Virus record (IMG/VR): IMGVR_UViG_3300026189_000003
Span: 1-64,000 of that record
Source: a virus
Strand: one strand, 5' to 3'
DNA length: 64,000 nt
Shown here: one piece after another, positions 1 through 64,000 of the stretch
Layout: every line of letters starts with the position of its first letter
Position numbering within the stretch: position 1 is the stretch's first letter
Made by a program: the position numbers and the translations under genes
Notes under the pieces: generated by a model
The model's database searches: none
What the model was told of the DNA's origin: nothing
What the model saw: the letters and a program-made list of their open reading frames with translations, nothing else

Positions 1-113
1 AAGACTACGATGACAACTATGAAGATGACAATTGGGACATGGATGGGGACGCACTTGCTTCCGCAGGTTATGGTACTGATGAAGACTATGGCTACTATGG
101 GGAGGACTACTAA
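1..113 (+). CDS. 3' end of small acidic phage protein (partial)
   Basis: Frame from nt 3 reads DYDDNYEDDNWDMDGDALASAGYGTDEDYGYYGEDY*; TAA overlaps the next ATG (TAATG). Confidence 0.75.
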   Translation, partial: DYDDNYEDDNWDMDGDALASAGYGTDEDYGYYGEDY

Positions 114-1054
114 TGAATTGGAACCTTAAAACATTCTTTCACTTTTGGCCAATGACAATTGTAGTACCGATACTATTAGTTCTAATATTGTTTCCGGGTA
201 TTGCAGGTGCAAAAGATATCACAGTCAAACACACTAAGACAGGTCCTCTGTCAGCAAACACTAAAGACACTTTCTTTGTAGTCGAGGACTTTACTAAAGC
301 AGGTGACAAAGCACAGATGTTTGTACTAGCACATGGACAATGCAAAGGACAAGATTGTAAATGGTCTGCACAAAGATCTGAAAGAGAAATTAAAATCACT
401 GATAGGTCTAAGTCTAAAGTAGGAAACACACTTTTCTATTCAGTAAGTATTTTCATTCCAGAAGAAATGGATGGTAATACTTCTGGAGGTAAATTGAGTT
501 TGTTCCAGGCTAAGATGAAAGGTGTTGATATGCCACTTTGGCAAATGTACACTAACGGTATGGGGTTCCATGTAAAGGTTCCTGCAACTAACGGCAAGAT
601 GTTTTGTGGACTATTCAACAAAGGTGAGTGGCATGATATCGTAGTTAAAGTTGACTATGGTAGAGAATATGTAAAAGACTACAAGTATTTTGAATTGTGG
701 ATCAATGGTGAACACAAACCTGAGTGTACACATAAGTCACAGGTTGTGACAAAGAAAGTTATCAAAGAATCTAAGAGTCACGGATGGAGTAGCAACACAC
801 AACAGATCTCAACAAGATATGGTATCTACAGATGGAATGTAGGTGACTACTTGTATCGTAATGCTTCTTCAGAGATTCGTAAAGCAAACAAAGAAAAGAT
901 GAAAGGTCACAAACAACCAAATGGTTTAACTTCAATCATGTATCCTTTTAAGATGGACTGGGGACATGAAGTACCGACTTTGACTTTGTACTTTGATGAA
1001 ATTAGATATGGTAAGAGTTTGGAAGAAGTAATGCAAAATAAAGCAGTAGACTAG
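113..1054 (+). CDS. Secreted polysaccharide lyase / heparin lyase I-like beta-jelly-roll protein
   Basis: N-terminal signal peptide; motifs QRSE, YSVSIFIP, LFQ, GEWHDIVV, FELWING, YGIYR, LYFDEIR. Confidence 0.65.
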   Translation: MNWNLKTFFHFWPMTIVVPILLVLILFPGIAGAKDITVKHTKTGPLSANTKDTFFVVEDFTKAGDKAQMFVLAHGQCKGQDCKWSAQRSEREIKITDRSKSKVGNTLFYSVSIFIPEEMDGNTSGGKLSLFQAKMKGVDMPLWQMYTNGMGFHVKVPATNGKMFCGLFNKGEWHDIVVKVDYGREYVKDYKYFELWINGEHKPECTHKSQVVTKKVIKESKSHGWSSNTQQISTRYGIYRWNVGDYLYRNASSEIRKANKEKMKGHKQPNGLTSIMYPFKMDWGHEVPTLTLYFDEIRYGKSLEEVMQNKAVD

Positions 1055-1057
1055 GGG

Positions 1058-1085
1058 TTGACAATATACAACTTTGTGCTACTAT
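1058..1085 (+). promoter_or_regulatory. sigma70-type early promoter
   Basis: TTGACA-16 nt-TACTAT with extended -10 TG; followed by SD GGAGAGG. Confidence 0.75.
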
Positions 1086-1109
1086 TAATTAATAACAAAG
1101 GAGAGGTTA

Positions 1110-1463
1110 ATGAAAAAAGAATACGGTAAAGACAATCCACACAAAGATATTGGTAAGCAAAAGTTCAGAGTGAGAAAGGCTTACACGGCTTGGGTTGAAT
1201 ATGATGTTGTAGCTGATTCAAAAGATGAAGCCATCGATGCAGTTATCGAACAAGGTGGCATTGAAAGAATTGAATGGGAAGAAGGTTATCACAAAGATGA
1301 ACCTGTAGAAGTTTATGCACAAGACTACAACTGTGATCCAACAGAATCATTTGAAGCAGTTAAAGTAGCTGAATGTATTCCATATGAAGATTCAGACAGT
1401 ATTGCATATGATGACTATGAATGGTCAACAGATGAGTATGAATGGAAGAAGGAGGCTGAGTAA
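1110..1463 (+). CDS. Acidic hypothetical phage protein
   Basis: ORF with strong SD, downstream of promoter. Confidence 0.8.
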   Translation: MKKEYGKDNPHKDIGKQKFRVRKAYTAWVEYDVVADSKDEAIDAVIEQGGIERIEWEEGYHKDEPVEVYAQDYNCDPTESFEAVKVAECIPYEDSDSIAYDDYEWSTDEYEWKKEAE

Positions 1464-1807
1464 TGGATCCGCAAGACAATCTACCAAAGTCTCTTAAAGA
1501 TGTCAGTGATGAATTTCATATCATCAAAGATGAAAGAGGTTATGCACTCACGCACTATGTACTAGCTGAAAGATTGATGCAGGTAGAAGCTAAACAGATT
1601 CACACAGAAATAAATTTAGATGGAGTATCAGATACACTTATCTATATACTCGAAGGTGGCTTCAGAGGTTATCACAAGTTCACAGCTGATCAACTAAAAG
1701 CAGAATGGCTAGATGGAGCCAATGATAAATGGTTCCAGCTATATGAAGATGGTGAACTGCCATGGGAGATATTTGAAGATGATCCATTGGCAGAGGAGGC
1801 GGCATGA
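1463..1807 (+). CDS. Hypothetical phage protein
   Basis: TAATG coupling, SD GGAGG. Confidence 0.8.
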   Translation: MDPQDNLPKSLKDVSDEFHIIKDERGYALTHYVLAERLMQVEAKQIHTEINLDGVSDTLIYILEGGFRGYHKFTADQLKAEWLDGANDKWFQLYEDGELPWEIFEDDPLAEEAA

Positions 1808-1893
1808 TAGAAGAAGATAAAGGCATTTGGTCAGAGTTCGCAGAAGAAGAACTAGGAAACAATATGCCAGATGATGATGAGGAGGATGAATGA
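1804..1893 (+). CDS. Tiny acidic protein (29 aa)
   Basis: MIEEDKGIWSEFAEEELGNNMPDDDEEDE; ATGA overlaps at both ends, SD GGAGG. Confidence 0.6.
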   Translation: MIEEDKGIWSEFAEEELGNNMPDDDEEDE

Positions 1894-2063
1894 TGGAACC
1901 ACAAGAATCCAATTCTAAGAAACACTTTTGGTTTTCAATCTTTAAAAGTATATTCAGATTAGGAGCCTGTTATGGATTATGGTTAACCGGAGATATGATG
2001 CTACAAGCAGTAGGAATATTTTTGGCCATAGCAGAAATACTAGGAATACTGGAAGAACTTTAG
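1890..2063 (+). CDS. Small phage membrane protein (57 aa)
   Basis: MMEPQESNSKKHFWFSIFKSIFRLGAC...AEILGILEEL; two hydrophobic segments; SD GAGGAGG; not in ORF track. Confidence 0.75.
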   Translation: MMEPQESNSKKHFWFSIFKSIFRLGACYGLWLTGDMMLQAVGIFLAIAEILGILEEL

Positions 2064-2066
2064 GGG

Positions 2067-2094
2067 TTGACAGATCTAAGAACCATGTTAATAT
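2067..2094 (+). promoter_or_regulatory. sigma70-type early promoter
   Basis: TTGACA-16-TAATAT with TG extension. Confidence 0.7.
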
Positions 2095-2129
2095 AATAAT
2101 AATTAAACATTTAACTGAGAGGTAATTAA

Positions 2130-3182
2130 ATGCAAACAGTAACAATAAGAAAAGGATCCTTTGAAGATGCTTCAATCAACGATGTATCTTTTAAGTTGAT
2201 CAAAGACTACCACCCATACAAAGCTGGTGGGGGTTTCTTCCTAGTAGATGGTAGGTCGGCTGATACAGGTGAGTTTCCTGCAAAGCCAATTCGTATCAAA
2301 GTAAAAGCACCTAGTGATGCTGAACTGAGCGATGAGCCAATCATCAAGATCAAGAAATCCAAAGAGCCTGTAGAAACAGATGAGCAGGCGATGGTTAGGA
2401 TCAAAGAAAGATTTGATATCCTAACTGAAATGACTGAAGCCACACAAGAAGGCACAGTGAGAGCAATGATAGTTAGTGGCCCTCCAGGTGTAGGTAAATC
2501 CTACGGTGTTGAGGAACAACTAAACAAGTCAGACATCTTCAACAAGATGGCAGATGTTGCTCCCAAGTTTGAAGTGTGCAGAGGTTCTATGTCAGCTATA
2601 GGATTGTATCAAAAACTTTTCAAACTATCTAACAAAGGAAATATCCTTGTGCTAGATGATTGTGATTCGATCTTGTTTGATGATGTTGCACTTAACATTT
2701 TGAAAGCGGCATTGGACAGTTCCAAGAAAAGATATATCAGTTGGAACACTGAGTCCAGAGTGTTGGCAAATGAAGGTGTGCCAGATCGTTTCGAGTTCAA
2801 CGGTTCGGTGATAATGATCACAAACATCAAATTTGATTATGTGAAATCCAAAAAGCTACAAGACCATTTAGCGGCCATCATGAGTAGATGTCACTACCTG
2901 GATCTTACAATGGACACAGTCAGAGACAGAATGCTTAGATGTAAGCAGGTGTTGGCTGAAGGTGACATGATGAGGGACTACAACTTCTCCAAAGAAGAAC
3001 AGGAAGATGTTATGAACTTCATGGTAGAGAACCAAAAAGGTCTTAACGAAATTAGTTTAAGAATGATAACCAAACTTGCTGATCTAAAGAAGATGAGCAA
3101 TGATTGGAAAAAACTTGCAAGAGTGACTTGCATGAAACGAGGTTCGAGTCCTGCTTACGCAGGCTCAACAGGTTCCTTCTAA
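2130..3182 (+). CDS. AAA+ family ATPase
   Basis: Walker A GPPGVGKS, Walker B LVLDDCD, sensor MITN, Arg finger AIMSR. Confidence 0.9.
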   Translation: MQTVTIRKGSFEDASINDVSFKLIKDYHPYKAGGGFFLVDGRSADTGEFPAKPIRIKVKAPSDAELSDEPIIKIKKSKEPVETDEQAMVRIKERFDILTEMTEATQEGTVRAMIVSGPPGVGKSYGVEEQLNKSDIFNKMADVAPKFEVCRGSMSAIGLYQKLFKLSNKGNILVLDDCDSILFDDVALNILKAALDSSKKRYISWNTESRVLANEGVPDRFEFNGSVIMITNIKFDYVKSKKLQDHLAAIMSRCHYLDLTMDTVRDRMLRCKQVLAEGDMMRDYNFSKEEQEDVMNFMVENQKGLNEISLRMITKLADLKKMSNDWKKLARVTCMKRGSSPAYAGSTGSF

Positions 3183-3222
3183 ACCTCTCAACCTCTCAAA
3201 ACTTAGAGGGAACACAAAGCCT

Positions 3223-3257
3223 GGGCGTAGATCTAATAAGGTTTACGCCCTTTTTTT
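3223..3257 (+). terminator. Rho-independent terminator
   Basis: GGGCGTAGATCT-aata-AGGTTTACGCCC stem followed by T7. Confidence 0.85.
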
Positions 3258-3261
3258 ATGG

Positions 3262-3289
3262 TTGACGGATTGGGTAATTGTGCTATTAT
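3262..3289 (+). promoter_or_regulatory. sigma70-type early promoter
   Basis: TTGACG-16-TATTAT with TG extension. Confidence 0.7.
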
Positions 3290-3326
3290 AATAGTATAAA
3301 TGAAACAACTTAAAGGAGAGGCAAAA

Positions 3327-3563
3327 ATGCACAAACTTGTTTTAATCCTAGTAGCAGGACTTATGCTATCTGGATGTTATGCGACTACTGGTCAAGTGAA
3401 GAAAGACCTTACGGTACTGGGTGGATGTGTTGCTGGCGGAGTAGCTGGTAATCAAGTAGGATCCGGTTCTGGTAAAACTATTGCGACAGCAACTGGTATA
3501 TTGGCTGGATGTAAATTGGGCCAAGTGGTAGCAGACAAAGTGGTTGACAAAGACCAGAAGTAA
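3327..3563 (+). CDS. Glycine-zipper 2TM lipoprotein
   Basis: Lipobox LMLSGC; GGVAGNQVGSGSGK..ATATG glycine zipper; start moved to ATG 3327 after SD GGAGAGG. Confidence 0.85.
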   Translation: MHKLVLILVAGLMLSGCYATTGQVKKDLTVLGGCVAGGVAGNQVGSGSGKTIATATGILAGCKLGQVVADKVVDKDQK

Positions 3564-3605
3564 TATACACTAAACTTATATAAACAATTAACAGAGAGGG
3601 TTAAT

Positions 3606-3986
3606 ATGTACACAGACGAAGCAGTAAAACTAAAGCAGTTCGCATCAGCAAAGATCCCTGCAAAAGACATATGGCAAGAAGCTGTATTGGCTTGTAGGTC
3701 AGCAGTAAAAGAGTTCACAGACAAGCACGGTGAGCCTATGTACTGTGGCTTTGCTTCAGTGAAGATCAGACCGGCTAGGGGTGCTTTTGTAAAGTTCCTT
3801 AAAGCACATGGCATTGGTGACAATGCATGGAACGGCGGTTGGTCGATCAGTTACTACTCTATGATGCAAGATCAACCTTACAGCCATACACAGTCGATGG
3901 ACATCAAAGAACACGGATGTCAAGCATTTGCTGAAGTACTGGAGAAGTACGGTATGAGGGCACACATGGAAAGCAGGGCTGACTAA
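3606..3986 (+). CDS. Conserved hypothetical phage protein
   Basis: ORF with SD GAGAGGG; CGFA motif. Confidence 0.8.
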   Translation: MYTDEAVKLKQFASAKIPAKDIWQEAVLACRSAVKEFTDKHGEPMYCGFASVKIRPARGAFVKFLKAHGIGDNAWNGGWSISYYSMMQDQPYSHTQSMDIKEHGCQAFAEVLEKYGMRAHMESRAD

Positions 3987-4642
3987 TGATGCCCAATCCA
4001 AATCCTATAGTTAGAGTCTTAATGACTCTAACTGTATTCCTGGTAGTGTTGGGTTACACTGTTGCGAGTGCAAATGAACCTGTAGCCAAGTTAACGACCA
4101 AAGCTACAGTTATCCTAAATCAACAGTTGGACAGTAACAAGGTCAACAGTAAGCTACATGATGCAGTTACTTGTCTAGCAGAGAACATATACTTTGAAGC
4201 TAGAGCAGAAAGCTACAGTGGTAAAGCCGCAGTAGGTAATGTGACTAGAAACAGAGTTGAAAGTGGTAGCTTCCCAAATACATATTGTGAAGTTGTGCAA
4301 CAGGGTCCGGTTAGAGAAAGCTGGAAGACCAAAAGCAATCCAGACCTAACTCCTGTTTACTATCCCATCAAGCACAAGTGTCACTTCAGTTGGTACTGTG
4401 ATGGAGAGAAAGATGTCATCTGGGCCAACTATGAGAAGACAGGACAGACCATTGAAATGAATGCAAAGGCTTGGACAGACAGTGTACAGTTGGCAATAAT
4501 GATTGCTGGTGCTACTGAACTACAGATCAAAGACAATACCAAAGGTAGCTTATACTATTACAACCATAACCTAGTCACACCATATTGGGTAGATCATTTT
4601 GATTACATGGGTGTACTGGGCAACCACACATTCATGAGGTAA
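3986..4642 (+). CDS. Cell wall hydrolase, SleB/Hydrolase_2 family
   Basis: CLAENIYFEAR, VGNVTRNRV, FPNTYCEVV, FSWYCDG, PYW, GNHTF; N-terminal signal/TM segment. Confidence 0.92.
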   Translation: MMPNPNPIVRVLMTLTVFLVVLGYTVASANEPVAKLTTKATVILNQQLDSNKVNSKLHDAVTCLAENIYFEARAESYSGKAAVGNVTRNRVESGSFPNTYCEVVQQGPVRESWKTKSNPDLTPVYYPIKHKCHFSWYCDGEKDVIWANYEKTGQTIEMNAKAWTDSVQLAIMIAGATELQIKDNTKGSLYYYNHNLVTPYWVDHFDYMGVLGNHTFMR

Positions 4643-4649
4643 CAATACA

Positions 4650-4871
4650 ATGCGTTTACTAGGTCGAATCATATGCAGTCTAGGACTGATATTCTTTGCT
4701 ACAATTGTACTAACATTTGCTGTACACTTGGGCACCGCAGTTAGCACACTACCTGTATTCAACTACTGTGTGAGCATTGTGTTCCTAGTACTAGCACTTT
4801 GGCTATACAAACTAGCATACCTACAGCTGAAGCCCAAAGAGGTAACAGCTGACATCCCATCTGAGACTTAA
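4650..4871 (+). CDS. Small two-TM membrane protein
   Basis: Two hydrophobic helices; SD GAGG. Confidence 0.6.
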   Translation: MRLLGRIICSLGLIFFATIVLTFAVHLGTAVSTLPVFNYCVSIVFLVLALWLYKLAYLQLKPKEVTADIPSET

Positions 4872-5524
4872 GAAAAAATAATTTCCACCACCGACCGTGT
4901 ATATAGATCTGGGCTTGGAAACCTGGGAAGTGGGCTAACGCAAAAATAAAAAATAATGGGCTATTATATAGGCGGGGCGGTAAACACAGTTGATATGCAA
5001 GAGAGGATAAATGCGAAGCATTATATTAAACTAAGGCGTAGACTTGGTTTAGAACACAAAAACAATTGCGGTACGGAAACTTGGTATTGAAAAAAATTAC
5101 GCAGTAGAAAAATGTGGGCAAACGTATAGAGGTGGTGTGGTTAATACTAAAGCAAAGGTGTATGAAAACCTACCATGTGTGCCATCATGCCCCGGCGGCT
5201 AAACGAAAGATGTCAGGATACTGGGCGAACATATGGAAGAATATGTACCACCACCCTATGAATGCTGTGGCTATCAACACATTTTTAATCATAATGAATA
5301 TTTATAATGGATCGCCGGCCTAGCCAATGCTGTGAGCACAGCGAACACTGATGCACATTGCCCTAAATTTATGCACTTTAAAGCTAAAATAACACACGTA
5401 CAGGGTGTGTCAATTGCTATGCTGTCTACATTAGCACCAACAGAACACCAACAGTACATCATGCTATTACAAGCTAGTACACAGGCGGTCCAATTGTGTG
5501 CATATCAAAACACTAGATTCCAGA

Positions 5525-5550
5525 TTGACCACCATGTATGACGCTTAAAA
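5525..5550 (+). repeat. Dispersed motif TTGACC-N4-TGTATGACGCTTAAAA, copy 1
   Basis: Identical outside N4 to 10709-10734. Confidence 0.8.
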
Positions 5551-5692
5551 GCAGTTTAACCAGGCTCTTTGACACCTTCTCTACTGTGGCACGTTGGTTG
5601 TTCTGTGAGCGATAGCGAACAGTAAGCCCGTGTAAAATAATAACAGTAACAATAACTGTCTGAATTTTATCAGTCGCATACAAAAATACGTC

Positions 5693-6167
5693 TAATACCC
5701 GCCTTATTACTAACATAGTACAAAAAAATGTACTAATACACATACATATAGCTATAAACACCCCGTAAAAAAAGTACTAATACACATACAATACTATAAA
5801 AACACCCTGTTTATACCCCTTAAAAAAAATTTGACACATACTAATACTAGCAAAAACCCGCTAAAACACTGTATTTTATAAAAAAAATGTACTAATACAC
5901 ATACAAAACACTATAAAACCCGCTAAAAAACAGCTATTTTTATAAAAAAACACATACATTTTGCTAAAAAACCACTAAAAAACAGCTATTTTTACTAAAA
6001 AATTGTGCAAATACACTAAAAAAAGTACTAATACACATACAAAATAGCATAAAAACCCCTAAAAAACCCACTAAAACAGCTATTTTTAGTAAAAAAACGT
6101 GCTAATACACATACAAAACAGTAAAAAAAAGGTGCAAATACACTATAAAACAGCTTATAAACACCGG
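5693..6167. repeat. Non-coding iteron-like repeat array with A-tracts (putative origin/packaging site)
   Basis: TACTAATACACATACA at 5731, 5775, 5890, 6026 and (1 mismatch) 6100; GTGCAAATACACTA at 6005 and 6132; CTAAAA(AA)CAGCTATTTTT three times. Confidence 0.85.
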
Positions 6168-6196
6168 TCAAACCGGTATATTTGGGTCAAAGTCTG

Positions 6197-6225
6197 TTGA
6201 CAGAATGCAATTTCAGTGTTATTAT
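6197..6225 (+). promoter_or_regulatory. sigma70-type promoter
   Basis: TTGACA-17-TATTAT with TG extension. Confidence 0.75.
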
Positions 6226-6253
6226 AAAGACTTAATTTACATAAAAGGAAAAA

Positions 6254-6478
6254 ATGGCATATTCAATAGACATAGATGAACGTCCGACCACTGCAAAAGT
6301 TCACTGCACAGATAACGATCAGTGGGTTGAAGCAGAGATACTCAGTCAAAATCAAAAAAACATTGTGATGATAATACAAAAAACTGTTAGATTGTCTTTT
6401 CATGAACACGACAGAAAGCCCGGCACATGGATTGCTAACAGCAATGGATATGAATTTGTTTACAAACAACCAAAATGA
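6254..6478 (+). CDS. Hypothetical phage protein
   Basis: ORF after promoter and SD AAGGA. Confidence 0.75.
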   Translation: MAYSIDIDERPTTAKVHCTDNDQWVEAEILSQNQKNIVMIIQKTVRLSFHEHDRKPGTWIANSNGYEFVYKQPK

Positions 6479-6909
6479 GTGAAAAAACAAAAGCACTGTT
6501 GGACAAATTAAACAAGATAACCGAAGATCCTGACAAGCCCAAATGGCAACCACCTCCACCAAGCATACCTGACACAAACAGAATGTGGAGATCTACCATT
6601 AATCCTGAAACTTACACATTGCCCAAAAGCTATGACAACGACACATGGACCAAAGTAGAAGAAGATGGTGATGTTGATGAGTGGATTGCGTATGACAGAG
6701 TGTACGGAGGCCTAGGAGGACAAAAATTAATAAACAAAGATGGCACAGACTATCAAGGCAAGTTGACCAGAAAACAGATATTGGTACCAAAAAGAGATGG
6801 CACCGGTAACATGAAACAGTATGTAACTGTCACGGCAGATGGCAGATGGTTTAACAATAGTGGTATGCCCATAGAAAAGCCGTCTAATATTGAGGAAGAT
6901 GCTGAATAA
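6475..6909 (+). CDS. Hypothetical phage protein
   Basis: ATGA coupling. Confidence 0.75.
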   Translation: MSEKTKALLDKLNKITEDPDKPKWQPPPPSIPDTNRMWRSTINPETYTLPKSYDNDTWTKVEEDGDVDEWIAYDRVYGGLGGQKLINKDGTDYQGKLTRKQILVPKRDGTGNMKQYVTVTADGRWFNNSGMPIEKPSNIEEDAE

Positions 6910-6957
6910 GTTAAAACGTAATATAAATGGACATTTACAGCTCTAAATAATTAAGCT

Positions 6958-7494
6958 ATGCAGAAATTTACTGATTTACTTGCTGTCGTAGGATTTTTAT
7001 TCATATTGTTATTTGCCGGCAAAGGCAGTGCAAACGAACAGCAATACAAAGAAGATTTTGTAAAACACATAAAGAGTTGTCATGCTTATTATTACAACCA
7101 ACTTCATCCTAACTCTGAATTTGTATTACCAGTACAACTTGCGGTCGGTGTTGCTATACACGAAAGCGATTGGGGTAATTCAAGATTTGCACAAGAAGGC
7201 TACAACTACTATGGCATCAGATCATCAAGCAATGATCCAGATGAGTACATGGTACCTAAGTATGCACCAAACGTCAAGGTAGCAAAATATCTACACAATT
7301 GCAATAGCACTTTTGCATTTATTGATCTTATGATTGGCAGTGGACACTATGCCGAAGCAATGAATATAATCAAGAACAGTGATAAAGATCATTTACCATG
7401 GATAGAAATTTTAAGATCGATCAATGTTAAGTATAGTGTTTCAGAAAACTGGCCAGGAAAAATAGCTTTTATAATTAAATCTTTAGAGACCTAA
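6958..7494 (+). CDS. Glucosaminidase (GH73/Bax-like) peptidoglycan hydrolase
   Basis: AIHESDWGNSRFAQEGYNYYGI and YS motifs; signal peptide. Confidence 0.85.
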   Translation: MQKFTDLLAVVGFLFILLFAGKGSANEQQYKEDFVKHIKSCHAYYYNQLHPNSEFVLPVQLAVGVAIHESDWGNSRFAQEGYNYYGIRSSSNDPDEYMVPKYAPNVKVAKYLHNCNSTFAFIDLMIGSGHYAEAMNIIKNSDKDHLPWIEILRSINVKYSVSENWPGKIAFIIKSLET

Positions 7495-8215
7495 TAATTA
7501 AATCAGCAATAACAGAGTTACCTTTTTTATCAACATGGTAACCTTCATCGATAATATATTTTTTAAGATCTATTTCTTTTTCAATAACTAATTTGTTATC
7601 TAGATTGTCAGGCACAAAAAGATCGTTAAGCCAAAAAATATGCAATACTTTTTTGTTAATTGATTTAACATACATATCACAATATTCAATAGTTTGATTA
7701 TACTTGTTGAACATCAGCGGATGAAGTCTTTCATGCTCTAACCAATATTTTACTCTGGCAATTATTTGGTCTTTTTTAAGATTACTTTTCCTTTGTATTT
7801 CACCAAACATATGATCTATCAGATCTGACTGTTCATCGTTTGCTAGTCTTTCTGCCATTCCTACTGTTAAATGATAATAACTTTGTGTGTTGTCCCATAA
7901 CTGAATATAGTTGTCATACACGTCATGGTCTCTGGTAATTTTTTGATACTTTGCTTTATCAGAACACCACATTAACATTCCTCTGTCCGGTGTAGTGTGT
8001 TGTATGACATACACATCAGGATCGTATTTGCCATGTATATATTTTAATGTGTCTGGGTAGTTGACCCAACTAGCACCTTCACGGCCTGCATTAATAACTT
8101 GATTTTCAGTGTTGTTTTCAGATAAATTATAGTGTACTATATACGGATAAGTATTAGTGTGAGAAAGATTATGACCATGAGTCCAACTGCAACCTATAAA
8201 CGATATTTTTAACAT
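7475..8215 (-). CDS. SGNH/GDSL-like hydrolase paralog 1
   Basis: FIGCSWT block I, INAGREG block II, C-terminal DEGYH. Confidence 0.7.
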   Translation of the reverse strand: MLKISFIGCSWTHGHNLSHTNTYPYIVHYNLSENNTENQVINAGREGASWVNYPDTLKYIHGKYDPDVYVIQHTTPDRGMLMWCSDKAKYQKITRDHDVYDNYIQLWDNTQSYYHLTVGMAERLANDEQSDLIDHMFGEIQRKSNLKKDQIIARVKYWLEHERLHPLMFNKYNQTIEYCDMYVKSINKKVLHIFWLNDLFVPDNLDNKLVIEKEIDLKKYIIDEGYHVDKKGNSVIADLIIRSLKI

Positions 8216-9395
8216 GAACGATAAATTACCTCAAAATTTTTGTATTCTACCATGGACTTCTTTAGAAGTTCAACCAAATGGAACTGTAAAACCATGTTGT
8301 ATGTATAACAGTACATTAAAAAAACCAAATGGTCAAGAGTATTTAATACAAAAAGATGATATTGATGATATCACTAATAGTGATGAAATGCAAACAATAC
8401 GTAAACGTTTTCTAGCAGGAACACAACCACGTGGTTGCCATAGATGCTGGATGGAAGAACTATCTGGTAAAAAATCCAAAAGAGTTAGAGATAATCAAAA
8501 ATATCAACATCATATAAAAGATAAAGTAATATTTGCAGAACAACAAAAACCAAGATACTTAGATTTAAAGCTAGGTAATATATGCAATTTGAAATGCAGA
8601 ATATGTTCTCCACAATATAGTTCCAGATGGATAACTGAACAAAAAAGATATGATAAGATCGACGGGATTGAAAACGATTATTCAAGACTTGATTGGCCAG
8701 AAAAATCAGAACATTTTTGGGAAACAATTGAAAGTGTTATGCCACACCTAGAACATTTAGATTTTACAGGTGGTGAACCGTTTATGATAAAAGAACATTT
8801 TGCATTGCTTGAAAAAATTATAGATAGAGGATATGCAAAAAATATTTCATTGCATTATAACTCAAACGGAACACAGTTACCATTACCGGCACTTAAAAAC
8901 ATTTGGCCTAATTTCAAATATGTTGATGTGCATTTCTCAATTGATGGTATAAACAAACAGTTTGAATATCAAAGACATCCAGCTAAATGGACAGATGCTA
9001 TATCTAATATGAGTGTGTTTAAAGAATATCAAACACCAACTTTTGATTTATGTATATGTCACACTGTTAATATTTTTAATGTTTTTTATCTTCCGGAATT
9101 TTTAGATTGGACTAAAAAGTTTGGCATGAAAGTTTATCTTAACAATTTACATGAACCAAAACACTACAACATCACTTGCCTACCATATGGTGTTAAATTA
9201 ATGATTAAACAGAAACTTGAAGAATACAAAGGAATGAATTTAAGCAATGTAGTCAACTTCATGATGTCTGGCGATAATGTACAACATTTCAAACAGTTCC
9301 AACATCATACTACGAGAACTGATATCGTTAGACACGAAACATTTGACAAAGTCTTTCCTGAGTTATCAACAATGTTTCAAGGAGTAATAGCATGA
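8214..9395 (+). CDS. Radical SAM protein with N-terminal twitch/SPASM-like Cys domain
   Basis: CNLKCRIC, GGEP; N-terminal CILPW..PCC..CHRCW. Confidence 0.92.
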   Translation: MNDKLPQNFCILPWTSLEVQPNGTVKPCCMYNSTLKKPNGQEYLIQKDDIDDITNSDEMQTIRKRFLAGTQPRGCHRCWMEELSGKKSKRVRDNQKYQHHIKDKVIFAEQQKPRYLDLKLGNICNLKCRICSPQYSSRWITEQKRYDKIDGIENDYSRLDWPEKSEHFWETIESVMPHLEHLDFTGGEPFMIKEHFALLEKIIDRGYAKNISLHYNSNGTQLPLPALKNIWPNFKYVDVHFSIDGINKQFEYQRHPAKWTDAISNMSVFKEYQTPTFDLCICHTVNIFNVFYLPEFLDWTKKFGMKVYLNNLHEPKHYNITCLPYGVKLMIKQKLEEYKGMNLSNVVNFMMSGDNVQHFKQFQHHTTRTDIVRHETFDKVFPELSTMFQGVIA

Positions 9396-9577
9396 AATCA
9401 GCAGAATTAAATTCAGCTAATATGCATAAAGAATCTGACAGCTATTGTGCCAATTGTGGACGCCCAGAACATAGTAATCCTTTATGGGAACAAATGTTGG
9501 ATGGAGAAAATAAACCAGTAATGATTGAAGTTTGTAAATACTTTCGGAAACAAGTTGAAGGAAAAAAAGATGATTAA
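9392..9577 (+). CDS. Small Cys/His protein
   Basis: CANC..H..C; ATGA coupling. Confidence 0.65.
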   Translation: MKSAELNSANMHKESDSYCANCGRPEHSNPLWEQMLDGENKPVMIEVCKYFRKQVEGKKDD

Positions 9578-9674
9578 ATGGTTGAAAAATTTATGGTATG
9601 AGTATAAAGTACATAGAGCATATAAGAAGAAAATAAAAGAACTCAAAAAAAGAGATCCTTTTATTTACAAATAG
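9570..9674 (+). CDS. Small basic protein (34 aa, ...KKRDPFIYK)
   Basis: MIKWLKNLWYEYKVHRAYKKKIKELKKRDPFIYK fills the gap before rpmG. Confidence 0.7.
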   Translation: MIKWLKNLWYEYKVHRAYKKKIKELKKRDPFIYK

Positions 9675-9682
9675 GATAATTT

Positions 9683-9886
9683 ATGGCAAAAAGCTCAAAG
9701 AAAACATTTGAATTAAAAATGTTAGTACCAGAAGAAAACAAACCAGATACAGGAACAAGATACTATGTTCGTAAGCCTACTAAAGGTGAAAAAAGAACAA
9801 TGAAAATAAGACAAAGAAAATACGATCCTGTAATTAGAAAACACGTTTGGTTTGTAGAAAAGAAAATGCCAAAGCACTCGGCCTAA
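9683..9886 (+). CDS. rpmG: 50S ribosomal protein L33 (bL33), zinc-independent form
   Basis: TGTRYY..K and RKYDPVIRKHVWFVEKK L33 signature; no CxxC. Confidence 0.9.
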   Translation: MAKSSKKTFELKMLVPEENKPDTGTRYYVRKPTKGEKRTMKIRQRKYDPVIRKHVWFVEKKMPKHSA

Positions 9887-9899
9887 TAAATAAAGCATT

Positions 9900-10175
9900 A
9901 TGAAACTATTAATTACAATTTTATTTTTATTTGGTTTTGTAGCAGTAGCTACTAACACCAATGCAGGTCACGTTAGAGGTAATGGTACTTGTACAGATGA
10001 TATCAAACACTGGAAAAATATGGAGCATAAAAGAACTGATGCACCATTACACGAACAAAGCAAAAGGCAGTTTGAAAAAGCATTAGGTAAAAAACTAGCC
10101 GCAAAACCAGATGAGTGTGAAGCTTTAATGGAAGAAGCACTTAGAATGATTCGTAAACCTTACCCAACTGAATAA
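9900..10175 (+). CDS. Secreted small helical protein
   Basis: Signal peptide, two Cys. Confidence 0.7.
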   Translation: MKLLITILFLFGFVAVATNTNAGHVRGNGTCTDDIKHWKNMEHKRTDAPLHEQSKRQFEKALGKKLAAKPDECEALMEEALRMIRKPYPTE

Positions 10176-10178
10176 TAG

Positions 10179-10340
10179 ATGATACGTTTATTTTTAATAC
10201 TCTTAATATCTATAACGTTAACTAATTGTGCAAAACCAAAACAAGAAGGCAAATGGACACAAACTACAAACAATACATTGTTAAGAACAGCGAGTTGTAT
10301 AGTTGTACCAGGAATGCCTTATTGCGTTTTGAACAAGTAA
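10179..10340 (+). CDS. Small lipoprotein (53 aa)
   Basis: MIRLFLILLISITLTNC lipobox; not in ORF track. Confidence 0.65.
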   Translation: MIRLFLILLISITLTNCAKPKQEGKWTQTTNNTLLRTASCIVVPGMPYCVLNK

Positions 10341-10341
10341 C

Positions 10342-10665
10342 ATGAAGATCCCACCATATGATGAGGATCTAATGTGGGGCGACAGTTGGGCATATGATGA
10401 CTGTCGTTTAGAGAACAATGGTATTATTCCTCAGACATACGGATACAATAAAAAATTCAAACACGATGTTGAAGTACAGCACCCTGAACAATTAGGAAGA
10501 TGCATCGATTGGTGTATTGATAATTGTAAACACAAATGGGGCTGGTATCATGATAGTTTGCCTCTACCAAGAGTATCATTAGAGAACCACGGAATGGAAT
10601 CACGTTCCTTTTTAAGTTTCTCGAACAAAAAAGAAGCTTTCATGTTTAAAGTAGCTTGTCTGTAA
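10342..10665 (+). CDS. Hypothetical phage protein
   Basis: ORF directly after the lipoprotein. Confidence 0.75.
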   Translation: MKIPPYDEDLMWGDSWAYDDCRLENNGIIPQTYGYNKKFKHDVEVQHPEQLGRCIDWCIDNCKHKWGWYHDSLPLPRVSLENHGMESRSFLSFSNKKEAFMFKVACL

Positions 10666-10708
10666 AAACCCCTAAAATACGGGGGTACTAACACCCCAGG
10701 TGGTGGCT

Positions 10709-10734
10709 TTGACCCCACTGTATGACGCTTAAAA
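10709..10734 (+). repeat. Dispersed motif TTGACC-N4-TGTATGACGCTTAAAA, copy 2
   Basis: Matches 5525-5550; lies in a GC-rich structured intergenic region. Confidence 0.8.
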
Positions 10735-10789
10735 TGAATCTTTTTTTGCTTGTTTTTAATAAATTTGCTAGTTCAGTAAATAATAGCAA

Positions 10790-11821
10790 ATGTTTTCATT
10801 AATCAACATACCTTACATTCATACACTTGAAATAGAGCCAACTACATCTTGCAATGCAGGTTGTCCGTACTGTGGTAGGCACGTTCAAGGCACTAGTGAT
10901 GTTATTAAAGATTTGTCAACTGAACATTTACCAGTACACCTATTACAAAAAATAAAAGAACAATTTGATTTGTACCAAGGAGCAAAAAATGTTGGAGTAT
11001 GGTATTGTGGTAACTATGGTGATTCATTAATGCATCCAGAATTTGAACAGCTATTCAAGTACTCAGCTGAAAACTTTAAAGCAGTAGGTGTACATACTAA
11101 TGGCGGAGCTCGTGCAACTAACTTTTGGGAAAACTTAGGCAAAGTTTGTAAACAGTATGGTAATGCATCAATAACATTTTGTATAGATGGACTTGAAGAT
11201 ACAAATCATTTATACAGAAGAAAAGTAAAATGGAAAACATTAATGTCTAATGTTAAAGCCTTTATTAGTAACGGTGGATATGCCAATTGGAAAATGATAG
11301 TATTTGATCATAATAAGCATCAGGTTGAAGAAGCCAAAGCATTATCAAACAGTTTAGGCTTTCATGACTTCTCTCCGGAAATAAGCACTAGAGAAGTTTT
11401 ACCTAATGAAGAATACAAAGAAGTTAGTGCAGTTGCTAAAAAGAAAACCGAAATACAAATTCAAAAAGCTAAAGAAATAAATCAAACAAAATCAGAACAG
11501 TCTTGTATTTCTTGTAAAGGTATTGAAGCTCACAATATGTATCTAAATTCTAAAGGTAGAATTTGGCCTTGTTGTTATATGTCAGAAGATTATGATTTAA
11601 CAATACAGCGACTAGAAAAGAAAGAACCATGGTTAGCTGAACACTACAAAAATGATTTTAACAATTTTAATACACGTTCTTTGCAAGAAATATTTAATGA
11701 ACCTGCATGGAAAGAAATAACAGATGCTTGGACTACTCGTAAACGTGAGTTAAACAGATGTTGGAAGAGTTGTGCTGATGCTAGATGGAAAGTTTCTAAT
11801 ACTGTAGATTACTTTATGTAA
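10790..11821 (+). CDS. Radical SAM protein with C-terminal SPASM/twitch domain
   Basis: CNAGCPYC, GNYGD, HTNG; C-terminal CK..WPCC..CWKSC. Confidence 0.92.
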   Translation: MFSLINIPYIHTLEIEPTTSCNAGCPYCGRHVQGTSDVIKDLSTEHLPVHLLQKIKEQFDLYQGAKNVGVWYCGNYGDSLMHPEFEQLFKYSAENFKAVGVHTNGGARATNFWENLGKVCKQYGNASITFCIDGLEDTNHLYRRKVKWKTLMSNVKAFISNGGYANWKMIVFDHNKHQVEEAKALSNSLGFHDFSPEISTREVLPNEEYKEVSAVAKKKTEIQIQKAKEINQTKSEQSCISCKGIEAHNMYLNSKGRIWPCCYMSEDYDLTIQRLEKKEPWLAEHYKNDFNNFNTRSLQEIFNEPAWKEITDAWTTRKRELNRCWKSCADARWKVSNTVDYFM

Positions 11822-13029
11822 TTTGGCAGGTCGTGTAATTCTGGAAATATATCACGCCATTTTTCATTTCTTAACTGATCCAATCTTTCAGTTGTTTGAT
11901 ACCACTCTTTAATTTTATGTGTATAGTCTGCTTCATCTAAGAAGTTAATTAATGCCTCATATCTTTTACTTTTGTTTTTAGTATTTGCATTCATCCATTC
12001 TTGAGCTTTACGATATTTTTCTCTTACTTGATCTTTCATGTGTTCTGGTAATATTTGTATTCTTAAATGTGCTGGTGTTAACAATGGATTGATCAAACTA
12101 CCTTCATCTTGTATCCAACCTTTTTTGTACCAATCAATATGAAAATCAGGCACGTGATAACTGTTGAATACATCTAAACAAGTTGCTAAAAAGAAGTAAG
12201 CTCTAGGACAAACTTCAAACATTCTTTTTCTATTTGCTTCTACTTGCTCCCAGTTTTGTCCTGAACGCAAGAATTCTCCTCGTTTATGACTAGCGTCTAA
12301 ACTACCACCAATTTCTATAAACTCAAATTTATCCCATTCCTTCATTACATCAATATCTTTGTAAGTCATTTGACTAAAGTTAGTATTGTATTTTAACTTA
12401 ACATGAAACATTTTTTTCTCAACAAGACGTTTTAGTATTCTATAGTGTTCTTCCATTATTAATGGTTCACCACCTGCAAAATAAATTTCTTCCAGACCAT
12501 CCATGTAAGGCTCTACTTTTTCCCAGAATGTTTTTTCGTCTTTGTAAGGTCTAATAATTTTTTTATGATCAGGTTTACCATACACTTTAGTATGATCCTC
12601 ATACCAGCTTGAACTTAACTCCGGGCCGCACGTTCTACATTTGAAGTTACAAATATTTGAGAATCTAAAATCAATATAAGGTAAATTAACTTTGTCAACA
12701 GATCCATCTTCTTTCGTTGACTCAACAACATCCCAATGATTAGCTAGATGTTTATTTGACCATTGTCTAGTTGTAGAAATATTATTTCTTTCCATTTCCA
12801 TACATCTAGTACATATCTTATTAACTTTACCAGCAAGTAAATCTTTCCTTAATTTTTTTTGCTGTTCACTGTTCCATGCTTGTTCTAGGCTAACGTTTTT
12901 TAAGTTACCCATTGGCATATCACTTGGACTCATACAGCAAGTTAGTATTCTTCCATCTGGCCACGTGTGTAAATGCGTCCACGGAATCATACAAAATGTT
13001 TTTGATTCTAGGGTTTCTTTTTTATTCAT
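11809..13029 (-). CDS. Radical SAM protein with N-terminal twitch domain
   Basis: CNFKCRTC, AGGEP; CMIPW..TCC..CTRC. Confidence 0.92.
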   Translation of the reverse strand: MNKKETLESKTFCMIPWTHLHTWPDGRILTCCMSPSDMPMGNLKNVSLEQAWNSEQQKKLRKDLLAGKVNKICTRCMEMERNNISTTRQWSNKHLANHWDVVESTKEDGSVDKVNLPYIDFRFSNICNFKCRTCGPELSSSWYEDHTKVYGKPDHKKIIRPYKDEKTFWEKVEPYMDGLEEIYFAGGEPLIMEEHYRILKRLVEKKMFHVKLKYNTNFSQMTYKDIDVMKEWDKFEFIEIGGSLDASHKRGEFLRSGQNWEQVEANRKRMFEVCPRAYFFLATCLDVFNSYHVPDFHIDWYKKGWIQDEGSLINPLLTPAHLRIQILPEHMKDQVREKYRKAQEWMNANTKNKSKRYEALINFLDEADYTHKIKEWYQTTERLDQLRNEKWRDIFPELHDLPNYIK

Positions 13030-14035
13030 TTAAATTGTTTAACCAACTGTCAATATGTAAGTTTCTAAATGTATTGCTGTTGTGTTTAATTTTATCAAGA
13101 ATAATTTTGTCATGATATATTTCTTGCCATTCAGTAGGTGTATAATTCATTAGCTTTTCTACTTCTGAGTACATTGCTTCAAATCTTAATTCTTTATCTA
13201 AACTGTCAAAGCTGTGATCATATAATTCTGTGTATGGTTCGAATCCGTGATCTATTAAAAACTGATAACTGTTTTTTGTACCATGTAATATAAAAATTTT
13301 ATTGTATAAAATTGGTTTCCAAACTTTCTCTGTTAAAAATATGCTTGTATCACTATCAATACTTTCGTTAACAATTTCAAATCCAGCATAAGGATATTGC
13401 GTTGGTAATATTTCTTGGTTCTGTCCTGCATCAATTGATTCATTGTCAAAATCCAGTACTAGATCTTCTCCCTGCCAAACACCATTACTAAAATATTTTT
13501 TAGGTAGTTTACCATAACGATTAACCCAACTTATCCATCCATCATCTTGTAAATTGTTTTCATATAATCTATTAACTATTTTAGCTCTGTGTGGTTTAGA
13601 TGCACCATTTAAACAAATAAACTTTTTAACTTTTTCATCTACACTCTTTGGTTGTTTTACTGTTTTGTTTTGTATAACATCTCTAGTTCTTATTAACAAG
13701 CTCAATGGATATGATAATGCTGTTATTGGAACTACTCTTTCTGCTGTACCTTTAAACCAAGTATTGATATTGTCTACTAAATTAACATCTGCCATGACTA
13801 GAAATGTTTGTTCTTTTGGCCAGTTACGAATTGAATCATGCAGTTCGGTTAAAAAGTTATCTTTTTGTAAAAAATGAACCTCACCTTCTAATTCTCTTTT
13901 GATAATAATATTATGTGTGTCTATTTTATCTTGATTGTTTTGTATCCACCATCTTACTTTAGCTAGTCCTTCAGAAACTAGACTTTCACTGTCTATATCA
14001 AATATCTGATTTTCTCTAATCATATTGTTTTCCAT
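13022..14035 (-). CDS. GT-B/GT10-like 'ITEK' protein paralog 1
   Basis: FICLNG..KPHR; FEIVNES..FLTEKVWKPI..GF. Confidence 0.6.
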   Translation of the reverse strand: MENNMIRENQIFDIDSESLVSEGLAKVRWWIQNNQDKIDTHNIIIKRELEGEVHFLQKDNFLTELHDSIRNWPKEQTFLVMADVNLVDNINTWFKGTAERVVPITALSYPLSLLIRTRDVIQNKTVKQPKSVDEKVKKFICLNGASKPHRAKIVNRLYENNLQDDGWISWVNRYGKLPKKYFSNGVWQGEDLVLDFDNESIDAGQNQEILPTQYPYAGFEIVNESIDSDTSIFLTEKVWKPILYNKIFILHGTKNSYQFLIDHGFEPYTELYDHSFDSLDKELRFEAMYSEVEKLMNYTPTEWQEIYHDKIILDKIKHNSNTFRNLHIDSWLNNLNE

Positions 14036-14532
14036 TGTTCTGAGATGTCACTAGTATTTACTGATTTTAACTTGTCTAATCTTTTGGTGTGTCTTCCACC
14101 TTCAAATTTGGTAGTAAAAAATGCTTGTACTAATTGCCAAGCCATATCTTTAGTTACAAAGTCTGCACCCATACATAGAACGTTAATGTTGTTATGCTTA
14201 CGGGCCATTACAACATCTTTTACTGTTCTACAGTTTGCCGCTCTAATATGAGGATATCTATTAGCCGCAATAGTTACACCAAATCCCGAGCCACATATCA
14301 AAATACCATGTGATTGATATTCTAAATCATTTGCTACTTCTTTTACAATGTCTGGATAATCAACTGACTTTTTTTTATCGTATGCACCTACATCTTGTAT
14401 TACACAGATATTAAATTTTGTAATTTCTTCATCTGTATCTGGAACCATAAATTTATAAACGTAATCTTTAAGGTTTACGCCTCTGTGATCACTTCCTATG
14501 GAAACACTATTTTGTTCTATTTTTCTAGCCAT
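14020..14532 (-). CDS. rpiB: Ribose-5-phosphate isomerase B
   Basis: SDHRG, VDYPD, ILICGSGFG, AANR, ARKHNN, FEGGRH. Confidence 0.95.
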   Translation of the reverse strand: MARKIEQNSVSIGSDHRGVNLKDYVYKFMVPDTDEEITKFNICVIQDVGAYDKKKSVDYPDIVKEVANDLEYQSHGILICGSGFGVTIAANRYPHIRAANCRTVKDVVMARKHNNINVLCMGADFVTKDMAWQLVQAFFTTKFEGGRHTKRLDKLKSVNTSDISEQWKTI

Positions 14533-15836
14533 AATAATAACTTATTTAAGTACTCACTTCTATTTAACTTTAAAAAATGCTCTCTATTGTACAACAAAGT
14601 ATCAAATATTTTGTAGTATTCTCTATGCAATCCATCGATGGGCCAATGACATAACCGTTTAATATTTTCTAAAACCATATCGGTTCTTTTAGCACTATCT
14701 GTTTCTCTATCGTAGCTTTCGTTTAAAAATGCCCAATTATTGAAAGTTCTGTATCCGCAATCTTGCAAATAATCTAATGTGCCTCGAGATCCTAAAACTA
14801 CAAAAGGATGTAGTTGTAATATAGGTTGATATACCTTTTCAGTAATAAACAAAGGATCTCCTGGTTGACTATTACTTACTGTTTCGTTAACAATACTGAA
14901 GTATGTATTATAGTAATGTTTAGCTTTCATTCTTCTTTGATTTAAACTTTCGTTTATTGATGATCCATCATGATCAAGAACAATAGGAGTTTTTTGTAAA
15001 AACTCTTCCATTTCTTTTAGTACGTTTTCCTTGTCTTCTCGTTGAGTGAATGTTTCAGTATTGGTTGGAACACCTGGTGTAAAATACCTATTTAAAAAAC
15101 TTATGTAACCAAACTCATCTAGACCTTCTTTGTATAATTGACTAGTTAGATATATTCTGTGTGGTCTTGGATTTGCATTTCTACAAACAAACTTTAATGG
15201 TCTGTGTCTATCCTTGTCGATTAACTTTTCGTCGACTAATTCATCTTCTACTTTTATTTCACGCATTCTTTTTGTATTAAAATACATTCTATCAGTTTCG
15301 AGCCAATAGTTTAGCTCAAATATATTCAATCCAAATGTTTTTATTTTGCAATCAATCTTTTTCTTTTTACAATAGTATTTGAAGTTTTCTTCAATTCTTA
15401 AATCACCAAATACTAAATGAACTTTCTCTTCAGGTATACCTTTATCACCTAAGGTGTATAGTATGTCATCAATAAATCTTGGCATATCTAGATGAAAGCC
15501 TTCGCTTGGAAACCATAATAATATTTTTACATTATCTTCTATTCGTATTGCTCTTAGAAAGTCTTCGTCAATGTAATGAAACACATTTTCATAAAAGAAA
15601 CTTAGATCAATCCATTCGGGTTGTATATGATACCAAAATGTTTGACTGCTTTTTATTGAATGATCTAAGTTACACTTGTTATACTTTACACCAGCATAAT
15701 CTAGTAATTCTTCTAAGTATTGAAATTTTACATTGCCGTAATTTTTATAATACTTGTCATTTCTTTTCCAATAAGGAATACTGTTTGGCAAGTAACCTTT
15801 ATCTTTGTCATGTGTTTGATATAATAAATTAATCAT
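14517..15836 (-). CDS. GT-B/GT10-like 'ITEK' protein paralog 2
   Basis: FVCRNANPRPHR; FSIVNET..FITEKVYQPI..HPFVVLG..GYRTF. Confidence 0.6.
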   Translation of the reverse strand: MINLLYQTHDKDKGYLPNSIPYWKRNDKYYKNYGNVKFQYLEELLDYAGVKYNKCNLDHSIKSSQTFWYHIQPEWIDLSFFYENVFHYIDEDFLRAIRIEDNVKILLWFPSEGFHLDMPRFIDDILYTLGDKGIPEEKVHLVFGDLRIEENFKYYCKKKKIDCKIKTFGLNIFELNYWLETDRMYFNTKRMREIKVEDELVDEKLIDKDRHRPLKFVCRNANPRPHRIYLTSQLYKEGLDEFGYISFLNRYFTPGVPTNTETFTQREDKENVLKEMEEFLQKTPIVLDHDGSSINESLNQRRMKAKHYYNTYFSIVNETVSNSQPGDPLFITEKVYQPILQLHPFVVLGSRGTLDYLQDCGYRTFNNWAFLNESYDRETDSAKRTDMVLENIKRLCHWPIDGLHREYYKIFDTLLYNREHFLKLNRSEYLNKLLLWLEK

Positions 15837-16368
15837 TGTATACTGTGGTGTGTACTATTGTGTTTTCTAATTGTGTTTTGTTATAAGTTTCAATGTATGC
15901 TAAATCTAATAATGCTGTTACACCTAGTACTTTTGCTCCGGAGCTTTCACAAAGTTTTTTACTTGCTAATAAACTTCCGCCAGTTGCAACAAGATCGTCC
16001 GCTATTATAACACGACTAGTATGACCTAGTATACCTTTTTGTAGGACTAATGTATTCGATCCATATTCTAAATTATAGCTTTCTTTGTATAGTTCGCCTG
16101 GATATTTTGAGTCTTCTTTCCTAATCATTACAAATGGAATCATTAACTCTTTAGCTAATGCACTACCAATAACAAACCCACGACTTTCAACACCAGCAAC
16201 ATGAGTTGGGTAACTAAAGTTTGAATCGCTAGTAATTTTTTTAGCTAATTCGTCAATAACTATTCCAAATACTTCACTAGCAAATAAACTATTCAAATCG
16301 TAAAAATTAATTCCTTCTTTAGGATAATCTGGCACTGTTCTAATATGTTCTAGTATTTTAACTTGCAT
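15829..16368 (-). CDS. apt: Adenine phosphoribosyltransferase
   Basis: PDYPKEGINFYD, GVESRGF, YNLEYG, PRPP motif IIADDLVATGGS. Confidence 0.93.
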   Translation of the reverse strand: MQVKILEHIRTVPDYPKEGINFYDLNSLFASEVFGIVIDELAKKITSDSNFSYPTHVAGVESRGFVIGSALAKELMIPFVMIRKEDSKYPGELYKESYNLEYGSNTLVLQKGILGHTSRVIIADDLVATGGSLLASKKLCESSGAKVLGVTALLDLAYIETYNKTQLENTIVHTTVYND

Positions 16369-17170
16369 CTGTAATCCATCTCCTTACTACTTGTTCTGCA
16401 AATGCTTGATGACATTCTGATGACGGGTGGCCCAGCATTCTTTTAGTACCTTCTTTCATAATCCAACCTTGCGGAGGAGTGTTTGTATGATCGTCTGATA
16501 AAACTCCAGCATAACCATTATCAATGCCCCATTCGGCAATACCGCCTTTTTCTATACAACCAGGATATCCGGGTCTTCCGCCTTTGTGATCATATAGCCA
16601 CCATGTTTTCCAATCGATTGAATCAAACCAAAACTTTAATTCTTCATTTTCATTAAGTAGTTTGCCTTCGATGTGTTTTTTAAATTCTCTTTTCCATAAA
16701 AATATTTTATACTTGACATTCATGTTTTCGCACAATGTTTGAAAGTTCTTAATCAGATAAAGTGTTTTTAGAAGTTGATATACTTCGCTGTAACAATACT
16801 TACGATAATTTTTTAATGGTGCACCTATTCTTGGTTCTGCATCTTCAAGCCATTCAAATGTGCCTGTACTTTTTAACCATGTGTAAGTTTCTTTAGCCTG
16901 TACAGCCACGTTATGTGTTTCACTAGTCCAATTACTAATAACTTCATCTGTAATTAATTCATATCTACTAACACCTGAAATTTGCAGTATAGCAAAGTCT
17001 GGATTGTTTTCAATAATTGCTCTAGTAATGTTTCTAATATTCATTTCGTTACCACCACCCCCTTCGGCAACGTTGATTATGTCATGCTGATCTTTATATT
17101 TTTCTTTTAGATAATTAGCCCAACTATCTTCTGCTTCTGTAAAACTACAACCTGATGTTACTATTTTCAT
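16358..17170 (-). CDS. SGNH-like paralog 2
   Basis: SGCSFT, NVAEGGGGN, C-terminal GHPS..H. Confidence 0.7.
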   Translation of the reverse strand: MKIVTSGCSFTEAEDSWANYLKEKYKDQHDIINVAEGGGGNEMNIRNITRAIIENNPDFAILQISGVSRYELITDEVISNWTSETHNVAVQAKETYTWLKSTGTFEWLEDAEPRIGAPLKNYRKYCYSEVYQLLKTLYLIKNFQTLCENMNVKYKIFLWKREFKKHIEGKLLNENEELKFWFDSIDWKTWWLYDHKGGRPGYPGCIEKGGIAEWGIDNGYAGVLSDDHTNTPPQGWIMKEGTKRMLGHPSSECHQAFAEQVVRRWITDAS

Positions 17171-18111
17171 TTTTCTAAACTCTTAATTATTTTTTTTCTA
17201 GTATTTAATGCATTTTTCTTTAACGTATTAACATTATGTTTACACAGCTTTTCAAAGCTATCATAATATAAATCTTGATTGTTTAATTTAAACATACAAT
17301 TAACAAACTTTTGCAATCTTTCTTTATGATTAGTAATCATATCATAGTTCTCGTCGACTAAATTACTAAAAGTTTTGTAACCTTTTTCTCTTAACTTGTT
17401 CATAAAGAATGGTGTTGATAAAACTGCGAAAGGGTGCATATTAGCTATTGCTCTATAAGTTTTTTCTGTTGGATGAAACTCTTGATTGCCATCAAAATGT
17501 GTTTCTGAAATAATACTAAAGTTCGTTAGTTGATATACCATTCGATCATATGGATAACCTATATAATGATTATCTTCAATTTTAATTGTATCTAGTTGAT
17601 CCCCACCGTCGACACCAAACATGGTCCAGGCAAATCTAGCATTAAAGTTTTCATTTGCTATAAGTTTATCTAGTAATGGTTTTCTATTTCCTTTATTAGC
17701 TTTACCTCCTAGTAATAAAAATCTTAATTTACTAAGATTTGTTTCTTGTATTTCGCATTCTTCTTTAACAAATAGTCTATGATAAGCATCTAATTCAAAT
17801 TGATCAATTATAATATTTTTTCTATTTGGTGCAAAATGTTTAAAGCTACCTAAACTAAAAATAGTAATTTCTTGTGTTGATTGTAGACTGTCGAATTGTG
17901 TTTTCAAATATTCGTCATGTGTATAAGGATGTTCTCTTATATATGAATAGACAATTGGTTTTGTTATTCCTTCAAAGACAGGTGCCGGTTCACTTGTTGC
18001 AATGTCAACATAGTCAGCTTGTTCCATATCAGTCACATATTCAACAGGAATAAAACGCATGACCGATTCTAAGTCGTAACAATACTTTGGATGTCTATAT
18101 ACTTTTAACAC
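17167..18111 (-). CDS. GT-B/GT10-like 'ITEK' protein paralog 3
   Basis: FSIISETH..PTEKTYRAI..HPF..GYKTF. Confidence 0.6.
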   Translation of the reverse strand: MLKVYRHPKYCYDLESVMRFIPVEYVTDMEQADYVDIATSEPAPVFEGITKPIVYSYIREHPYTHDEYLKTQFDSLQSTQEITIFSLGSFKHFAPNRKNIIIDQFELDAYHRLFVKEECEIQETNLSKLRFLLLGGKANKGNRKPLLDKLIANENFNARFAWTMFGVDGGDQLDTIKIEDNHYIGYPYDRMVYQLTNFSIISETHFDGNQEFHPTEKTYRAIANMHPFAVLSTPFFMNKLREKGYKTFSNLVDENYDMITNHKERLQKFVNCMFKLNNQDLYYDSFEKLCKHNVNTLKKNALNTRKKIIKSLEK

Positions 18112-19012
18112 CTAATCCTCTCTTTACTTTATCAATATCAATATTCATAGCATGACTTCTGTTGTACAATACTTTACGAAAAATAGATGATAACTTTTCA
18201 CTTATAGTTTTAAGATCCAACTGACAAAACTTTTGTAATTCATCTAGTGTGTCATTTTCATAATCAAAAAATTCTGTATACAATTTAAATCCTAAATCCT
18301 GTAAATGTTTATAATACTTTGATTTGTCACCAACTCCGTAATACAAAAATAGTTGGCAATTTAATATTGGCTTCCATGTTTTTTCAGTAAAGAATACGTG
18401 TTCATCTTCATGTGTTTCGTTTATTATATTAAGATAACTGTCTTCATATATTTTTAATGGAATAGATTTATCGTCTTTGTTTAATTCATCTGCTGTTTTG
18501 TCTATATAGTAGTTTTCATATTCTTTTGTTTGTGTACGATATCCATGATCGTAGTTGCCAACTAGACTAACATAACCTTTATCTAATAAAAAGTTTTCTT
18601 TACAAAAATTTACAAAATCAATACGTTTATACTTTATTGCTCCATTGAAACTACAAAAGTGTTTATTTCTATGGTATTTTACTCCAGCAGTGTTGTCTTG
18701 TTTTCTTTGTATTTCCAAAAAATGAAAAGGATAATGCTTAACAGTATTAGCAAATTGCACTTGTTTACAATCTAAATTTGCTGTGATAAATGTTACTTTA
18801 TCTTTGTTTATATGTTGTAATTTTTCTGTAATAGTATCAATAACAGTTTTACCATTGTTCATTACAGGTCCTGGTATATCTGCTTCCCATGGTTCAAATA
18901 TAATAATATCTTGATTATCTACATTATCAAGACCAGGGAGAGGATCATCGCAAAATAGATCTGGACAGTTGTTGCTTGGTGTTGCTTTGTAATATGGGTT
19001 TTCAAATATCAT
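18095..19012 (-). CDS. GT-B/GT10-like 'ITEK' protein paralog 4
   Basis: FCSFNG..KR; LNIINETH..FFTEKTWKPI..GF; start moved to ATG 19012. Confidence 0.6.
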   Translation of the reverse strand: MIFENPYYKATPSNNCPDLFCDDPLPGLDNVDNQDIIIFEPWEADIPGPVMNNGKTVIDTITEKLQHINKDKVTFITANLDCKQVQFANTVKHYPFHFLEIQRKQDNTAGVKYHRNKHFCSFNGAIKYKRIDFVNFCKENFLLDKGYVSLVGNYDHGYRTQTKEYENYYIDKTADELNKDDKSIPLKIYEDSYLNIINETHEDEHVFFTEKTWKPILNCQLFLYYGVGDKSKYYKHLQDLGFKLYTEFFDYENDTLDELQKFCQLDLKTISEKLSSIFRKVLYNRSHAMNIDIDKVKRGLGVKSI

Positions 19013-19013
19013 T

Positions 19014-19130
19014 TTATCCAAATCCTGTCCAGTTCCATGGATCCTCAAATTTGTCTTTTTCTTTTTTGTAAGGCTTTGCTGAAAATCTTATTGCAATTCC
19101 TATTAATATTCCTAGTAATAACCATGTCAT
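19014..19130 (-). CDS. Small membrane peptide (38 aa)
   Basis: MTWLLLGILIGIAIRFSAKPYKKEKDKFEDPWNWTGFG; exactly fills the gap; not in ORF track. Confidence 0.7.
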   Translation of the reverse strand: MTWLLLGILIGIAIRFSAKPYKKEKDKFEDPWNWTGFG

Positions 19131-19131
19131 A

Positions 19132-19902
19132 TTATATAACTATGTCTTCTGATAGCCATGGCTCGATTACACTTATACAAAACAGATATTGATATTCAGT
19201 TTGTGGATGACCACCCGGCATAACATCATCACCTTTGTCTTCACACCATTCTTTTAGTCCTGCCTTGCGATTATAAAACCACCATGTGTCTAAATCAATA
19301 AGCGGTTGTATATGTTTTGTCATTTTGTATGACGTTCTAAATAAATCATGATCCCATGCTTTAAAGTTAAGCAGTTCTATTCCTAAATTTTTACAATGTT
19401 CTTGAACCATGAAAATACTTTCAAATGTTTTTAGCATCTGATTTTCTCTAGTATGATAATTCATTATATATTCTTTAACTAACTTGTTGACAATTTCGCT
19501 TTTTGTATTCCATGTGTCATAACCGCCGCCTGGTTTTATAAAACTACCATGAGTACTACAATGCCATTTACCCGTTAGTATTTGATTAGTAAATCCAGGA
19601 TGATCTTTCATAACTTCATGTATTTCGTTATACAAAGGATGTTCTTGATTAATATATAAGCTAAACCTATTTGGATCACTCCACCCAACCGCAACGTGAC
19701 TTGGTTCGTTATCTGAAATTCCTTTAATTACATTTCTGGCTATTAGTTCGTTATCACTGGCCATTTCAGCAACACTAGTTGTTTTGGCAAACCAAACTTT
19801 AACATGATTAGGCCATGCGATATTAGGTTCTATCAAATGTGCAGTAAAACTATCACCACCAGCTAATAACTTTGCCGGGGGTCCAAAATCATCGTGGGTC
19901 AT
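19132..19902 (-). CDS. SGNH-like paralog 3
   Basis: GGDSFT, ASDN, GWS..R, C-terminal GHP. Confidence 0.7.
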   Translation of the reverse strand: MTHDDFGPPAKLLAGGDSFTAHLIEPNIAWPNHVKVWFAKTTSVAEMASDNELIARNVIKGISDNEPSHVAVGWSDPNRFSLYINQEHPLYNEIHEVMKDHPGFTNQILTGKWHCSTHGSFIKPGGGYDTWNTKSEIVNKLVKEYIMNYHTRENQMLKTFESIFMVQEHCKNLGIELLNFKAWDHDLFRTSYKMTKHIQPLIDLDTWWFYNRKAGLKEWCEDKGDDVMPGGHPQTEYQYLFCISVIEPWLSEDIVI

Positions 19903-21079
19903 ATTTTTTAGTTCTCATTATTTTTTTTAATTTGCGTATCCAAGTACCATGTTTTTTAAAAAGTTTTTCTTGATTCTTTATGGCTATTTCAAGTGCTTTG
20001 ACAGGAACACCATTTTTGCTTAAATGTGCTATTTGATCAATTGCTTTAACCATTCTTAGTTCTGTATCTGGTTCATTGTCATATTCTTCATTAATGTAAG
20101 GAGCAAAAGTTTTATATCCTCTTGCTTTTAATTCTTCAAGAAATCCTTGTGTGCTTAACACAACAAATGGATGAGCATTTCCAATAGCTTTTACAATTTT
20201 TTCACTAATAAAAAATTGAGGATTACAACTGCTATGTCCACAATGTGTTTCTGCTACTAAACTCATAAATGTATCTTCAAATAGTTTTTTATCATATGGA
20301 TATCCACTATGATGTTTACCGTATAATCCTACAGTATTATCATGTGACTGAGGCCACCAGTCGAATAGTTTATCCCAGTCTTTACCTTGAATTATATCTT
20401 TTACTTTTTGATAATAATCGTATTTTTTATATAAACGTTTGTCTTCGTCGGTTTCAAACAAGTTAATGATACCTTGATCTATAAGACGTCTATTCCATAA
20501 ATGTACAACGTGTCTTAATCTGTTAAACTTGATAGGTTTGCCGTTTAGATCTAGGAATGTTCTGCTAGGATTTTTTCTTCCAGCTTCATATGGTGTAACA
20601 TAATCTATTTCACCTTTATTGACCCTGTGTACAAAATCCATTTCAAAGTATGGTACTTCAATTACATTGACATTTCTTTTTTTGATACTATCTAATTCTT
20701 GTGGAGCATTACCATAAAAGTAATATATTTGATCTGGGTCTACACCAAACTTACTCCATGCATCTAAGCCAATTTTACTTTGCATCTGCACCCAGTCATT
20801 GTGTTCAAAAGGATATTCTCTCATATAACAAACAGCCAACCTAGCTTGTTTTTTTAACAAGTAAGGAAAAATGTCTTTGGTTTTAAAACCTGTTTGTTTG
20901 TTTTGATACGTCCAAAAGTCTTTGATGTTGTTTCCATAGAATGCAACTTCATACCAGAACTCTTCTTTTTCTGGTTCTTCAGTAATATACTCAACATTAT
21001 CTAAAAATCTAGTAACAGATTCCATTTCTAAATACTGCCCGGTATCGACGTATAGTTTTTTTACTTTTATTTTTTTCAT
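19889..21079 (-). CDS. GT-B/GT10-like 'ITEK' protein paralog 5
   Basis: FLDLNGK..R; MSLVAETH..FISEKIVKAI..HPFVV..GYKTF. Confidence 0.6.
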   Translation of the reverse strand: MKKIKVKKLYVDTGQYLEMESVTRFLDNVEYITEEPEKEEFWYEVAFYGNNIKDFWTYQNKQTGFKTKDIFPYLLKKQARLAVCYMREYPFEHNDWVQMQSKIGLDAWSKFGVDPDQIYYFYGNAPQELDSIKKRNVNVIEVPYFEMDFVHRVNKGEIDYVTPYEAGRKNPSRTFLDLNGKPIKFNRLRHVVHLWNRRLIDQGIINLFETDEDKRLYKKYDYYQKVKDIIQGKDWDKLFDWWPQSHDNTVGLYGKHHSGYPYDKKLFEDTFMSLVAETHCGHSSCNPQFFISEKIVKAIGNAHPFVVLSTQGFLEELKARGYKTFAPYINEEYDNEPDTELRMVKAIDQIAHLSKNGVPVKALEIAIKNQEKLFKKHGTWIRKLKKIMRTKKYDPR

Positions 21080-21792
21080 TTTATATGTCTTAAAACTTCT
21101 TCACCGAAAGCGTCATGCTGTGCTTTAGTTGGATGATATCCTTTGTTTAAATCTTCTTGTTTTAAATCTGTATTAAACACACACCAATCACCTAAGTTAG
21201 GTAACCATGTTGTATTCATTTTTTGAATCTGTTCATATAACTTTTTACTGTACTTTGACATTTTGTAATTTACTAGTTCGTCTTTCCACCAAAACATATA
21301 ATTTTCAATATCATTCATTTGACAGTAATATTGTACTCTTAAAATATTTTCAAATGTTTCAACTAATGCTTGTTCGTCATTGTAAAAATGTTTTAAGTAA
21401 GGCTCAACAAAATTTTTGTGTATTATTTCAGAAGATCCTTGATGGTACATATTATTACCACCTGTTTTAATCCAAAACAAATCTTGTGTAACAGCATCAG
21501 TATTAATATTATGATAATCGCCTGCCCAGTCTGGCCATTCATATCTTTTAAAATGATTATAGAATGCACTGTTATCATCGATAACATAACTTTTTCTGTG
21601 TATTCCAGACCATTGACAAATAAGAGTTGGTCTCATATGATTGTCTAATTCATGCAGTACCGAACGTGCAATATAGTCATTGCCCGCGGCACAAGACCCT
21701 ACATTTACTACATTGTATTGTTCTGCTACTTTGCCTACCCAAGTCATTTCCTCGTTGTATGTAAAGCTACAACCACCGATTACAAGCGTCAT
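21076..21792 (-). CDS. SGNH-like paralog 4
   Basis: GGCSFT, AAGN, QWSG..R, WIKTGG, YHPT..H. Confidence 0.7.
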   Translation of the reverse strand: MTLVIGGCSFTYNEEMTWVGKVAEQYNVVNVGSCAAGNDYIARSVLHELDNHMRPTLICQWSGIHRKSYVIDDNSAFYNHFKRYEWPDWAGDYHNINTDAVTQDLFWIKTGGNNMYHQGSSEIIHKNFVEPYLKHFYNDEQALVETFENILRVQYYCQMNDIENYMFWWKDELVNYKMSKYSKKLYEQIQKMNTTWLPNLGDWCVFNTDLKQEDLNKGYHPTKAQHDAFGEEVLRHIK

Positions 21793-22634
21793 AATAATTC
21801 TCTATCTTTCATATTTGGTATCAATATTTCTTTTACCCATTTGTCATATGCTTCTGCACTTGGATGACCATTGTCTGGAGATACAAAATTGTTTAGTACA
21901 TGATACTCTCCCAGACTGTCATATTCGTTGTTAATAAAACACCAGTTATCTTTATCAACATTCCACCAAAGATAATTATGTTCTGGATATATTTCCCATA
22001 ATGGCTTTGTCTTCTTTGGAATAAATCCTAATGCTATAGCATTTTCAAAGTTGCTACTTTCTTTTTCTGTTTCATAAAATATATTTTGAAACGTAGTTAA
22101 CACTAAATTTATGTTTAGTTTTGTTGCTGTTTCTTGCAGTAATAAAATATTTTCAAGTAGTTTAATATATCGTTCTTCTTTTGAATGTATATTTTTATAA
22201 TATATTTCCCATATCTTTTTAGCCATATCTGACTCACACCCTTGCCCGCCATATCCACCGGACTTTAGCCAAACGTTTTTAGGCTTCCAATTAGGGTTTC
22301 CTTTTATATCAGTATGATTATATTCAGCTGGATTCATACCAAGAAAATATTCATGATCTGAATGTTTAACTATGTCATTATAAAAAGGATGATCTTGTTC
22401 TATACGTAGTTCTGCTCTTTGTAAACCAGAAAACATAACAATACAACTTATATTTTTATTTGCATGATGTTTTCTTGTTTGTATCATTTTATAGATTGCA
22501 CTTCTAGTTATAATATCGTTGCCAGATGCAGACTGTCCTGTTGGTACATGAGTGTAACCATCTTGTAATTGTCTTTCGAAATATTGTCTCCAGCCTATTG
22601 TAAAGCTACAGCCTGAAGTTATAATATATTTCAT
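21789..22634 (-). CDS. SGNH-like paralog 5
   Basis: SGCSFT, ASGN, FSG..R, WLKSGG, DNGHPS; start at TAATG overlap. Confidence 0.7.
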   Translation of the reverse strand: MKYIITSGCSFTIGWRQYFERQLQDGYTHVPTGQSASGNDIITRSAIYKMIQTRKHHANKNISCIVMFSGLQRAELRIEQDHPFYNDIVKHSDHEYFLGMNPAEYNHTDIKGNPNWKPKNVWLKSGGYGGQGCESDMAKKIWEIYYKNIHSKEERYIKLLENILLLQETATKLNINLVLTTFQNIFYETEKESSNFENAIALGFIPKKTKPLWEIYPEHNYLWWNVDKDNWCFINNEYDSLGEYHVLNNFVSPDNGHPSAEAYDKWVKEILIPNMKDRELL

Positions 22635-23170
22635 TATTTCATCCAATCGATATATAATAGTTTTCTTGTATCTTTTATTCCTCTACCATCAACTCCGTGC
22701 CACTCTTTACCTGTAAAAGGAAACACACAACACTGATCAAATATATTTGCAACATAGGTTGCATTTTGATAAAAGTCTTTATCTGTATCATGCACGTATA
22801 TTCCTTCATTTGGTTCTTTGTTTAAGAATACTGTCATATGAACTGCTACTTCGTTGTTGTGTGTATGAGCACCCAAGTCCCAACCTTGTGTTTGTTCTGA
22901 ATAAGCAATCTGCGGAGTCATTGAGCCAAATTTTTGTTCAGGGTATATCAGTTGCATACACTCACCAATTGCATTTATATCAATAGCATATTTTTCAAAA
23001 ACATTTCCTTTTAAAAACCATTGAGTACGTTGCTCGTTGGTAATACCTTCCGGCATTTGTTCAGGCAACTTAAAGTCACTATCAAAGAAGAAACCATTCC
23101 ATACTCTCATATTATTATGATCTGGTTTGCTACTTTTTATACTGTCAATGATTTGGTCTGTATTTGTCAT
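22634..23170 (-). CDS. 2OG-Fe(II) oxygenase-like protein
   Basis: LGAHTH (HxD variant), WHGV, distal R; start moved to 23170 (TAATG overlap). Confidence 0.7.
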   Translation of the reverse strand: MTNTDQIIDSIKSSKPDHNNMRVWNGFFFDSDFKLPEQMPEGITNEQRTQWFLKGNVFEKYAIDINAIGECMQLIYPEQKFGSMTPQIAYSEQTQGWDLGAHTHNNEVAVHMTVFLNKEPNEGIYVHDTDKDFYQNATYVANIFDQCCVFPFTGKEWHGVDGRGIKDTRKLLYIDWMK

Positions 23171-23328
23171 TACTTTGCTTTTGGTCTTCCTTGTCTTCTT
23201 ACCCATACGTTTTTTATTTTGTCTGGGTCGCTTTTTTGGCCAGGAGGACAAATTGTAATTTTATTGCCTTTGGCTAGCCATTCTTCAATTAGTCTTTTAT
23301 CTTCAGTTCTGTTATCTTCTTCTGACAT
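23170..23328 (-). CDS. SutA RNAP-binding-domain-like small protein (52 aa)
   Basis: MSEEDNRTEDKRLIEEWLAKGNKITICPPG...; SD AAGGA; not in ORF track. Confidence 0.6.
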   Translation of the reverse strand: MSEEDNRTEDKRLIEEWLAKGNKITICPPGQKSDPDKIKNVWVRRQGRPKAK

Positions 23329-23357
23329 TTAAGTTCCTTTTTTATTGATATTATATA

Positions 23358-23696
23358 CTATATTAGGCCTTCAGACCAACCTCTATTTGGCATAGCATCA
23401 AAATCCGAACTACCATATTTTTCATGATCATGCATTCTTTGTTGATGTATACACATTCGTTTAAAGTTGGCTAAATCTTCAATTTCACTAATGAGTCTCA
23501 TTGGACATGGATTAGTTAATAGGTCTTGTAAATGCTTTCTAGCACATAGTCTTGTAGAGTACGATATTAACTCTTTTTTAGTAATACCTTCACGTAGCAT
23601 AGAAAAAAGTATCTTGTCTGCATACTTGTTAATTAATTGATTTATTTGTTCCAGTTGTTTAGGGTCCGGATAAGGTCTGCTTTCTCTTTTTTTCAT
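23358..23696 (-). CDS. Hypothetical protein
   Basis: ORF with SD GGAGG. Confidence 0.7.
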   Translation of the reverse strand: MKKRESRPYPDPKQLEQINQLINKYADKILFSMLREGITKKELISYSTRLCARKHLQDLLTNPCPMRLISEIEDLANFKRMCIHQQRMHDHEKYGSSDFDAMPNRGWSEGLI

Positions 23697-23697
23697 T

Positions 23698-25221
23698 TTA
23701 TTCCTCCTTATATTCTTGTGATCCTGGATTTGCTCCTTGTGGTTTTAATACCCATCCTTCTTTTTTTGCTCTCTGTTCTAGCTCGTCTTTATGTATTGCT
23801 CCTTTGGTTGCGTCTCCGTCAAACAGTCCTACCTGTTTGGTTTCTGTTTCTGGAATACTAACAAACCATTTTTGTAATTCTTTATGTTTGAATGTTTCTA
23901 AAAAATTCTTATTTCTTCTTGTATCGTACTGTAAGTAAAACGTTTTAAAATCTCTCCATCTAGATATTTCACTTGATGTATTTGCATGACCACTTTCCAT
24001 TACTCTTGTATACTCTATCAATCTTCTTATGCCGTCAATTTCCATGTCATGCACTAATGCATTATCTTTGTTGTCAGCAATCCATTTTTCTAAAGCATCT
24101 GCTCTCTCATTTCTAATATGATTTGGTAATGTAACTATACTTTGAAAACTTGGAAATCTTAATATATTAAAGCTCATAGTTGGAAAATGTTTTCCATACG
24201 TTTCTTTCAAAGTAACCATTTCGTCCATAAACTCCGGCATACTAAACAATGACAATGCATTAATGGTCATCATCATATGAAACTCACGTACATTTCCTTC
24301 TTGTAAAAACATATGAATATTTTTTAACCATGTATCCCATACCATACCATCTCTTACGTATTCTGCTTGTACTCCGTATGCTTCGTTACTAGTATACAAA
24401 TCAAATTGTTTAAAACTGTGCGTAGCATCAACCAGTCTTTTCATTAGTTCTGGCTTGGCACCTAGATTAGAGTTAACACTAAACCTTACATTACAATCTG
24501 GATTTTTATTCCACCAATCAATTAATCTCCAAAAGTCTTGTGACATAGTTGCTTCACCACCGGTTACTCTTAGTTCTTCTAATGTATCTTTTAGTTCCAT
24601 ATCCCACCATTTAAAGAAAGCTTCAATATATGGATTACCTTCATTCTTTTTACCGTACTTCATTGCCCACGAACCATCTTGCTGAAATGCTCTTGCACCG
24701 TCACTAACTAAATTTTGATATGCACCGTTTTTCTTAATATCGTTTTGCCATTGTGTAGAAAAACTTGCATTGCAATAACTACAAGCGAAATTACAATTGG
24801 CATCAAAGGCAATTTCTAATGTTTTTAAAGGCACGTCATCTGTATAACCAAATGTATTTTTGGCTTCGTTTAATTCATCTTCTGTGTATATTACACTTTT
24901 ATAAGTTCTATCTGAAACATAATCTTGACCTAAGTCTTCTACTTTCCAGCAATAATCACATTCTTTAGGACGCTCTCCATCGAGCATTTGCTTACGTACC
25001 ATTTTTTTATAGCTAGTATTGTGTATGGCTTTTGGATTGGCTAACACTTCTTCTACAGGTATTTTGTGTGCAGGCGGATGATGACAACTAGCAGTCGATC
25101 CTGAGTTCAACCATACAGTAGCATTGTACCACTTGGCACCACAGAAACTTGGAGATATTTTATTGATAGTTCTATCTCTCCACTGTTGATATGACTCGTC
25201 TTTTTTCTTACTAATTCCCAT
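23698..25221 (-). CDS. Radical SAM protein with N-terminal twitch domain
   Basis: CNFACSYC, TGGE; FCGAKW..SCHHP..ECDYCW; start moved to MGISK. Confidence 0.92.
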   Translation of the reverse strand: MGISKKKDESYQQWRDRTINKISPSFCGAKWYNATVWLNSGSTASCHHPPAHKIPVEEVLANPKAIHNTSYKKMVRKQMLDGERPKECDYCWKVEDLGQDYVSDRTYKSVIYTEDELNEAKNTFGYTDDVPLKTLEIAFDANCNFACSYCNASFSTQWQNDIKKNGAYQNLVSDGARAFQQDGSWAMKYGKKNEGNPYIEAFFKWWDMELKDTLEELRVTGGEATMSQDFWRLIDWWNKNPDCNVRFSVNSNLGAKPELMKRLVDATHSFKQFDLYTSNEAYGVQAEYVRDGMVWDTWLKNIHMFLQEGNVREFHMMMTINALSLFSMPEFMDEMVTLKETYGKHFPTMSFNILRFPSFQSIVTLPNHIRNERADALEKWIADNKDNALVHDMEIDGIRRLIEYTRVMESGHANTSSEISRWRDFKTFYLQYDTRRNKNFLETFKHKELQKWFVSIPETETKQVGLFDGDATKGAIHKDELEQRAKKEGWVLKPQGANPGSQEYKEE

Positions 25222-25222
25222 A

Positions 25223-25420
25223 TTAAAAACTCCAATAAAATTGTACTTGAGGATTCTCAACACAATCTTCTTTAAAACCATCTAATGTTTCTAACATATT
25301 TTCTGTTTTTATTTCTGTATCTTTGTTGTAGAATTCACAAGAAAATTTTTGTTTCACGCCACAACCATTAATTAAAAAACTAAAAGCTAACAAAACTATT
25401 ATACTACTTTGCTTTGCCAA
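25223..25420 (-). CDS. Small lipoprotein
   Basis: Lipobox LINGC; probable TTG start. Confidence 0.6.
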   Translation of the reverse strand: MAKQSSIIVLLAFSFLINGCGVKQKFSCEFYNKDTEIKTENMLETLDGFKEDCVENPQVQFYWSF

Positions 25421-25559
25421 CTTTGCCAGTCCGCGAATCAAATTTTCTCTTACGTTTCTTCTGGTGTTTCTGTTTTTTATTTTCTCTTCGACCATCAGTT
25501 AATATTTTCTTTATTTTAGCAAATGATTCTTCATCCATGCCATCAAATAATTTAGCCAT
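25404..25559 (-). CDS. Small basic protein (51 aa)
   Basis: MAKLFDGMDEESFAKIKKIL...KKRKRKFDSRTGKVGKAK; TAATG coupling; not in ORF track. Confidence 0.65.
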   Translation of the reverse strand: MAKLFDGMDEESFAKIKKILTDGRRENKKQKHQKKRKRKFDSRTGKVGKAK

Positions 25560-25783
25560 TAAACAATACCGTTCCAAGGACCAAGTTCTTTTTCTTTTTT
25601 AACTTTTGGCTTTGCTTTAGAAACTACTTTAAAATTTAAAAGTTTTCTTTTGCCAGCACTAGTTACTATTACTGGTTGTTTATTTTCGTCTAACTCTATG
25701 CTTTTAATTGTTTTAACACTATTACGAAATTTACCAACAGCAATCTTATCGCCGACACTGATTTTTACGTTATAAGTTTTCAT
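25559..25783 (-). CDS. Hypothetical basic protein
   Basis: Coupled ORF. Confidence 0.7.
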   Translation of the reverse strand: MKTYNVKISVGDKIAVGKFRNSVKTIKSIELDENKQPVIVTSAGKRKLLNFKVVSKAKPKVKKEKELGPWNGIV

Positions 25784-27174
25784 ATACTACCTTTACATTC
25801 ATTGTAAAATTCTTCCAATTCTGGAAAAGTTTTACTGAAACTTTTGTTTCTTCTTTTGTCATACTCATCAACATATGATACAAAATCTTTTCTTACTTGT
25901 TTTATATTTAACTGCTCTTGTGGGTTAGGCCCAGCGGCAATATACTCTTGAAATCGTTTTAATTTAGCTATTTCAAAGTCAAAAAAGCCCTTATATGCGT
26001 TAGTATGTGTTTCTGCATTATCTAACATAATTTGCACAGAAGGATCAAGCATTTTAGAATAACTAGGATCAGCAACAACACCACTTAGATAACTAGGATG
26101 TCTTAGTATTGCTGTGTCTAATGTTATTGGTACTCTACGTTCATCGCTGTAAAATTCTCTTTTTAATGGATGTATTATATCCACAAGTTTATGAAAGTTA
26201 GGTAAACTTAATAATCCAGTCGTACACATTATTGTTACTTTTGTTCTTGGTAGTTCTGTTAATATACGACATATATTATCATACCACTGTTTAAAGTTCA
26301 ACCCATCTCTTATATATTCTGCTTGTTCTCCAAAAGTATCAACTGAAGTATACAGTCTTGTAACTCCAATTTTATTATCTAATGTAATACGTTTCATTTT
26401 TTCAATGTATTGATCAAAAAGTTTATCTGGTACACAACCATTTGAGTTTATGCTTAATTCTAGTTCTGGTCTTGGATTGTTGTTGACATAATCTAAAACT
26501 TTAAATGTATCTTTTGATAGTAAAGGTTCCCCGCCTGTAATTCTTAAAACTTGGAGGGTTTTGTACAGGTCGGGAAACCACTTCCACCATGCCTCAACAT
26601 AAGGATTATGTTCACGGTGTGGAATCGGTAACTTGCCTTCTTTTCGAAGCCAATGTAAATTATTAAAATTATCGCTAGTTGGATATGCTCCTTCTGATTG
26701 TATTTCTTCCATCCATGAGCTACTAAAAGCAGGACTACAATAAGCACATTTTAAATTACAAACATTTGAAAAACTAACTTCGACATAAGTTGGATTCACA
26801 TTTTCTACGCCAACCATTTCAGAAGTTTCTTTTAGAAAAGGTTCGGCCCAAGATTCATGTGACTTAGAACTTCTATCGCTGTAGTGTTCTGGACCTAAGT
26901 CTTCTACGTTCCAGCAGTATTGACATTCAGGTGGACGTACACCTTTCAACATTAATTCTCTTTGTGATTTTTTATATTCTGTGTTGTGTAGGGCCGAAGG
27001 ATTGTTTTTTAATTCTTCAAGTGGTACTTGATGTGTTCTTGGATGATGACAACTATGAGTGTGTCCGTATTGCAGATGAATTGTAGATTGATACCATTTA
27101 GCTAAACAAAAACTAGGTGAAACTTTGTTTAACCTATCCCTGGTTTGTTTAATTTTAATAACTTCATCTGTCAT
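25780..27174 (-). CDS. Radical SAM protein with N-terminal twitch domain
   Basis: CNLKCAYC, TGGEP; FCLAKW..SCHHP..ECQYCW. Confidence 0.92.
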   Translation of the reverse strand: MTDEVIKIKQTRDRLNKVSPSFCLAKWYQSTIHLQYGHTHSCHHPRTHQVPLEELKNNPSALHNTEYKKSQRELMLKGVRPPECQYCWNVEDLGPEHYSDRSSKSHESWAEPFLKETSEMVGVENVNPTYVEVSFSNVCNLKCAYCSPAFSSSWMEEIQSEGAYPTSDNFNNLHWLRKEGKLPIPHREHNPYVEAWWKWFPDLYKTLQVLRITGGEPLLSKDTFKVLDYVNNNPRPELELSINSNGCVPDKLFDQYIEKMKRITLDNKIGVTRLYTSVDTFGEQAEYIRDGLNFKQWYDNICRILTELPRTKVTIMCTTGLLSLPNFHKLVDIIHPLKREFYSDERRVPITLDTAILRHPSYLSGVVADPSYSKMLDPSVQIMLDNAETHTNAYKGFFDFEIAKLKRFQEYIAAGPNPQEQLNIKQVRKDFVSYVDEYDKRRNKSFSKTFPELEEFYNECKGSI

Positions 27175-27181
27175 TACAAAT

Positions 27182-27694
27182 TTAGATTAGTTTTAGAGCT
27201 GACTGCGTAGTCTCATTAACTCTTCTAGTCCATCCCCTTCCGAATGTTTTAAAAGTGGATAGTGATTCGTAATATTCTTGTCGTCTTTTTTGATATTCTT
27301 TTATAACTTCTGCGACTCCACCTACTTCTTCTTCATATAAGCCTAGTGCTTTCAATGTTTGCGGACCAATACCACCATCAGCTGTAACACCAATCATTTC
27401 TTGTATAAACTTGGCCGCTCTGCCTGTTCCAGCATTTACACCAAAGTCAAATATACATAAGTCTAGCCCACTTGCTAAATCATCGCCTTTGACACGATCC
27501 CAATAATTCTTTTTGTAAATGGGAGCAACATCTTCAAACGTTAAGTCTTTCATATCTTTAGTTCCGCCCCATTCTTCATAAACTCTTTTTGTAACACCCA
27601 TGTTAGTTTCTCCACCTGGATCTTTTGGGTGATTTACATAACCACCTTCGTGGTGTAAAATAATTTCTAAACATTTTTCATAATTGTTAATCAT
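27182..27694 (-). CDS. GH108 lysozyme (endolysin) with PG-binding domain
   Basis: HEGGYVNHPKDPGGETNMGVT; DGGIGPQT; FGRGWTRR. Confidence 0.93.
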   Translation of the reverse strand: MINNYEKCLEIILHHEGGYVNHPKDPGGETNMGVTKRVYEEWGGTKDMKDLTFEDVAPIYKKNYWDRVKGDDLASGLDLCIFDFGVNAGTGRAAKFIQEMIGVTADGGIGPQTLKALGLYEEEVGGVAEVIKEYQKRRQEYYESLSTFKTFGRGWTRRVNETTQSALKLI

Positions 27695-27705
27695 TAATTT
27701 GTCCT

Positions 27706-28701
27706 CTATATAGATCTGTATTTGATTCTGCCTTGCGAATCTTTTTCAGTTATTAGTGTACTTCTAGGTGGATTGTAATAAACTTTTTTAAAAAATTTAC
27801 TTCCACTTTCGTCAATTTCAGCTACAGGAATATTAAGTTTTTTTCTTAAACTGTCTCCTAAATCTATACTTGCATTTAACAGTTTATCTTTGTCCCAGCT
27901 GTATTTTGATTTAATACAATGTTCATTGCCACCAGCAAACTTTGGCATAATTTCATTTGTCCAATATTCAGTATGCCATTTAAAATCAGCAACGTTCACA
28001 AAATCAAAATTTGGATCTAAATTTGTTAAGTAACATCCTAATCTTGTTCCATACATTGCCCACAGACCATTTTCAACGTCTCTACCAATATTGCTCCAAA
28101 CTAATAATCTTTGAAAGTTTTTATTATGCAAACTCTTTTCAAAATTATCTGCTTCTACTTTGTGTCCTCTGTCTAATGACATTTTAACACCTTCTCTAAA
28201 TCCTGCTCTGTAAGCCTGATAAGGTGTTGAATTGTTTATTACATAACTAAATGCTTCGTTAAACTGTATATAATTTAAATCCCAACAGAAGTCAACTTTC
28301 GAACCTTCATCTTCTGCAATCTCGTGTGTCTTCATATCAAGTACGTACTGTACTGGCCAATTTTTAATTCCACCATTACCATACACTAGTCCATTAATGC
28401 TGTTAACACCACACCAGCTAATAACAGAATTATCTAAGTCAACATCACTTTCAGAAAAGTCTATTACTGTATCAAAAAATTCTGGTTTAACAATGTTATC
28501 TCCATCGATACTAATAAATCTATCGGTATCACTTTGTCTAGCACATTCTTTATGGGCCGCATCAGAACCTAAAACTCCATGCACACGTTTTGCCCATGGA
28601 CATACTTGTTTTAAATTAGCCCAGTTTTCTTCCATATTAGGTTCATCAAAACTAATATAAAAAGTATCTATTTCCGTAACATCAATAATATTTTTACTCA
28701 T
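27706..28701 (-). CDS. GT-A (GT2-like) glycosyltransferase-like protein
   Basis: FYISFDEPN, RVHGVLG..AHK, FISIDGDN (DxD), AYRAGFREGVK. Confidence 0.6.
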   Translation of the reverse strand: MSKNIIDVTEIDTFYISFDEPNMEENWANLKQVCPWAKRVHGVLGSDAAHKECARQSDTDRFISIDGDNIVKPEFFDTVIDFSESDVDLDNSVISWCGVNSINGLVYGNGGIKNWPVQYVLDMKTHEIAEDEGSKVDFCWDLNYIQFNEAFSYVINNSTPYQAYRAGFREGVKMSLDRGHKVEADNFEKSLHNKNFQRLLVWSNIGRDVENGLWAMYGTRLGCYLTNLDPNFDFVNVADFKWHTEYWTNEIMPKFAGGNEHCIKSKYSWDKDKLLNASIDLGDSLRKKLNIPVAEIDESGSKFFKKVYYNPPRSTLITEKDSQGRIKYRSI

Positions 28702-28858
28702 GATCTGCCTCTTGCTTCTTTTGTAAAAGTTTTCTTTCTAAAAGTTTTTCTTCCCATTTCATAATCATTTCATTAATCTTACCCATAGGATAATTTTTGT
28801 GTACAAGCTCGGCCCTATACTCTTTTAATTCTTCTAATAATTCTTCTATATCATTCAT
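28694..28858 (-). CDS. Small helical protein (54 aa)
   Basis: MNDIEELLEELKEYR...; overlaps both neighbours; not in ORF track. Confidence 0.6.
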   Translation of the reverse strand: MNDIEELLEELKEYRAELVHKNYPMGKINEMIMKWEEKLLERKLLQKKQEADHE

Positions 28859-29450
28859 CTGTTATCTCACTGTAGGCGTAATCGTTGTAAATTCTTTTTG
28901 TATATACACAATGATCACTTTGTTCTGTACTATATGAAATAGTAACTTTCTCTTGTAACAATAATTGTAGTGTTGGTATTTTACAATAGCTTATTAAGTT
29001 GTGCGGATCATTGTCGTAGCATAGCACAAAGTCTAATACCTTTGCTCCTTCAACTTCTATATTTTCAACGGGCGTTGTACTATCAATACCGTATTTCTTA
29101 ATTAGATAATCTTGAAAGTTCTTTTCCATCATAAATGTTATTTTGTTTTCTTTTATACTATTAATTATCCTTATTTCTCCTAGGTCTTTACGCGGTACCT
29201 TATAAAGTCTATCATCTAAAAAATGTAATGCTATATTGGTTCTTTTTAGCTTTAAAGCCCATGAACCGTTTTCAACATCTTTTATGACTGTGTAGTTGGC
29301 TGTGTTTTTACGTCCTTCAATAAACTCTAGTGCTTCAGTATAAGGAATTTCAAACCATGTTTCTCCAAATGCTGGTTTGTTTCTCATTATGCCATTAATG
29401 TCTCGAGATTCTAAATCAAATAATACGTATCTAACTAAATTTTCTTCCAT
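28851..29450 (-). CDS. Hypothetical phage protein
   Basis: Coupled ORF. Confidence 0.75.
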   Translation of the reverse strand: MEENLVRYVLFDLESRDINGIMRNKPAFGETWFEIPYTEALEFIEGRKNTANYTVIKDVENGSWALKLKRTNIALHFLDDRLYKVPRKDLGEIRIINSIKENKITFMMEKNFQDYLIKKYGIDSTTPVENIEVEGAKVLDFVLCYDNDPHNLISYCKIPTLQLLLQEKVTISYSTEQSDHCVYTKRIYNDYAYSEITDE

Positions 29451-29863
29451 TATAAATCCTCAAGATCTTGTAGGTGCGTATCTAATGCCTTGACTGCCAC
29501 TTGTAATTCAATAATATATAACGCCAACGAAATTCCAAATGCAACTAAACTTGTTGTGAATGTTGCACCAAAGTGCCAATACTGTTCTCTAAATGCAAAG
29601 TATATAGCTACTAAATTAATAATAAATGCTAAAGCGGCCAAAGTCGATGTAGCACGATTAAGTACCAATCTTTTTCTTAATATACTAATTTGTTTTAGAT
29701 ATCTATTGGTTGCTTTATCTTTACGTGTTAACTTTTTTGCAATAACATCGTCGTGTATTTTTCTAATCAATGTAGCAAGAGTGGTATATCTGTTACCAAA
29801 TGATATCATCATTAATGGTATAGCAGGAAATAAAGCCGCTGGTAATAAAAATATGTTGTCCAT
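29450..29863 (-). CDS. DUF2721-like membrane protein
   Basis: PAALFPAIPLMMISFGNRY..IR..H..QI..LRKR; 3 TM segments. Confidence 0.7.
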   Translation of the reverse strand: MDNIFLLPAALFPAIPLMMISFGNRYTTLATLIRKIHDDVIAKKLTRKDKATNRYLKQISILRKRLVLNRATSTLAALAFIINLVAIYFAFREQYWHFGATFTTSLVAFGISLALYIIELQVAVKALDTHLQDLEDL

Positions 29864-30714
29864 TATAATCCTAACTTTTTTTCTAGTTTAACAATAATCT
29901 CATCAGTTAAAAATTCTTTGTCGTGATAATGAAATGGTAACGTTTGTACGTAGTTACCAACTTTCAATTTACAATCTTTTGAATAATAGTAAGGTAAGAA
30001 GTTTGTCCATTTCTCCGAATACTCTCTGCTGAAACCTTGTGCTCTTGATTTCATATGAACAAAGTTAGGATACGATATATGTTTATTACATATTTCATCT
30101 TCCACACCAAGTATTTTTCCTGCTAAAGCATATACTACATCTGCACTAAGAAAACTTTGTCTAGGTGGTATTAAAAAATCTTCTTTGTATATTTCCCAAT
30201 CTCTAAAAATATTTTCAACTAATTTAAAATATTCAAATGTAAAGTCACTGTTTTTATTAAAATGAAAAAATGCTGTATATACATTTGGTAAATTGTTTGA
30301 TACAAATGTTTGTCTATAATAACTATTGTCTGCTTTTTCATTTCTAAAACTGGAAACATCACAACAAGCAGTTACATCTCTTGCAGAGAAATATTCCCAC
30401 CAGTGACTCACGTCATCTGTAAACAACATATCAGTATCTAAAATAACTGTATGATCGTACGGAGTCATATGATAGTATTTCCATTTATTATGTATTTTCC
30501 AATTTTCTAGTTCTGCATCATCGTTAAAAGGAATATCTATAATATTATCAAATACTGTTTTATATTTGTCAGGTACTATAGTATTTTTATCAACAGCAAT
30601 AGATATTCTTCTAACTTTCTTTTGTGTTTGTGCAATACTCAAAGCTAAGGCATACGCCATTCTTACATAATCATAGTTGCTGTTTTGTGCTATTACCAAG
30701 TAACCTTTTTTCAT
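29863..30714 (-). CDS. GT-A (GT8-like) glycosyltransferase
   Basis: YVRMAYALALSI, TPYDHTVILDTD (DxD), FVHMK. Confidence 0.7.
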   Translation of the reverse strand: MKKGYLVIAQNSNYDYVRMAYALALSIAQTQKKVRRISIAVDKNTIVPDKYKTVFDNIIDIPFNDDAELENWKIHNKWKYYHMTPYDHTVILDTDMLFTDDVSHWWEYFSARDVTACCDVSSFRNEKADNSYYRQTFVSNNLPNVYTAFFHFNKNSDFTFEYFKLVENIFRDWEIYKEDFLIPPRQSFLSADVVYALAGKILGVEDEICNKHISYPNFVHMKSRAQGFSREYSEKWTNFLPYYYSKDCKLKVGNYVQTLPFHYHDKEFLTDEIIVKLEKKLGL

Positions 30715-30715
30715 A

Positions 30716-31252
30716 TTAAAATAAATTCTTTCCAGTTTTCTTTGTTATCCATGACTTTGCACGTTCTAGATATGATTCCCATTGTTCTAATGTAATATCA
30801 TATTCAAAGTTTTGTGTAGTTTCATTTACTTGTAGTTCTTTAGCACCATTCTTTAAATGAAATTTTCTAGCCATATCAGTTAATGGTGACAGTGTAACTA
30901 ATCTTGTTAAGTGTTTAGAAGCACTAACCATTTTATAAACTTCATTTACTATTTCTTTTCCGCCGCCTCTTTTATTCGCCCAAACAGTATATGCAATAGC
31001 AATTGTACCTTGTACTCCTGCTCTATGTATTGCTTGACTATGTGCATCTTTACTGAAAGCATCTAGTTCTTCAACAGAAGTAGGTACTTCATTTGTAAAT
31101 GCAAAACACATGACAGCCGCAATATCTCCTTCGCTATCTTTTAAACCATAAATTTTTCTACCGTAAGTTTTTCTAAATTCTAAATCTAATTCAGGTCTTA
31201 CAGGATCTTGTTTACAATCAATCCAATCTAGTTCAATTAATTCGTAACTCAT
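30716..31252 (-). CDS. GNAT-like fold protein
   Basis: YTVW..RGGGK acetyl-CoA-type loop; ARKFHLKNG. Confidence 0.45.
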   Translation of the reverse strand: MSYELIELDWIDCKQDPVRPELDLEFRKTYGRKIYGLKDSEGDIAAVMCFAFTNEVPTSVEELDAFSKDAHSQAIHRAGVQGTIAIAYTVWANKRGGGKEIVNEVYKMVSASKHLTRLVTLSPLTDMARKFHLKNGAKELQVNETTQNFEYDITLEQWESYLERAKSWITKKTGKNLF

Positions 31253-32130
31253 TTGTTTTGTTCTATTATTCCTTCTGCCATTCTGTTTAGTGCAAATTTA
31301 TTAAGCACATGAATATTTGTGTCTTTAATTTTACAAGCCACATAGTTTCCACGTTGACTTGGTTTTTCTATTAAAAATTTAAAGTGATTTCCATTAGTAC
31401 ATTCTATTAAATCATCAGCACCAATTGAATGTTGTAAAAAAGGTACTGGTAATGATTTTACAAATTTCTCATTTTTCATACCATTCATTATATGTACAGC
31501 AATACTAAATGCATGATCGTTTCTAAAATTAGGAACAACAAAGTCATATAACATTGCATAGTAATTCCAGTTCAGATAAATGTGTTTGATTGTATCAAAG
31601 AATATTTGATTGTCTTCTGTTTTTCTAAAAAATACTGCTGTGGCCCAATAAAAATCAATTGACCTATCATCGAGTCTATTAAACTGTTTATCAATCCTGC
31701 TAGGCATAATATCACGTGATTCATTATTAATTTGTAAATCATATTTTAGTTCCCAGCATTGATCTAAATCATTATTACCAATTAGGTAATCAGCATCTAT
31801 TAATAGAGTTTCATCGTACGGACTTAAATTATATGCTTCGTGTCTATTAATATTATAAAATTTTTCAAGTGTTTTTGAATAACTGGTATCGTAATATCTT
31901 TTAGTATTACTTGTATTTCTTCTTTTTATAACTTTTATATTTTCAATTTTACTATCAACAAAATCTTTATCAAATGTTTTATATAACCAATTGACTGTTC
32001 CGGTATCTGTAATTAGTGTTACATGATTATTTTTCATGTGCTTCTTAATTAAACAGGCATTGGCCAAAGCAATCTTACCATAATCAATGCTACGGTTATT
32101 GTGGGAAAATATTAAATTTCCTCTGCTCAT
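31249..32130 (-). CDS. GT-A (GT8-like) glycosyltransferase
   Basis: SPYDETLLIDAD (DxD), FRNDHAFS, HVLNK; paralog of 29863-30714. Confidence 0.7.
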   Translation of the reverse strand: MSRGNLIFSHNNRSIDYGKIALANACLIKKHMKNNHVTLITDTGTVNWLYKTFDKDFVDSKIENIKVIKRRNTSNTKRYYDTSYSKTLEKFYNINRHEAYNLSPYDETLLIDADYLIGNNDLDQCWELKYDLQINNESRDIMPSRIDKQFNRLDDRSIDFYWATAVFFRKTEDNQIFFDTIKHIYLNWNYYAMLYDFVVPNFRNDHAFSIAVHIMNGMKNEKFVKSLPVPFLQHSIGADDLIECTNGNHFKFLIEKPSQRGNYVACKIKDTNIHVLNKFALNRMAEGIIEQNK

Positions 32131-32132
32131 TT

Positions 32133-32480
32133 TTATTCTACCAGTTTACTAACTTTTCTTTTTGTGCTTAATTCTTGATATTGTCTATGATAATCATTTA
32201 CTGATTCCATCCATCTAGTAGTAATATCTTCATAGAACTGTTGTAGATTTTCAATATCAATGGGTGTTTGATTTGCATCTAGGATAACCATTGCTTGTTT
32301 ATCCTCTTTTAAAAAGTTGCCAACAAAAGCAATTAATGTTTGGTCAATCCTAAATAATCCACCATTATATGCAAAGTTTAATCTTGCTTCACATCTTTCT
32401 TTTAATTGTTTTTGTTGCACAGATAGAGTTGATCTGTAATTAGCGAACTCTAGTGCTTTTTCTAGTCTTATGTCGGTCAT
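32133..32480 (-). CDS. Conserved hypothetical protein
   Basis: Start MTDIRLEK after SD GGAGG. Confidence 0.75.
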   Translation of the reverse strand: MTDIRLEKALEFANYRSTLSVQQKQLKERCEARLNFAYNGGLFRIDQTLIAFVGNFLKEDKQAMVILDANQTPIDIENLQQFYEDITTRWMESVNDYHRQYQELSTKRKVSKLVE

Positions 32481-32505
32481 AAAAAAACCCTCCAATGTTA
32501 TAGTT

Positions 32506-32534
32506 AATATAACATCAAAGGGTTAATTTGTCAA
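32506..32534 (-). promoter_or_regulatory. sigma70-type promoter upstream of the glycosyltransferase block
   Basis: Minus strand TTGACA-17-TATATT with TG extension. Confidence 0.7.
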
Positions 32535-32556
32535 TTAATTAATTAATCAATTAATC

Positions 32557-33462
32557 TTATAAGTTTGTCGTAGTAGCAAATGATGGTGAAGCTACTTGTA
32601 CAGCTGAGGCATTATCTGCCTTATCAAACGTAATAGTTGATGATAAAGTACCATCTACTGAGTCTGATCCTGTGTAAGCCTGACCTTCATTTGGTGCATT
32701 ACCTAAACCACCACCTGTAAAAGTACCAGTTTCTGCAACGTGATCATCATTGAAATCAACTTCCATTGTAATCACTGCACCTGACATTTTAGCATTGATG
32801 TTTACGTCATTAGCTGAATAATCACCTGAACCAACAGCTGAGTTGAAAATTGCTTGATCTGAACCAGTCAAGTTTTCAAAGCCTACTGACCCTGATGAAC
32901 CTGAGGCTGTGTTAGCAAAAGTAACTGTACCTACACCTGACAATAAGTTTGTCCATGATGTATTTTGGTCTGTTGATGAACCACCTGATCTACTAAAAGC
33001 AAACTTGATTTTTCCACCTGAGTTGAAAAAGAATCTAGCCGCGTTTGCAGAAGCAAATGTTACTGTGAAAATATGGTTAACATTACTAGTCCATGCACTT
33101 GTTCTTGATGAAGAAGTACCTGCTTGTCCTGTTGACATATTGGCGCCAGCCGCGTTTGCTTTGTTTGTTGTGATTGCTGTGATATCAGCTTCTAAATTTG
33201 ATAATGGTAATATGTTACCACCTGTTGAAACTGTGTTTGATGCGTTTGTTACGCTTGTCCCTTGGTGAGTAGCCGCTTTCTGTAGTCCCGATAATAATGA
33301 ATTCCATTGTGCCGCTGATATTGTATCACCTGCGGAAATCGATGTAATCTCTGTTAAACCGTAACCAGACGTACCACTCCCTGTTCCGATGACAGCGTTG
33401 ACATTTGTTGCGAACGTGTTATAGTCCGATGCTGTAATCGTATCTCCTTGTGTATAAGCCAT
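32557..33462 (-). CDS. Ser/Thr/Gly-rich virion structural (tail fibre-like) protein
   Basis: MAY..GDTITASDYN repeats; ARFFFNSGG; tail context. Confidence 0.7.
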   Translation of the reverse strand: MAYTQGDTITASDYNTFATNVNAVIGTGSGTSGYGLTEITSISAGDTISAAQWNSLLSGLQKAATHQGTSVTNASNTVSTGGNILPLSNLEADITAITTNKANAAGANMSTGQAGTSSSRTSAWTSNVNHIFTVTFASANAARFFFNSGGKIKFAFSRSGGSSTDQNTSWTNLLSGVGTVTFANTASGSSGSVGFENLTGSDQAIFNSAVGSGDYSANDVNINAKMSGAVITMEVDFNDDHVAETGTFTGGGLGNAPNEGQAYTGSDSVDGTLSSTITFDKADNASAVQVASPSFATTTNL

Positions 33463-33463
33463 G

Positions 33464-34768
33464 TTATTTTACTCCTATTGCAATAGTTATTTTTTCGACT
33501 TCTTGTGAAGTTTTATCGACTAAAGCCCGACCAAAAGTCGCTTTCCAGTCATCGTTTTGATTAGCTTTAACAGCCACGCCTGGAACGTCACTGCTGACTA
33601 ATCTATCTCCTTTTGTCACTGGGCCTTTGACTTTACAGTCGACCCTTCCAGAAAAAGCTACAAAAGGATGTGTAGCATCATCTCCTGCTCCATCGTTCAT
33701 TCTAAACGCCGGTTTGTTTGAGATAACACCAAATACTTTTTCATCTGCCCTCTCGGCAGTCTTTGTTATTTCTTCAGCACCACCTAGTGCAACAACTGTA
33801 CCGTAGTCCATTGCCGTATCAGCCGCAAATCTTTCAGCTATGTCGGCGTATTGAGCCGAAGTTGATAGACCGTAAATTGTTGCGTACCTTAAAGTACTTG
33901 AACCTAAGTTAATTGAAGCATTTGACGTAGGCTTTAAGTCACCTGCGTGTGATTGTGCTGTAGTTTTTGTTAAAATCATTATCTTACTTGAATCATAAGT
34001 TGTTGCTGGAGAACTAATATCTCTTATAGCATCTGTTTTTTCTGATAATGGTGCAGTTGCACTAGCATCTAAGAAACCATCTCTAATGTTTACACCTGCT
34101 TGTACTGATTGTGTACCAGCACCTGCTGTTGTAACACTAAAGTTGTTATAGATATCATATTCTAGTGATGCTGAATTTGATAAGTTGGCAGTAGCAGATG
34201 AAATGTTAAATGCGGCCGGTGAATAAACACATAGTACTTGTTCAGCACCTGCGGCGTTTTTACCAATAATTGCAGTTACAGTAACTTCTGTATCTGAATT
34301 AGATGTGTAACCATTTTTTCTTGCTGTTGTGGCCCAACTGTTGTCCGCAGTTTTCAAAACAACTGTTGCTTGTCTTGAATTGTCTGCTGACATGGCTGTT
34401 GATGCCCATGCACTGCCTGAGTATATTTTTAAAGTGTTAGCATTTGTTGTATCTAACCAAATTGTACCTGCTGTAGGTGAACTTGGTGCACTATTTCCAA
34501 CTGATGGAGTTAGTCTGTCCCATGCTGTACTGTCATATACTTTTAAAATTGATTCTGATGTATCATACCATAACTGTCCTGTTAATGGTGATGATGGGTT
34601 CGATGTATTTGCTTGATTTTCTAGTAGTCTTACGAAATCCTCAGCAATTAGCTCACCGTAACCTGTATAGTTTTTTCCGATCAGTGTTAATCCACCTACA
34701 ACTGATGTTGTACCAGGAGTAACTGTGGTGACCACTGATCCTCTTGTGTTATTAATCGTGTAACTCAT
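33464..34768 (-). CDS. Tail fibre/structural protein with C-terminal chaperone-like domain
   Basis: LIGKNYTGYGE..LLEN, GQLWYD repeats, AQYADIAERF..GTVV..GRVDCKV..KGDRLVSS. Confidence 0.75.
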   Translation of the reverse strand: MSYTINNTRGSVVTTVTPGTTSVVGGLTLIGKNYTGYGELIAEDFVRLLENQANTSNPSSPLTGQLWYDTSESILKVYDSTAWDRLTPSVGNSAPSSPTAGTIWLDTTNANTLKIYSGSAWASTAMSADNSRQATVVLKTADNSWATTARKNGYTSNSDTEVTVTAIIGKNAAGAEQVLCVYSPAAFNISSATANLSNSASLEYDIYNNFSVTTAGAGTQSVQAGVNIRDGFLDASATAPLSEKTDAIRDISSPATTYDSSKIMILTKTTAQSHAGDLKPTSNASINLGSSTLRYATIYGLSTSAQYADIAERFAADTAMDYGTVVALGGAEEITKTAERADEKVFGVISNKPAFRMNDGAGDDATHPFVAFSGRVDCKVKGPVTKGDRLVSSDVPGVAVKANQNDDWKATFGRALVDKTSQEVEKITIAIGVK

Positions 34769-34786
34769 ATGTGGTTGCTCCTTGCG

Positions 34787-34794
34787 TATTTATA
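34787..34794 (-). promoter_or_regulatory. T4-type late promoter TATAAATA
   Basis: Exact motif upstream of SD AAGGAG and ATG 34768. Confidence 0.75.
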
Positions 34795-34837
34795 TATTTT
34801 ACTTTATATACTACTATTTTGGTATTAAAATCAGTCA

Positions 34838-35488
34838 TTATTGCATCTGTATCCTAATAGTGTATACTATTTCTATTTGTCTATTTGTACTCTTCTGTAC
34901 CGGGTGAAAAATAACGTGCGACAACAATAAACTATTTGTGATATCTAATGTGCCTGACGCTGTATCTTGGTAATATGCATATAAACCAAGTTCGTCAAAA
35001 ACATAGTTAGTATCAGTGGTAGCATTGTCGTTCGCATCTTGCCCTGATGGTTCACCAAAATCTAAAGTACAAGTTACTTTTACGTCAGTATAAGCACCTG
35101 TTGAGCTCACGATTTCAATGTTATTATTAGCATCTCCAAGAGCAACTGAACTAGATGATCCTGGTTTTGCTACAACTTTGTTATAAGTTCTGTTATATAA
35201 ATCAGCTGAATTATCTTTGCTTGATCCAGTATTTGTTGTTTTATACTTGATAGCACCTGTTGATAATACATCAGAACCCCCATTACCAAATCCCATATGG
35301 TAGATACCTGAATCATTCAATGTATGATGACTCAAAGCAGAAGCTATGACAAAAGCCATATTGCCAAAATGTATAGCATTCTTTTTATCTACTAGTACTT
35401 CGCCTGTTTTCTTGTCAGTGATTAACACATGACCTTCCATATGGACGTTTCCTGTATCGTTTGGTTTGTTATTTTGTTTTGTTGTCAT
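34838..35488 (-). CDS. Virion structural protein (baseplate-associated)
   Basis: KKNAIHFGN, LDFGEP, FDELGL, HVIFHPVQKS; structural context. Confidence 0.7.
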   Translation of the reverse strand: MTTKQNNKPNDTGNVHMEGHVLITDKKTGEVLVDKKNAIHFGNMAFVIASALSHHTLNDSGIYHMGFGNGGSDVLSTGAIKYKTTNTGSSKDNSADLYNRTYNKVVAKPGSSSSVALGDANNNIEIVSSTGAYTDVKVTCTLDFGEPSGQDANDNATTDTNYVFDELGLYAYYQDTASGTLDITNSLLLSHVIFHPVQKSTNRQIEIVYTIRIQMQ

Positions 35489-35553
35489 TTTAGTTATAAT
35501 ACCTTATATTATATTTATTGTCAAGTTAAACATGGGTTTTATAATTCTTATCC

Positions 35554-37299
35554 TTATGTTACAGTCGCATTCTGACGAGCTAATAGCACCCAACCAGTAG
35601 ATTGATAAAGAAGTTGAACTGTATCTTCAACATTGTTGAATACTATATTTGTTCCATTTACAAAGTTAGTTGGAGTAACAGTACCGTTACCACCATTCAC
35701 TTTCATTGAAATTATTTTAAGTTGTCCTTCTACACCATCTGCCAATGTATAAGCATCTGTGCCCGTTGTTGTTAATAATGTGACTGTTTCTGTTAAACTT
35801 ATTGCACCTGGACCACTAATATTTTGCACACCATAAACTAGGCCATTGCTTTTTAGAGTTCCTGGAACATCTACTGCACCTGACTTGTCAATAGTAAGTT
35901 GTGTGTTTATTGATCCTGCGTTAGTTCCTTTTACAATAAACTTACTTGAATTGTCTGCTCCATCTCTTACAAAACCTACGTAACCTAAACTTTGTGAGCT
36001 AGAACTATCAGTTAGTTTAAAGTCAACTACCGGACCAAAGTTATCACTTGATGCGGCTGAACTTTTAGCTTCAAGAACTATTGCTGAGTAATCAGTATTG
36101 ACAGCACTTGAAACAGTTCTTTGGAATCTTGCTACTGAACCATAAGTTGCAACATTTGCCTTCATTGGTCCACCTACATCAAATTGTGTATCAACTGTCA
36201 GTGTTCCAATTGTTGCGTTTGTAGAACCAAATGTGGTTATACCAGTAATATTTTTAGCATTACCTGTTATGTTAGTTGCTAAAGTGCTTTTGGCAAAAAC
36301 ATTAGTACTGTCGGTAAAAGTTGTTAGCGGAATAGTTGTTGCTAGTTCTGTTGTTCCAATTGAACCAGCTGTGATTGGTGTTGCTGAATTGACCCAAGCA
36401 CTACCGTTCCATTTTAAAACTTGATTGGCGGCCGCTGACGTAATTGTTACATCACTTAATTGACCAACTGTGTTTGAACTAATATCAGTTGAGTTGGTGT
36501 CTGAAGCTACTACCCAAGCACTACCATTATATTTCAAAATTGAATTAGTTGCTACTCCTGATGTGTTAACATCTGATAATGTATTAATTGATGAAGCGGC
36601 AATTCTAGTATCTGCTCTAGCATCTGCCCTTGCATTTGTAAAATATAAATTTGAACCTTCTGATAACGCACCTGTGTTATGATTAGAAAGACTCGATACT
36701 GTACCTGTTACTGCACCTGTAAGCCCTGCTACTACGGTGTTAACAGTAAGTACACCTGCGGCAGTCAATGTTAATGTTTCAGAGGCTGAGCCGGCGCTAT
36801 AAGTGTTAATACTAAATTTTCCTGTTGAATCGGCACCATCTCTTTTAAAACCTAAATATCCTAATTCTCCTGTAGCACCATCATCTTCAATTTGAAAACT
36901 AATTGATGATCCAAAGTTATCTCCCATGTTAGTAGATGATTGTCTTTTAGATTTAACTCTTAATGACGAATACATATCGTCACCAGTTAAACCAGTTCTA
37001 ACTAAAATAGTTGAATTAGTAAGGTTAGCATGATTTACTGTAAGAACTCCTGCTGGAGTACTTGTACCTACGGCAACATTTCCTAAATTTGAAATTGTAA
37101 AAGTGTTTGCATTTAGATTAGCGGCTAATGGATTTTTGTATGCACTAGTTTGAACTGCGTCAGCTAATTCTAAAAAGTTTAAGTCTATCTCTTCATGTGT
37201 TAATGGAGAAGCTTTAATTGATATAGATGAGTCAACATTAGCCTTAAGATTACTTACGGAAGTTGTTGTTGCTCTCAGTTTTATATTCGATATTGCCAT
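35554..37299 (-). CDS. Tail fibre-like protein
   Basis: PLTHEEIDLNF N-terminus; duplicated LSDV..LKY/WNGSAWV and DNFG..LGY.GF.RDGAD modules. Confidence 0.7.
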   Translation of the reverse strand: MAISNIKLRATTTSVSNLKANVDSSISIKASPLTHEEIDLNFLELADAVQTSAYKNPLAANLNANTFTISNLGNVAVGTSTPAGVLTVNHANLTNSTILVRTGLTGDDMYSSLRVKSKRQSSTNMGDNFGSSISFQIEDDGATGELGYLGFKRDGADSTGKFSINTYSAGSASETLTLTAAGVLTVNTVVAGLTGAVTGTVSSLSNHNTGALSEGSNLYFTNARADARADTRIAASSINTLSDVNTSGVATNSILKYNGSAWVVASDTNSTDISSNTVGQLSDVTITSAAANQVLKWNGSAWVNSATPITAGSIGTTELATTIPLTTFTDSTNVFAKSTLATNITGNAKNITGITTFGSTNATIGTLTVDTQFDVGGPMKANVATYGSVARFQRTVSSAVNTDYSAIVLEAKSSAASSDNFGPVVDFKLTDSSSSQSLGYVGFVRDGADNSSKFIVKGTNAGSINTQLTIDKSGAVDVPGTLKSNGLVYGVQNISGPGAISLTETVTLLTTTGTDAYTLADGVEGQLKIISMKVNGGNGTVTPTNFVNGTNIVFNNVEDTVQLLYQSTGWVLLARQNATVT

Positions 37300-37331
37300 A
37301 TTAATATTTAATCCTTAAATTATGTACATAT

Positions 37332-40300
37332 TTATTCTTCACTAAAGTATCCTGTGGTTATACCTGCTTGATTATCTACATATCCAGGCTCAGTATATGT
37401 TGTATTGTACAGTTTGAAGTTACTATTTCCACCTGCTCTGATGAATATTGCTTGTTCTGTAGGATCTAGCGATGCTTTATCCCATAATGCGTCTGTGCCA
37501 TCCCAAGCTACAGCGTCCCAAGTTGCCTGTACAGTCTTATCAATCATCTGCGATCCAGCTGGGTCAAATGCACTCCATCTAGCTGTTTGTGTAGCATTTG
37601 GAATATCATGTTGATCGTTTGCTGAGTTTATTCTATCATTTGCTGTATGACTTTGAATTGGAGTATTGTGTACACCTCTTCTAAGTTTGCTTAATCTATT
37701 TCCACTAACTTTTCTAAATTCAATTAGTTCTTGATTGATCCAAATGTATCCTGGATTATTATCATTAACTGTACCAGTTACAGTAGCTGGTATTGTACCA
37801 ATTGTTTGACTGTTATCATCTGGATCTTTAACAGAAAGTTCTGCGTATAGTGTTGATGCATCAGCAACATCTATATAAGTTACAGTTGCATCAATGTTTG
37901 ATGATAAAGTTGTTTCAGCAACTTTAGGTAATCTTTTGAATTCAGTATGACCACTGCCACTGTAGAAAATTCTAAATGTGTATTGATCACCATAACCATA
38001 TGTTTCAGTTACGTTGCCATCACCGTCGATGTCAGCAACATCTTTAGCTGTACGTTCAGCTGTAGTTACGGTCAAGGTTAAATTTTCTTTCATACTTGTT
38101 GGAACAAGTTCTTCCGGATTGTCTTCATGTTGAGGTCTTACAAATCCTGCGGCATCAAATTTTGTTGTAATTAATGACCATTTATTATTTGCATAGTCTG
38201 TTGCAAAAGTTCCTGACGTATGATTTTCACTTGTCACATAAACTAAATCTTTTATGTAATCCCATTTACTAAAATCAAATGATGAAACATCAACTGCATT
38301 ATGTTTAACATTACATCTATAAACTAATCCTTGATGTTTAACATAAGCACCTACATCGTAATTGTTACTCACACTCCAAGCGGTAAAGTGTGTCAAGTCA
38401 TCATTTTTTACAATAGTATTACTTGAAATTTGTGATGCATTATTCATTGTAATATCTTTAGTATATGCTGTTCCTGTTTGCCAATTTTTGGCACTTTCAA
38501 ATAAAGTATTGTAGAATATTTGTTGAACATCTGAATCCCAATCAAGTGATTGATCAAAACCAGTTATATCTAAACCTAATAATGAAACTAGTTCACTGTC
38601 AGTAAGTTTATCAAAACCAAATGGGAATCCTTCTAGTTCTAAATCTTTGTATGGTGCAATTACTTTTTTCAACGTAGCCATAAAAACTTTTACGGCGTTG
38701 TCATCATTAGTATCTAACGCGGCAAGTTCTGTTGAGAAGAAATATTTTGCAATTCTTTCAACTGCATTATCTTTAGCTTGTAAGTCACCTTGTCTACCAT
38801 CTTGTGCAATATCTTTGACCGTTCTCTTCTTTTTCAATTCAGCTAGTTGTTGTCCATCTGTGCCTGAGCTCAATAATTCTACATTCTCACTTACTCTGTC
38901 AAACACAACTGAAGATGATATTGTAAAGCTGTCTTCGGCATCAACATTAGCAGATTCTAGAACTGGTTGTTTTTTACTTAGATAGTTTACTAATTTACTT
39001 GAATATGGTTTGGCTTCATTTACATAATCTTTTACAAAGTCAAAAGTATCTGGTGTGTAACTTGCTAACTGTGTCAATGATGCATCATCTTGTACAACGT
39101 CGAAGTAAGAAGTCTTAATTACCCAATCAATATTTTCTTGTTCTGCAAAAATATAGTTGATCATTGCAAACAACAATTCGTTACTGTTTACTCTATTGGT
39201 TCCTGCAAATACGTAATCGTATAATTGTTTCATTAAGTTTCTTGTATCTGCGGAAACATCATCGTTTGTATAAAATTTTGTATTAAGTTTGAATGTACTT
39301 GTTTGGTTAGCAATTCTTACTAGTTCTTTCTTTTCTGAACTACTATCTCCACTGCCTTCGCCACCTTCTGATTGAGAACCAACTGAATAACTGCCACCAC
39401 CTTCGCCACCGCTGTATCCTGAGCCTGGTGAAACTGTTGCGTCACTGCTTGATACTGTTGATGAAGTAGATACTGGAGCATTACCTGATACAATTTCACT
39501 TCTAGGACCGTAAATGTAAATTGCCCATTTATTATTGTAATCTGTATTAACTTTGATTACTTCAAAGTCTGATAATGTTGATGTGTCTATTTCAGAGTAG
39601 GTATCAACTGTTCTATTAACAACAATTGCATTACTGTATCCTGATAGATAATAATCTGATTTATCGTAAATTGGACTGTTATTAAATCCACTTTCCCATT
39701 CTGGATAATCTACGTCCATGTTAATTGTTGATACTAAATCGTTAAGTTTGAAAGCAAAATGTCTTCTTGCTTCTTTAACATCTTTAAACCAAGTTTGTCT
39801 AGGTCTTATACTACTACCATATCTGTTTAATGGACCTAATGTGGTTGTATCTGGCACTGATAAATTATTTGCATCTTTTCCACTTAAACTATCAGTAAAT
39901 TTATTCCATATTCTTTTATCAACTGGTGTACTTGGATCGTTTTCTTTTATCATTAACCATTGCTTGTGAGATGGCTTGTCAACATTCATTATTTTATAAT
40001 TTAATGTAAACAAACTATCATCAGTAATTGATCTTGTACTGTTAGCAACTATTAAACTATTTCTATCAACAGGTGCATACCAGTTCAATCCAAATGCTGT
40101 TGGATCTTTTATAATTCTTGCAATTGATGTTGTTGAATATAATCTCCAATCGTAATCTGGTACAGTTGTTTTATCTTTGACCCAGAAATAATATTTTGTA
40201 GTTTGAAAATTCTGTTTATCTGTTGTTGTAATTGCAGTGTAGTTTGTAGTTGATACTGGTGTTCCATCTCCCACGTAACTTGCTGGTGCATTTGAACTTT

Positions 40301-43300
40301 CAGTCCATTCGTAAATGTCTATTGTTGAACCAGGAAATAGTTTACTCCAATATTTTTGTTTGTATTCTAAATCATAGTTTTCATATTCAAAGTATTTTAA
40401 TGTTGATGTGTTCCACCAAGTTTGACCTACTTGTTCTATTCCCCATGGTTCTTGATTAGTTACAAAAGAACTATCAGCATGATTAGTATAAACAGCAGGA
40501 TCAACTAATCTTTTGAACACTATTTCTTTCTCTGCTATTGCAGGAATTAAATTCTTAACTGGATCATATAAGCTAAATTCTGTTTCTCTATTGTAGTCAC
40601 CTAAATCAGAAATTTTAGATTTGTAAAATAAAGTACTATCAATTTGTGATTTACCTTTGTTAGTTCTTACTGTTCCATCAAATAATGTTTGTGATAAGTT
40701 AGCAGTATCTGTGTAGTCTATATCTGAATTAATAATCCAATACTTTCCACTAATTGTTATAGCTGAATTTACGTTGGCATTTGATGCCAAATTATCATAA
40801 GCTGTTTTTACTGATGCGTTCGAAGTTAATTTTAAATTATACCAATATGAATCACCGCCGTTATCTATCCAAATTTGATCTCCGTCTGTAAATGTAATTG
40901 CCGCACAAACATTTGATACAAAATGATTAACAGTAGCACCCAGATTGGCTTTTTTATCTGCTTGATCAATGCCATTATTTCTTGTCGCTAATCTCACATC
41001 TTTGTAAACATATATAGGATGTGGATTACTTGATAGGTATGTACTGTTTACAGCCGAAGCATTTGTACTAGTACCATCTGTGTCTAAAACATTATAAGTT
41101 GCTTTTTTATAGTTAACTGTGACTGTTGCATTTCCTGTTGTTGCATTAGTTCCATGGAACCTGACTTTCACAGCAGTATTTGATCTATCAGTGATGTTAC
41201 TTGCTAGTGAAGTTATTACCACGTTACCTGACAACGCTTGGTTCGATTTAAATGCATCTGGATTTGCACTAGTACCAACATCTAGTTGTGGTGCTGTTCC
41301 ATCCCATGCTTCATTAATTGTAATTGACACATTACTAATTGAATCACATTTTAATAAGTTGTCAGCAAACGTGACTGTTTTGTTATCACCGTTTGAAATT
41401 GTATCTTGCACAGTAATTGTAATATCTGCGTTTGGCGTAAATTCTTTTCTATATCCGTAACCTGGATTTTGCGAGAATGCACTTGTAATAACACCAGCTG
41501 AATGTTCTACTGCACCTGACCCTACACCTACGCTACCCGAAACTAAGAATGTTGGACTAACATATCCAGTACCACCGTTGTTTACTATGTAACTTAATAT
41601 ACCACCAAATGTAGTATCTCCTGAAGCTGAGGTGCTTCTAGCTGTTACTGTTGTTGATCCTGTTGTAACGGCACCACTAGTGGCACCTGTGAATGTGTGT
41701 GATACTGATGGTGTGCTGGTATTGTTATGTATATGTAATACAACTTGGCCACCTGTTTTCTTAAATGCGTTTGTAACTATAGCTGATCCACCGGACCAAT
41801 TAACAGTTTCTCCTACTGCGAAGTTGACTGCTGTGTTTTGTAAAGTAGAGTTAATTTCAAATGTAGGATTGTTACCTTTTAAATTAATAACTGCACCTGA
41901 TCCTGATGAAGGTGAACCACCTGTGTTAATTACTATGTCAGCCGGCTCGGCATAAAATCCGCCGCCGCCTTTAACAAAAGTAATTCCAGTAATACCACCC
42001 GAACCGTCAATAGATGATACTGTTCCTGATGCACCTGTACCTCCTGAACCACTTACAGTTATTGTGTCACCAACTGAATAACCAGAGCCGGCAGTAGTAA
42101 TAACAAATCCTGCCACTTGGTCAGCTAATGAGTCAACAACAATTTCTGCATTTGCACCACCAAAGTCTCCAAATGTAATAGTTTTAGAAATACTTTGATC
42201 GCTTAATTGTAATTGTAATTTTTTACTACCATGTGTTGTTGTAATTACAGAAGCATTACTTCCATCTAATTCATTTGGTAGTACATAATCAACAGTAGCA
42301 TTTGCAGTGGTGGCTAGTTTACCAGTTGACTCGTTCAATGTTACAGTCAATGGACTATTGCTTACAACACTATCTAATGTTTGTGTAATTGTAGAAAGTC
42401 TATATACGTTCCAATCTAAATTTGTATCTTTTGCTACCCAATAAGTTGAACCTAAAGAAATAGATGTGCTAACATTATTTTGATAATGACTTAATAAGTT
42501 TGCTTTGTCAAATACTTGATATGTAGTGTCATTTGCGTGAACATATCCAGCAGTTGGCATTTCAAAAGTTTCAGTTCTACTTGTGAATAAATTTGCTGTA
42601 GTTTTATCGCCCTTTGGTTTCTTAACCCAAGTATCATTGTCGTCTGCATCTATGGTAATAATATTATCAAATAAATTATCAGTTGTTATAGTTCCATCTT
42701 GCTTTGGTAGGAATGTAATTAATTGAGGATTAGCTTTTACTTTGTTACTGTCAATTTTAAATTCAATAGATTGATTAACATCGCTTCCGCCAAACTCACC
42801 TACTTTAAATGCATAATATTCATACATATTAAAGTTTTGGTTTTGAGTAACTTTAGTACTTCTTGTAATTTTATCTATTGCATTTTTAGTACCTTTTTGT
42901 CTTATAAATCCTTGATAGAATTTTGTTTGATTGTCATCAACAATTTCTAAATTATCTAAATATGTTCTGTTCTGATAACCAATTGTATGTAATCCTGCTG
43001 AGTTTAAATTTTCATTATTAACTGACTTATCAACATCTAAATAGTTTTCCATTTCATTTGTAGTAGTTTCAAAGTTACTAACAAGACCTTTTGTACTGTC
43101 GATCAAATAACCATTAGCTTCTAATTTACCCGACCAGTCATTAGTACGTAACAATGTCTGTTTAATTCTAGGTTGTCTAATTGACAATGTTGGATTATAG
43201 ATTGTGTCTAAGAAAGTTGTTTCGTTATCAAATATTGTGATATGTTCTATTTCTCTTACATATAAGTTTACAAAGTATATTGGTTCTCTGTTATCTTGTG

Positions 43301-46300
43301 TTACTGAAATAGTAGAACCTTCTCTAATTACAGTTGTTGTATTAGGATCAATCGGTGTACCAGTTTTATCTAAAATTGAATATGTGCTTCCTATGATATC
43401 TTCGATGTTTGCAACAACGCCTAACTTAGGTTTAAATTTTAATTTACTTGCACTTGGAGACAATGCAATAACACTACCAGTTCCCCAACCGCCTATGCTC
43501 CAGAATAAAAATTCTTTTGCACTGTATAACCAGTTAAGAGTTTGACTTGCATCATTGTTTATTTCATCAAATACCCAACCTTCGCTTTCAAGGTGTCTTC
43601 CATAGTTTACTAAGAAGTCAAATACTTCCTGAGAAGTTTTAAATTCAGTTCCATATGGAACAACAACTGTTCTGTTGGCTTCAGTTGATTTATATAAAGT
43701 TGCACTGATGCCACCTTCGGTAGGTACTTCATTTACTGTTACAAAATTCTTTGCAACAAATGATGTGTCAGTAACATGAGGTACTACTGTTCTATAAAAA
43801 TTACCTTCGTATCTAACTAACTGATCTTTTTCTAATGTTTGATTTGGCACGTAAGCACCAACTTTTGATGGTACTCCGCCAACAGATATTGGAACTTGCA
43901 CACCGTTTGGATCACTTACTGTTGTTTTAAAATGACTTCTGCTAATATCATAACCTCTAACAGCAAATCCTTTTTCTGTCTTTTCAACTATAACGCCACT
44001 GTATGCACTATTTTGTATACTTGGACTAGCATGAGTCACGTGTGAAATGTTATTATCTGGAATGTAAACACTTGTTCTAGTAGAATTAGGTGAGTATGAT
44101 TCAGTTTGTGCTCTATAACTTGCAAAGTCAACGAATGCTCCTTGTTTATGAGCTAACTGCGGTTGTACATTTCTTAAAATACCACCATATAAATCTGTAA
44201 TAGATTTGTTTTCATTAATTAATCTCTGAGTAACATATTGCTGATAACCAGTACCACTGAACGTATTAGTTCCTACTGTTTCTCTATCAACATAAACATT
44301 ATTGTTTGGTCGTTTACCTGTATTGAAATCGTATACACTTGTAGTATTGATTTTTGCTACTCTAGAATTCAATGTATCAAAAAACTTTTCATAATATTCT
44401 GCAGGTTTCAGTATTGACATTACTGCTGTTGTACCAAAAGAACTAGCACTGTTAATATAGTATGCTCTTTCACTTGGTGCATTGTCACCAATTTTCCAAT
44501 TCTTTTTAGCTTCATCGACACTTGGATTTCTATCAACTAATCCTAAAGTAAGCGGATCAATAACTTTACCTGATGTGTCAACAGGTACATAACTGCTAAA
44601 GCCTTCGTGCCTGTAAATATTTTCTTGATTTGTATAACTTAAATCTAATAAGTTAGCACGTGAACCTTCTCTAATAATACCTTTCTCGATATCATTAATT
44701 AATAATGCTCTTGCAGAAGATTGCTTCCAGTTATAGTTCCTATCCCACCAATGAGGCTTAATTGAGAAGCCTAACATTTCCCATGGATGCGTATCTAGTT
44801 TGTCTGAACCATAAAACTTTTTATAAATTCCTCTCCAGTGTCCTGCTGATCTATCTCCAAATAAATCTTGCGTACTACTCCAGTTCCATGTTTTCCAATC
44901 ATTTTGATCGTAGCCATTATTTTCAAATATATCTACTTGGTTGTTAACTGCCCATCTGTGAACTTGTGGCGTAATAACATCTGTGTATTCGCTGTATGAA
45001 TAATCTTTTTTATTAAAGTAATTGTCAACAGTACTATTGTATGAAATATCAGGAACATAATCTGGGTCCATGAATCTATTTTCAATATCGTTGTAAATTC
45101 TTTTTTCAATTTCTAGCAATGCTCTATCACGATCATCATTAAATTTAAGTGTTAATGATCCATCATGTCCTTCAATAAATGTTTTTGTTCCTGATGAATA
45201 ACTTGCATCACTAACTTCTCTAGGTAAAAATGCATTCGTCATTCCTAGCTTGGCTGGTGTTGACGGTATCCATGCAGGTTGTTTTGCAGAGAAGTGATAT
45301 ATTTTAATTACATCATTTACATCTGGCTTAGATGCTCCTACGAATATTATTCTAGTTCCTGATGAATTTTCAATAACGTAATCGTTATTCATTGTTAATA
45401 ATTTGTCGTTATTATAAATGTATAATGATTTTATATCTTTATCGTCACGTGGGTTGAATGCATAGCTTATGTCTAATCCAGGTTCACCTATCATTTCTAA
45501 AATATCTTGATAGTTTTGTACTGCTTGACTTTGGCTTTGTGTATTGTTCCAAGTTTTATTTGCACTTGTGATTGTAATAGTTTCTATTTGTGCATTCTTA
45601 CCGTAATTGGCCATTAAGCTGTAAGCCCATTTCTCACTTACTTTTTTATTTGTATTCAATGATTCTAAAACAGTATCAACTAATTTTTGATCAGTCCAGC
45701 TTGTAATATCATTGTCTATAGATACTTGTGTTACTTTTTGTAAAAATTTATTTTTAAATCTAATATAGTCGTCTTGTGCTAGTCTTGTTGACTTAATTAC
45801 ATTTCTATCATTGCTGTTAACATGAGTTAAGAATTTTACTAAAGGTGCACTGTGTTGTAATATTTCTTGTCCTTGTTCGTTTTCTTTTTTCGTATCTCTA
45901 TACGTATTATTTCCTAAAGGTTTTCCAGTTATATCTTCCTGTCTAGAAATAGCTGAACTCATATGTGATAATAAATCACTGTATGAATATTCATCAACTG
46001 GATTGTTCAATGCATTATGTGATAAGTTTTTTGGTAACTGGAATCTTGCTTTCTTTAAGTCTTTAGTTTCAAAGCTATCCCATACTACAAAAACATGGTA
46101 TCCTTTTGTAACATCAGCTGTCATTTTAATTGTTTGATTTTTTTCAATGTTGTAATCAACTTTGAATTCTTGTTCAACATTGTTTACATAAACTTTAACT
46201 TTAGAATCATCAGCAATTAACGATTCTAAAACAAAAGTATTTGCACTTGTATAATCATCAACATTAAAGTTTTGTTCTAAAAGCTGTTTAGATTTTTGTT

Positions 46301-48785
46301 TCGGTTGAACCCATTCTGTTTCATACACAGATGAGATAGAATCAACTAATGTTGAGTTCGCATTATCTACAACTGTTAACTTACCACCCATTCCTGCATG
46401 AGTACCACAGTAATAATATACTGTATCTGGTGTGTTTACATCTGGTGTAAACTCAACTGTTCTTGCTGTTGCTTTATCATACTCTGCTCCATAAAAAACA
46501 GTTTCTGAAACTTGTATGTCATTAATAAAGTATTTTACTTTAGTTGAATATCTTGTACCACTGCCATGTGTACCGTCGGCTGTTGTGCTTAATGCAAATG
46601 GATGTGATCCAGCTGAGTAACCTTTACTTGACAAACTTGAATCAGAAAGATCAAACACATATTTGTTTCCTCTAATCAATATTAAATTTTGTTTCTCAAT
46701 GCTATCAATATAAAATTTATTTCCGGTACTTGCTATACTTGGGTTTGTAATAACTTTTTTGTTAACAGTTGATTGTAAAACATTAGGGTAATTAGTTTTT
46801 TTATAATAAACTAATCCAGAAGTATCATCTAGCTGATAATTTTTAAATTTAATACTACCAACACTAGTATATGTATCGTATGATAATGGAAATCCTAATG
46901 ACGCATCATCAGTTCCTGTACCTACTGTGTAACCAAATAGCTGACTACCGTTAAAACTAGAACTGCTATATTTTGATGAATCATCTAGTACTACTCCACT
47001 GTTATCATATAAATTGTACAATGGTGGCTGATTGAATTTTGTTTTACTTTGTGATAATATCCAAGCATAACCAGTCCAATGATATTCTTTACCAGCATTT
47101 ACTACACCAGATTTAACTGTAATCTTGTCATTGTCAACAATAGTTAATCCAGCAACTTTAGTTAATGAAATACTTGTACCTACTCCACTTACTGTCCATA
47201 TAGAACTAGACACATCAAAGTCTACTCCAGTAATATCCCAGCTCTTGTCTGATGCACCATCTCCATCTGAATCATGATCCCATGGAAAACTATCACCTGA
47301 CCATTCAATCGGTGTTGTTTCAAATGCATTGTTTTGGAATAGTATTGACATACCATTTTCTAAAATTATACCATCAAGTGTGTAAGTACTTTGTCCTTCG
47401 ATGTCTGCTTTAGTTTGTGTTGTTGCTAATAAGTTAACTGTATATTTGTGTACTGCACCATAATTGTACAGTTGAATATCTTTCTTAAATTCGATAATAG
47501 GTCTAGTTGCTTTTTTTGATGCATCAAGTTGAAAAGCTGATTGTTGTAATTTATCTGTAGCGTCAAAATATCCACCGTCATAACCTGTGACATCTGTTGT
47601 TGATACATCCCATGGATGTTCTATCTCAACTAGTTTTTGTAAATTTCTATAACTTGTAATATTGTTTTTATGAACCCAGCCGTTTGTTCTAGACCACGGA
47701 TTGTTATCTTTCGAAGAACGATCGATAGTTATGTAATCATGTGTAGAAAGATCTGCTTGAGTATCCCATTTCTTTTCATCCCAACTAAAACTTACATCAA
47801 CACCTGAAGTTGTTTCTGAAGTAAAATCCCAAGGCTGATTTGTTAAAGTAATATATGATTCTGTGTCTAACACATCTTCATTTACTTGTACTAGTTCTAT
47901 ACCTGTTTCACTGCCTACACCTTCAACATAATATTTTTTATCTTGGTATGCTGGCTCTGTCAAATATGTTTTGTTGAATTCAACTAACATACCAGAACTT
48001 AATTTTATACCATTTGGTGAAGTATATTCTTTAGCACCAACTATTGCAGTAGGGCTGACTTTATGTACAATATTAACTGTATCACTTGCTGATATAGTTA
48101 TACTAGAGTTTGCAAACTCTAAGTTTAATCCTAATGTTTCGTAGTCTGTTGTTACAGTTCCGTTGACACTAACAACGTCTATGCTTGACGTGATAGGGTA
48201 AGATAGAGTAAAAGCCGTCTGTGAAGCATTAGCTGTAAAAGCCTCAACAGATCCTGTAACAACAATAGATGGTAAAAGAGGATCTACACTCGGATACCAA
48301 TAATAGTTTTCGTAGTTGATGAATTTATCATAATCAATTGGCGGTGCATAACTGTAATATTTTTGATCAAATAATCTATTTTGATTATTTGTTTTACCGT
48401 TTTCACTGCTTACATGATTTAGTGCTTCAGTATAAAATACTGCATCAATCGTACTTAACGAATCTGGATTTCTAATTATAAGTGATGGCTCTAATTGATA
48501 GTCACCACGTTGTTTTGTTTTTTCAATTTTGTAGTTGTCTTTTTCTTGAGAAAAGTAAACGTCATCTTTTCTACCAATAAATTCTGATGTTTGAATAGCA
48601 TTAGGAGAACTGAAAAGTTGTTCTACTGTTCCATCAAAAAAGTTTTTTAACTTTGCTGAATGAAATACTTCAGGTAAAAAGTCTAAAGCCTTAAAGTCAT
48701 CTGTAGTACTAACATTAGAAGTATACGTATCGCCAATGTTACTGTTAGATGTTGATGTGAATGAAACGTTAGACTCGTACGCCAT
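37332..48785 (-). CDS. Giant (3817 aa) baseplate wedge/structural protein
   Basis: Follows the gp6-like gene; PIDYDKFINYENYYW, NPWSRTNGW, YVNEAKPYSSK blocks; embedded CBM-like, cupredoxin-like and WD/FD acidic motifs. Confidence 0.75.
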   Translation of the reverse strand: MAYESNVSFTSTSNSNIGDTYTSNVSTTDDFKALDFLPEVFHSAKLKNFFDGTVEQLFSSPNAIQTSEFIGRKDDVYFSQEKDNYKIEKTKQRGDYQLEPSLIIRNPDSLSTIDAVFYTEALNHVSSENGKTNNQNRLFDQKYYSYAPPIDYDKFINYENYYWYPSVDPLLPSIVVTGSVEAFTANASQTAFTLSYPITSSIDVVSVNGTVTTDYETLGLNLEFANSSITISASDTVNIVHKVSPTAIVGAKEYTSPNGIKLSSGMLVEFNKTYLTEPAYQDKKYYVEGVGSETGIELVQVNEDVLDTESYITLTNQPWDFTSETTSGVDVSFSWDEKKWDTQADLSTHDYITIDRSSKDNNPWSRTNGWVHKNNITSYRNLQKLVEIEHPWDVSTTDVTGYDGGYFDATDKLQQSAFQLDASKKATRPIIEFKKDIQLYNYGAVHKYTVNLLATTQTKADIEGQSTYTLDGIILENGMSILFQNNAFETTPIEWSGDSFPWDHDSDGDGASDKSWDITGVDFDVSSSIWTVSGVGTSISLTKVAGLTIVDNDKITVKSGVVNAGKEYHWTGYAWILSQSKTKFNQPPLYNLYDNSGVVLDDSSKYSSSSFNGSQLFGYTVGTGTDDASLGFPLSYDTYTSVGSIKFKNYQLDDTSGLVYYKKTNYPNVLQSTVNKKVITNPSIASTGNKFYIDSIEKQNLILIRGNKYVFDLSDSSLSSKGYSAGSHPFALSTTADGTHGSGTRYSTKVKYFINDIQVSETVFYGAEYDKATARTVEFTPDVNTPDTVYYYCGTHAGMGGKLTVVDNANSTLVDSISSVYETEWVQPKQKSKQLLEQNFNVDDYTSANTFVLESLIADDSKVKVYVNNVEQEFKVDYNIEKNQTIKMTADVTKGYHVFVVWDSFETKDLKKARFQLPKNLSHNALNNPVDEYSYSDLLSHMSSAISRQEDITGKPLGNNTYRDTKKENEQGQEILQHSAPLVKFLTHVNSNDRNVIKSTRLAQDDYIRFKNKFLQKVTQVSIDNDITSWTDQKLVDTVLESLNTNKKVSEKWAYSLMANYGKNAQIETITITSANKTWNNTQSQSQAVQNYQDILEMIGEPGLDISYAFNPRDDKDIKSLYIYNNDKLLTMNNDYVIENSSGTRIIFVGASKPDVNDVIKIYHFSAKQPAWIPSTPAKLGMTNAFLPREVSDASYSSGTKTFIEGHDGSLTLKFNDDRDRALLEIEKRIYNDIENRFMDPDYVPDISYNSTVDNYFNKKDYSYSEYTDVITPQVHRWAVNNQVDIFENNGYDQNDWKTWNWSSTQDLFGDRSAGHWRGIYKKFYGSDKLDTHPWEMLGFSIKPHWWDRNYNWKQSSARALLINDIEKGIIREGSRANLLDLSYTNQENIYRHEGFSSYVPVDTSGKVIDPLTLGLVDRNPSVDEAKKNWKIGDNAPSERAYYINSASSFGTTAVMSILKPAEYYEKFFDTLNSRVAKINTTSVYDFNTGKRPNNNVYVDRETVGTNTFSGTGYQQYVTQRLINENKSITDLYGGILRNVQPQLAHKQGAFVDFASYRAQTESYSPNSTRTSVYIPDNNISHVTHASPSIQNSAYSGVIVEKTEKGFAVRGYDISRSHFKTTVSDPNGVQVPISVGGVPSKVGAYVPNQTLEKDQLVRYEGNFYRTVVPHVTDTSFVAKNFVTVNEVPTEGGISATLYKSTEANRTVVVPYGTEFKTSQEVFDFLVNYGRHLESEGWVFDEINNDASQTLNWLYSAKEFLFWSIGGWGTGSVIALSPSASKLKFKPKLGVVANIEDIIGSTYSILDKTGTPIDPNTTTVIREGSTISVTQDNREPIYFVNLYVREIEHITIFDNETTFLDTIYNPTLSIRQPRIKQTLLRTNDWSGKLEANGYLIDSTKGLVSNFETTTNEMENYLDVDKSVNNENLNSAGLHTIGYQNRTYLDNLEIVDDNQTKFYQGFIRQKGTKNAIDKITRSTKVTQNQNFNMYEYYAFKVGEFGGSDVNQSIEFKIDSNKVKANPQLITFLPKQDGTITTDNLFDNIITIDADDNDTWVKKPKGDKTTANLFTSRTETFEMPTAGYVHANDTTYQVFDKANLLSHYQNNVSTSISLGSTYWVAKDTNLDWNVYRLSTITQTLDSVVSNSPLTVTLNESTGKLATTANATVDYVLPNELDGSNASVITTTHGSKKLQLQLSDQSISKTITFGDFGGANAEIVVDSLADQVAGFVITTAGSGYSVGDTITVSGSGGTGASGTVSSIDGSGGITGITFVKGGGGFYAEPADIVINTGGSPSSGSGAVINLKGNNPTFEINSTLQNTAVNFAVGETVNWSGGSAIVTNAFKKTGGQVVLHIHNNTSTPSVSHTFTGATSGAVTTGSTTVTARSTSASGDTTFGGILSYIVNNGGTGYVSPTFLVSGSVGVGSGAVEHSAGVITSAFSQNPGYGYRKEFTPNADITITVQDTISNGDNKTVTFADNLLKCDSISNVSITINEAWDGTAPQLDVGTSANPDAFKSNQALSGNVVITSLASNITDRSNTAVKVRFHGTNATTGNATVTVNYKKATYNVLDTDGTSTNASAVNSTYLSSNPHPIYVYKDVRLATRNNGIDQADKKANLGATVNHFVSNVCAAITFTDGDQIWIDNGGDSYWYNLKLTSNASVKTAYDNLASNANVNSAITISGKYWIINSDIDYTDTANLSQTLFDGTVRTNKGKSQIDSTLFYKSKISDLGDYNRETEFSLYDPVKNLIPAIAEKEIVFKRLVDPAVYTNHADSSFVTNQEPWGIEQVGQTWWNTSTLKYFEYENYDLEYKQKYWSKLFPGSTIDIYEWTESSNAPASYVGDGTPVSTTNYTAITTTDKQNFQTTKYYFWVKDKTTVPDYDWRLYSTTSIARIIKDPTAFGLNWYAPVDRNSLIVANSTRSITDDSLFTLNYKIMNVDKPSHKQWLMIKENDPSTPVDKRIWNKFTDSLSGKDANNLSVPDTTTLGPLNRYGSSIRPRQTWFKDVKEARRHFAFKLNDLVSTINMDVDYPEWESGFNNSPIYDKSDYYLSGYSNAIVVNRTVDTYSEIDTSTLSDFEVIKVNTDYNNKWAIYIYGPRSEIVSGNAPVSTSSTVSSSDATVSPGSGYSGGEGGGSYSVGSQSEGGEGSGDSSSEKKELVRIANQTSTFKLNTKFYTNDDVSADTRNLMKQLYDYVFAGTNRVNSNELLFAMINYIFAEQENIDWVIKTSYFDVVQDDASLTQLASYTPDTFDFVKDYVNEAKPYSSKLVNYLSKKQPVLESANVDAEDSFTISSSVVFDRVSENVELLSSGTDGQQLAELKKKRTVKDIAQDGRQGDLQAKDNAVERIAKYFFSTELAALDTNDDNAVKVFMATLKKVIAPYKDLELEGFPFGFDKLTDSELVSLLGLDITGFDQSLDWDSDVQQIFYNTLFESAKNWQTGTAYTKDITMNNASQISSNTIVKNDDLTHFTAWSVSNNYDVGAYVKHQGLVYRCNVKHNAVDVSSFDFSKWDYIKDLVYVTSENHTSGTFATDYANNKWSLITTKFDAAGFVRPQHEDNPEELVPTSMKENLTLTVTTAERTAKDVADIDGDGNVTETYGYGDQYTFRIFYSGSGHTEFKRLPKVAETTLSSNIDATVTYIDVADASTLYAELSVKDPDDNSQTIGTIPATVTGTVNDNNPGYIWINQELIEFRKVSGNRLSKLRRGVHNTPIQSHTANDRINSANDQHDIPNATQTARWSAFDPAGSQMIDKTVQATWDAVAWDGTDALWDKASLDPTEQAIFIRAGGNSNFKLYNTTYTEPGYVDNQAGITTGYFSEE

Positions 48786-51700
48786 TAATACTCTCCCACA
48801 GCACCAGAAGTAACTGATCTTAGATTAACTCCTGTTAAACCAGAGACAATCTCTACTTGATTAACTGTGGCAGTACTAAAGAATAGTTCATTACTTCCAG
48901 CTTTGATTTGAAATAGGTCACCAAATTTTGCTTCTGCATCTTTTGGTACAATAACCACACTTGATATCTTACTTGACAACCTAGTATGAATAAAAGCGGC
49001 AAGTTCACTATAATAAAATGTATCACCAAAGTCCCAATTAGAAATAGAAAAGTAACTATTGATTGCTTGAATGATTTCTGTTTTAATTTCGTTATCAGTG
49101 TAATTTGTATTTGGTATCTTAACTACTCTAAAGATAGCTTGATTCTGTTCATCAGCAGTTGGTCCAAATAATAATTTAAATTTAGCTGATGAATAAATTA
49201 ATTGATCACTTATTGATCTATATTTTTCTAATTCACCAACACTGTTTTTAATTTCTTGTGAAGTAGGTTCTGCAGGAAATAATGATCTTGCTTTTCCACT
49301 GCTAAACCAGTTTTGTACATTAGTATAATGTGTTTTATCTAATATAACTAATTCAATAATATTACTTACTGAAGGATCAATTCTTTGTGATCTTGGTGCA
49401 CTGTGTTTGTAGTGAAAATAAAATTTCTCTGCGTCACTAAATGCTCTACCTACAAAAGCCTTGTAAGTTTTTTTATTAGTACTATTATACCCGGCTCTTC
49501 TTGTATAAGATGAACTGTTTACATCATTAACTAATTTGATTGCTGTGTTCTCTACACCTGAACCATTACCTCTGTAGAAAAAGAAGTTGTTGGCCGCTGT
49601 TGAATCAGCTGTTACAAATGCTAATCCGTTAACACTTGAAGCGGCAAGTTTAGTAGTAACTTGCGTAACATCTGAACTTAATTTATAATATGTGTATCCG
49701 TCATAATCAATATAATTTTCAAAAAATACATAATGATTATCACTTATTAAATCATCGTGTGCAATTGGATTGTCTGGTGAACCACTATTGTCAGAGTCAA
49801 TATTTGTTACTTTAATTTTTTTAATATCTACGTAGCCGTCTTGTTCTGTAAAGCTATCTGAAATACTAAATGTAATTGGATTGACTAGTTTCGCCGCATT
49901 GCCTGGATCAGTCAACAATTTAACATCTTTGTTTATGTTTAAAAGTTCTATAGTATCTTGTACTGCTTTACCAGTAGTTGAATCAATATTTTTATAGTCA
50001 CTAACATAAAAGAATCTAACTTCATCTTTACTTTCAAATACGTAATCTAATCCTCTTATAGTAAATTCATATTTTGGAGATGAAGCTGTAGATGCCGCCG
50101 GCACATATTTTGCATAAACCAACCATGAAGTATCACTAGCTAGAGCTTGATATCCTGGTGGAAATTTACTGTTATATGCTACACTAAATTCATTAGTTGT
50201 ATCTAGGTAATCGTCAGCTATAACATACCAGCCTTCTTTTTTAAGACTTGGGTCGTTATAATGATAACCTATTCCAAAGTTTACACCTGCCTGCATCTGT
50301 GTTCTAATAGTTTCTTTTTCTGTTGTCGACAATGCAGTTCTAAAGTTTGGCAATATTTTTCTAATCTTATATCCATTTGTGATTTGCTTATCTAATTGTA
50401 TTGAACCTGCTGTATCTGAATTTGTAACAACACCATTATTTCTTACACTTACTACTGTGGTAAAGATACTTTTTGTTGGTGTTGAATAATCATCTACAAA
50501 TTCTAAAACTGTTCCTGGTCTAATCATACCTAGTTTTTCGTTATTGTTTAATGGATTATTATGTACACCAGTTGCTTGTGAAAATGTTTTATCGGCCGCA
50601 CCTGCAATTACAAAATATCCTGTTTGACTTTGACCCGCACTAGGATATGTTACCCATTCATTTTTCTCAGTACTAGCTGACTGCATAACAAATTGATTTG
50701 CATCATGTGTTGCCTCGACAGCTTTTTTATATGTGTCATAATAATAGTTAGATAATAAATTCTTTTGAATTAATGGTTCTAATATGTTTTCAATTATATA
50801 AGTGTAACTAGTATAATCTACAACCGTACCAGTTATTTCTTCACTGTTTAATGTAAAGTCTGGATTTTTATAAAGTATTCCATCTTCTCCATATACGTTT
50901 ACACTTTTTACTGTTCCTGTAGGATCATTGATATCTAAGTATCTAGAATGACCTATGTGCGTTTTGTTTATAGATTTAATTTTTTGAATTGAGTTACTTT
51001 GTGTTAAAGGAAAAATATTATAATCTTCAGCATTAATCATTCTGTCCTGTGAGTAATAAGACTTAGGAGCATTTTGTTTAATACTAGCATCAGATTCAGT
51101 TGCTTGTGAATTTGAAACAGTATAATTTAATGACAATGATAATGTAAGAATATATTCTTGTCCTTCGTTGTTTTTATAACTTATATTAATCTCTTTGTTT
51201 TGAATTCTGTTTTTTCTTAGTACTTGTCCTTGTCCTGAACTTCTTCTAAACCATACTCTAAAATTTCCTTTAGGAGCAACACCAAAGTTACCATCACTAA
51301 AGTTAATAGTAGCTTTATCATTGTTTTGAGATTGTACTGTAAAAATATTTGTATCACTAATAGCTAAACTATTGTATATTGTATTTTGTCCAAATAAACT
51401 TGGTACCTTTTTCCATTTTTCTAAAACAACTCCGCTGTTAGAAACTTTTTGAACATAAACATCTAGTTCATTAATATTAGATAATGGCAAGTCAATTGAT
51501 CTGTTTGGTACAGGCGAAGCAAAATTATAATCTTCAAAGTTCATTTCACCTTCTTTAAAATATGCAAAGAAGCCATTATTGATACTTGAAAAACCTTGGT
51601 TGTCATTTTTGTAAATTAAATTATATGGCTCTGCTTGGTCTGGATCTTTTTCATAAAAGTATCCATCCGGATGAATATCTGATTTAACAACGTCAATGGA

Positions 51701-52330
51701 TGTATTAATACCATCTATGTTTTCACTAAAATTTTGTATAACTGGTTGAGTCGTAGTACTATTAATATTGTACATCTCAGAAAGTATAGTATTCACTGTT
51801 CCACTTTTAACAGGATCACCAAATTGGTTTGTACTATTGAAAGCACTGTTAAGAATTTGTAACCACTGATCGTACCATTCTGTATTGTTTGCATCGTTCC
51901 ATGTAACATTTGTGTTAGATAAATTTGTTCCTTCTGAATCAACTAAAGGTTCAGTAGTTCTAACTTTGTTAACTTTTAATAATCCTCTTGCTGGAGTATT
52001 TCTTTTTGGTGTGTAGTTTACAAGTTTAGCAAGTTTGATAATGCTATCTCTTCTTTCGGCTGTATCAAAAAAGTTTTCTCTTGAATTTAAATCTGTTCTA
52101 AATGCTAGACTTTGTCCCATGTAAGACAATAAATCTATGATAGCAATAAATTCACTTGATTGAATATAGTCATTGAAATCTTCAGGATAGTTTGTTTGAA
52201 TATAATTCAACATACTTGTTCTGATTGAATCGTAATCGTATGACGTAAAGTCTGCCTGTGTAAAACTTCTATATATTGTTTTCCAATCTTCTGCTGAAAA
52301 TAAATTGTCTTGTCTTTGTATTTGACTCAT
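48785..52330 (-). CDS. Baseplate wedge subunit (T4 gp6-like)
   Basis: DFTSYDYDSIR..YPEDFNDY..A.RRDSI.KLAKLVNY; FSDGNFG; ESDASIKQNAP..QDRMINAEDY. Confidence 0.85.
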   Translation of the reverse strand: MSQIQRQDNLFSAEDWKTIYRSFTQADFTSYDYDSIRTSMLNYIQTNYPEDFNDYIQSSEFIAIIDLLSYMGQSLAFRTDLNSRENFFDTAERRDSIIKLAKLVNYTPKRNTPARGLLKVNKVRTTEPLVDSEGTNLSNTNVTWNDANNTEWYDQWLQILNSAFNSTNQFGDPVKSGTVNTILSEMYNINSTTTQPVIQNFSENIDGINTSIDVVKSDIHPDGYFYEKDPDQAEPYNLIYKNDNQGFSSINNGFFAYFKEGEMNFEDYNFASPVPNRSIDLPLSNINELDVYVQKVSNSGVVLEKWKKVPSLFGQNTIYNSLAISDTNIFTVQSQNNDKATINFSDGNFGVAPKGNFRVWFRRSSGQGQVLRKNRIQNKEINISYKNNEGQEYILTLSLSLNYTVSNSQATESDASIKQNAPKSYYSQDRMINAEDYNIFPLTQSNSIQKIKSINKTHIGHSRYLDINDPTGTVKSVNVYGEDGILYKNPDFTLNSEEITGTVVDYTSYTYIIENILEPLIQKNLLSNYYYDTYKKAVEATHDANQFVMQSASTEKNEWVTYPSAGQSQTGYFVIAGAADKTFSQATGVHNNPLNNNEKLGMIRPGTVLEFVDDYSTPTKSIFTTVVSVRNNGVVTNSDTAGSIQLDKQITNGYKIRKILPNFRTALSTTEKETIRTQMQAGVNFGIGYHYNDPSLKKEGWYVIADDYLDTTNEFSVAYNSKFPPGYQALASDTSWLVYAKYVPAASTASSPKYEFTIRGLDYVFESKDEVRFFYVSDYKNIDSTTGKAVQDTIELLNINKDVKLLTDPGNAAKLVNPITFSISDSFTEQDGYVDIKKIKVTNIDSDNSGSPDNPIAHDDLISDNHYVFFENYIDYDGYTYYKLSSDVTQVTTKLAASSVNGLAFVTADSTAANNFFFYRGNGSGVENTAIKLVNDVNSSSYTRRAGYNSTNKKTYKAFVGRAFSDAEKFYFHYKHSAPRSQRIDPSVSNIIELVILDKTHYTNVQNWFSSGKARSLFPAEPTSQEIKNSVGELEKYRSISDQLIYSSAKFKLLFGPTADEQNQAIFRVVKIPNTNYTDNEIKTEIIQAINSYFSISNWDFGDTFYYSELAAFIHTRLSSKISSVVIVPKDAEAKFGDLFQIKAGSNELFFSTATVNQVEIVSGLTGVNLRSVTSGAVGEY

Positions 52331-52764
52331 TATATTGTTTCTCTTTCAAATTCTAGTTGCATTGTTGCTTGTTGATTATAAGGCAAAACATTGATCCCAA
52401 TATCTAATCTTAATCCATTTTCGGATTCTACTACATTAGTATCAATTAATTGAACTCTAGGATCACTATTGATTACTGCTTGACAATCTTCTACTATTAA
52501 TTCTTTATTGTGTTCATCTAATGGTTCATACAGCATATCCCAAATTACTGAACCAAAGTTTGGATTCATAACTCTCTCACCTTTTCTTGTATAAAAATGA
52601 TTAACTAGATCCTGTTTGATTAAATCGAGATCGAATAGCTGATTAGATTTGTCACTAGTTAGTGTACTAAATCCTTTATATGTGCCACGTGGAAAAGATC
52701 CAGTATTACTACTGTTTGTGGAAGAAGTTGAAACTCCAGTATTTGTCGTTGTCGTATATGCCAT
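52330..52764 (-). CDS. Baseplate wedge subunit (gp25-like)
   Basis: IKQDLVNHFYTRKGERVMNPNFGS..LYEP..DPRV. Confidence 0.9.
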   Translation of the reverse strand: MAYTTTTNTGVSTSSTNSSNTGSFPRGTYKGFSTLTSDKSNQLFDLDLIKQDLVNHFYTRKGERVMNPNFGSVIWDMLYEPLDEHNKELIVEDCQAVINSDPRVQLIDTNVVESENGLRLDIGINVLPYNQQATMQLEFERETI

Positions 52765-52783
52765 ATCTTTTTTACTCTACAGA

Positions 52784-52791
52784 TATTTATA
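52784..52791 (-). promoter_or_regulatory. T4-type late promoter TATAAATA
   Basis: Exact motif heading the baseplate operon. Confidence 0.75.
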
Positions 52792-52857
52792 GATGATTTT
52801 ATATGCTGTTTTAATTATATATCATAAATATCTTAAAATACAAAACAATGAGAAATT

Positions 52858-53421
52858 ATGGCTTCAAAATTTGAAAATTTCACCAGTGAAGATAGGATAG
52901 AAGTATCCTTACTGGATAATGACGTACATTATTTGTACGGAGATATTGCTGAGGAAAATACAGCTCAAGCTATCAAATGGATATTGCACTCCAATCTTAA
53001 AAAGAAGCCAAAAAGAACTCTTACTTTATATATAAATTCATATGGCGGAGACGTTTATCAGATGTTTGCATTGATTGATATTATGAAAAATAGCTATCAT
53101 CATATTAGTACTATCGGTATTGGTAGTATAATGAGTGCGGCTTTACTCATATTAGCCAGTGGTGCAAAAGGTCATAGATATCTTGGAAAGAATACTGGTA
53201 TAATGAATCATCAACATTCAGATGCACTTGAATCAAAAATGCACGATCTAAGAGCTTCAATGAAAGAAAATGTTCATGTTGAGCAAAGATGTTTCCAAAT
53301 TTTAAGAGAAGCCACAGGATTTTCACTAGCTGATGTACGTAAAAAATTCAATAATCCTTCAGATCAGTACTTCACGGCAAAACAATTGGTTGACTTAAAG
53401 GTGGCAGATCATATACTATAG
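52858..53421 (+). CDS. clpP: ClpP-like protease (peptidase S14)
   Basis: LYINSYGG; catalytic S (IMSAA), H (MNHQ), D (DQYFTA). Confidence 0.85.
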   Translation: MASKFENFTSEDRIEVSLLDNDVHYLYGDIAEENTAQAIKWILHSNLKKKPKRTLTLYINSYGGDVYQMFALIDIMKNSYHHISTIGIGSIMSAALLILASGAKGHRYLGKNTGIMNHQHSDALESKMHDLRASMKENVHVEQRCFQILREATGFSLADVRKKFNNPSDQYFTAKQLVDLKVADHIL

Positions 53422-53425
53422 GTAT

Positions 53426-53659
53426 ATGAGCGATCAAATCAAAAACTTTTCCAGCGGGAAAGATTGGTGGTATATGGATAGAAAACAAGCTATCCAACTT
53501 CTAGATGTAGTTACTGAAGCATATAATAAGAAGCTTTCAGAAGAACTATGGTATGATGACCATGATGTAGCTCTAAAAATGTATGAAATCAAAAACGATA
53601 TCATGCGATTTCCTGACATAATATTCCGTAATGCTGGAATTAAAATTGAAAAAGACTGA
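53426..53659 (+). CDS. Hypothetical protein
   Basis: ORF just downstream of TTGACT...TACTAT at 53390-53419. Confidence 0.7.
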   Translation: MSDQIKNFSSGKDWWYMDRKQAIQLLDVVTEAYNKKLSEELWYDDHDVALKMYEIKNDIMRFPDIIFRNAGIKIEKD

Positions 53660-53687
53660 TAGTTGGAAAGAAAAATGCAATTACCGG

Positions 53688-53716
53688 TTGACAAGTAATC
53701 AATTATAATATATTAT
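53688..53716 (+). promoter_or_regulatory. sigma70-type promoter
   Basis: TTGACA-17-TATTAT. Confidence 0.7.
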
Positions 53717-53767
53717 AAGGATGTTATGTTAATAAAGTTAATCAAATATCTCGGAGGTAACAAAGAT

Positions 53768-54082
53768 ATGGCAAGAACAAAACAATACGTAGTATACACT
53801 AGAGAGTTCTCAAAAGGAAGAGTTAACAATAAAGTTGGCGTTTTCATCGAGGACAAAAAAAATGCTACAGATAACAACGGCGATGTAAACGGTGGTGTTA
53901 TCAAATTCAAAAACCTTAAAATGAAAAGATCAACACCAACAACTGATCTAGTTTCAAAAGGTTATGACTTCAACGTAAGAGTAATTGGTACTGGTTCGTA
54001 CGAAACTGCGAAACAAATCAGAAGCTCTGTACTTGAATTATTGTCTGATGCAGGTAAAACTGTTATCAATGCTAACGCATAA
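53768..54082 (+). CDS. Small basic protein, probably highly expressed
   Basis: SD GGAGG; own promoter and terminator; TTC/AAC/ATC-biased codons. Confidence 0.8.
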   Translation: MARTKQYVVYTREFSKGRVNNKVGVFIEDKKNATDNNGDVNGGVIKFKNLKMKRSTPTTDLVSKGYDFNVRVIGTGSYETAKQIRSSVLELLSDAGKTVINANA

Positions 54083-54121
54083 TAATAATAATAAGGTAAG
54101 ACAATAATAGTATAAACTCTT

Positions 54122-54149
54122 AAAAAGGCGCTTCGGCGCCTTTTTTTTT
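54122..54149 (+). terminator. Rho-independent terminator
   Basis: AAAAAGGCGC-TTCG-GCGCCTTTTTTTTT. Confidence 0.92.
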
Positions 54150-54255
54150 ACTTATTAACAGATATATTTCTGTTGGTGAAATCGGTTAACAGGAGTGTTA
54201 ACCAAAATCAATGTGTTTAAATATTAAACACACAATTTAGTTAGGAGGTCCAATT

Positions 54256-54489
54256 ATGGATATTATTACTAAAATTAAATCATGGGCGTCAGCTTTAGCA
54301 GATGTCGGTGTATCACTTATAGCACTAGGTATAGTTCTAGAAGTGCTATTTGGAGGACAGGGCATTCCGTTCTGGCCTAACATTTCAGTAATCGGAAATG
54401 TACAATCAATTATCGCAGGTTTCTCAGCACAAGGTTTAGTTGGGTTAGTTGCAGTTTGGGTATTGTATCACATATACAAATCTAAATAA
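54256..54489 (+). CDS. Small two-TM membrane protein
   Basis: SD AGGAGG; TAAATA upstream; hydrophobic. Confidence 0.85.
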   Translation: MDIITKIKSWASALADVGVSLIALGIVLEVLFGGQGIPFWPNISVIGNVQSIIAGFSAQGLVGLVAVWVLYHIYKSK

Positions 54490-54498
54490 AGACCTCAT

Positions 54499-54523
54499 AA
54501 AAAGGTCGCTTCGGCGGCCTTTT
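54499..54523 (+). terminator. Rho-independent terminator
   Basis: AAAAAGGTCGC-TTCG-GCGGCCTTTT. Confidence 0.8.
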
Positions 54524-54546
54524 ACTTTCACACAAAAGGAGAAAAT

Positions 54547-54669
54547 ATGAATTTTTTCAAAAATAAATGGACATGGGTTGGCATTGCAGTTGTTTTAGTT
54601 GCCGCATGGCTTATGATCGGCGGAGACATTCCAATGATATCTGGTGGTGAAACACCGGCCGCAGAATAA
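54547..54669 (+). CDS. Small single-TM protein (40 aa)
   Basis: SD AAGGAG; MNFFKNKWTWVGIAVVLVAAWLMIGG...; not in ORF track. Confidence 0.75.
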   Translation: MNFFKNKWTWVGIAVVLVAAWLMIGGDIPMISGGETPAAE

Positions 54670-54690
54670 TAAAAATCTAAAGTTTAAATT

Positions 54691-54717
54691 AAGGCGTCTT
54701 CATGGCGCCTTTTTTTA
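54691..54717. terminator. Terminator between convergent genes
   Basis: AAGGCGTC-ttcat-GGCGCCTTTTTTT. Confidence 0.8.
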
Positions 54718-56145
54718 TGACTGGTTTGCTAAACTTTTACTTTCGTGATCAGGATATGGTTCTCTAGTTGGGAACCTAGATAATATCGAACCTCTAGTAG
54801 CTTCTGTAACTCTAGGAGAATTCAATGCCGGACCATTTCTAGTTTCTAAAATATTGGTGTACAATAAATTACCATCGCTATCAACTTGTAAAGATATACC
54901 ACTGACTGCAGAGGCAGTGCCTGCCGCTGGTCCGTTCATGTGTATTACTGTTGCTGTTTCATAGTGTCCTGTACTAGCAGTGATATTTGACGAACCTTTT
55001 GAAGCTGTTAAAAAATGACTTTGTTCACTAAAGATGTTAGTTGATCCTGTAGTACTCATATGTAACCCATGTGTTTCTTTTGTTCCAGCTTGTAAGTTAA
55101 GATCTCCTGCTGATTGTATATGCACTTGTCCATATACATCGCCCAGATCGGTTGTTGATTTAGGTTGTGTTAATATATTGTTTTGTTTGTGTTGAGTATG
55201 ATGAGCTTTAATATTGATGTTTCTACCCGCTTCGATATTCATATCTCTGTCAGCTCTAAAGTTTATATCTTTTTCTGATCTAACTGAAATTGAATCAGCT
55301 CCCCACATTTCAATTTTTCCTGAGTCAGATATTTCTACCCAACCTGTACCTTTACTGTTTACAACGTATATTGTGTTGTTAGTGTCATCTAATAGTATTT
55401 GTGAACCACCAACTGTTCTTAATCTAATGTGTTGCTGACTAGCATCGTCCATTACAAAAGAATGACCACCCGGTGTTAAAATACCAAAAACTTTTGAAGG
55501 AGATTCTCTCCTAGCTGTACTGTCAGATAATCCTCTTATGTTATCATTTTCTAAACCTTGTGTTGTGATACTTTTATATAATGGTTCGTGTTTAGCTCTT
55601 CTTACACCATCAACTGGTTTGCCTGCTTCAGTTTTAAAAATATTTAGGCCATCGCTTACTTCTTGGCTGACTCTATTGTGTTCAGCAACAGGAACTACAG
55701 GGGCGTCTTCACCAAATGTTGCACCTTTGGCTATTCCTGGTATCATATGATTCATTCCTGGTTGAAATAAACAACCTAAACAAACACCATTATTTTGATG
55801 ACCATTTACAAAAGCAACTACAACAATATTACCAACGTCCGGTGGTGTCATCCACATACCATAACTTCTTTGTGTTGACTCGTAAGCATTTTCTCTATCT
55901 GCTTCACCCTTAATTAAAGAACCTTGCGAAGTAGTACCTGCAAAAGGAGAACTCCATAAAACAGTTTTCCATTTACTTGAATCAGTTTTGTCTGCTTGGC
56001 TTCCGTATAAAAAAACTTTTAAACGACCCATTCTAGCCGCATCTGTGGCATCCATCACTTCAGCAATCTGTATGCTATTAAGACCAGTTGCTTTAGTCTG
56101 ATGTTGATTATTAAATGCTCTAGTTGAACTTTCGCCTTTTTGCAT
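54715..56145 (-). CDS. Baseplate hub/spike protein (gp5/VgrG-like OB fold, no lysozyme domain)
   Basis: RMGRLKV, SYGMWMTPPDVG, GHSFVMDD, beta-helix repeats. Confidence 0.85.
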   Translation of the reverse strand: MQKGESSTRAFNNQHQTKATGLNSIQIAEVMDATDAARMGRLKVFLYGSQADKTDSSKWKTVLWSSPFAGTTSQGSLIKGEADRENAYESTQRSYGMWMTPPDVGNIVVVAFVNGHQNNGVCLGCLFQPGMNHMIPGIAKGATFGEDAPVVPVAEHNRVSQEVSDGLNIFKTEAGKPVDGVRRAKHEPLYKSITTQGLENDNIRGLSDSTARRESPSKVFGILTPGGHSFVMDDASQQHIRLRTVGGSQILLDDTNNTIYVVNSKGTGWVEISDSGKIEMWGADSISVRSEKDINFRADRDMNIEAGRNINIKAHHTQHKQNNILTQPKSTTDLGDVYGQVHIQSAGDLNLQAGTKETHGLHMSTTGSTNIFSEQSHFLTASKGSSNITASTGHYETATVIHMNGPAAGTASAVSGISLQVDSDGNLLYTNILETRNGPALNSPRVTEATRGSILSRFPTREPYPDHESKSLANQS

Positions 56146-58847
56146 TAGTAAGCTCCTCCATCATTATATGGTAATGATAATTTTTCTTTTAATTCTTTTG
56201 CCACTTTATTTTTCTTTTCTTTTATTTGCCAACTGTTAGGATCTTTTGTTAATGAGTTTGCTTTACCTACAACAGTTTCACCAACACCTGAAGCTTTTAA
56301 ATATTTTTCATAGTTAGTATTCTCTAATACATTTTTATCTCCAATTGGATTGGTTACATCAAAGTTTACATCAGATGCACCTATTTTGTTTGCTATCTCT
56401 GGATTACCGGCAAACTCAACTGTAATTTTTGGTACTGGAAGTTGATCATTTTGTTCACCGCTATTATCAGTATCTATTTTCTCAACTTTATCTTTCATTG
56501 ATTGATTGGTACTAGTCACATTGGCGGCGGCATCTTCTTTTTTATCGTAGCTTGAATATGGCTCCTGTAGTACTAATCCTAAATCAGTAATACTATCTCT
56601 TACCATTGACAGTCTTGTCATGAACTGTCCATTGTCAAATGTGTTATCAACTCTAACTACTCTGTAGATGGCAGTTAAAAATTGATCCGTATTCATTTTT
56701 AATTTTTCTGCTGATGTTTGTATTTCTGATCCTGATGCGGCTTCTTTAAGAGTCTCTGATGGATATCTGCTTGTGAAAAGTATAACATTTTCTCTTTTGA
56801 AATTAACTGCTTCTGTTGAAGAAAAATCAGCTGAGAATTCTGGTTTATCTAGCCAATATGGATCACCAATAATATCTAGCTCTGCACGTATCATTTCATT
56901 ACTACCTGTCTTGGCGTTTGTAATTACTGTATTAAATTCGCTACCTGCACCAACCTCAAACATTCCTTCATTGCTTGGCTGAATGTATCTTTCATAGAAC
57001 TGTGTTGGAAACTTTGTACCATACTTTTTAATACCTTCTTTATAACGAGCATCGCTTATTTTTTCTGCTAGTGTACTTTCCGGATCGCTATGAATATTAA
57101 AACGATCGTTCTTACCAAAACCAGCTACTGAACTTTCTTTTTCAAAGTTAATGTCGTTACTGTCTATAGCTGTTAGTTCTCCTAATGTGCCTTTGGCTGG
57201 GCTTCCTGGTGAAATACTACGATCATATTTTTCTGCATCTTTGTTAAATTGTTCTGCTAACGTATTATATGTTTCCAGCGAGTTTGCATCAGGCTCTACA
57301 CCTAAATCCATGTATGATTGTCTTACTTTTTTAAGAGTGTCATATCTAAGTACTAGTGTATCATAATTGCTACTACCTGCATTGCCTCCGGAGGCATGAG
57401 CCAAGTTAGCGGCATTTTGTGCCTTAATGGCTTTGTTATGATCTATGTTGTCTGAATCTTGTTGTATTGATGAGTTCATTGCAGAACCATATCTGTTGTA
57501 TAATCCTACAACAGTGTCTAACCCAAATACATACTGAAAGTTAAAGTTGATATCAAAGTTTGTTACGTCAATGTTCATTCCAGTATTATAATAGTCATAT
57601 CGTTTTACAATAGTTTTGCTTTGCATCATGTAATCAGTACGTTTTTTAGAATACTCTTCGTTTGGTTCAATCTCGTCTCTGACAGCGGCATTGATAGTAA
57701 CCATATCTTGTAAAGATATTGTCCATACAAATTTTCTTGCATAATCATTTCTTAATGGATCATATTTTATTATTTCATGATGACAAGCTATCATAGGCAA
57801 CATTTTTGTTAATTTAATATCTTCCCATTTGTCAGATGTAAAACTATCAGTAATACTATTAATCGCACCTCTTATCTGTTGTTGTGCATATACATTCCTC
57901 GCACAAAAAGTTTCAAGTACTTCACGTATACTAGTATTCTTTTCAATCTCGATCTTAACTGCACCTTCGTCTGTGCCTTGGTTTTGCAAATTCATTGCAT
58001 TAATATCGTCTTGTATAGGACTTGCTAAAAATTCTTGTGCTTTTGAATCATCTGTCTCCTGGCTATCGCCACCTTTCCATGGCCCTCTAACTTTAAATTC
58101 ATATTGATCTAAAATTAATTTAGTTTGACCTAGATAATGTTTTTCTTGCTCGTTAACTTTTTTCTTAAATGCTTGTAGAAATTCATCAAATGAATTAATT
58201 TGTTCACTGATAGAAAGATCTTGGATTAAATTATGATCATCTGATTTAGCAGTATCACTAGATCTTATTGCTTCTACATCATAGATTGTTGCACCATTAT
58301 CTATTCTATACGTCATTCTATTAATATTAATTGCGTAAACTCTTTTAGTGCCTGGTATCTCTTGTTCAGGTATAGAACCATCTTTGGATCTACCTTTCAA
58401 ATAAACCTGTAAGAAATAAGGATGTGAATAATGATTTTCAATATCTAATATTGATGCCGCCTTGTAAATATTTTGTACAAGATTACTACCCAATGGCTGT
58501 GTTATTGCCATTCTCATTTTAGTTGAAAATGTCAAACTAGACACTTGGTTTGGCGAAGCATAGGCTTCCATATCTAATCTTGTTATCTGTGCAACTGTTC
58601 CTGCTGTCTGTGCCAATATGATCATGTCATCAGTAAAAACACTTTTATTGTTTAAGTCATTAATATTAGCTGTAAGTTTCTCTGTACTTCTTTCTAAAGA
58701 TAACCAATTTTTTGTAACATTGGTTGTAGTCATTGCTAACGTAATGTCATACGTTACGTTTTCGTAATTGTGTAATACGTTAGGATTAGGATTGTCTCCA
58801 TCTTTGAACCAGTTCCAAAAACCTTTATTTGTGTTTGCGTACGCCAT
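56145..58847 (-). CDS. Baseplate hub protein (gp27-like, putative)
   Basis: NVLH.Y..VTY, LDIIGDPYW, Y.V..V...F..GQF; position before gp5. Confidence 0.65.
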   Translation of the reverse strand: MAYANTNKGFWNWFKDGDNPNPNVLHNYENVTYDITLAMTTTNVTKNWLSLERSTEKLTANINDLNNKSVFTDDMIILAQTAGTVAQITRLDMEAYASPNQVSSLTFSTKMRMAITQPLGSNLVQNIYKAASILDIENHYSHPYFLQVYLKGRSKDGSIPEQEIPGTKRVYAININRMTYRIDNGATIYDVEAIRSSDTAKSDDHNLIQDLSISEQINSFDEFLQAFKKKVNEQEKHYLGQTKLILDQYEFKVRGPWKGGDSQETDDSKAQEFLASPIQDDINAMNLQNQGTDEGAVKIEIEKNTSIREVLETFCARNVYAQQQIRGAINSITDSFTSDKWEDIKLTKMLPMIACHHEIIKYDPLRNDYARKFVWTISLQDMVTINAAVRDEIEPNEEYSKKRTDYMMQSKTIVKRYDYYNTGMNIDVTNFDINFNFQYVFGLDTVVGLYNRYGSAMNSSIQQDSDNIDHNKAIKAQNAANLAHASGGNAGSSNYDTLVLRYDTLKKVRQSYMDLGVEPDANSLETYNTLAEQFNKDAEKYDRSISPGSPAKGTLGELTAIDSNDINFEKESSVAGFGKNDRFNIHSDPESTLAEKISDARYKEGIKKYGTKFPTQFYERYIQPSNEGMFEVGAGSEFNTVITNAKTGSNEMIRAELDIIGDPYWLDKPEFSADFSSTEAVNFKRENVILFTSRYPSETLKEAASGSEIQTSAEKLKMNTDQFLTAIYRVVRVDNTFDNGQFMTRLSMVRDSITDLGLVLQEPYSSYDKKEDAAANVTSTNQSMKDKVEKIDTDNSGEQNDQLPVPKITVEFAGNPEIANKIGASDVNFDVTNPIGDKNVLENTNYEKYLKASGVGETVVGKANSLTKDPNSWQIKEKKNKVAKELKEKLSLPYNDGGAY

Positions 58848-58861
58848 GTTTAACTTCTTTA

Positions 58862-59149
58862 TTAAGCATTTATAGTTGATAGAGCATCAGCACTAGGAAT
58901 TCTAATTGTAACTCCTGTACGGAAATCTCTAATTGGGTCTTTTATTTCATTCATATTTCTTCTTGCAAAAACCCACCATAGCCTTGTGTTACCATACAAA
59001 CTGTATGCTAACAGATCCGGTCTTCGATCAAATTTTGATTCAATTGTGTAGTACTCATCATTGTCATCCATTGGCATAGATGGCATTTGTAAAATATCTC
59101 TATAATCATCGATGATTTTAGTTTTAAAATAAGGTGAGCTTGACGACAT
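58862..59149 (-). CDS. Baseplate wedge protein (gp53-like, LysM-type)
   Basis: RPDLLAYSLYGNTRLWWVFA..N..DP..G..I.IP. Confidence 0.88.
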   Translation of the reverse strand: MSSSSPYFKTKIIDDYRDILQMPSMPMDDNDEYYTIESKFDRRPDLLAYSLYGNTRLWWVFARRNMNEIKDPIRDFRTGVTIRIPSADALSTINA

Positions 59150-59892
59150 TAAATAAATCCTCCTGAACCATCAGGATTACCTTTTTTAAGATGTTTTCCT
59201 GATCTAAAATCATTCAAATTAAATTTATCTCTAATTTGACTTGGCACTGGTGCATAAACTAGTTCCATCATTATTGCCATTTGTGCTGGAACATAACTTT
59301 GTGATGTTAATGTTTCTAAATCACCATATGATAATGTTTGTTTTGCAGATGATCTTCTTTCTCTTTCACTTGGTGGTAAATTTGTTACGTCAGCGGCTCT
59401 GCCGGTCGCACAAGATACATAATCTACATCTGCATCTAATCCAAAACTAACACTTCGTAATAGCACTGGAACTCTTTCAAACATATAAGATCCATATGCA
59501 CTGAATAATAATGTTGGTGGAGCAATACCTCTCTTGGCTTCGTTTTCACGTCCATAATAACTTAATGATACCACTCTTAAAAAATGTATAACTGCTAGTA
59601 AGTATCTTGCCTCACTTTGATCTTGTGCAGAAAAAGGTGCTACAACACTCATACTAGGAGAAGCTCTTCTGGCAAACGCATAGTAATCAAAGTTTGTTTG
59701 AGGTAAATTGTACTGTGAATATTCAACAGCCGTATGCATTATTTGAATACTTGGTGTGTATGGCATTAACAAACCGTTTGTATCTCTAATCGGTTTTAAG
59801 ATACCTTCTTCGCCTCGTTTACCGTAAATTTCATCTGTAGCATTAGGCTTTGCTTGTAGCCTTGCTCTAAAATCATGTTTAACTTCTGTCAT
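59149..59892 (-). CDS. Tail tube initiator/baseplate protein (gp48/gp54-like, putative)
   Basis: PYTPSI, HFLR, PPTLLFSAYG..VPV; context. Confidence 0.7.
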   Translation of the reverse strand: MTEVKHDFRARLQAKPNATDEIYGKRGEEGILKPIRDTNGLLMPYTPSIQIMHTAVEYSQYNLPQTNFDYYAFARRASPSMSVVAPFSAQDQSEARYLLAVIHFLRVVSLSYYGRENEAKRGIAPPTLLFSAYGSYMFERVPVLLRSVSFGLDADVDYVSCATGRAADVTNLPPSERERRSSAKQTLSYGDLETLTSQSYVPAQMAIMMELVYAPVPSQIRDKFNLNDFRSGKHLKKGNPDGSGGFI

Positions 59893-59897
59893 ATAGA

Positions 59898-59905
59898 TAT
59901 TTATA
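59898..59905 (-). promoter_or_regulatory. T4-type late promoter TATAAATA, 5 nt before ATG
   Basis: Exact motif; no room for an SD. Confidence 0.75.
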
Positions 59906-59946
59906 GAACTAATTAAATACAGTTATAAAAAAAGTAAGGAAATTGG

Positions 59947-59975
59947 TTGACTTCTAACGATTTTAACCTTATAGT
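59947..59975 (+). promoter_or_regulatory. sigma70-type promoter of the late sigma gene
   Basis: TTGACT-17-TATAGT, 7 nt before ATG 59983. Confidence 0.7.
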
Positions 59976-59982
59976 AGAACAT

Positions 59983-60822
59983 ATGAAAAGAGTTAATTAT
60001 CTAAACAACAAGGATATTCTAAAAGAAATACACAAAAGTAAGAATTCATTCTGCTCTTATGTAGATGTTGATGCGGACTGTCATTATGATTTAATCATTA
60101 AAGACACCATTGAGAACATGAATAAAACCAAAATGATGGAAGCTAGACGAGCCAGAGCGGCAAGATTAACTGTTCTTAAATGCGACGAATTAGGTGTTAC
60201 TAAGGCTAAATTGGGTTCAGAAGAAATTAAAACACAACACGTAAAAGAACAAGACGTTGTTATTAGAGTATATACGTATGATCATGTTCCAGATGATCCA
60301 GACAGAAAAACCAATCCTAAAACAGTTGCTGATACTAAAGTTAAATTAAACTTTATTCCTTTTAAACATTATCGATTAGATGATGAAGGCAATTGGAAAT
60401 TAGTTGGTAAATCGCATTGGCAAGGCGGCATGGAAAACGGTAGCTTTTCTTTAACACATGGTAAGATAACAAACAAGTTAGCTTTAATGTACATGAAACT
60501 TTGCCAAAGATATGGTAGCAGAGGTAACTGGCGAGGTTACACTTATAATGACGAAATGCAATCACAAGCACTATTACAATTAAGTCAAATTGGACTACAA
60601 TTTGATGAGTCCAAGAGTGCTAACCCATTTGCCTATTACACTGCCGCCATAACCAATTCATTTACCAGAGTATTAAATGTAGAAAAGAAACACCAAAATA
60701 TTAGAGACGATATTTTACAAGAAGCAGGATATAATCCATCTTACACAAGACAAATTGAAGACCAAATGAAACAGGCTCAAGCAGAGCTAGGACCTTCGAT
60801 TGACAATTACAACAAAAAGTAG
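59983..60822 (+). CDS. Late transcription sigma factor (T4 gp55-like)
   Basis: NYLNNK, NWRGYTYNDEM, FDESKSANPFAYYT; directly upstream of gp47/gp46 as in T4-like phages. Confidence 0.88.
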   Translation: MKRVNYLNNKDILKEIHKSKNSFCSYVDVDADCHYDLIIKDTIENMNKTKMMEARRARAARLTVLKCDELGVTKAKLGSEEIKTQHVKEQDVVIRVYTYDHVPDDPDRKTNPKTVADTKVKLNFIPFKHYRLDDEGNWKLVGKSHWQGGMENGSFSLTHGKITNKLALMYMKLCQRYGSRGNWRGYTYNDEMQSQALLQLSQIGLQFDESKSANPFAYYTAAITNSFTRVLNVEKKHQNIRDDILQEAGYNPSYTRQIEDQMKQAQAELGPSIDNYNKK

Positions 60823-60828
60823 TATAAT
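60800..60828 (+). promoter_or_regulatory. Consensus sigma70 promoter
   Basis: TTGACA-17-TATAAT. Confidence 0.85.
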
Positions 60829-60862
60829 CTAAAAACAACTTATAAGTTTGAGATTGAAAAAT

Positions 60863-61867
60863 ATGTTTAAAAAAGCGGCCTGTTTTACAGACATTCACTT
60901 TGGATTAAAGAATAATTCTAGGCAACACAATAACGACTGTGAAAACTTCGTTAAATGGTTTATTAAAGAAGCTAAAGAATGGGGTGCAGAAACCTGCATT
61001 TTCCTAGGCGACTGGCATCACCACAGATCATCAATCAACATTAGCACACTTAACTACTCAATCTCAAACTTGAAAAGATTAAGTGAGGCTTTTGAGAAAA
61101 CCTATTTTATTACAGGTAATCATGATTTGTTTTATAGAGATAAACGTGAAATATCATCTGTGGTGTTTGCTGAAGAAATTCCAAATATTGAAGTAGTCAA
61201 TGACATACTTGTAAAAGATGATGTTGCTATTGTGCCATGGCTGATTGGCAATGAATGGAAAAAAATACAAAAAATTAAATGCAAATATATGTTTGGTCAT
61301 TTTGAACTGCCAAACTTTAAAATGAATGCTATGGTAGAAATGCCAGATCATGGTGAGATACAGGCAACACATTTCAGTCATATTGAAAAAGTGTTTACTG
61401 GACATTTTCACAAAAGACAAACCAAAGGTAACATCAGTTACATTGGTAATCCGTTTGCCCATAATTATGCTGACGCATGGGATAACGATCGAGGTTGTAT
61501 GTTCCTTGAGTGGGACAAAGAGCCTCAGTTTAAGATATGGGCAGATGGACCGAAGTATAGAACTATTACACTCAGCAAACTTTTAGAATCACCAGCTGAT
61601 TATTTAGAACCGGAAACACACGTTCGTATAAAAATAGATATGGATGTCACATATGAAGAAGCAAACTTTATTAAAGAAAACTTTCAAAATACATATAGTT
61701 TGAGAGAGATCAGTTTGTTGCCTTACAAAGAAGTAGAAGATGAAATAGAGTTCCAAGGTGAAATTAAATTTCAAAGTGTTGACGAGATTGTTTTAGATCA
61801 GTTGACAAATATTGAATCAGACACATTTGACAACTCAGTATTGATAGAGATTTACAACAGACTATGA
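60863..61867 (+). CDS. Recombination nuclease gp47 (Mre11/SbcD)
   Basis: DIHFG, GDWHH, GNHD, FGHFE, GHFH. Confidence 0.93.
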   Translation: MFKKAACFTDIHFGLKNNSRQHNNDCENFVKWFIKEAKEWGAETCIFLGDWHHHRSSINISTLNYSISNLKRLSEAFEKTYFITGNHDLFYRDKREISSVVFAEEIPNIEVVNDILVKDDVAIVPWLIGNEWKKIQKIKCKYMFGHFELPNFKMNAMVEMPDHGEIQATHFSHIEKVFTGHFHKRQTKGNISYIGNPFAHNYADAWDNDRGCMFLEWDKEPQFKIWADGPKYRTITLSKLLESPADYLEPETHVRIKIDMDVTYEEANFIKENFQNTYSLREISLLPYKEVEDEIEFQGEIKFQSVDEIVLDQLTNIESDTFDNSVLIEIYNRL

Positions 61868-63645
61868 TAAAATTAAAGACGCTGACCATTAAGAACTTCA
61901 TGAGTGTGGGTGCCGCAACTCAGGTTGTCAAACTGGATCAACCCGGACTTACTCTGGTGTTAGGTAACAACTTAGATCTGGGTGGCGAGGGATCACGTAA
62001 TGGTACAGGTAAAACTACTATAATAAATGCATTGTCATTTGTGCTGTTTGGCGATGCTGTAACTAATATTAAACGTGATAATTTGATTAATAAAACTAAT
62101 CAAAAAGGCATGAGTGTTGGTTGTGAGTTTGAAGTCGGTGGACACAGTTACAGAATCGAACGAGGCAGGAAGCCTAACTATTTTAAATTCTTAGTTGACA
62201 ATTTAGAAGTAAATGAAAAAGACACTGATGAAGCACAAGGTGAAAATCGTTTAACACAAGATGAAATCAACAGAGTGTTTGGCATGAGCTTGCCTTTGTT
62301 TAAAAACATTATTGCATTAAACACATATAACCAGCCTTTTTTAGCAATGAAGCCTACAGAGCAACGTGCTATAATTGAAGAACTGTTGGGTATTACACAG
62401 CTATCGAATAAAGCAGATAGATTGAAAGAACAAATTACAAACAGCAAAAATGATATTAAAGCTGAAGAGTTACGTATTGAAGCTGTTAAAACATCTAATG
62501 AAAAGATTGAAGAAACAATCAGAAGATTTAAAATAAAAAGCCAAGCATGGCAAGATACAAAAGAAAACAATATTAAAAATTTGCAGAATGCAGTTGATGA
62601 ACTGACACAAATTGATATTGAACAAGAGCTAGAACAACATAAAAAATTAGCTGAATGGAAAGAGCTATCACAAGAAATACAAGGCTTTCAAAAACAACTT
62701 GATTATGATGTTAGAGAACAAACAAACGCACAAAAGCAAGTTGATCAATATAACGAACAGTTAAAAACTTTAGAAAACAAAACGTGTCCCATGTGTGAAC
62801 AACAAATACATGATGACACCGCTCATACAAAAGTAATTACTAATACACAACAACAAATACAAACACATACAACTACTATAACAACATTACAAGAAAGTAT
62901 TACACATACAAATAATCGCATACAACAACTAGGTGATCCGGGTGTGCGTCCAGAAACAAAATATCAAAATATTGATGATGCATATCAACACAAACAAAAT
63001 TTAAGTAACTTGCAAAATGATTTACAAAAAACTAAAGAAGAAACCAATCCGCACAGTGAACAGATTGAAACATTACAAACTAAAAATATTGAAGACATTG
63101 ATTACGGCATGATCAACAGTTTGACAAAATTAAAAGAACACCAAGAGTTTTTATACAGACTATTAACAAGCAAAGACTCATTTATTAGAAAAAAGATTAT
63201 TGATCAAAATTTATCTTACTTAAATGCAAGACTAAATCAATATTTAGAAGAACTAGGACTACCGCACGAAGTTGTATTCCAATCAGATCTAAGTGTTGAG
63301 ATAACCGAACTTGGTAGAGAACTTGATTTTGATAATTTAAGTCGAGGTGAAAGAAATAGATTAATACTCGGTTTGAGTTGGGCTTTCAGAGATATATTTG
63401 AATCAACTAATACTCCAATCAACTTATTGTTTATTGATGAGTTAATTGATAGTGGTATGGATACACAAGGTGTTGAATCAAGTATGGCTATTCTTAAAAA
63501 GATGACCAGAGAAAGACACAAAAACGTATTCTTAATTTCACATAAAGATGAACTTACTGGCAGAGTTAATAGTATTATGAATGTGGTTAAAGAAAATGGT
63601 TTCACATCATTTGGCGAAGACTTTGAAGTAGTTAGTGTCCACTAA
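61864..63645 (+). CDS. Recombination ATPase gp46 (Rad50/SbcC)
   Basis: NGTGKT Walker A, CPMC hook, LSRGE signature, FIDE, ISH. Confidence 0.95.
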   Translation: MIKLKTLTIKNFMSVGAATQVVKLDQPGLTLVLGNNLDLGGEGSRNGTGKTTIINALSFVLFGDAVTNIKRDNLINKTNQKGMSVGCEFEVGGHSYRIERGRKPNYFKFLVDNLEVNEKDTDEAQGENRLTQDEINRVFGMSLPLFKNIIALNTYNQPFLAMKPTEQRAIIEELLGITQLSNKADRLKEQITNSKNDIKAEELRIEAVKTSNEKIEETIRRFKIKSQAWQDTKENNIKNLQNAVDELTQIDIEQELEQHKKLAEWKELSQEIQGFQKQLDYDVREQTNAQKQVDQYNEQLKTLENKTCPMCEQQIHDDTAHTKVITNTQQQIQTHTTTITTLQESITHTNNRIQQLGDPGVRPETKYQNIDDAYQHKQNLSNLQNDLQKTKEETNPHSEQIETLQTKNIEDIDYGMINSLTKLKEHQEFLYRLLTSKDSFIRKKIIDQNLSYLNARLNQYLEELGLPHEVVFQSDLSVEITELGRELDFDNLSRGERNRLILGLSWAFRDIFESTNTPINLLFIDELIDSGMDTQGVESSMAILKKMTRERHKNVFLISHKDELTGRVNSIMNVVKENGFTSFGEDFEVVSVH

Positions 63646-63654
63646 ATATTTTAG

Positions 63655-64000
63655 ATGGACGATCTAAAAAAACATTTTACTCCTGATTACAATAACAAAG
63701 ATATATGGGATTGGTTAGCAGAAGATACCACTGTACCTTATGTTAAACTTGATATGCATATTCCATGGAAAGATATCTATGCTGAAGCACTTGCCATAAA
63801 AGACAAATGTATAGTGCATAGAGAAGATGAAGGTGGCGGTACTTGGAAAAGTATTTGTATACATGGTGTTGATGCAGAATATACAAATGACTGGATGTAC
63901 TATGATGGTAAATTTGAACAAGAGCCAGAATATAAATGGACATGGGTAGCCGATCAATGTCCTATTACAAAACAATTTTTTGAAAATATATTTCCTTATA
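63655..64000 (+). CDS. Asp/Asn beta-hydroxylase-like 2OG oxygenase (partial)
   Basis: Open frame to the window end: ...HREDEGGGTWKSICIHG...YKWT..ADQCPIT..F.NIFPY; TAAATA 6 nt upstream. Confidence 0.55.
   Translation, partial: MDDLKKHFTPDYNNKDIWDWLAEDTTVPYVKLDMHIPWKDIYAEALAIKDKCIVHREDEGGGTWKSICIHGVDAEYTNDWMYYDGKFEQEPEYKWTWVADQCPITKQFFENIFPY

Follow-up and report, generated by a model that had tools for sequence, protein, structure and literature searches.

A conserved repeat array on phased A-tracts with near-complete exclusion of GA/TC in a marine jumbo phage

The GA/TC-poor array and its helical phasing

Why would a 475-bp non-coding stretch of phage DNA that uses all four bases (A239 C96 G31 T109) almost completely avoid one dinucleotide step? 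The stretch occupies positions 5693-6167 of the window analysed here, which is the first 64 kb of a 107,640-bp viral contig (G000) whose two ends both lie inside ORFs. The first-pass annotation had read one GA, in TTGACA at 5831, and no TC in this stretch, and our count confirms this, the sole GA lying at 5833-5834 within TTGACA 5831-5836. The depletion also holds against composition-matched shuffles: 37.7±4.7 occurrences of GA plus TC are expected after mononucleotide shuffling, and none of 10,000 shuffles fell below 20. Both steps are affected (GA, 1 observed and 15.6 expected; TC, 0 and 22), and no dinucleotide class other than GA/TC (1 against 38 expected) is depleted, the remaining nine being near expectation. 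The longest gaps without GA/TC in the 107.6-kb contig, of 335 and 142 bp, both fall within the array, and the next measures 92 bp. Across the contig, GA and TC have an observed/expected ratio of 0.94, and the intergenic region 67412-68207 is not depleted (85 observed, 94 expected). When the A-tracts and iteron boxes of the array were masked, the remaining 255 nt still contained 1 GA/TC where 28 are expected; repeat ancestry therefore does not explain the depletion.

The array and its motifs are as follows.

5693-6167, no strand assigned: GA/TC-free, A-tract-phased repeat array (dinucleotide counts, shuffles, phasing)
5731-5746, plus strand: iteron copy 1, TACTAATACACATACA, preceded by A7 (motif search)
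5775-5790, plus strand: iteron copy 2 (motif search)
5890-5905, plus strand: iteron copy 3 (motif search)
6026-6041, plus strand: iteron copy 4 (motif search)
6100-6115, plus strand: iteron copy 5, TGCTAATACACATACA (motif search)
6005-6016, with a second copy at 6132-6143, plus strand: variant iteron GTGCAAATACAC
5834 and 5950: degenerate iteron copies ACACATAC
5753-5764, with more copies at 5795-5807 and 6048-6059, plus strand: box 2, TATAAACACCCC
5852, 5915, 5966 and 6051: AAACCCNCTAAAA boxes related to box 2
5927-5940, also 5979-5992 and 6073-6086, no strand assigned: imperfect palindrome AAAACAGCTATTTT
6163-6177, plus strand: ACCGGT-CAA-ACCGGT at the array end, where GA and TC reappear; in the window and its relative L193 only

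Five 16-mers had been described, each after an A-tract. A tract of A7-8 indeed precedes every one of them, but only four are exact copies of TACTAATACACATACA (5731, 5775, 5890, 6026), the one at 6100 being the variant TGCTAATACACATACA. The three imperfect palindromes (5927, 5979, 6073) and the two-copy motif GTGCAAATACAC(TA) (6005 and 6132) are present as described. The iterons, counted as five full, two variant and two degenerate copies, all have the same orientation and are spaced in whole helical turns. Box 1 reads RCAYATACAAA, with the form CTAATACACATACAAA and the variant GCAAATACAC in the window lineage, and the consensus of box 2 is TATAAAC(A)CCCC. The motif copies occur nowhere else in the 107.6-kb contig, which makes the array single-copy. 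The ACCGGT-CAA-ACCGGT element at its end is a possible hairpin or operator.

Sixteen A-tracts of A5 or longer and 23 of A4 or longer lie in the array. The 16 tracts are phased at 10.5 bp (R=0.79, P<0.001), as are the motif copies, with a Rayleigh R of 0.85 in the window and 0.91 in the relative L194. In a contig-wide scan for A-tract phasing, the array reached z=16.2 at a best period of 10.5, followed by a next best value of 7.7 and a median of 1.35. A period of 10.5 rather than 11 indicates helical phasing and argues against descent from an 11-nt unit. The arrays of the relatives L187 and L190 have a period of ~21 bp, equal to two helical turns, and those of L188 and L189 show no significant phasing. 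Phased A-tract curved DNA is characterized by tracts of 4-6 bp or more that recur at about 10.5 bp over several turns, and the array in the window shows all of these features. Because its motif copies and its A-tracts are both phased at 10.5 bp, we predict that the array is intrinsically curved double-stranded DNA with all sites on one face. The earlier reading of the closely spaced A-tracts as bent DNA is thus borne out by their phase.

Conservation of the array and upkeep of the avoidance

According to CheckV, the contig covers ~29% of a genome. Its baseplate wedge protein has ~42% identity to the counterpart in jumbo phage PA5oct, the T4-type late promoter NTAAATA is ~27-fold enriched upstream of its genes, AGGAG ribosome-binding sites precede them, and its relatives are marine metagenomic contigs with sizes of up to 328 kb. 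These features identify the contig as part of a marine jumbo phage of the T4 superfamily, which appears to be lytic and T4-like and has only distant relatives in culture. The contig encodes radical-SAM cassettes and a giant structural protein of 3817 aa, as described for pelagimyophages (PMC7029224).

Two further observations concern the gene content and late transcription of this phage. An unusual auxiliary block in the window (8214-27174, 9683-9886 and 14020-16368) encodes several radical-SAM/SPASM proteins, RpiB, a phosphoribosyltransferase and a homologue of ribosomal protein L33 (Pfam E=2.9e-7). In at least 10 genes of the contig, NTAAATA starts exactly 12 nt before the ATG (e.g. 59149-59892 on the minus strand, 91254, 92288, 95343, 96480 and 96749), a spacing that suggests leaderless or near-leaderless late mRNAs.

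Relatives were recovered as independent metagenome contigs via a 22-nt stretch of conserved sequence upstream of the array, and further searches added L041, L040, L174 and the 328-kb genome G003, which is complete (100%) and assembles as a circle with a 75-bp overlap. Blastn of positions 5000-7000 against 50,697 phage records returned no match, and scanning IMG/VR for the exact iteron 16-mer gave single chance matches only. The two-copy iteron pattern found only chance, microsatellite-like matches in public collections (giant-virus contigs and one Oscillospiraceae MAG), and a 16-nt block of the upstream region, also scanned in public collections, matched only two already-known relatives.

Two other contigs came to our attention. 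The IMG/VR contig L037 (106,233 bp) has a GA/TC-poor cluster of CTAATACACATACA-like and CCTAATAT motifs at about 130-440, near a contig end, but its flanks showed no homology, and this apparently unrelated contig was set aside. The unrelated phage contig L150 contains at 12460-12700 a 13-nt tandem array (TTTGTTTACACTT) with ~250 bp free of GA/TC, which illustrates that such voids can also arise from simple tandem repeats.

Homologous arrays are present in six lineages: the window clade (window, L193 and L194), L189, L188, the L187/L190/L192 clade, L174 and G003. Their occurrence in independent contigs and in a complete genome disposes of the concern that the array could be an assembly artefact. 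All are depleted in GA/TC, with z-scores from −4 to −7.7.

L193 array: GA+TC 0 observed, 36 expected
L194 array: 1 observed, 34 expected
L189 array: 1 observed, 21 expected
L188 array: 4 observed, 33 expected
L190 array: 3 observed, 20 expected
L187 array: 4 observed, 23 expected
G003 array: 2 observed, 17 expected
L174 array: 8 observed, 23 expected

Of all 200-bp windows in the 328-kb G003 genome, the one at the array is poorest in GA/TC. Six of the seven TC in L174 fall at one fixed repeat position (TCTA, mostly TCTAATAC) inside the iteron; since this lineage tolerates TC there, the exclusion is strong but not absolute. Masking of A-tracts and conserved boxes across the arrays, relatives included, left remainders with observed/expected counts of, for example, 1/28, 1/25, 1/16, 3/24, 3/14 and 2/12. 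Boxes 1 and 2 are kept in the six lineages while the spacers diverge, and box 2 is conserved in L188, G003 and L174. The palindrome AAAACAGCTATTTT is limited to the window lineage and absent from the others.

Compared to the window, the array carries 21 substitutions in L193 and 26 in L194, none of which created a GA or TC. The same types of mutation placed at random would create 5.6 and 7.1, respectively (P=0.0006 and 0.0014). Within the A-tracts of close relatives, A-to-T and A-to-C changes occur, and A-to-G is seen only where the next base is C. Because no substitution created GA/TC (P≈0.001), this comparison indicates that the avoidance is actively maintained and not inherited from a lucky repeat unit. 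A mutational origin would be the converse explanation, namely that a TC-specific cytosine deaminase acting on both strands converted TC to TT and GA to AA in unconstrained spacer DNA. Both substitutions observed at such sites fit this idea, the GA at 5833 being AA in L193 and a TC of L189 being TT in the window, as do the high A and low G contents expected from G-to-A conversion. Yet the boxes and their helical phasing are conserved, the array borders are sharp, the other large intergenic gap is not depleted, and GA and TC are close to expectation genome-wide. We consider a mere mutational footprint highly improbable.

Genomic setting and possible function of the array

In every lineage, the array is preceded by a conserved region of ~820 nt.

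4872-5692 (~820 nt), plus strand: conserved non-coding region preceding the array (comparison with relatives)
5525-5550, with a second copy at 10709-10734, plus strand: 26-nt box TTGACCACCATGTATGACGCTTAAAA (TTGACCNCNNTGTATGACGCTTAAAA), both copies non-coding

This region is ~95% identical among the window, L193 and L194, which makes it better conserved than the flanking ORF 4650-4871, and it has invariant blocks in common with the distant relatives L187, L188, L189, L190 and L192. It contains internally duplicated boxes (GGAAACYTGG ... TATAGRSGKGG) and GAGC-loop-GCGAAC hairpins; on the plus strand, local hairpins have loops of the GNRA and GAA types. The core of the 26-nt box, which we take to be loosely boxA-like, is kept in all relatives. 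In G003, the conserved region begins directly after an intrinsic terminator. A protein-coding function was ruled out by stops in all six frames in tblastx. An Rfam search of positions 4000-7000 on both strands (E≤1) gave no match, a tRNA search found none, and a global RNA fold was unsupported (MFE z-scores +1.3 and +0.8), with an alifold analysis suggesting one long-range helix backed by 3 covarying pairs only. The region may represent a new phage non-coding RNA or DNA element. Together with the array it makes up 1.3 kb of conserved non-coding DNA in an abundant group of marine jumbo phages.

The position behind this region raises the question of whether the array acts in RNA, where it would form the unstructured tail of an upstream non-coding RNA, rich in A/C and poor in G, and serve as Rho-loading zone, protein sponge or decoy. 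The plus strand of the arrays does have such a composition in all lineages (A 50%, C 20%, G 6.5%), no terminator separates the array from the upstream region with its GNRA- and GAA-loop hairpins on the plus strand, and the box CGCTTAAAA before the array presumably resembles lambda boxA. However, phasing A-tracts and motifs at 10.5 bp would be meaningless in RNA, and the loss of both GA and TC from one strand would need two separate RNA constraints. The upstream region, moreover, has neither a thermodynamic fold signal (z +1.3) nor an Rfam match, and UC, a preferred contact of Rho, is the very dinucleotide that is missing. A role at the RNA level is thus unlikely in our view. GA and TC are reverse complements, and since both are missing, the cause must act on the duplex or on both strands; taken together with the helical phasing at 10.5 bp, this indicates an element that works at the DNA level.

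Downstream of the array, the following features are found.

6197-6225, plus strand: strong sigma70-type promoter, TTGACA, 17-nt spacer, TATTAT, with TG before the second hexamer (11/12 matches)
6254-6478, plus strand: 74-aa ORF, conserved neighbour downstream of the array (orthologues in relatives)

The array had been placed at the border between early genes and the rest of the window, which is roughly the case: sigma70-type TTGACA promoters lie at genes 1110, 2130, 3300, 3606 and 6254, and T4-type late NTAAATA motifs occur from ~6943. The sigma70-driven genes upstream of the array include those for an AAA protein, a cell-wall hydrolase and a holin-like protein. Orthologues of the 74-aa ORF are located downstream of the array in L041, L187, L188, L189, L194, L190 and L193. 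Its AF2 model (pLDDT 82.8) is a small six-stranded beta-barrel without significant match in the PDB (best Foldseek E-value 0.14; best VIA Z 4.7), and the sub-significant structural matches are generic SH3/Tudor/Sm-like barrels. The protein is a candidate array binder. Directly after the array, a radical-SAM (radical-SAM/SPASM) gene is inserted in L194, L189 and L187/L041 and absent in the window (6167-6254), so that a variable radical-SAM region borders on the array. In L194, L189 and G003, a late promoter stands in place of the sigma70 promoter downstream of the array. Since the upstream block is constant while the downstream promoter type and first gene vary, the array is linked to the upstream non-coding block and not to a given promoter or gene.

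These surroundings bear on a possible architectural or regulatory role, in which curved DNA with several copies of a regulator site would activate, repress or insulate the downstream unit at the early/late border. Fewer than 100 bp separate the end of the array from a promoter and gene start in every lineage. The array lies between the sigma70-driven genes and the first late promoters, and is followed by a sigma70 TTGACA-17-TAnnnT promoter in the window, L193, L187 and L190, or by a late TAAATAC motif and then ATG in L194, L189 and G003 (L194 and L189 also have a Shine-Dalgarno sequence). Phased A-tracts in front of promoters are classically known to activate transcription, and curved upstream activating sequences likewise have 10.5-bp-phased A-tracts immediately upstream of near-consensus sigma70 promoters. 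In contrast to these sequences, the array is ~5 times longer, 475 bp far exceeding known upstream activating bends, and it has conserved boxes outside the A-tracts. Further, the promoter class and first gene behind it are not conserved, radical-SAM insertions follow it in some relatives, its link is to the upstream block rather than to a particular promoter, and regulation gives no reason for the exclusion of GA/TC. On balance, such a role in transcription architecture is a real possibility, nearly as likely as the origin function discussed below.

A more specific transcriptional proposal, that the repeats are tandem phage-specific promoters or crippled late-promoter decoys built from CTAATACACATACA, a 4-6 nt spacer and (T/C)ATAAA, seems quite improbable to us. 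The hexamer (T/C)ATAAA does follow four of the five full iterons at 4-6 nt, with TAAAAA after the fifth, and resembles the phage late promoter NTAAATA. Nevertheless, the motif is found nowhere else upstream of contig genes, the final T/TA that is conserved in sigma70 and late promoters is missing from the hexamer, and the spacing between the two boxes varies in G003 (6-10 nt).

Repeated boxes on bent DNA could also be bound by a small terminase subunit, in which case the array would be a pac site or genome terminus, as had been suggested in the first-pass annotation. Phased A-tracts with repeated boxes resemble pacL/pacR of phage SPP1, and the contigs of several relatives end within a few kb of the array. 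Short-read assembly, though, is expected to break contigs near repeats, the contig itself ends within ORFs, and G003 closes as a circle. Instead of lying within or beside the terminase genes, the array is ~91 kb away from the large terminase gene (96.7-98.4 kb), and the distance in G003 is ~88 kb. Since the gene is thus ~90 kb off in the contig as well as in a complete relative, packaging is disfavoured, and we regard it as very unlikely. More generally, parC of plasmid R1 and SPP1 pacL/pacR are helix-phased repeats on curved DNA that wrap a protein oligomer and sometimes overlap a promoter. The array is like them in its helix-phased repeats on curved DNA; unlike them, it has no ParM/ParR-type or terminase genes nearby, and its phage is apparently lytic and T4-like.

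Our preferred reading, which is tentative, is that the array serves as a single-copy site for protein binding on curved DNA and comes closest to an iteron-type replication origin. It would be a cis-acting double-stranded DNA element present once per genome, at which a sequence-specific protein may bind the direct repeats RCAYATACAAA (CTAATACACATACAAA here) and TATAAAC(A)CCCC. With the box copies on one face of the A-tract-curved DNA, a wrapped protein-DNA complex could form, and the array plus the ~820-nt upstream region would then most resemble an iteron-type origin or unwinding site. Ongoing selection keeps the GA/TC step out on both strands, conceivably because an enzyme that must be barred from this site targets TC where a strand is exposed, or GA in duplex DNA. 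Iterons, curvature, single copy and a long conserved non-coding flank make an origin role plausible. Like the iteron origins of the plasmids R6K, RK2 and pSC101, lambda ori and T4 oriE, the array is an AT-rich, bent, single cis locus of short direct repeats arranged in helical turns, and its repeats have the common orientation and whole-turn spacing typical of iteron origins.

Other features fit an origin less well. The array is 73% AT, but its low nearest-neighbour stability only reaches the 97.5th percentile, and it is not the least stable sequence in the contig. The array differs from iteron origins in having no recognised Rep or initiator gene: the neighbouring genes gave no match to Rep, DnaA or helicase-loader families, and the AAA protein (2130-3182) has weak DnaC/clamp-loader similarity only. 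GC skew in the complete relative G003 is dominated by transcription and shows no origin-like inflection. Lambda and R6K iterons contain GA/TC, and we know of no iteron-type origin that excludes a dinucleotide. The array has no sequence similarity to these origins. It does not match the evenly spaced 12-nt repeats of T4 oriE at the syntenic gene 5 or repEA-repEB location, and in contrast to oriE, which is annotated inside gene 5, it is intergenic, beside hydrolase and holin-like genes, and has a different motif. Evenly spaced iterons and early-promoter dependence are described for oriE, which makes it a loose precedent, the role of its iterons being itself unproven, and initiation in T4-type phages is largely R-loop and recombination-dependent (PMC3016281).

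Possible causes of the avoidance and its significance

The avoidance had been proposed to keep the array free of a sequence-specific DNA modification or to protect it from a host defence enzyme. Its strand symmetry fits such a DNA-level cause, but the deazaguanine version of the idea failed. Enzymes of such two-base specificity are known: the DpdA of Pseudomonas phage iggy places dPreQ0 on at least 97% of GA sites (PMC10484667), practically all 5'-GA-3' steps of a DNA duplex can be substrates of phage DpdA, and the hypermodification context in CAjan is GA/GGC (PMC10484667, PMC7544227). A GA/TC-free island would escape such modification on both strands. Unlike iggy and CAjan, the phage studied here has neither DpdA/TGT (PF01702) nor QueC (PF06508) in its contig, which is itself only ~29% of a genome; DpdA (PF01702) was not found in five relatives either, including one genome that is 100% complete. 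GA-specific deazaguanine modification is hence unsupported, and the combination of phage-encoded DpdA with preQ0 synthesis genes that would accompany a DpdA-modification-free island was not found. Nor are GA/TC-containing restriction sites protected in this phage: GATC and GANTC are not avoided genome-wide, and GA/TC-containing 6-mer palindromes are avoided as much as others (MWU p=0.98 and 0.54), so that restriction-type palindrome avoidance gives no sign of protection. Tblastn with DenB (EndoIV), MotA, AsiA and Ndd of T4 detected no homologue in the contig, a weak test at ~29% of a genome.

TC is the preferred context of several enzymes that act on single-stranded DNA, namely T4 EndoIV, DddA/APOBEC-type deaminases and the DarT of Thermus (TNTC). 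The array might be imagined as a zone from which selection removes TC on both strands, because it becomes single-stranded or has to remain unmodified, and that shields an origin or control region from a dinucleotide-specific enzyme, a reading we hold to be rather unlikely. Candidate enzymes would be a TC-specific single-strand DNA deaminase, a DarT-like ADP-ribosyltransferase or an EndoIV-like T|C nuclease; GA/TC-directed DNA modification by the many uncharacterised radical-SAM enzymes of the phage is a further candidate.

Iteron arrays and curved DNA are already familiar. We found no description of an element with sharp borders that keeps a single dinucleotide step out of both strands, is conserved across deeply diverged genomes and is maintained against mutation. 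If the shielding explanation were true, a local island of dinucleotide exclusion would here be described for the first time in a phage genome. Should the exclusion reflect escape from a two-base enzyme, such as a deaminase, an ADP-ribosyltransferase, a nickase or a base-exchange modifier, it would bring to light conflicts, of phage with host or of phage with self, that have so far stayed hidden, and local dinucleotide voids could serve as a computational signature for essential cis-elements in uncultured phages.

The search for avoided sites also yielded an observation on other motifs. RCATGY is fully avoided in G000 and G003, with ACATGT occurring 0 times (18.5 and 23.5 expected, respectively) as does GCATGC (4.3 and 12.8 expected). 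GCTAGC is nearly absent, with 1 occurrence where 9 (G000) and 17 (G003) are expected, and GCGC has an observed/expected ratio of 0.23 in G000. The avoidance of RCATGY, GCTAGC and GCGC probably represents the footprints of host restriction systems.

Follow-up and report, generated by a model that had tools for sequence, protein, structure and literature searches.

A 25-kb island that adjoins the tail-fibre genes of an uncultured marine jumbo phage may be a cytoplasmic module for assembly and tailoring of a glycan, with fibre or baseplate proteins of the phage as the guessed acceptor; we put the probability of this reading at about 0.4. The chemistry of the island is very probably that of carbohydrates, while the virion, through fibre or baseplate proteins from the adjacent genes, is the leading guess for the target, at somewhat less than even odds. 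In the proposed pathway, three GT-A-like and five GT-B-fold transferases would add sugars in turn, with nucleotide sugars as donors, to an acceptor within the infected cell, SGNH-fold proteins and a GNAT/malonyl-CoA-decarboxylase (MCD)-like protein would add or remove acyl groups, and N-terminal-twitch (N-twitch) radical SAM enzymes would abstract hydrogen from sugar carbons, leading to epimerisation, oxidation or deoxygenation, as in BtrN, DesII and BlsE.

The island lies within a stretch of 64,000 nucleotides (the window), and predicted ORFs coincided in position with the genes named in an earlier sequence-only reading. A CheckV completeness of 29% for the 107-kb record of the phage indicated a genome of jumbo size. 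A giant 3817-aa virion protein (37332-48785) is followed by the fibres (32557-37299) and then by the island. Tight coupling and co-orientation with the tail and baseplate genes, described previously for 11.8 to 52.8 kb, were evident, as all genes from 11809 to 52764 are on the minus strand and mostly overlap or are separated by <12 nt. Unrelated genes for a GH108 endolysin, a 3-TM DUF2721 protein, a lipoprotein-like ORF and bL33 are also present within the stretch, as are small coupled ORFs (e.g. 25559-25783).

Protein families of the island

Five proteins with an 'E[ST]..TEK' motif, previously termed GT-B-like, were related by pairwise BLAST (E values of 1e-9 to 1e-22) and share an invariant E...EK, with E277, E293 and K294 being invariant in the C-terminal domain of the family. 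An AlphaFold (AF2) model of one paralog (19889-21079) recovered the GT-B fold in Foldseek and VIA comparisons, the 50 best VIA matches all being GT-B glycosyltransferases (Z of 9.0 to 13.0 over ~290 aligned residues). T4 beta-glucosyltransferase was the best match (Z 13.0) and T4 alpha-glucosyltransferase scored 12.3, values tied with those of many non-DNA GT-B enzymes; several other GT-B enzymes scored above H. pylori FucT (10.8) and FUT9 (10.5), representatives of the GT10 alpha-1,3-fucosyltransferases to which the 'TEK' motif might point, all within ~2 Z units. None of 49 family members matched Pfam glycosyltransferase models, including GT1, GT4 and GT10 (Glyco_transf_10), at an E value of ≤1, and the paralog profile had no match in PDB at ≤10. 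The family comprises 14,380 clusters at 50% identity (E ≤ 0.001), has no Pfam model and includes fusions to UDP-glucose dehydrogenase. These fusions and the invariant C-terminal residues are indirect pointers to nucleotide-sugar-dependent transfer, for which the paralogs are candidates.

Five SGNH-like proteins had also been reported and were recovered, four by paralog comparison and a divergent fifth (7475-8215) by hhalign. Structural comparison of the 19132-19902 model gave 50 of 50 VIA matches to SGNH/GDSL proteins (Z of 14.1 to 9.5) and a Foldseek match to TesA with a probability of 1.00. Residues G16, S18, N51 and H232 were invariant across 15 sequences (block I Ser, oxyanion Asn and block V His), while the Asp of DxxH was not conserved and no paralog matched Pfam, Lipase_GDSL models included, at an E value of ≤0.01. 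The SGNH genes usually lie beside a GT-B gene, and the divergent one is kept beside an N-twitch radical SAM gene in L010, L013, L014, L016 and L017. The ORF at 22634-23251 was rejected as the fifth paralog as it did not align to the family; it has motif-level resemblance only to a 2OG-Fe(II) oxygenase, and the oxygenase claimed earlier for the island was detected by no HMM.

The five radical SAM enzymes expected from the sequence-only reading were all present. Four matched NF033640 (N_Twi_rSAM; a full-length HMM with a curated cut-off of 170 bits) over the full model length with 311 to 399 bits. The fifth (10790-11821) scored only 43.6 bits, was rejected as a member and has the usual order of Radical_SAM then SPASM by Pfam. 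The N-twitch proteins have invariant C13, C32, C73 and C76 followed by C127, C131, C134 and GGE, and Pfam SPASM was matched near the N-terminus (residues 10-79 and 13-76). Alignments of the N-terminal domain with the BtrN twitch domain (E 0.018) and of the core with BlsE (E 0.011) were weak; the closest PDB entry to the core was 8vpo, a peptide-modifying RS-SPASM enzyme and RiPP cyclopropyl synthase (E 3.7e-8). Enzymes of the BtrN, DesII and BlsE type act on sugars and share with these proteins a radical SAM core and a twitch auxiliary cluster; in those enzymes, however, the auxiliary domain follows the core, whereas here it precedes it. A literature search found no paper naming NF033640, and we know of no characterised member. 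Neighbours in bacterial N-twitch loci include GDSL, GT1, GT2 and epimerase genes, together with ABC_tran, ABC2_membrane, UbiA, PhyH and WelO5-like oxygenase and methyltransferase genes.

The evidence for the three DxD proteins claimed as GT-A-like was weaker than that for the preceding families, consisting of borderline profile matches for two and a motif and cluster name for the third. For the GT8-like pair, the profile matched glycogenin at borderline E values of 0.0019 to 0.02 across the N-terminal 90 positions only; D95 is invariant, the motif is mostly LDxDM or LDxDY, and there was no Pfam match. The third protein (27706-28701) had no PDB or Pfam match. A GNAT-like protein had been proposed, and 30716-31252 has weak GNAT/MCD-like similarity. 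The predicted RpiB and APRT both exceeded curated NCBIfam cut-offs and may serve nucleotide supply instead of being steps of the pathway; L009 is the only syntenic relative with APRT, at another position.

Table 1. Features of the island and its flanks, by position in the window
Feature	Position	Strand	Evidence
SGNH-like paralog, fifth, divergent (GCSWT ... GYH)	7475..8215	-	hhalign vs SGNH family: probability 92%, E 5e-7
N-twitch radical SAM (NF033640)	8214..9395	+	385 bits; Pfam SPASM residues 10-79, Radical_SAM 120-281
Radical SAM with C-terminal SPASM	10790..11821	+	Pfam Radical_SAM 15-172, SPASM 242-328; homologs in 10 viral loci
N-twitch radical SAM (NF033640)	11809..13029	-	398.9 bits; C13, C32, C73, C76 and CxxxCxxC at 127-134
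GT-B-fold glycosyltransferase-like paralog	13022..14035	-	paralog BLAST, E...EK motif, HMM E 1.6e-84; 1:1 orthologs in nine contigs
Ribose-5-phosphate isomerase B (RpiB)	14020..14532	-	NF004051 141.9 bits vs cut-off 135; in five relatives, position varies
GT-B-fold glycosyltransferase-like paralog	14517..15836	-	paralog BLAST, E...EK motif, HMM
Adenine phosphoribosyltransferase (APRT)	15829..16368	-	NF002636 161.6 bits vs cut-off 125
SGNH-fold paralog	16358..17170	-	paralog comparison, motif, HMM
GT-B-fold glycosyltransferase-like paralog	17167..18111	-	paralog BLAST, E...EK motif, HMM
GT-B-fold glycosyltransferase-like paralog	18095..19048	-	paralog BLAST, E...EK motif, HMM
SGNH-fold paralog, modelled	19132..19902	-	AF2 pLDDT 88; VIA Z up to 14.1; invariant S18, N51, H232
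GT-B-fold glycosyltransferase-like paralog, modelled	19889..21079	-	AF2 pLDDT 90, pTM 0.90; Foldseek and VIA matches all GT-B glycosyltransferases
SGNH-fold paralog	21076..21792	-	paralog comparison, motif, HMM
SGNH-fold paralog	21789..22646	-	paralog comparison, motif, HMM
N-twitch radical SAM (NF033640)	23698..25281	-	310.8 bits
N-twitch radical SAM (NF033640)	25780..27174	-	340.4 bits
GH108 endolysin	27182-27694		
DxD (VDGDN) protein, GT2-like by lead only	27706..28701	-	kept in 15 viral loci; Atlas cluster 'Glycosyltransferase 2-like'
Conserved protein of unknown function, 199 aa	28851..29450	-	orthologs, same position, in L009, L010, L015, L016
GT8-like GT-A protein, LDxDM motif	29863..30714	-	family profile vs glycogenin E 0.002, NleB E 0.03
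GNAT-fold, MCD-like protein	30716..31252	-	profile vs MCD 4ksa E 0.0055; KRGxGK motif; Atlas clusters carry MCD and Acetyltransf_1
GT8-like GT-A protein, paralog of 29863-30714	31249..32130	-	paralog comparison, alignment, same family profile
Conserved 120-aa protein, first gene behind island promoter	32133..32495	-	orthologs in L009 and L068
Sigma70-like promoter (TTGACA-17-TATATT, TG extension), island head	32506..32534	-	11/12 matches; like site upstream of L009 ortholog

Conservation and co-occurrence of the cassette

Synteny, proposed earlier as a check, was observed in nine other viral contigs, in which the cassette order is kept with one ortholog per paralog (L009, L010 and L015 to L017 at 45 to 90% identity; L011 to L014 at ~40%). 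Each GT-A-like or GT-B-fold transferase is a distinct paralog, conserved separately, and the GT-B/SGNH/N-twitch core can be shifted as one unit to the opposite side of the baseplate genes. The GT-B family was present in 77 viral loci, of which 49 also had N-twitch radical SAM genes and 31 the SGNH family; after dereplication to 39 locus groups, GT-B genes were found with N-twitch arrays in 26 and with SGNH genes in 18. Adjacent cassette genes were co-oriented in 172 of 177 pairs and within 10 nt of each other in 171. Co-occurrence in relatives, the lack of which had been named earlier as one of the conditions for refutation, was detected in many viral loci, and all three families were also present together in a Haliscomenobacter MAG.

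Neighbours in 12 diverse viral loci included Epimerase (10), GDP_Man_Dehyd (9), GT7 (6), UDPG_MGDP_dh (5), carbamoyltransferase (5), RmlC (3) and DegT (2). This richness in nucleotide-sugar enzymes beside the same cassette in other viruses gives good support to carbohydrate chemistry; no nucleotide-sugar synthesis gene was found in the phage's own island.

Expression, acceptor and alternative readings

Each of the five nearby structural genes has an ATAAATA late-promoter motif 12 to 36 nt upstream of the start, while none was found anywhere in 7.4 to 32.5 kb. The lack of a T4-type late promoter, combined with the sigma70-like promoter at the head of the island, weakens the argument for the virion from linkage to the tail genes and indicates that expression of the island may come before virion synthesis. 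Adjacency to the fibres is itself weak evidence, as unrelated genes accumulate near the fibres of T4-like phages, in a region known as a hypervariable island (PMC7029224). In L061, L062 and L068 the GT-A trio is still found with the fibre genes, at 30 to 40% identity, and in L011 to L014 the cassette adjoins baseplate genes. No TM or signal segment was detected in any island enzyme, all being predicted to be soluble, which favours a cytoplasmic acceptor, and the island contains no export or lipid-carrier genes. Of the multi-step pathway on the virion put forward in the sequence-only reading, the building and tailoring of an unusual glycan is supported (GT-B, SGNH and GT-A-like folds, 1:1 synteny and nucleotide-sugar neighbours), while the argument from coupling to tail genes has lost weight. 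A more speculative extension, which we regard as doubtful, is that the N-twitch radical SAM proteins are a new carbohydrate-editing class acting on a growing glycan with the very large, unannotated GT-B family and acyl-handling SGNH proteins of the cytoplasm, and that aquatic jumbo phages thereby cover their fibres or baseplate in a heavily edited glycan governing adsorption or protecting the virion.

A rather unlikely alternative is remodelling of a glycan of the host envelope (O-chain, capsule or similar), blocking superinfection by competing phages. Soluble phage enzymes would then have lipid-linked intermediates at the inner membrane as substrates and would depend on the host for a flippase or for ABC export; near bacterial N-twitch genes there are indeed ABC_tran, ABC2_membrane and UbiA genes, and an early-type promoter without late motifs is consistent with this alternative. 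Glycosyltransferases in the host recognition cluster of pelagimyophages have been read in this way (PMC7029224). The island has, however, no initiating phosphoglycosyltransferase, flippase, polymerase, ligase, GtrA/B-type or AT3 membrane protein, all of its enzymes are soluble, and no such membrane or export families were among the top 25 Pfam families of viral neighbours.

Another alternative, that the island modifies proteins or peptides post-translationally by radical and acyl chemistry or makes a small-molecule natural product, with the glycosyltransferases as accessories only, is improbable. SPASM/twitch radical SAM enzymes are often peptide maturases, and the RiPP enzyme match, the PhyH, WelO5-like oxygenase and methyltransferase genes of bacterial loci and the small coupled ORFs would fit; but the eight glycosyltransferase-like genes are the largest class, viral neighbourhoods are dominated by nucleotide-sugar enzymes, and no conserved precursor-like peptide or RRE domain was found. 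Little credence is given to the absence of any single pathway, in which case unrelated auxiliary genes would have gathered in a hypervariable island through successive insertions and duplications: genes for lysis, bL33, APRT and RpiB do occur among the others, at positions that vary between relatives, yet the core holds its order and 1:1 orthology down to ~40% identity, relocates as a block across the baseplate genes and has its three families co-occurring in many distant viruses and the Haliscomenobacter MAG.

Glycosylation of phage DNA against host nucleases is highly improbable: the T4 alpha- and beta-glucosyltransferases share a compact GT-B fold with the modelled paralog and an early-type promoter would fit, but their Z values are not distinctive, sequence similarity is undetectable, five paralogs plus tailoring enzymes are present here, eight transferases and acyl enzymes go far beyond known DNA glycans, and a ThyA-family hydroxymethylase partner gave no match above the cut-off in the 107-kb record (G000), in G002 (328 kb) or in G003 (216 kb), the last two being complete genomes of relatives with the cassette. 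Its absence from these two argues against this function and weakens the DNA hypermodification suggested previously.

Relation to described systems

Virus-encoded glycan synthesis is already known, with chloroviruses and mimivirus having virus-encoded virion glycans. In such systems, as proposed here, structural proteins are modified in the cytoplasm by soluble viral glycosyltransferases, sometimes aided by viral nucleotide-sugar enzymes; they differ in that their transferases are few and that no arrays of radical SAM or SGNH genes are known from them. To our knowledge, arrays of radical SAM enzymes have not been described alongside eight transferases and five SGNH proteins in any one system. 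Aquatic metagenomes abound in members of all three core families, none of which has been characterised. The product of the island, once worked out, would assign a chemistry to NF033640, would test a long-standing guess on the role of glycosyltransferases in fibre-proximal islands of marine T4-like phages and could uncover an additional level of recognition between phages and abundant bacteria of the ocean.

A further case of virus-encoded virion glycosylation, to which the same comparison applies, is that of mycobacteriophage capsids and tail tubes (Freeman et al. 2023, as cited in PMC12619734). The earlier statement that no pathway of this composition has been characterised was correct, though the island type itself has been described, as the host recognition cluster of pelagimyophages and cyanomyophages (Zaragoza-Solas et al. 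2020; PMC7029224). That cluster is a structural region beside a giant virion protein and tail fibres in marine T4-like phages, with GT8-type glycosyltransferases and 'cassettes related to radical SAM proteins', and the present island has the same position and likewise contains radical SAM cassettes and glycosyltransferase-like genes. There, family-level analysis was absent, the N-twitch radical SAM, GT-B and SGNH paralog families were undefined and the island was read as a variable region, as opposed to the conserved operon seen here. As to kinship with the pelagimyophage HTVC008M, the baseplate wedge protein of the phage is nearest to those of the jumbo phages PA5oct and SCTP-2; only the endolysin is near HTVC008M, with 80.7% nucleotide identity.

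Enzyme families of the island

The sequence-only reading had counted five GT-B-like proteins, five SGNH-like proteins and five radical SAM enzymes in the island, and all three counts were borne out. All-against-all BLAST placed the GT-B-like proteins in one family of five paralogs with an invariant E...EK. Sequence searches against Pfam, NCBIfam, PHROG and the PDB gave no match for these paralogs, and a five-paralog profile retrieved nothing from the PDB sequences at an E value of ≤10. An AlphaFold2 model (49 homologs) had a pLDDT of 90; its Foldseek PDB list was headed by GT-B glycosyltransferases, and the best 50 VIA structural matches (Z 9 to 13, ~290 residues aligned) were all GT-B glycosyltransferases. 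Membership of GT10 was considered and found no Pfam support. At 50% identity, the family falls into 14,380 clusters with E values of ≤0.001 (4,927 at ≤1e-30), many of them tandem fusions, and fusions to UDP-glucose dehydrogenase exist. Ten clusters that were looked up were all unnamed or labeled 'hypothetical protein', and none of the isolate phages in GenBank encodes a member.

Four clear SGNH-like paralogs share the motif GxSFT ... GHP. The paralog profile detected only noise in the PDB. A structural model (pLDDT 88) matched SGNH/GDSL proteins exclusively, with Z up to 14.1. The fifth member is divergent (hhalign probability, 92%). The product of 22634-23251 was ruled out as the fifth paralog, failing to align; a 2OG oxygenase was not confirmed, this product resembling one at the motif level only, without HMM or PDB support.

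Four of the radical SAM enzymes belong to NF033640, a family with an N-terminal auxiliary twitch domain (N-twitch), scoring 311 to 399 bits against a cut-off of 170; in these, four invariant cysteines at the N terminus precede CxxxCxxC. The fifth has a SPASM domain at the C terminus, as is usual. The twitch domain of BtrN aligned weakly with the N-terminal domain of the N-twitch enzymes, and their core aligned with RiPP cyclopropyl synthase, viperin, MoaA and BlsE. Outside the window, 60 kb away in the record, are a fifth N-twitch copy (HMM E value, 3e-104) and a further radical SAM gene. The family is catalogued, and searches for its name found no paper. A Cys/Trp-rich protein encoded directly upstream of the SPASM enzyme is kept in two related loci, L009 and L013, where the pairing is not constant; no conserved precursor-like peptide was found in a non-systematic look at small ORFs across loci. 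Among named phages, N-twitch arrays are present in Vibrio phages K566 and K567 and in Ralstonia phage RsoM2USA. K566 (L086), an isolate jumbo phage, has three consecutive radical SAM genes and a fourth nearby (161.5 to 166 kb of its record), interleaved with hypothetical proteins of 310 to 420 aa that had no match to the GT-B or SGNH profiles, and may offer a tractable system in which to study the radical SAM family.

Assignments of the remaining enzymes varied in strength. RpiB and APRT exceeded curated cut-offs, confirming both. The three proteins read as GT-A-like do carry DxD-type motifs; beyond these, the two LDxD paralogs matched glycogenin and NleB by profile at a borderline level, and the VDGDN protein, whose family retrieved nothing from the PDB, had an Atlas neighbour cluster named GT2-like. 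The GNAT-like call was retained on two weak but concordant leads, and PHROGs gave nothing useful for proteins of unknown kind. The position of RpiB differs among relatives, where APRT is present only in L009, elsewhere in the order. Both may be nucleotide-supply genes; conceivably, APRT could recycle adenine released from 5'-deoxyadenosine, the radical SAM by-product.

Features of the window and of the remaining record
Position	Strand	Feature
113-1054	+	313-aa protein, Polysacc_lyase domain
7475-8215		Divergent SGNH-like protein
9683-9886	+	bL33 homolog, 67 aa
10342-10665	+	Cys/Trp-rich protein, 107 aa
10790-11821		Radical SAM enzyme, SPASM domain
22634-23251		2OG oxygenase-like at the motif level only; doubtful TTG start
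23170-23328	-	Unlisted ORF, 52 aa
25223-25495		90-aa ORF, lipobox-like LINGC
25559-25783	-	Unlisted basic protein, 74 aa
27182-27694		GH108 endolysin
27706-28701		DxD protein, VDGDN
29450-29863		3-TM DUF2721 protein
29863-30714		DxD protein, LDxD
30716-31252		GNAT/malonyl-CoA-decarboxylase-like protein
31249-32130		DxD protein, LDxD
33464-37299		Region including fibre-like proteins
37332-48785		3817-aa virion protein
48785-52330		gp6-like baseplate wedge
52330-52764		gp25-like protein
93972-95288 (record)		N-twitch radical SAM enzyme
95343-96431 (record)		Radical SAM gene

Conservation and predicted chemistry

Related loci were searched for with the five-paralog GT-B alignment. In five viral contigs, the whole cassette (the GT-B/SGNH/N-twitch core of the island) was detected gene for gene at 45 to 90% identity, each paralog having a single ortholog, and the cassette was present in four further contigs at ~40% identity; order and one-to-one orthology were kept in all nine. 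One of the ~40% identity cassettes belongs to a complete genome of 328 kb that has terminal repeats; there, the block is found across the baseplate genes, on their opposite side, indicating that the cassette moves as a unit. Co-occurrence of the families in relatives was also upheld. Among 77 viral loci with the GT-B family, N-twitch enzymes were present in 49 (up to six per locus), the SGNH family in 31 and several GT-B copies in 50; after dereplication at 70% identity, N-twitch enzymes were present in 26 of 39 groups and SGNH proteins in 18 of 39. Adjacent cassette genes were co-oriented in 172 of 177 pairs and within 10 nt of each other in 171 of 177, and SGNH genes adjoined GT-B genes much more often than radical SAM genes (38 versus 6). 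The evidence points to the island core being one system.

When 115 further ORFs of 12 diverse viral loci that carry the cassette were scanned against Pfam, the commonest families were nucleotide-sugar and glycan enzymes: Epimerase (10 ORFs), GDP-mannose 4,6-dehydratase (9), RmlD, GT7 and the B12-binding domain PF02310 (6 each), UDP-glucose/GDP-mannose dehydrogenase and carbamoyltransferase (5 each), RmlC (3) and DegT aminotransferase (2). N-twitch arrays occur in bacteria too, with more than one enzyme in 39 of 79 loci. Many such loci belong to Bdellovibrionota and Bacteroidota, with PhyH oxygenases, GDSL lipases, GT1 and GT2 transferases, ABC transporters and methyltransferases among the neighbours. 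Isolates with chromosomal copies include Bdellovibrio sp. HCB2-146, Mangrovivirga halotolerans M17 and Marinigracilibium pacificum KN852; the full triad of families was found in a Haliscomenobacter MAG. These neighbour families and bacterial contexts, with the radical SAM domain alignments, suggest that the island would perform glycan assembly with acyl and radical tailoring, and we put the probability of a carbohydrate chemistry at about 80%.

The pelagimyophage 'host recognition cluster', described as containing GT8 glycosyltransferases together with radical SAM cassettes (PMC7029224), is matched by this island, but that work resolved neither the families nor the conserved operon. The phage enzyme island is real, conserved and widespread, and is predicted to be a new form of virus-encoded glycan synthesis.

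Acceptor and promoters

No transmembrane or signal segments were detected in any island enzyme. Initiating transferases, flippases, polymerases and Gtr/AT3-type membrane proteins were not seen in the island, nor did any of these families rank among the 25 most frequent Pfam families of viral neighbours. Soluble enzymes and the lack of export-type genes suggest an acceptor in the cytoplasm or on the membrane's inner face, for which virion proteins are our leading guess. The cassette adjoined baseplate or fibre genes wherever those were recognisable, and the GT-A trio and fibre genes (32557-37299 in the window) stay together in three viral loci (L061, L062 and L068) at 30 to 40% identity.

The coupling to tail genes, from which virion decoration had been argued, is weaker than it looks. 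ATAAATA occurs on the minus strand at six sites in the 64 kb (59904, 52790, 37335, 35518, 34793 and 5305), five of which precede the starts of structural genes (59892, 52764, 37299, 35488 and 34768) by 12 to 36 nt and look like T4-type late promoters. The island contains no such minus-strand site and is headed by TTGACA-17-TATATT (32534-32506), a like site preceding the L009 ortholog. The full TATAAATA was depleted overall (4 found versus 11.4 expected). Remodelling of the host envelope, which is how such islands have been interpreted in print (PMC7029224), is a serious rival to virion proteins. DNA is an unlikely target: T4 beta- and alpha-glucosyltransferases were among the best structural matches of the GT-B model but were tied with many other GT-Bs, and a ThyA-family hydroxymethylase is absent from the record and from two complete cassette-bearing genomes.

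Source phage and other genes

The record, of which the window is the first 64 kb, spans 107,640 bp with a CheckV completeness of 29%, implying a jumbo genome, and its remainder encodes T4-type portal, capsid, sheath, terminase and baseplate genes; no tRNA genes were found. The sole nucleotide-level match to an isolate was the endolysin, 80.7% identical to Pelagibacter phage HTVC008M gp192 (megablast, single match), while the baseplate wedge was closest to those of jumbo phages PA5oct (~42% amino acid identity) and Salicola SCTP-2 (~39%). The source could be a jumbo phage whose host or gene pool is shared by SAR11 myophages.

Unrelated genes within the island include the endolysin, the DUF2721 protein and the lipobox ORF, candidate lysis genes that are scattered through it; BLAST detected no homologs of the latter two among related loci. 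Another is the bL33 homolog (PDB match, E value of 5e-6), which lies between radical SAM genes and is without the CxxC zinc motif. The start of the 74-aa protein gene overlaps the stop of a radical SAM gene (ATGA), and the 52-aa ORF overlaps the doubtful start of 22634-23251. The Polysacc_lyase domain (Pfam, E value of 5.5e-12) is encoded ~6.4 kb from the island end.
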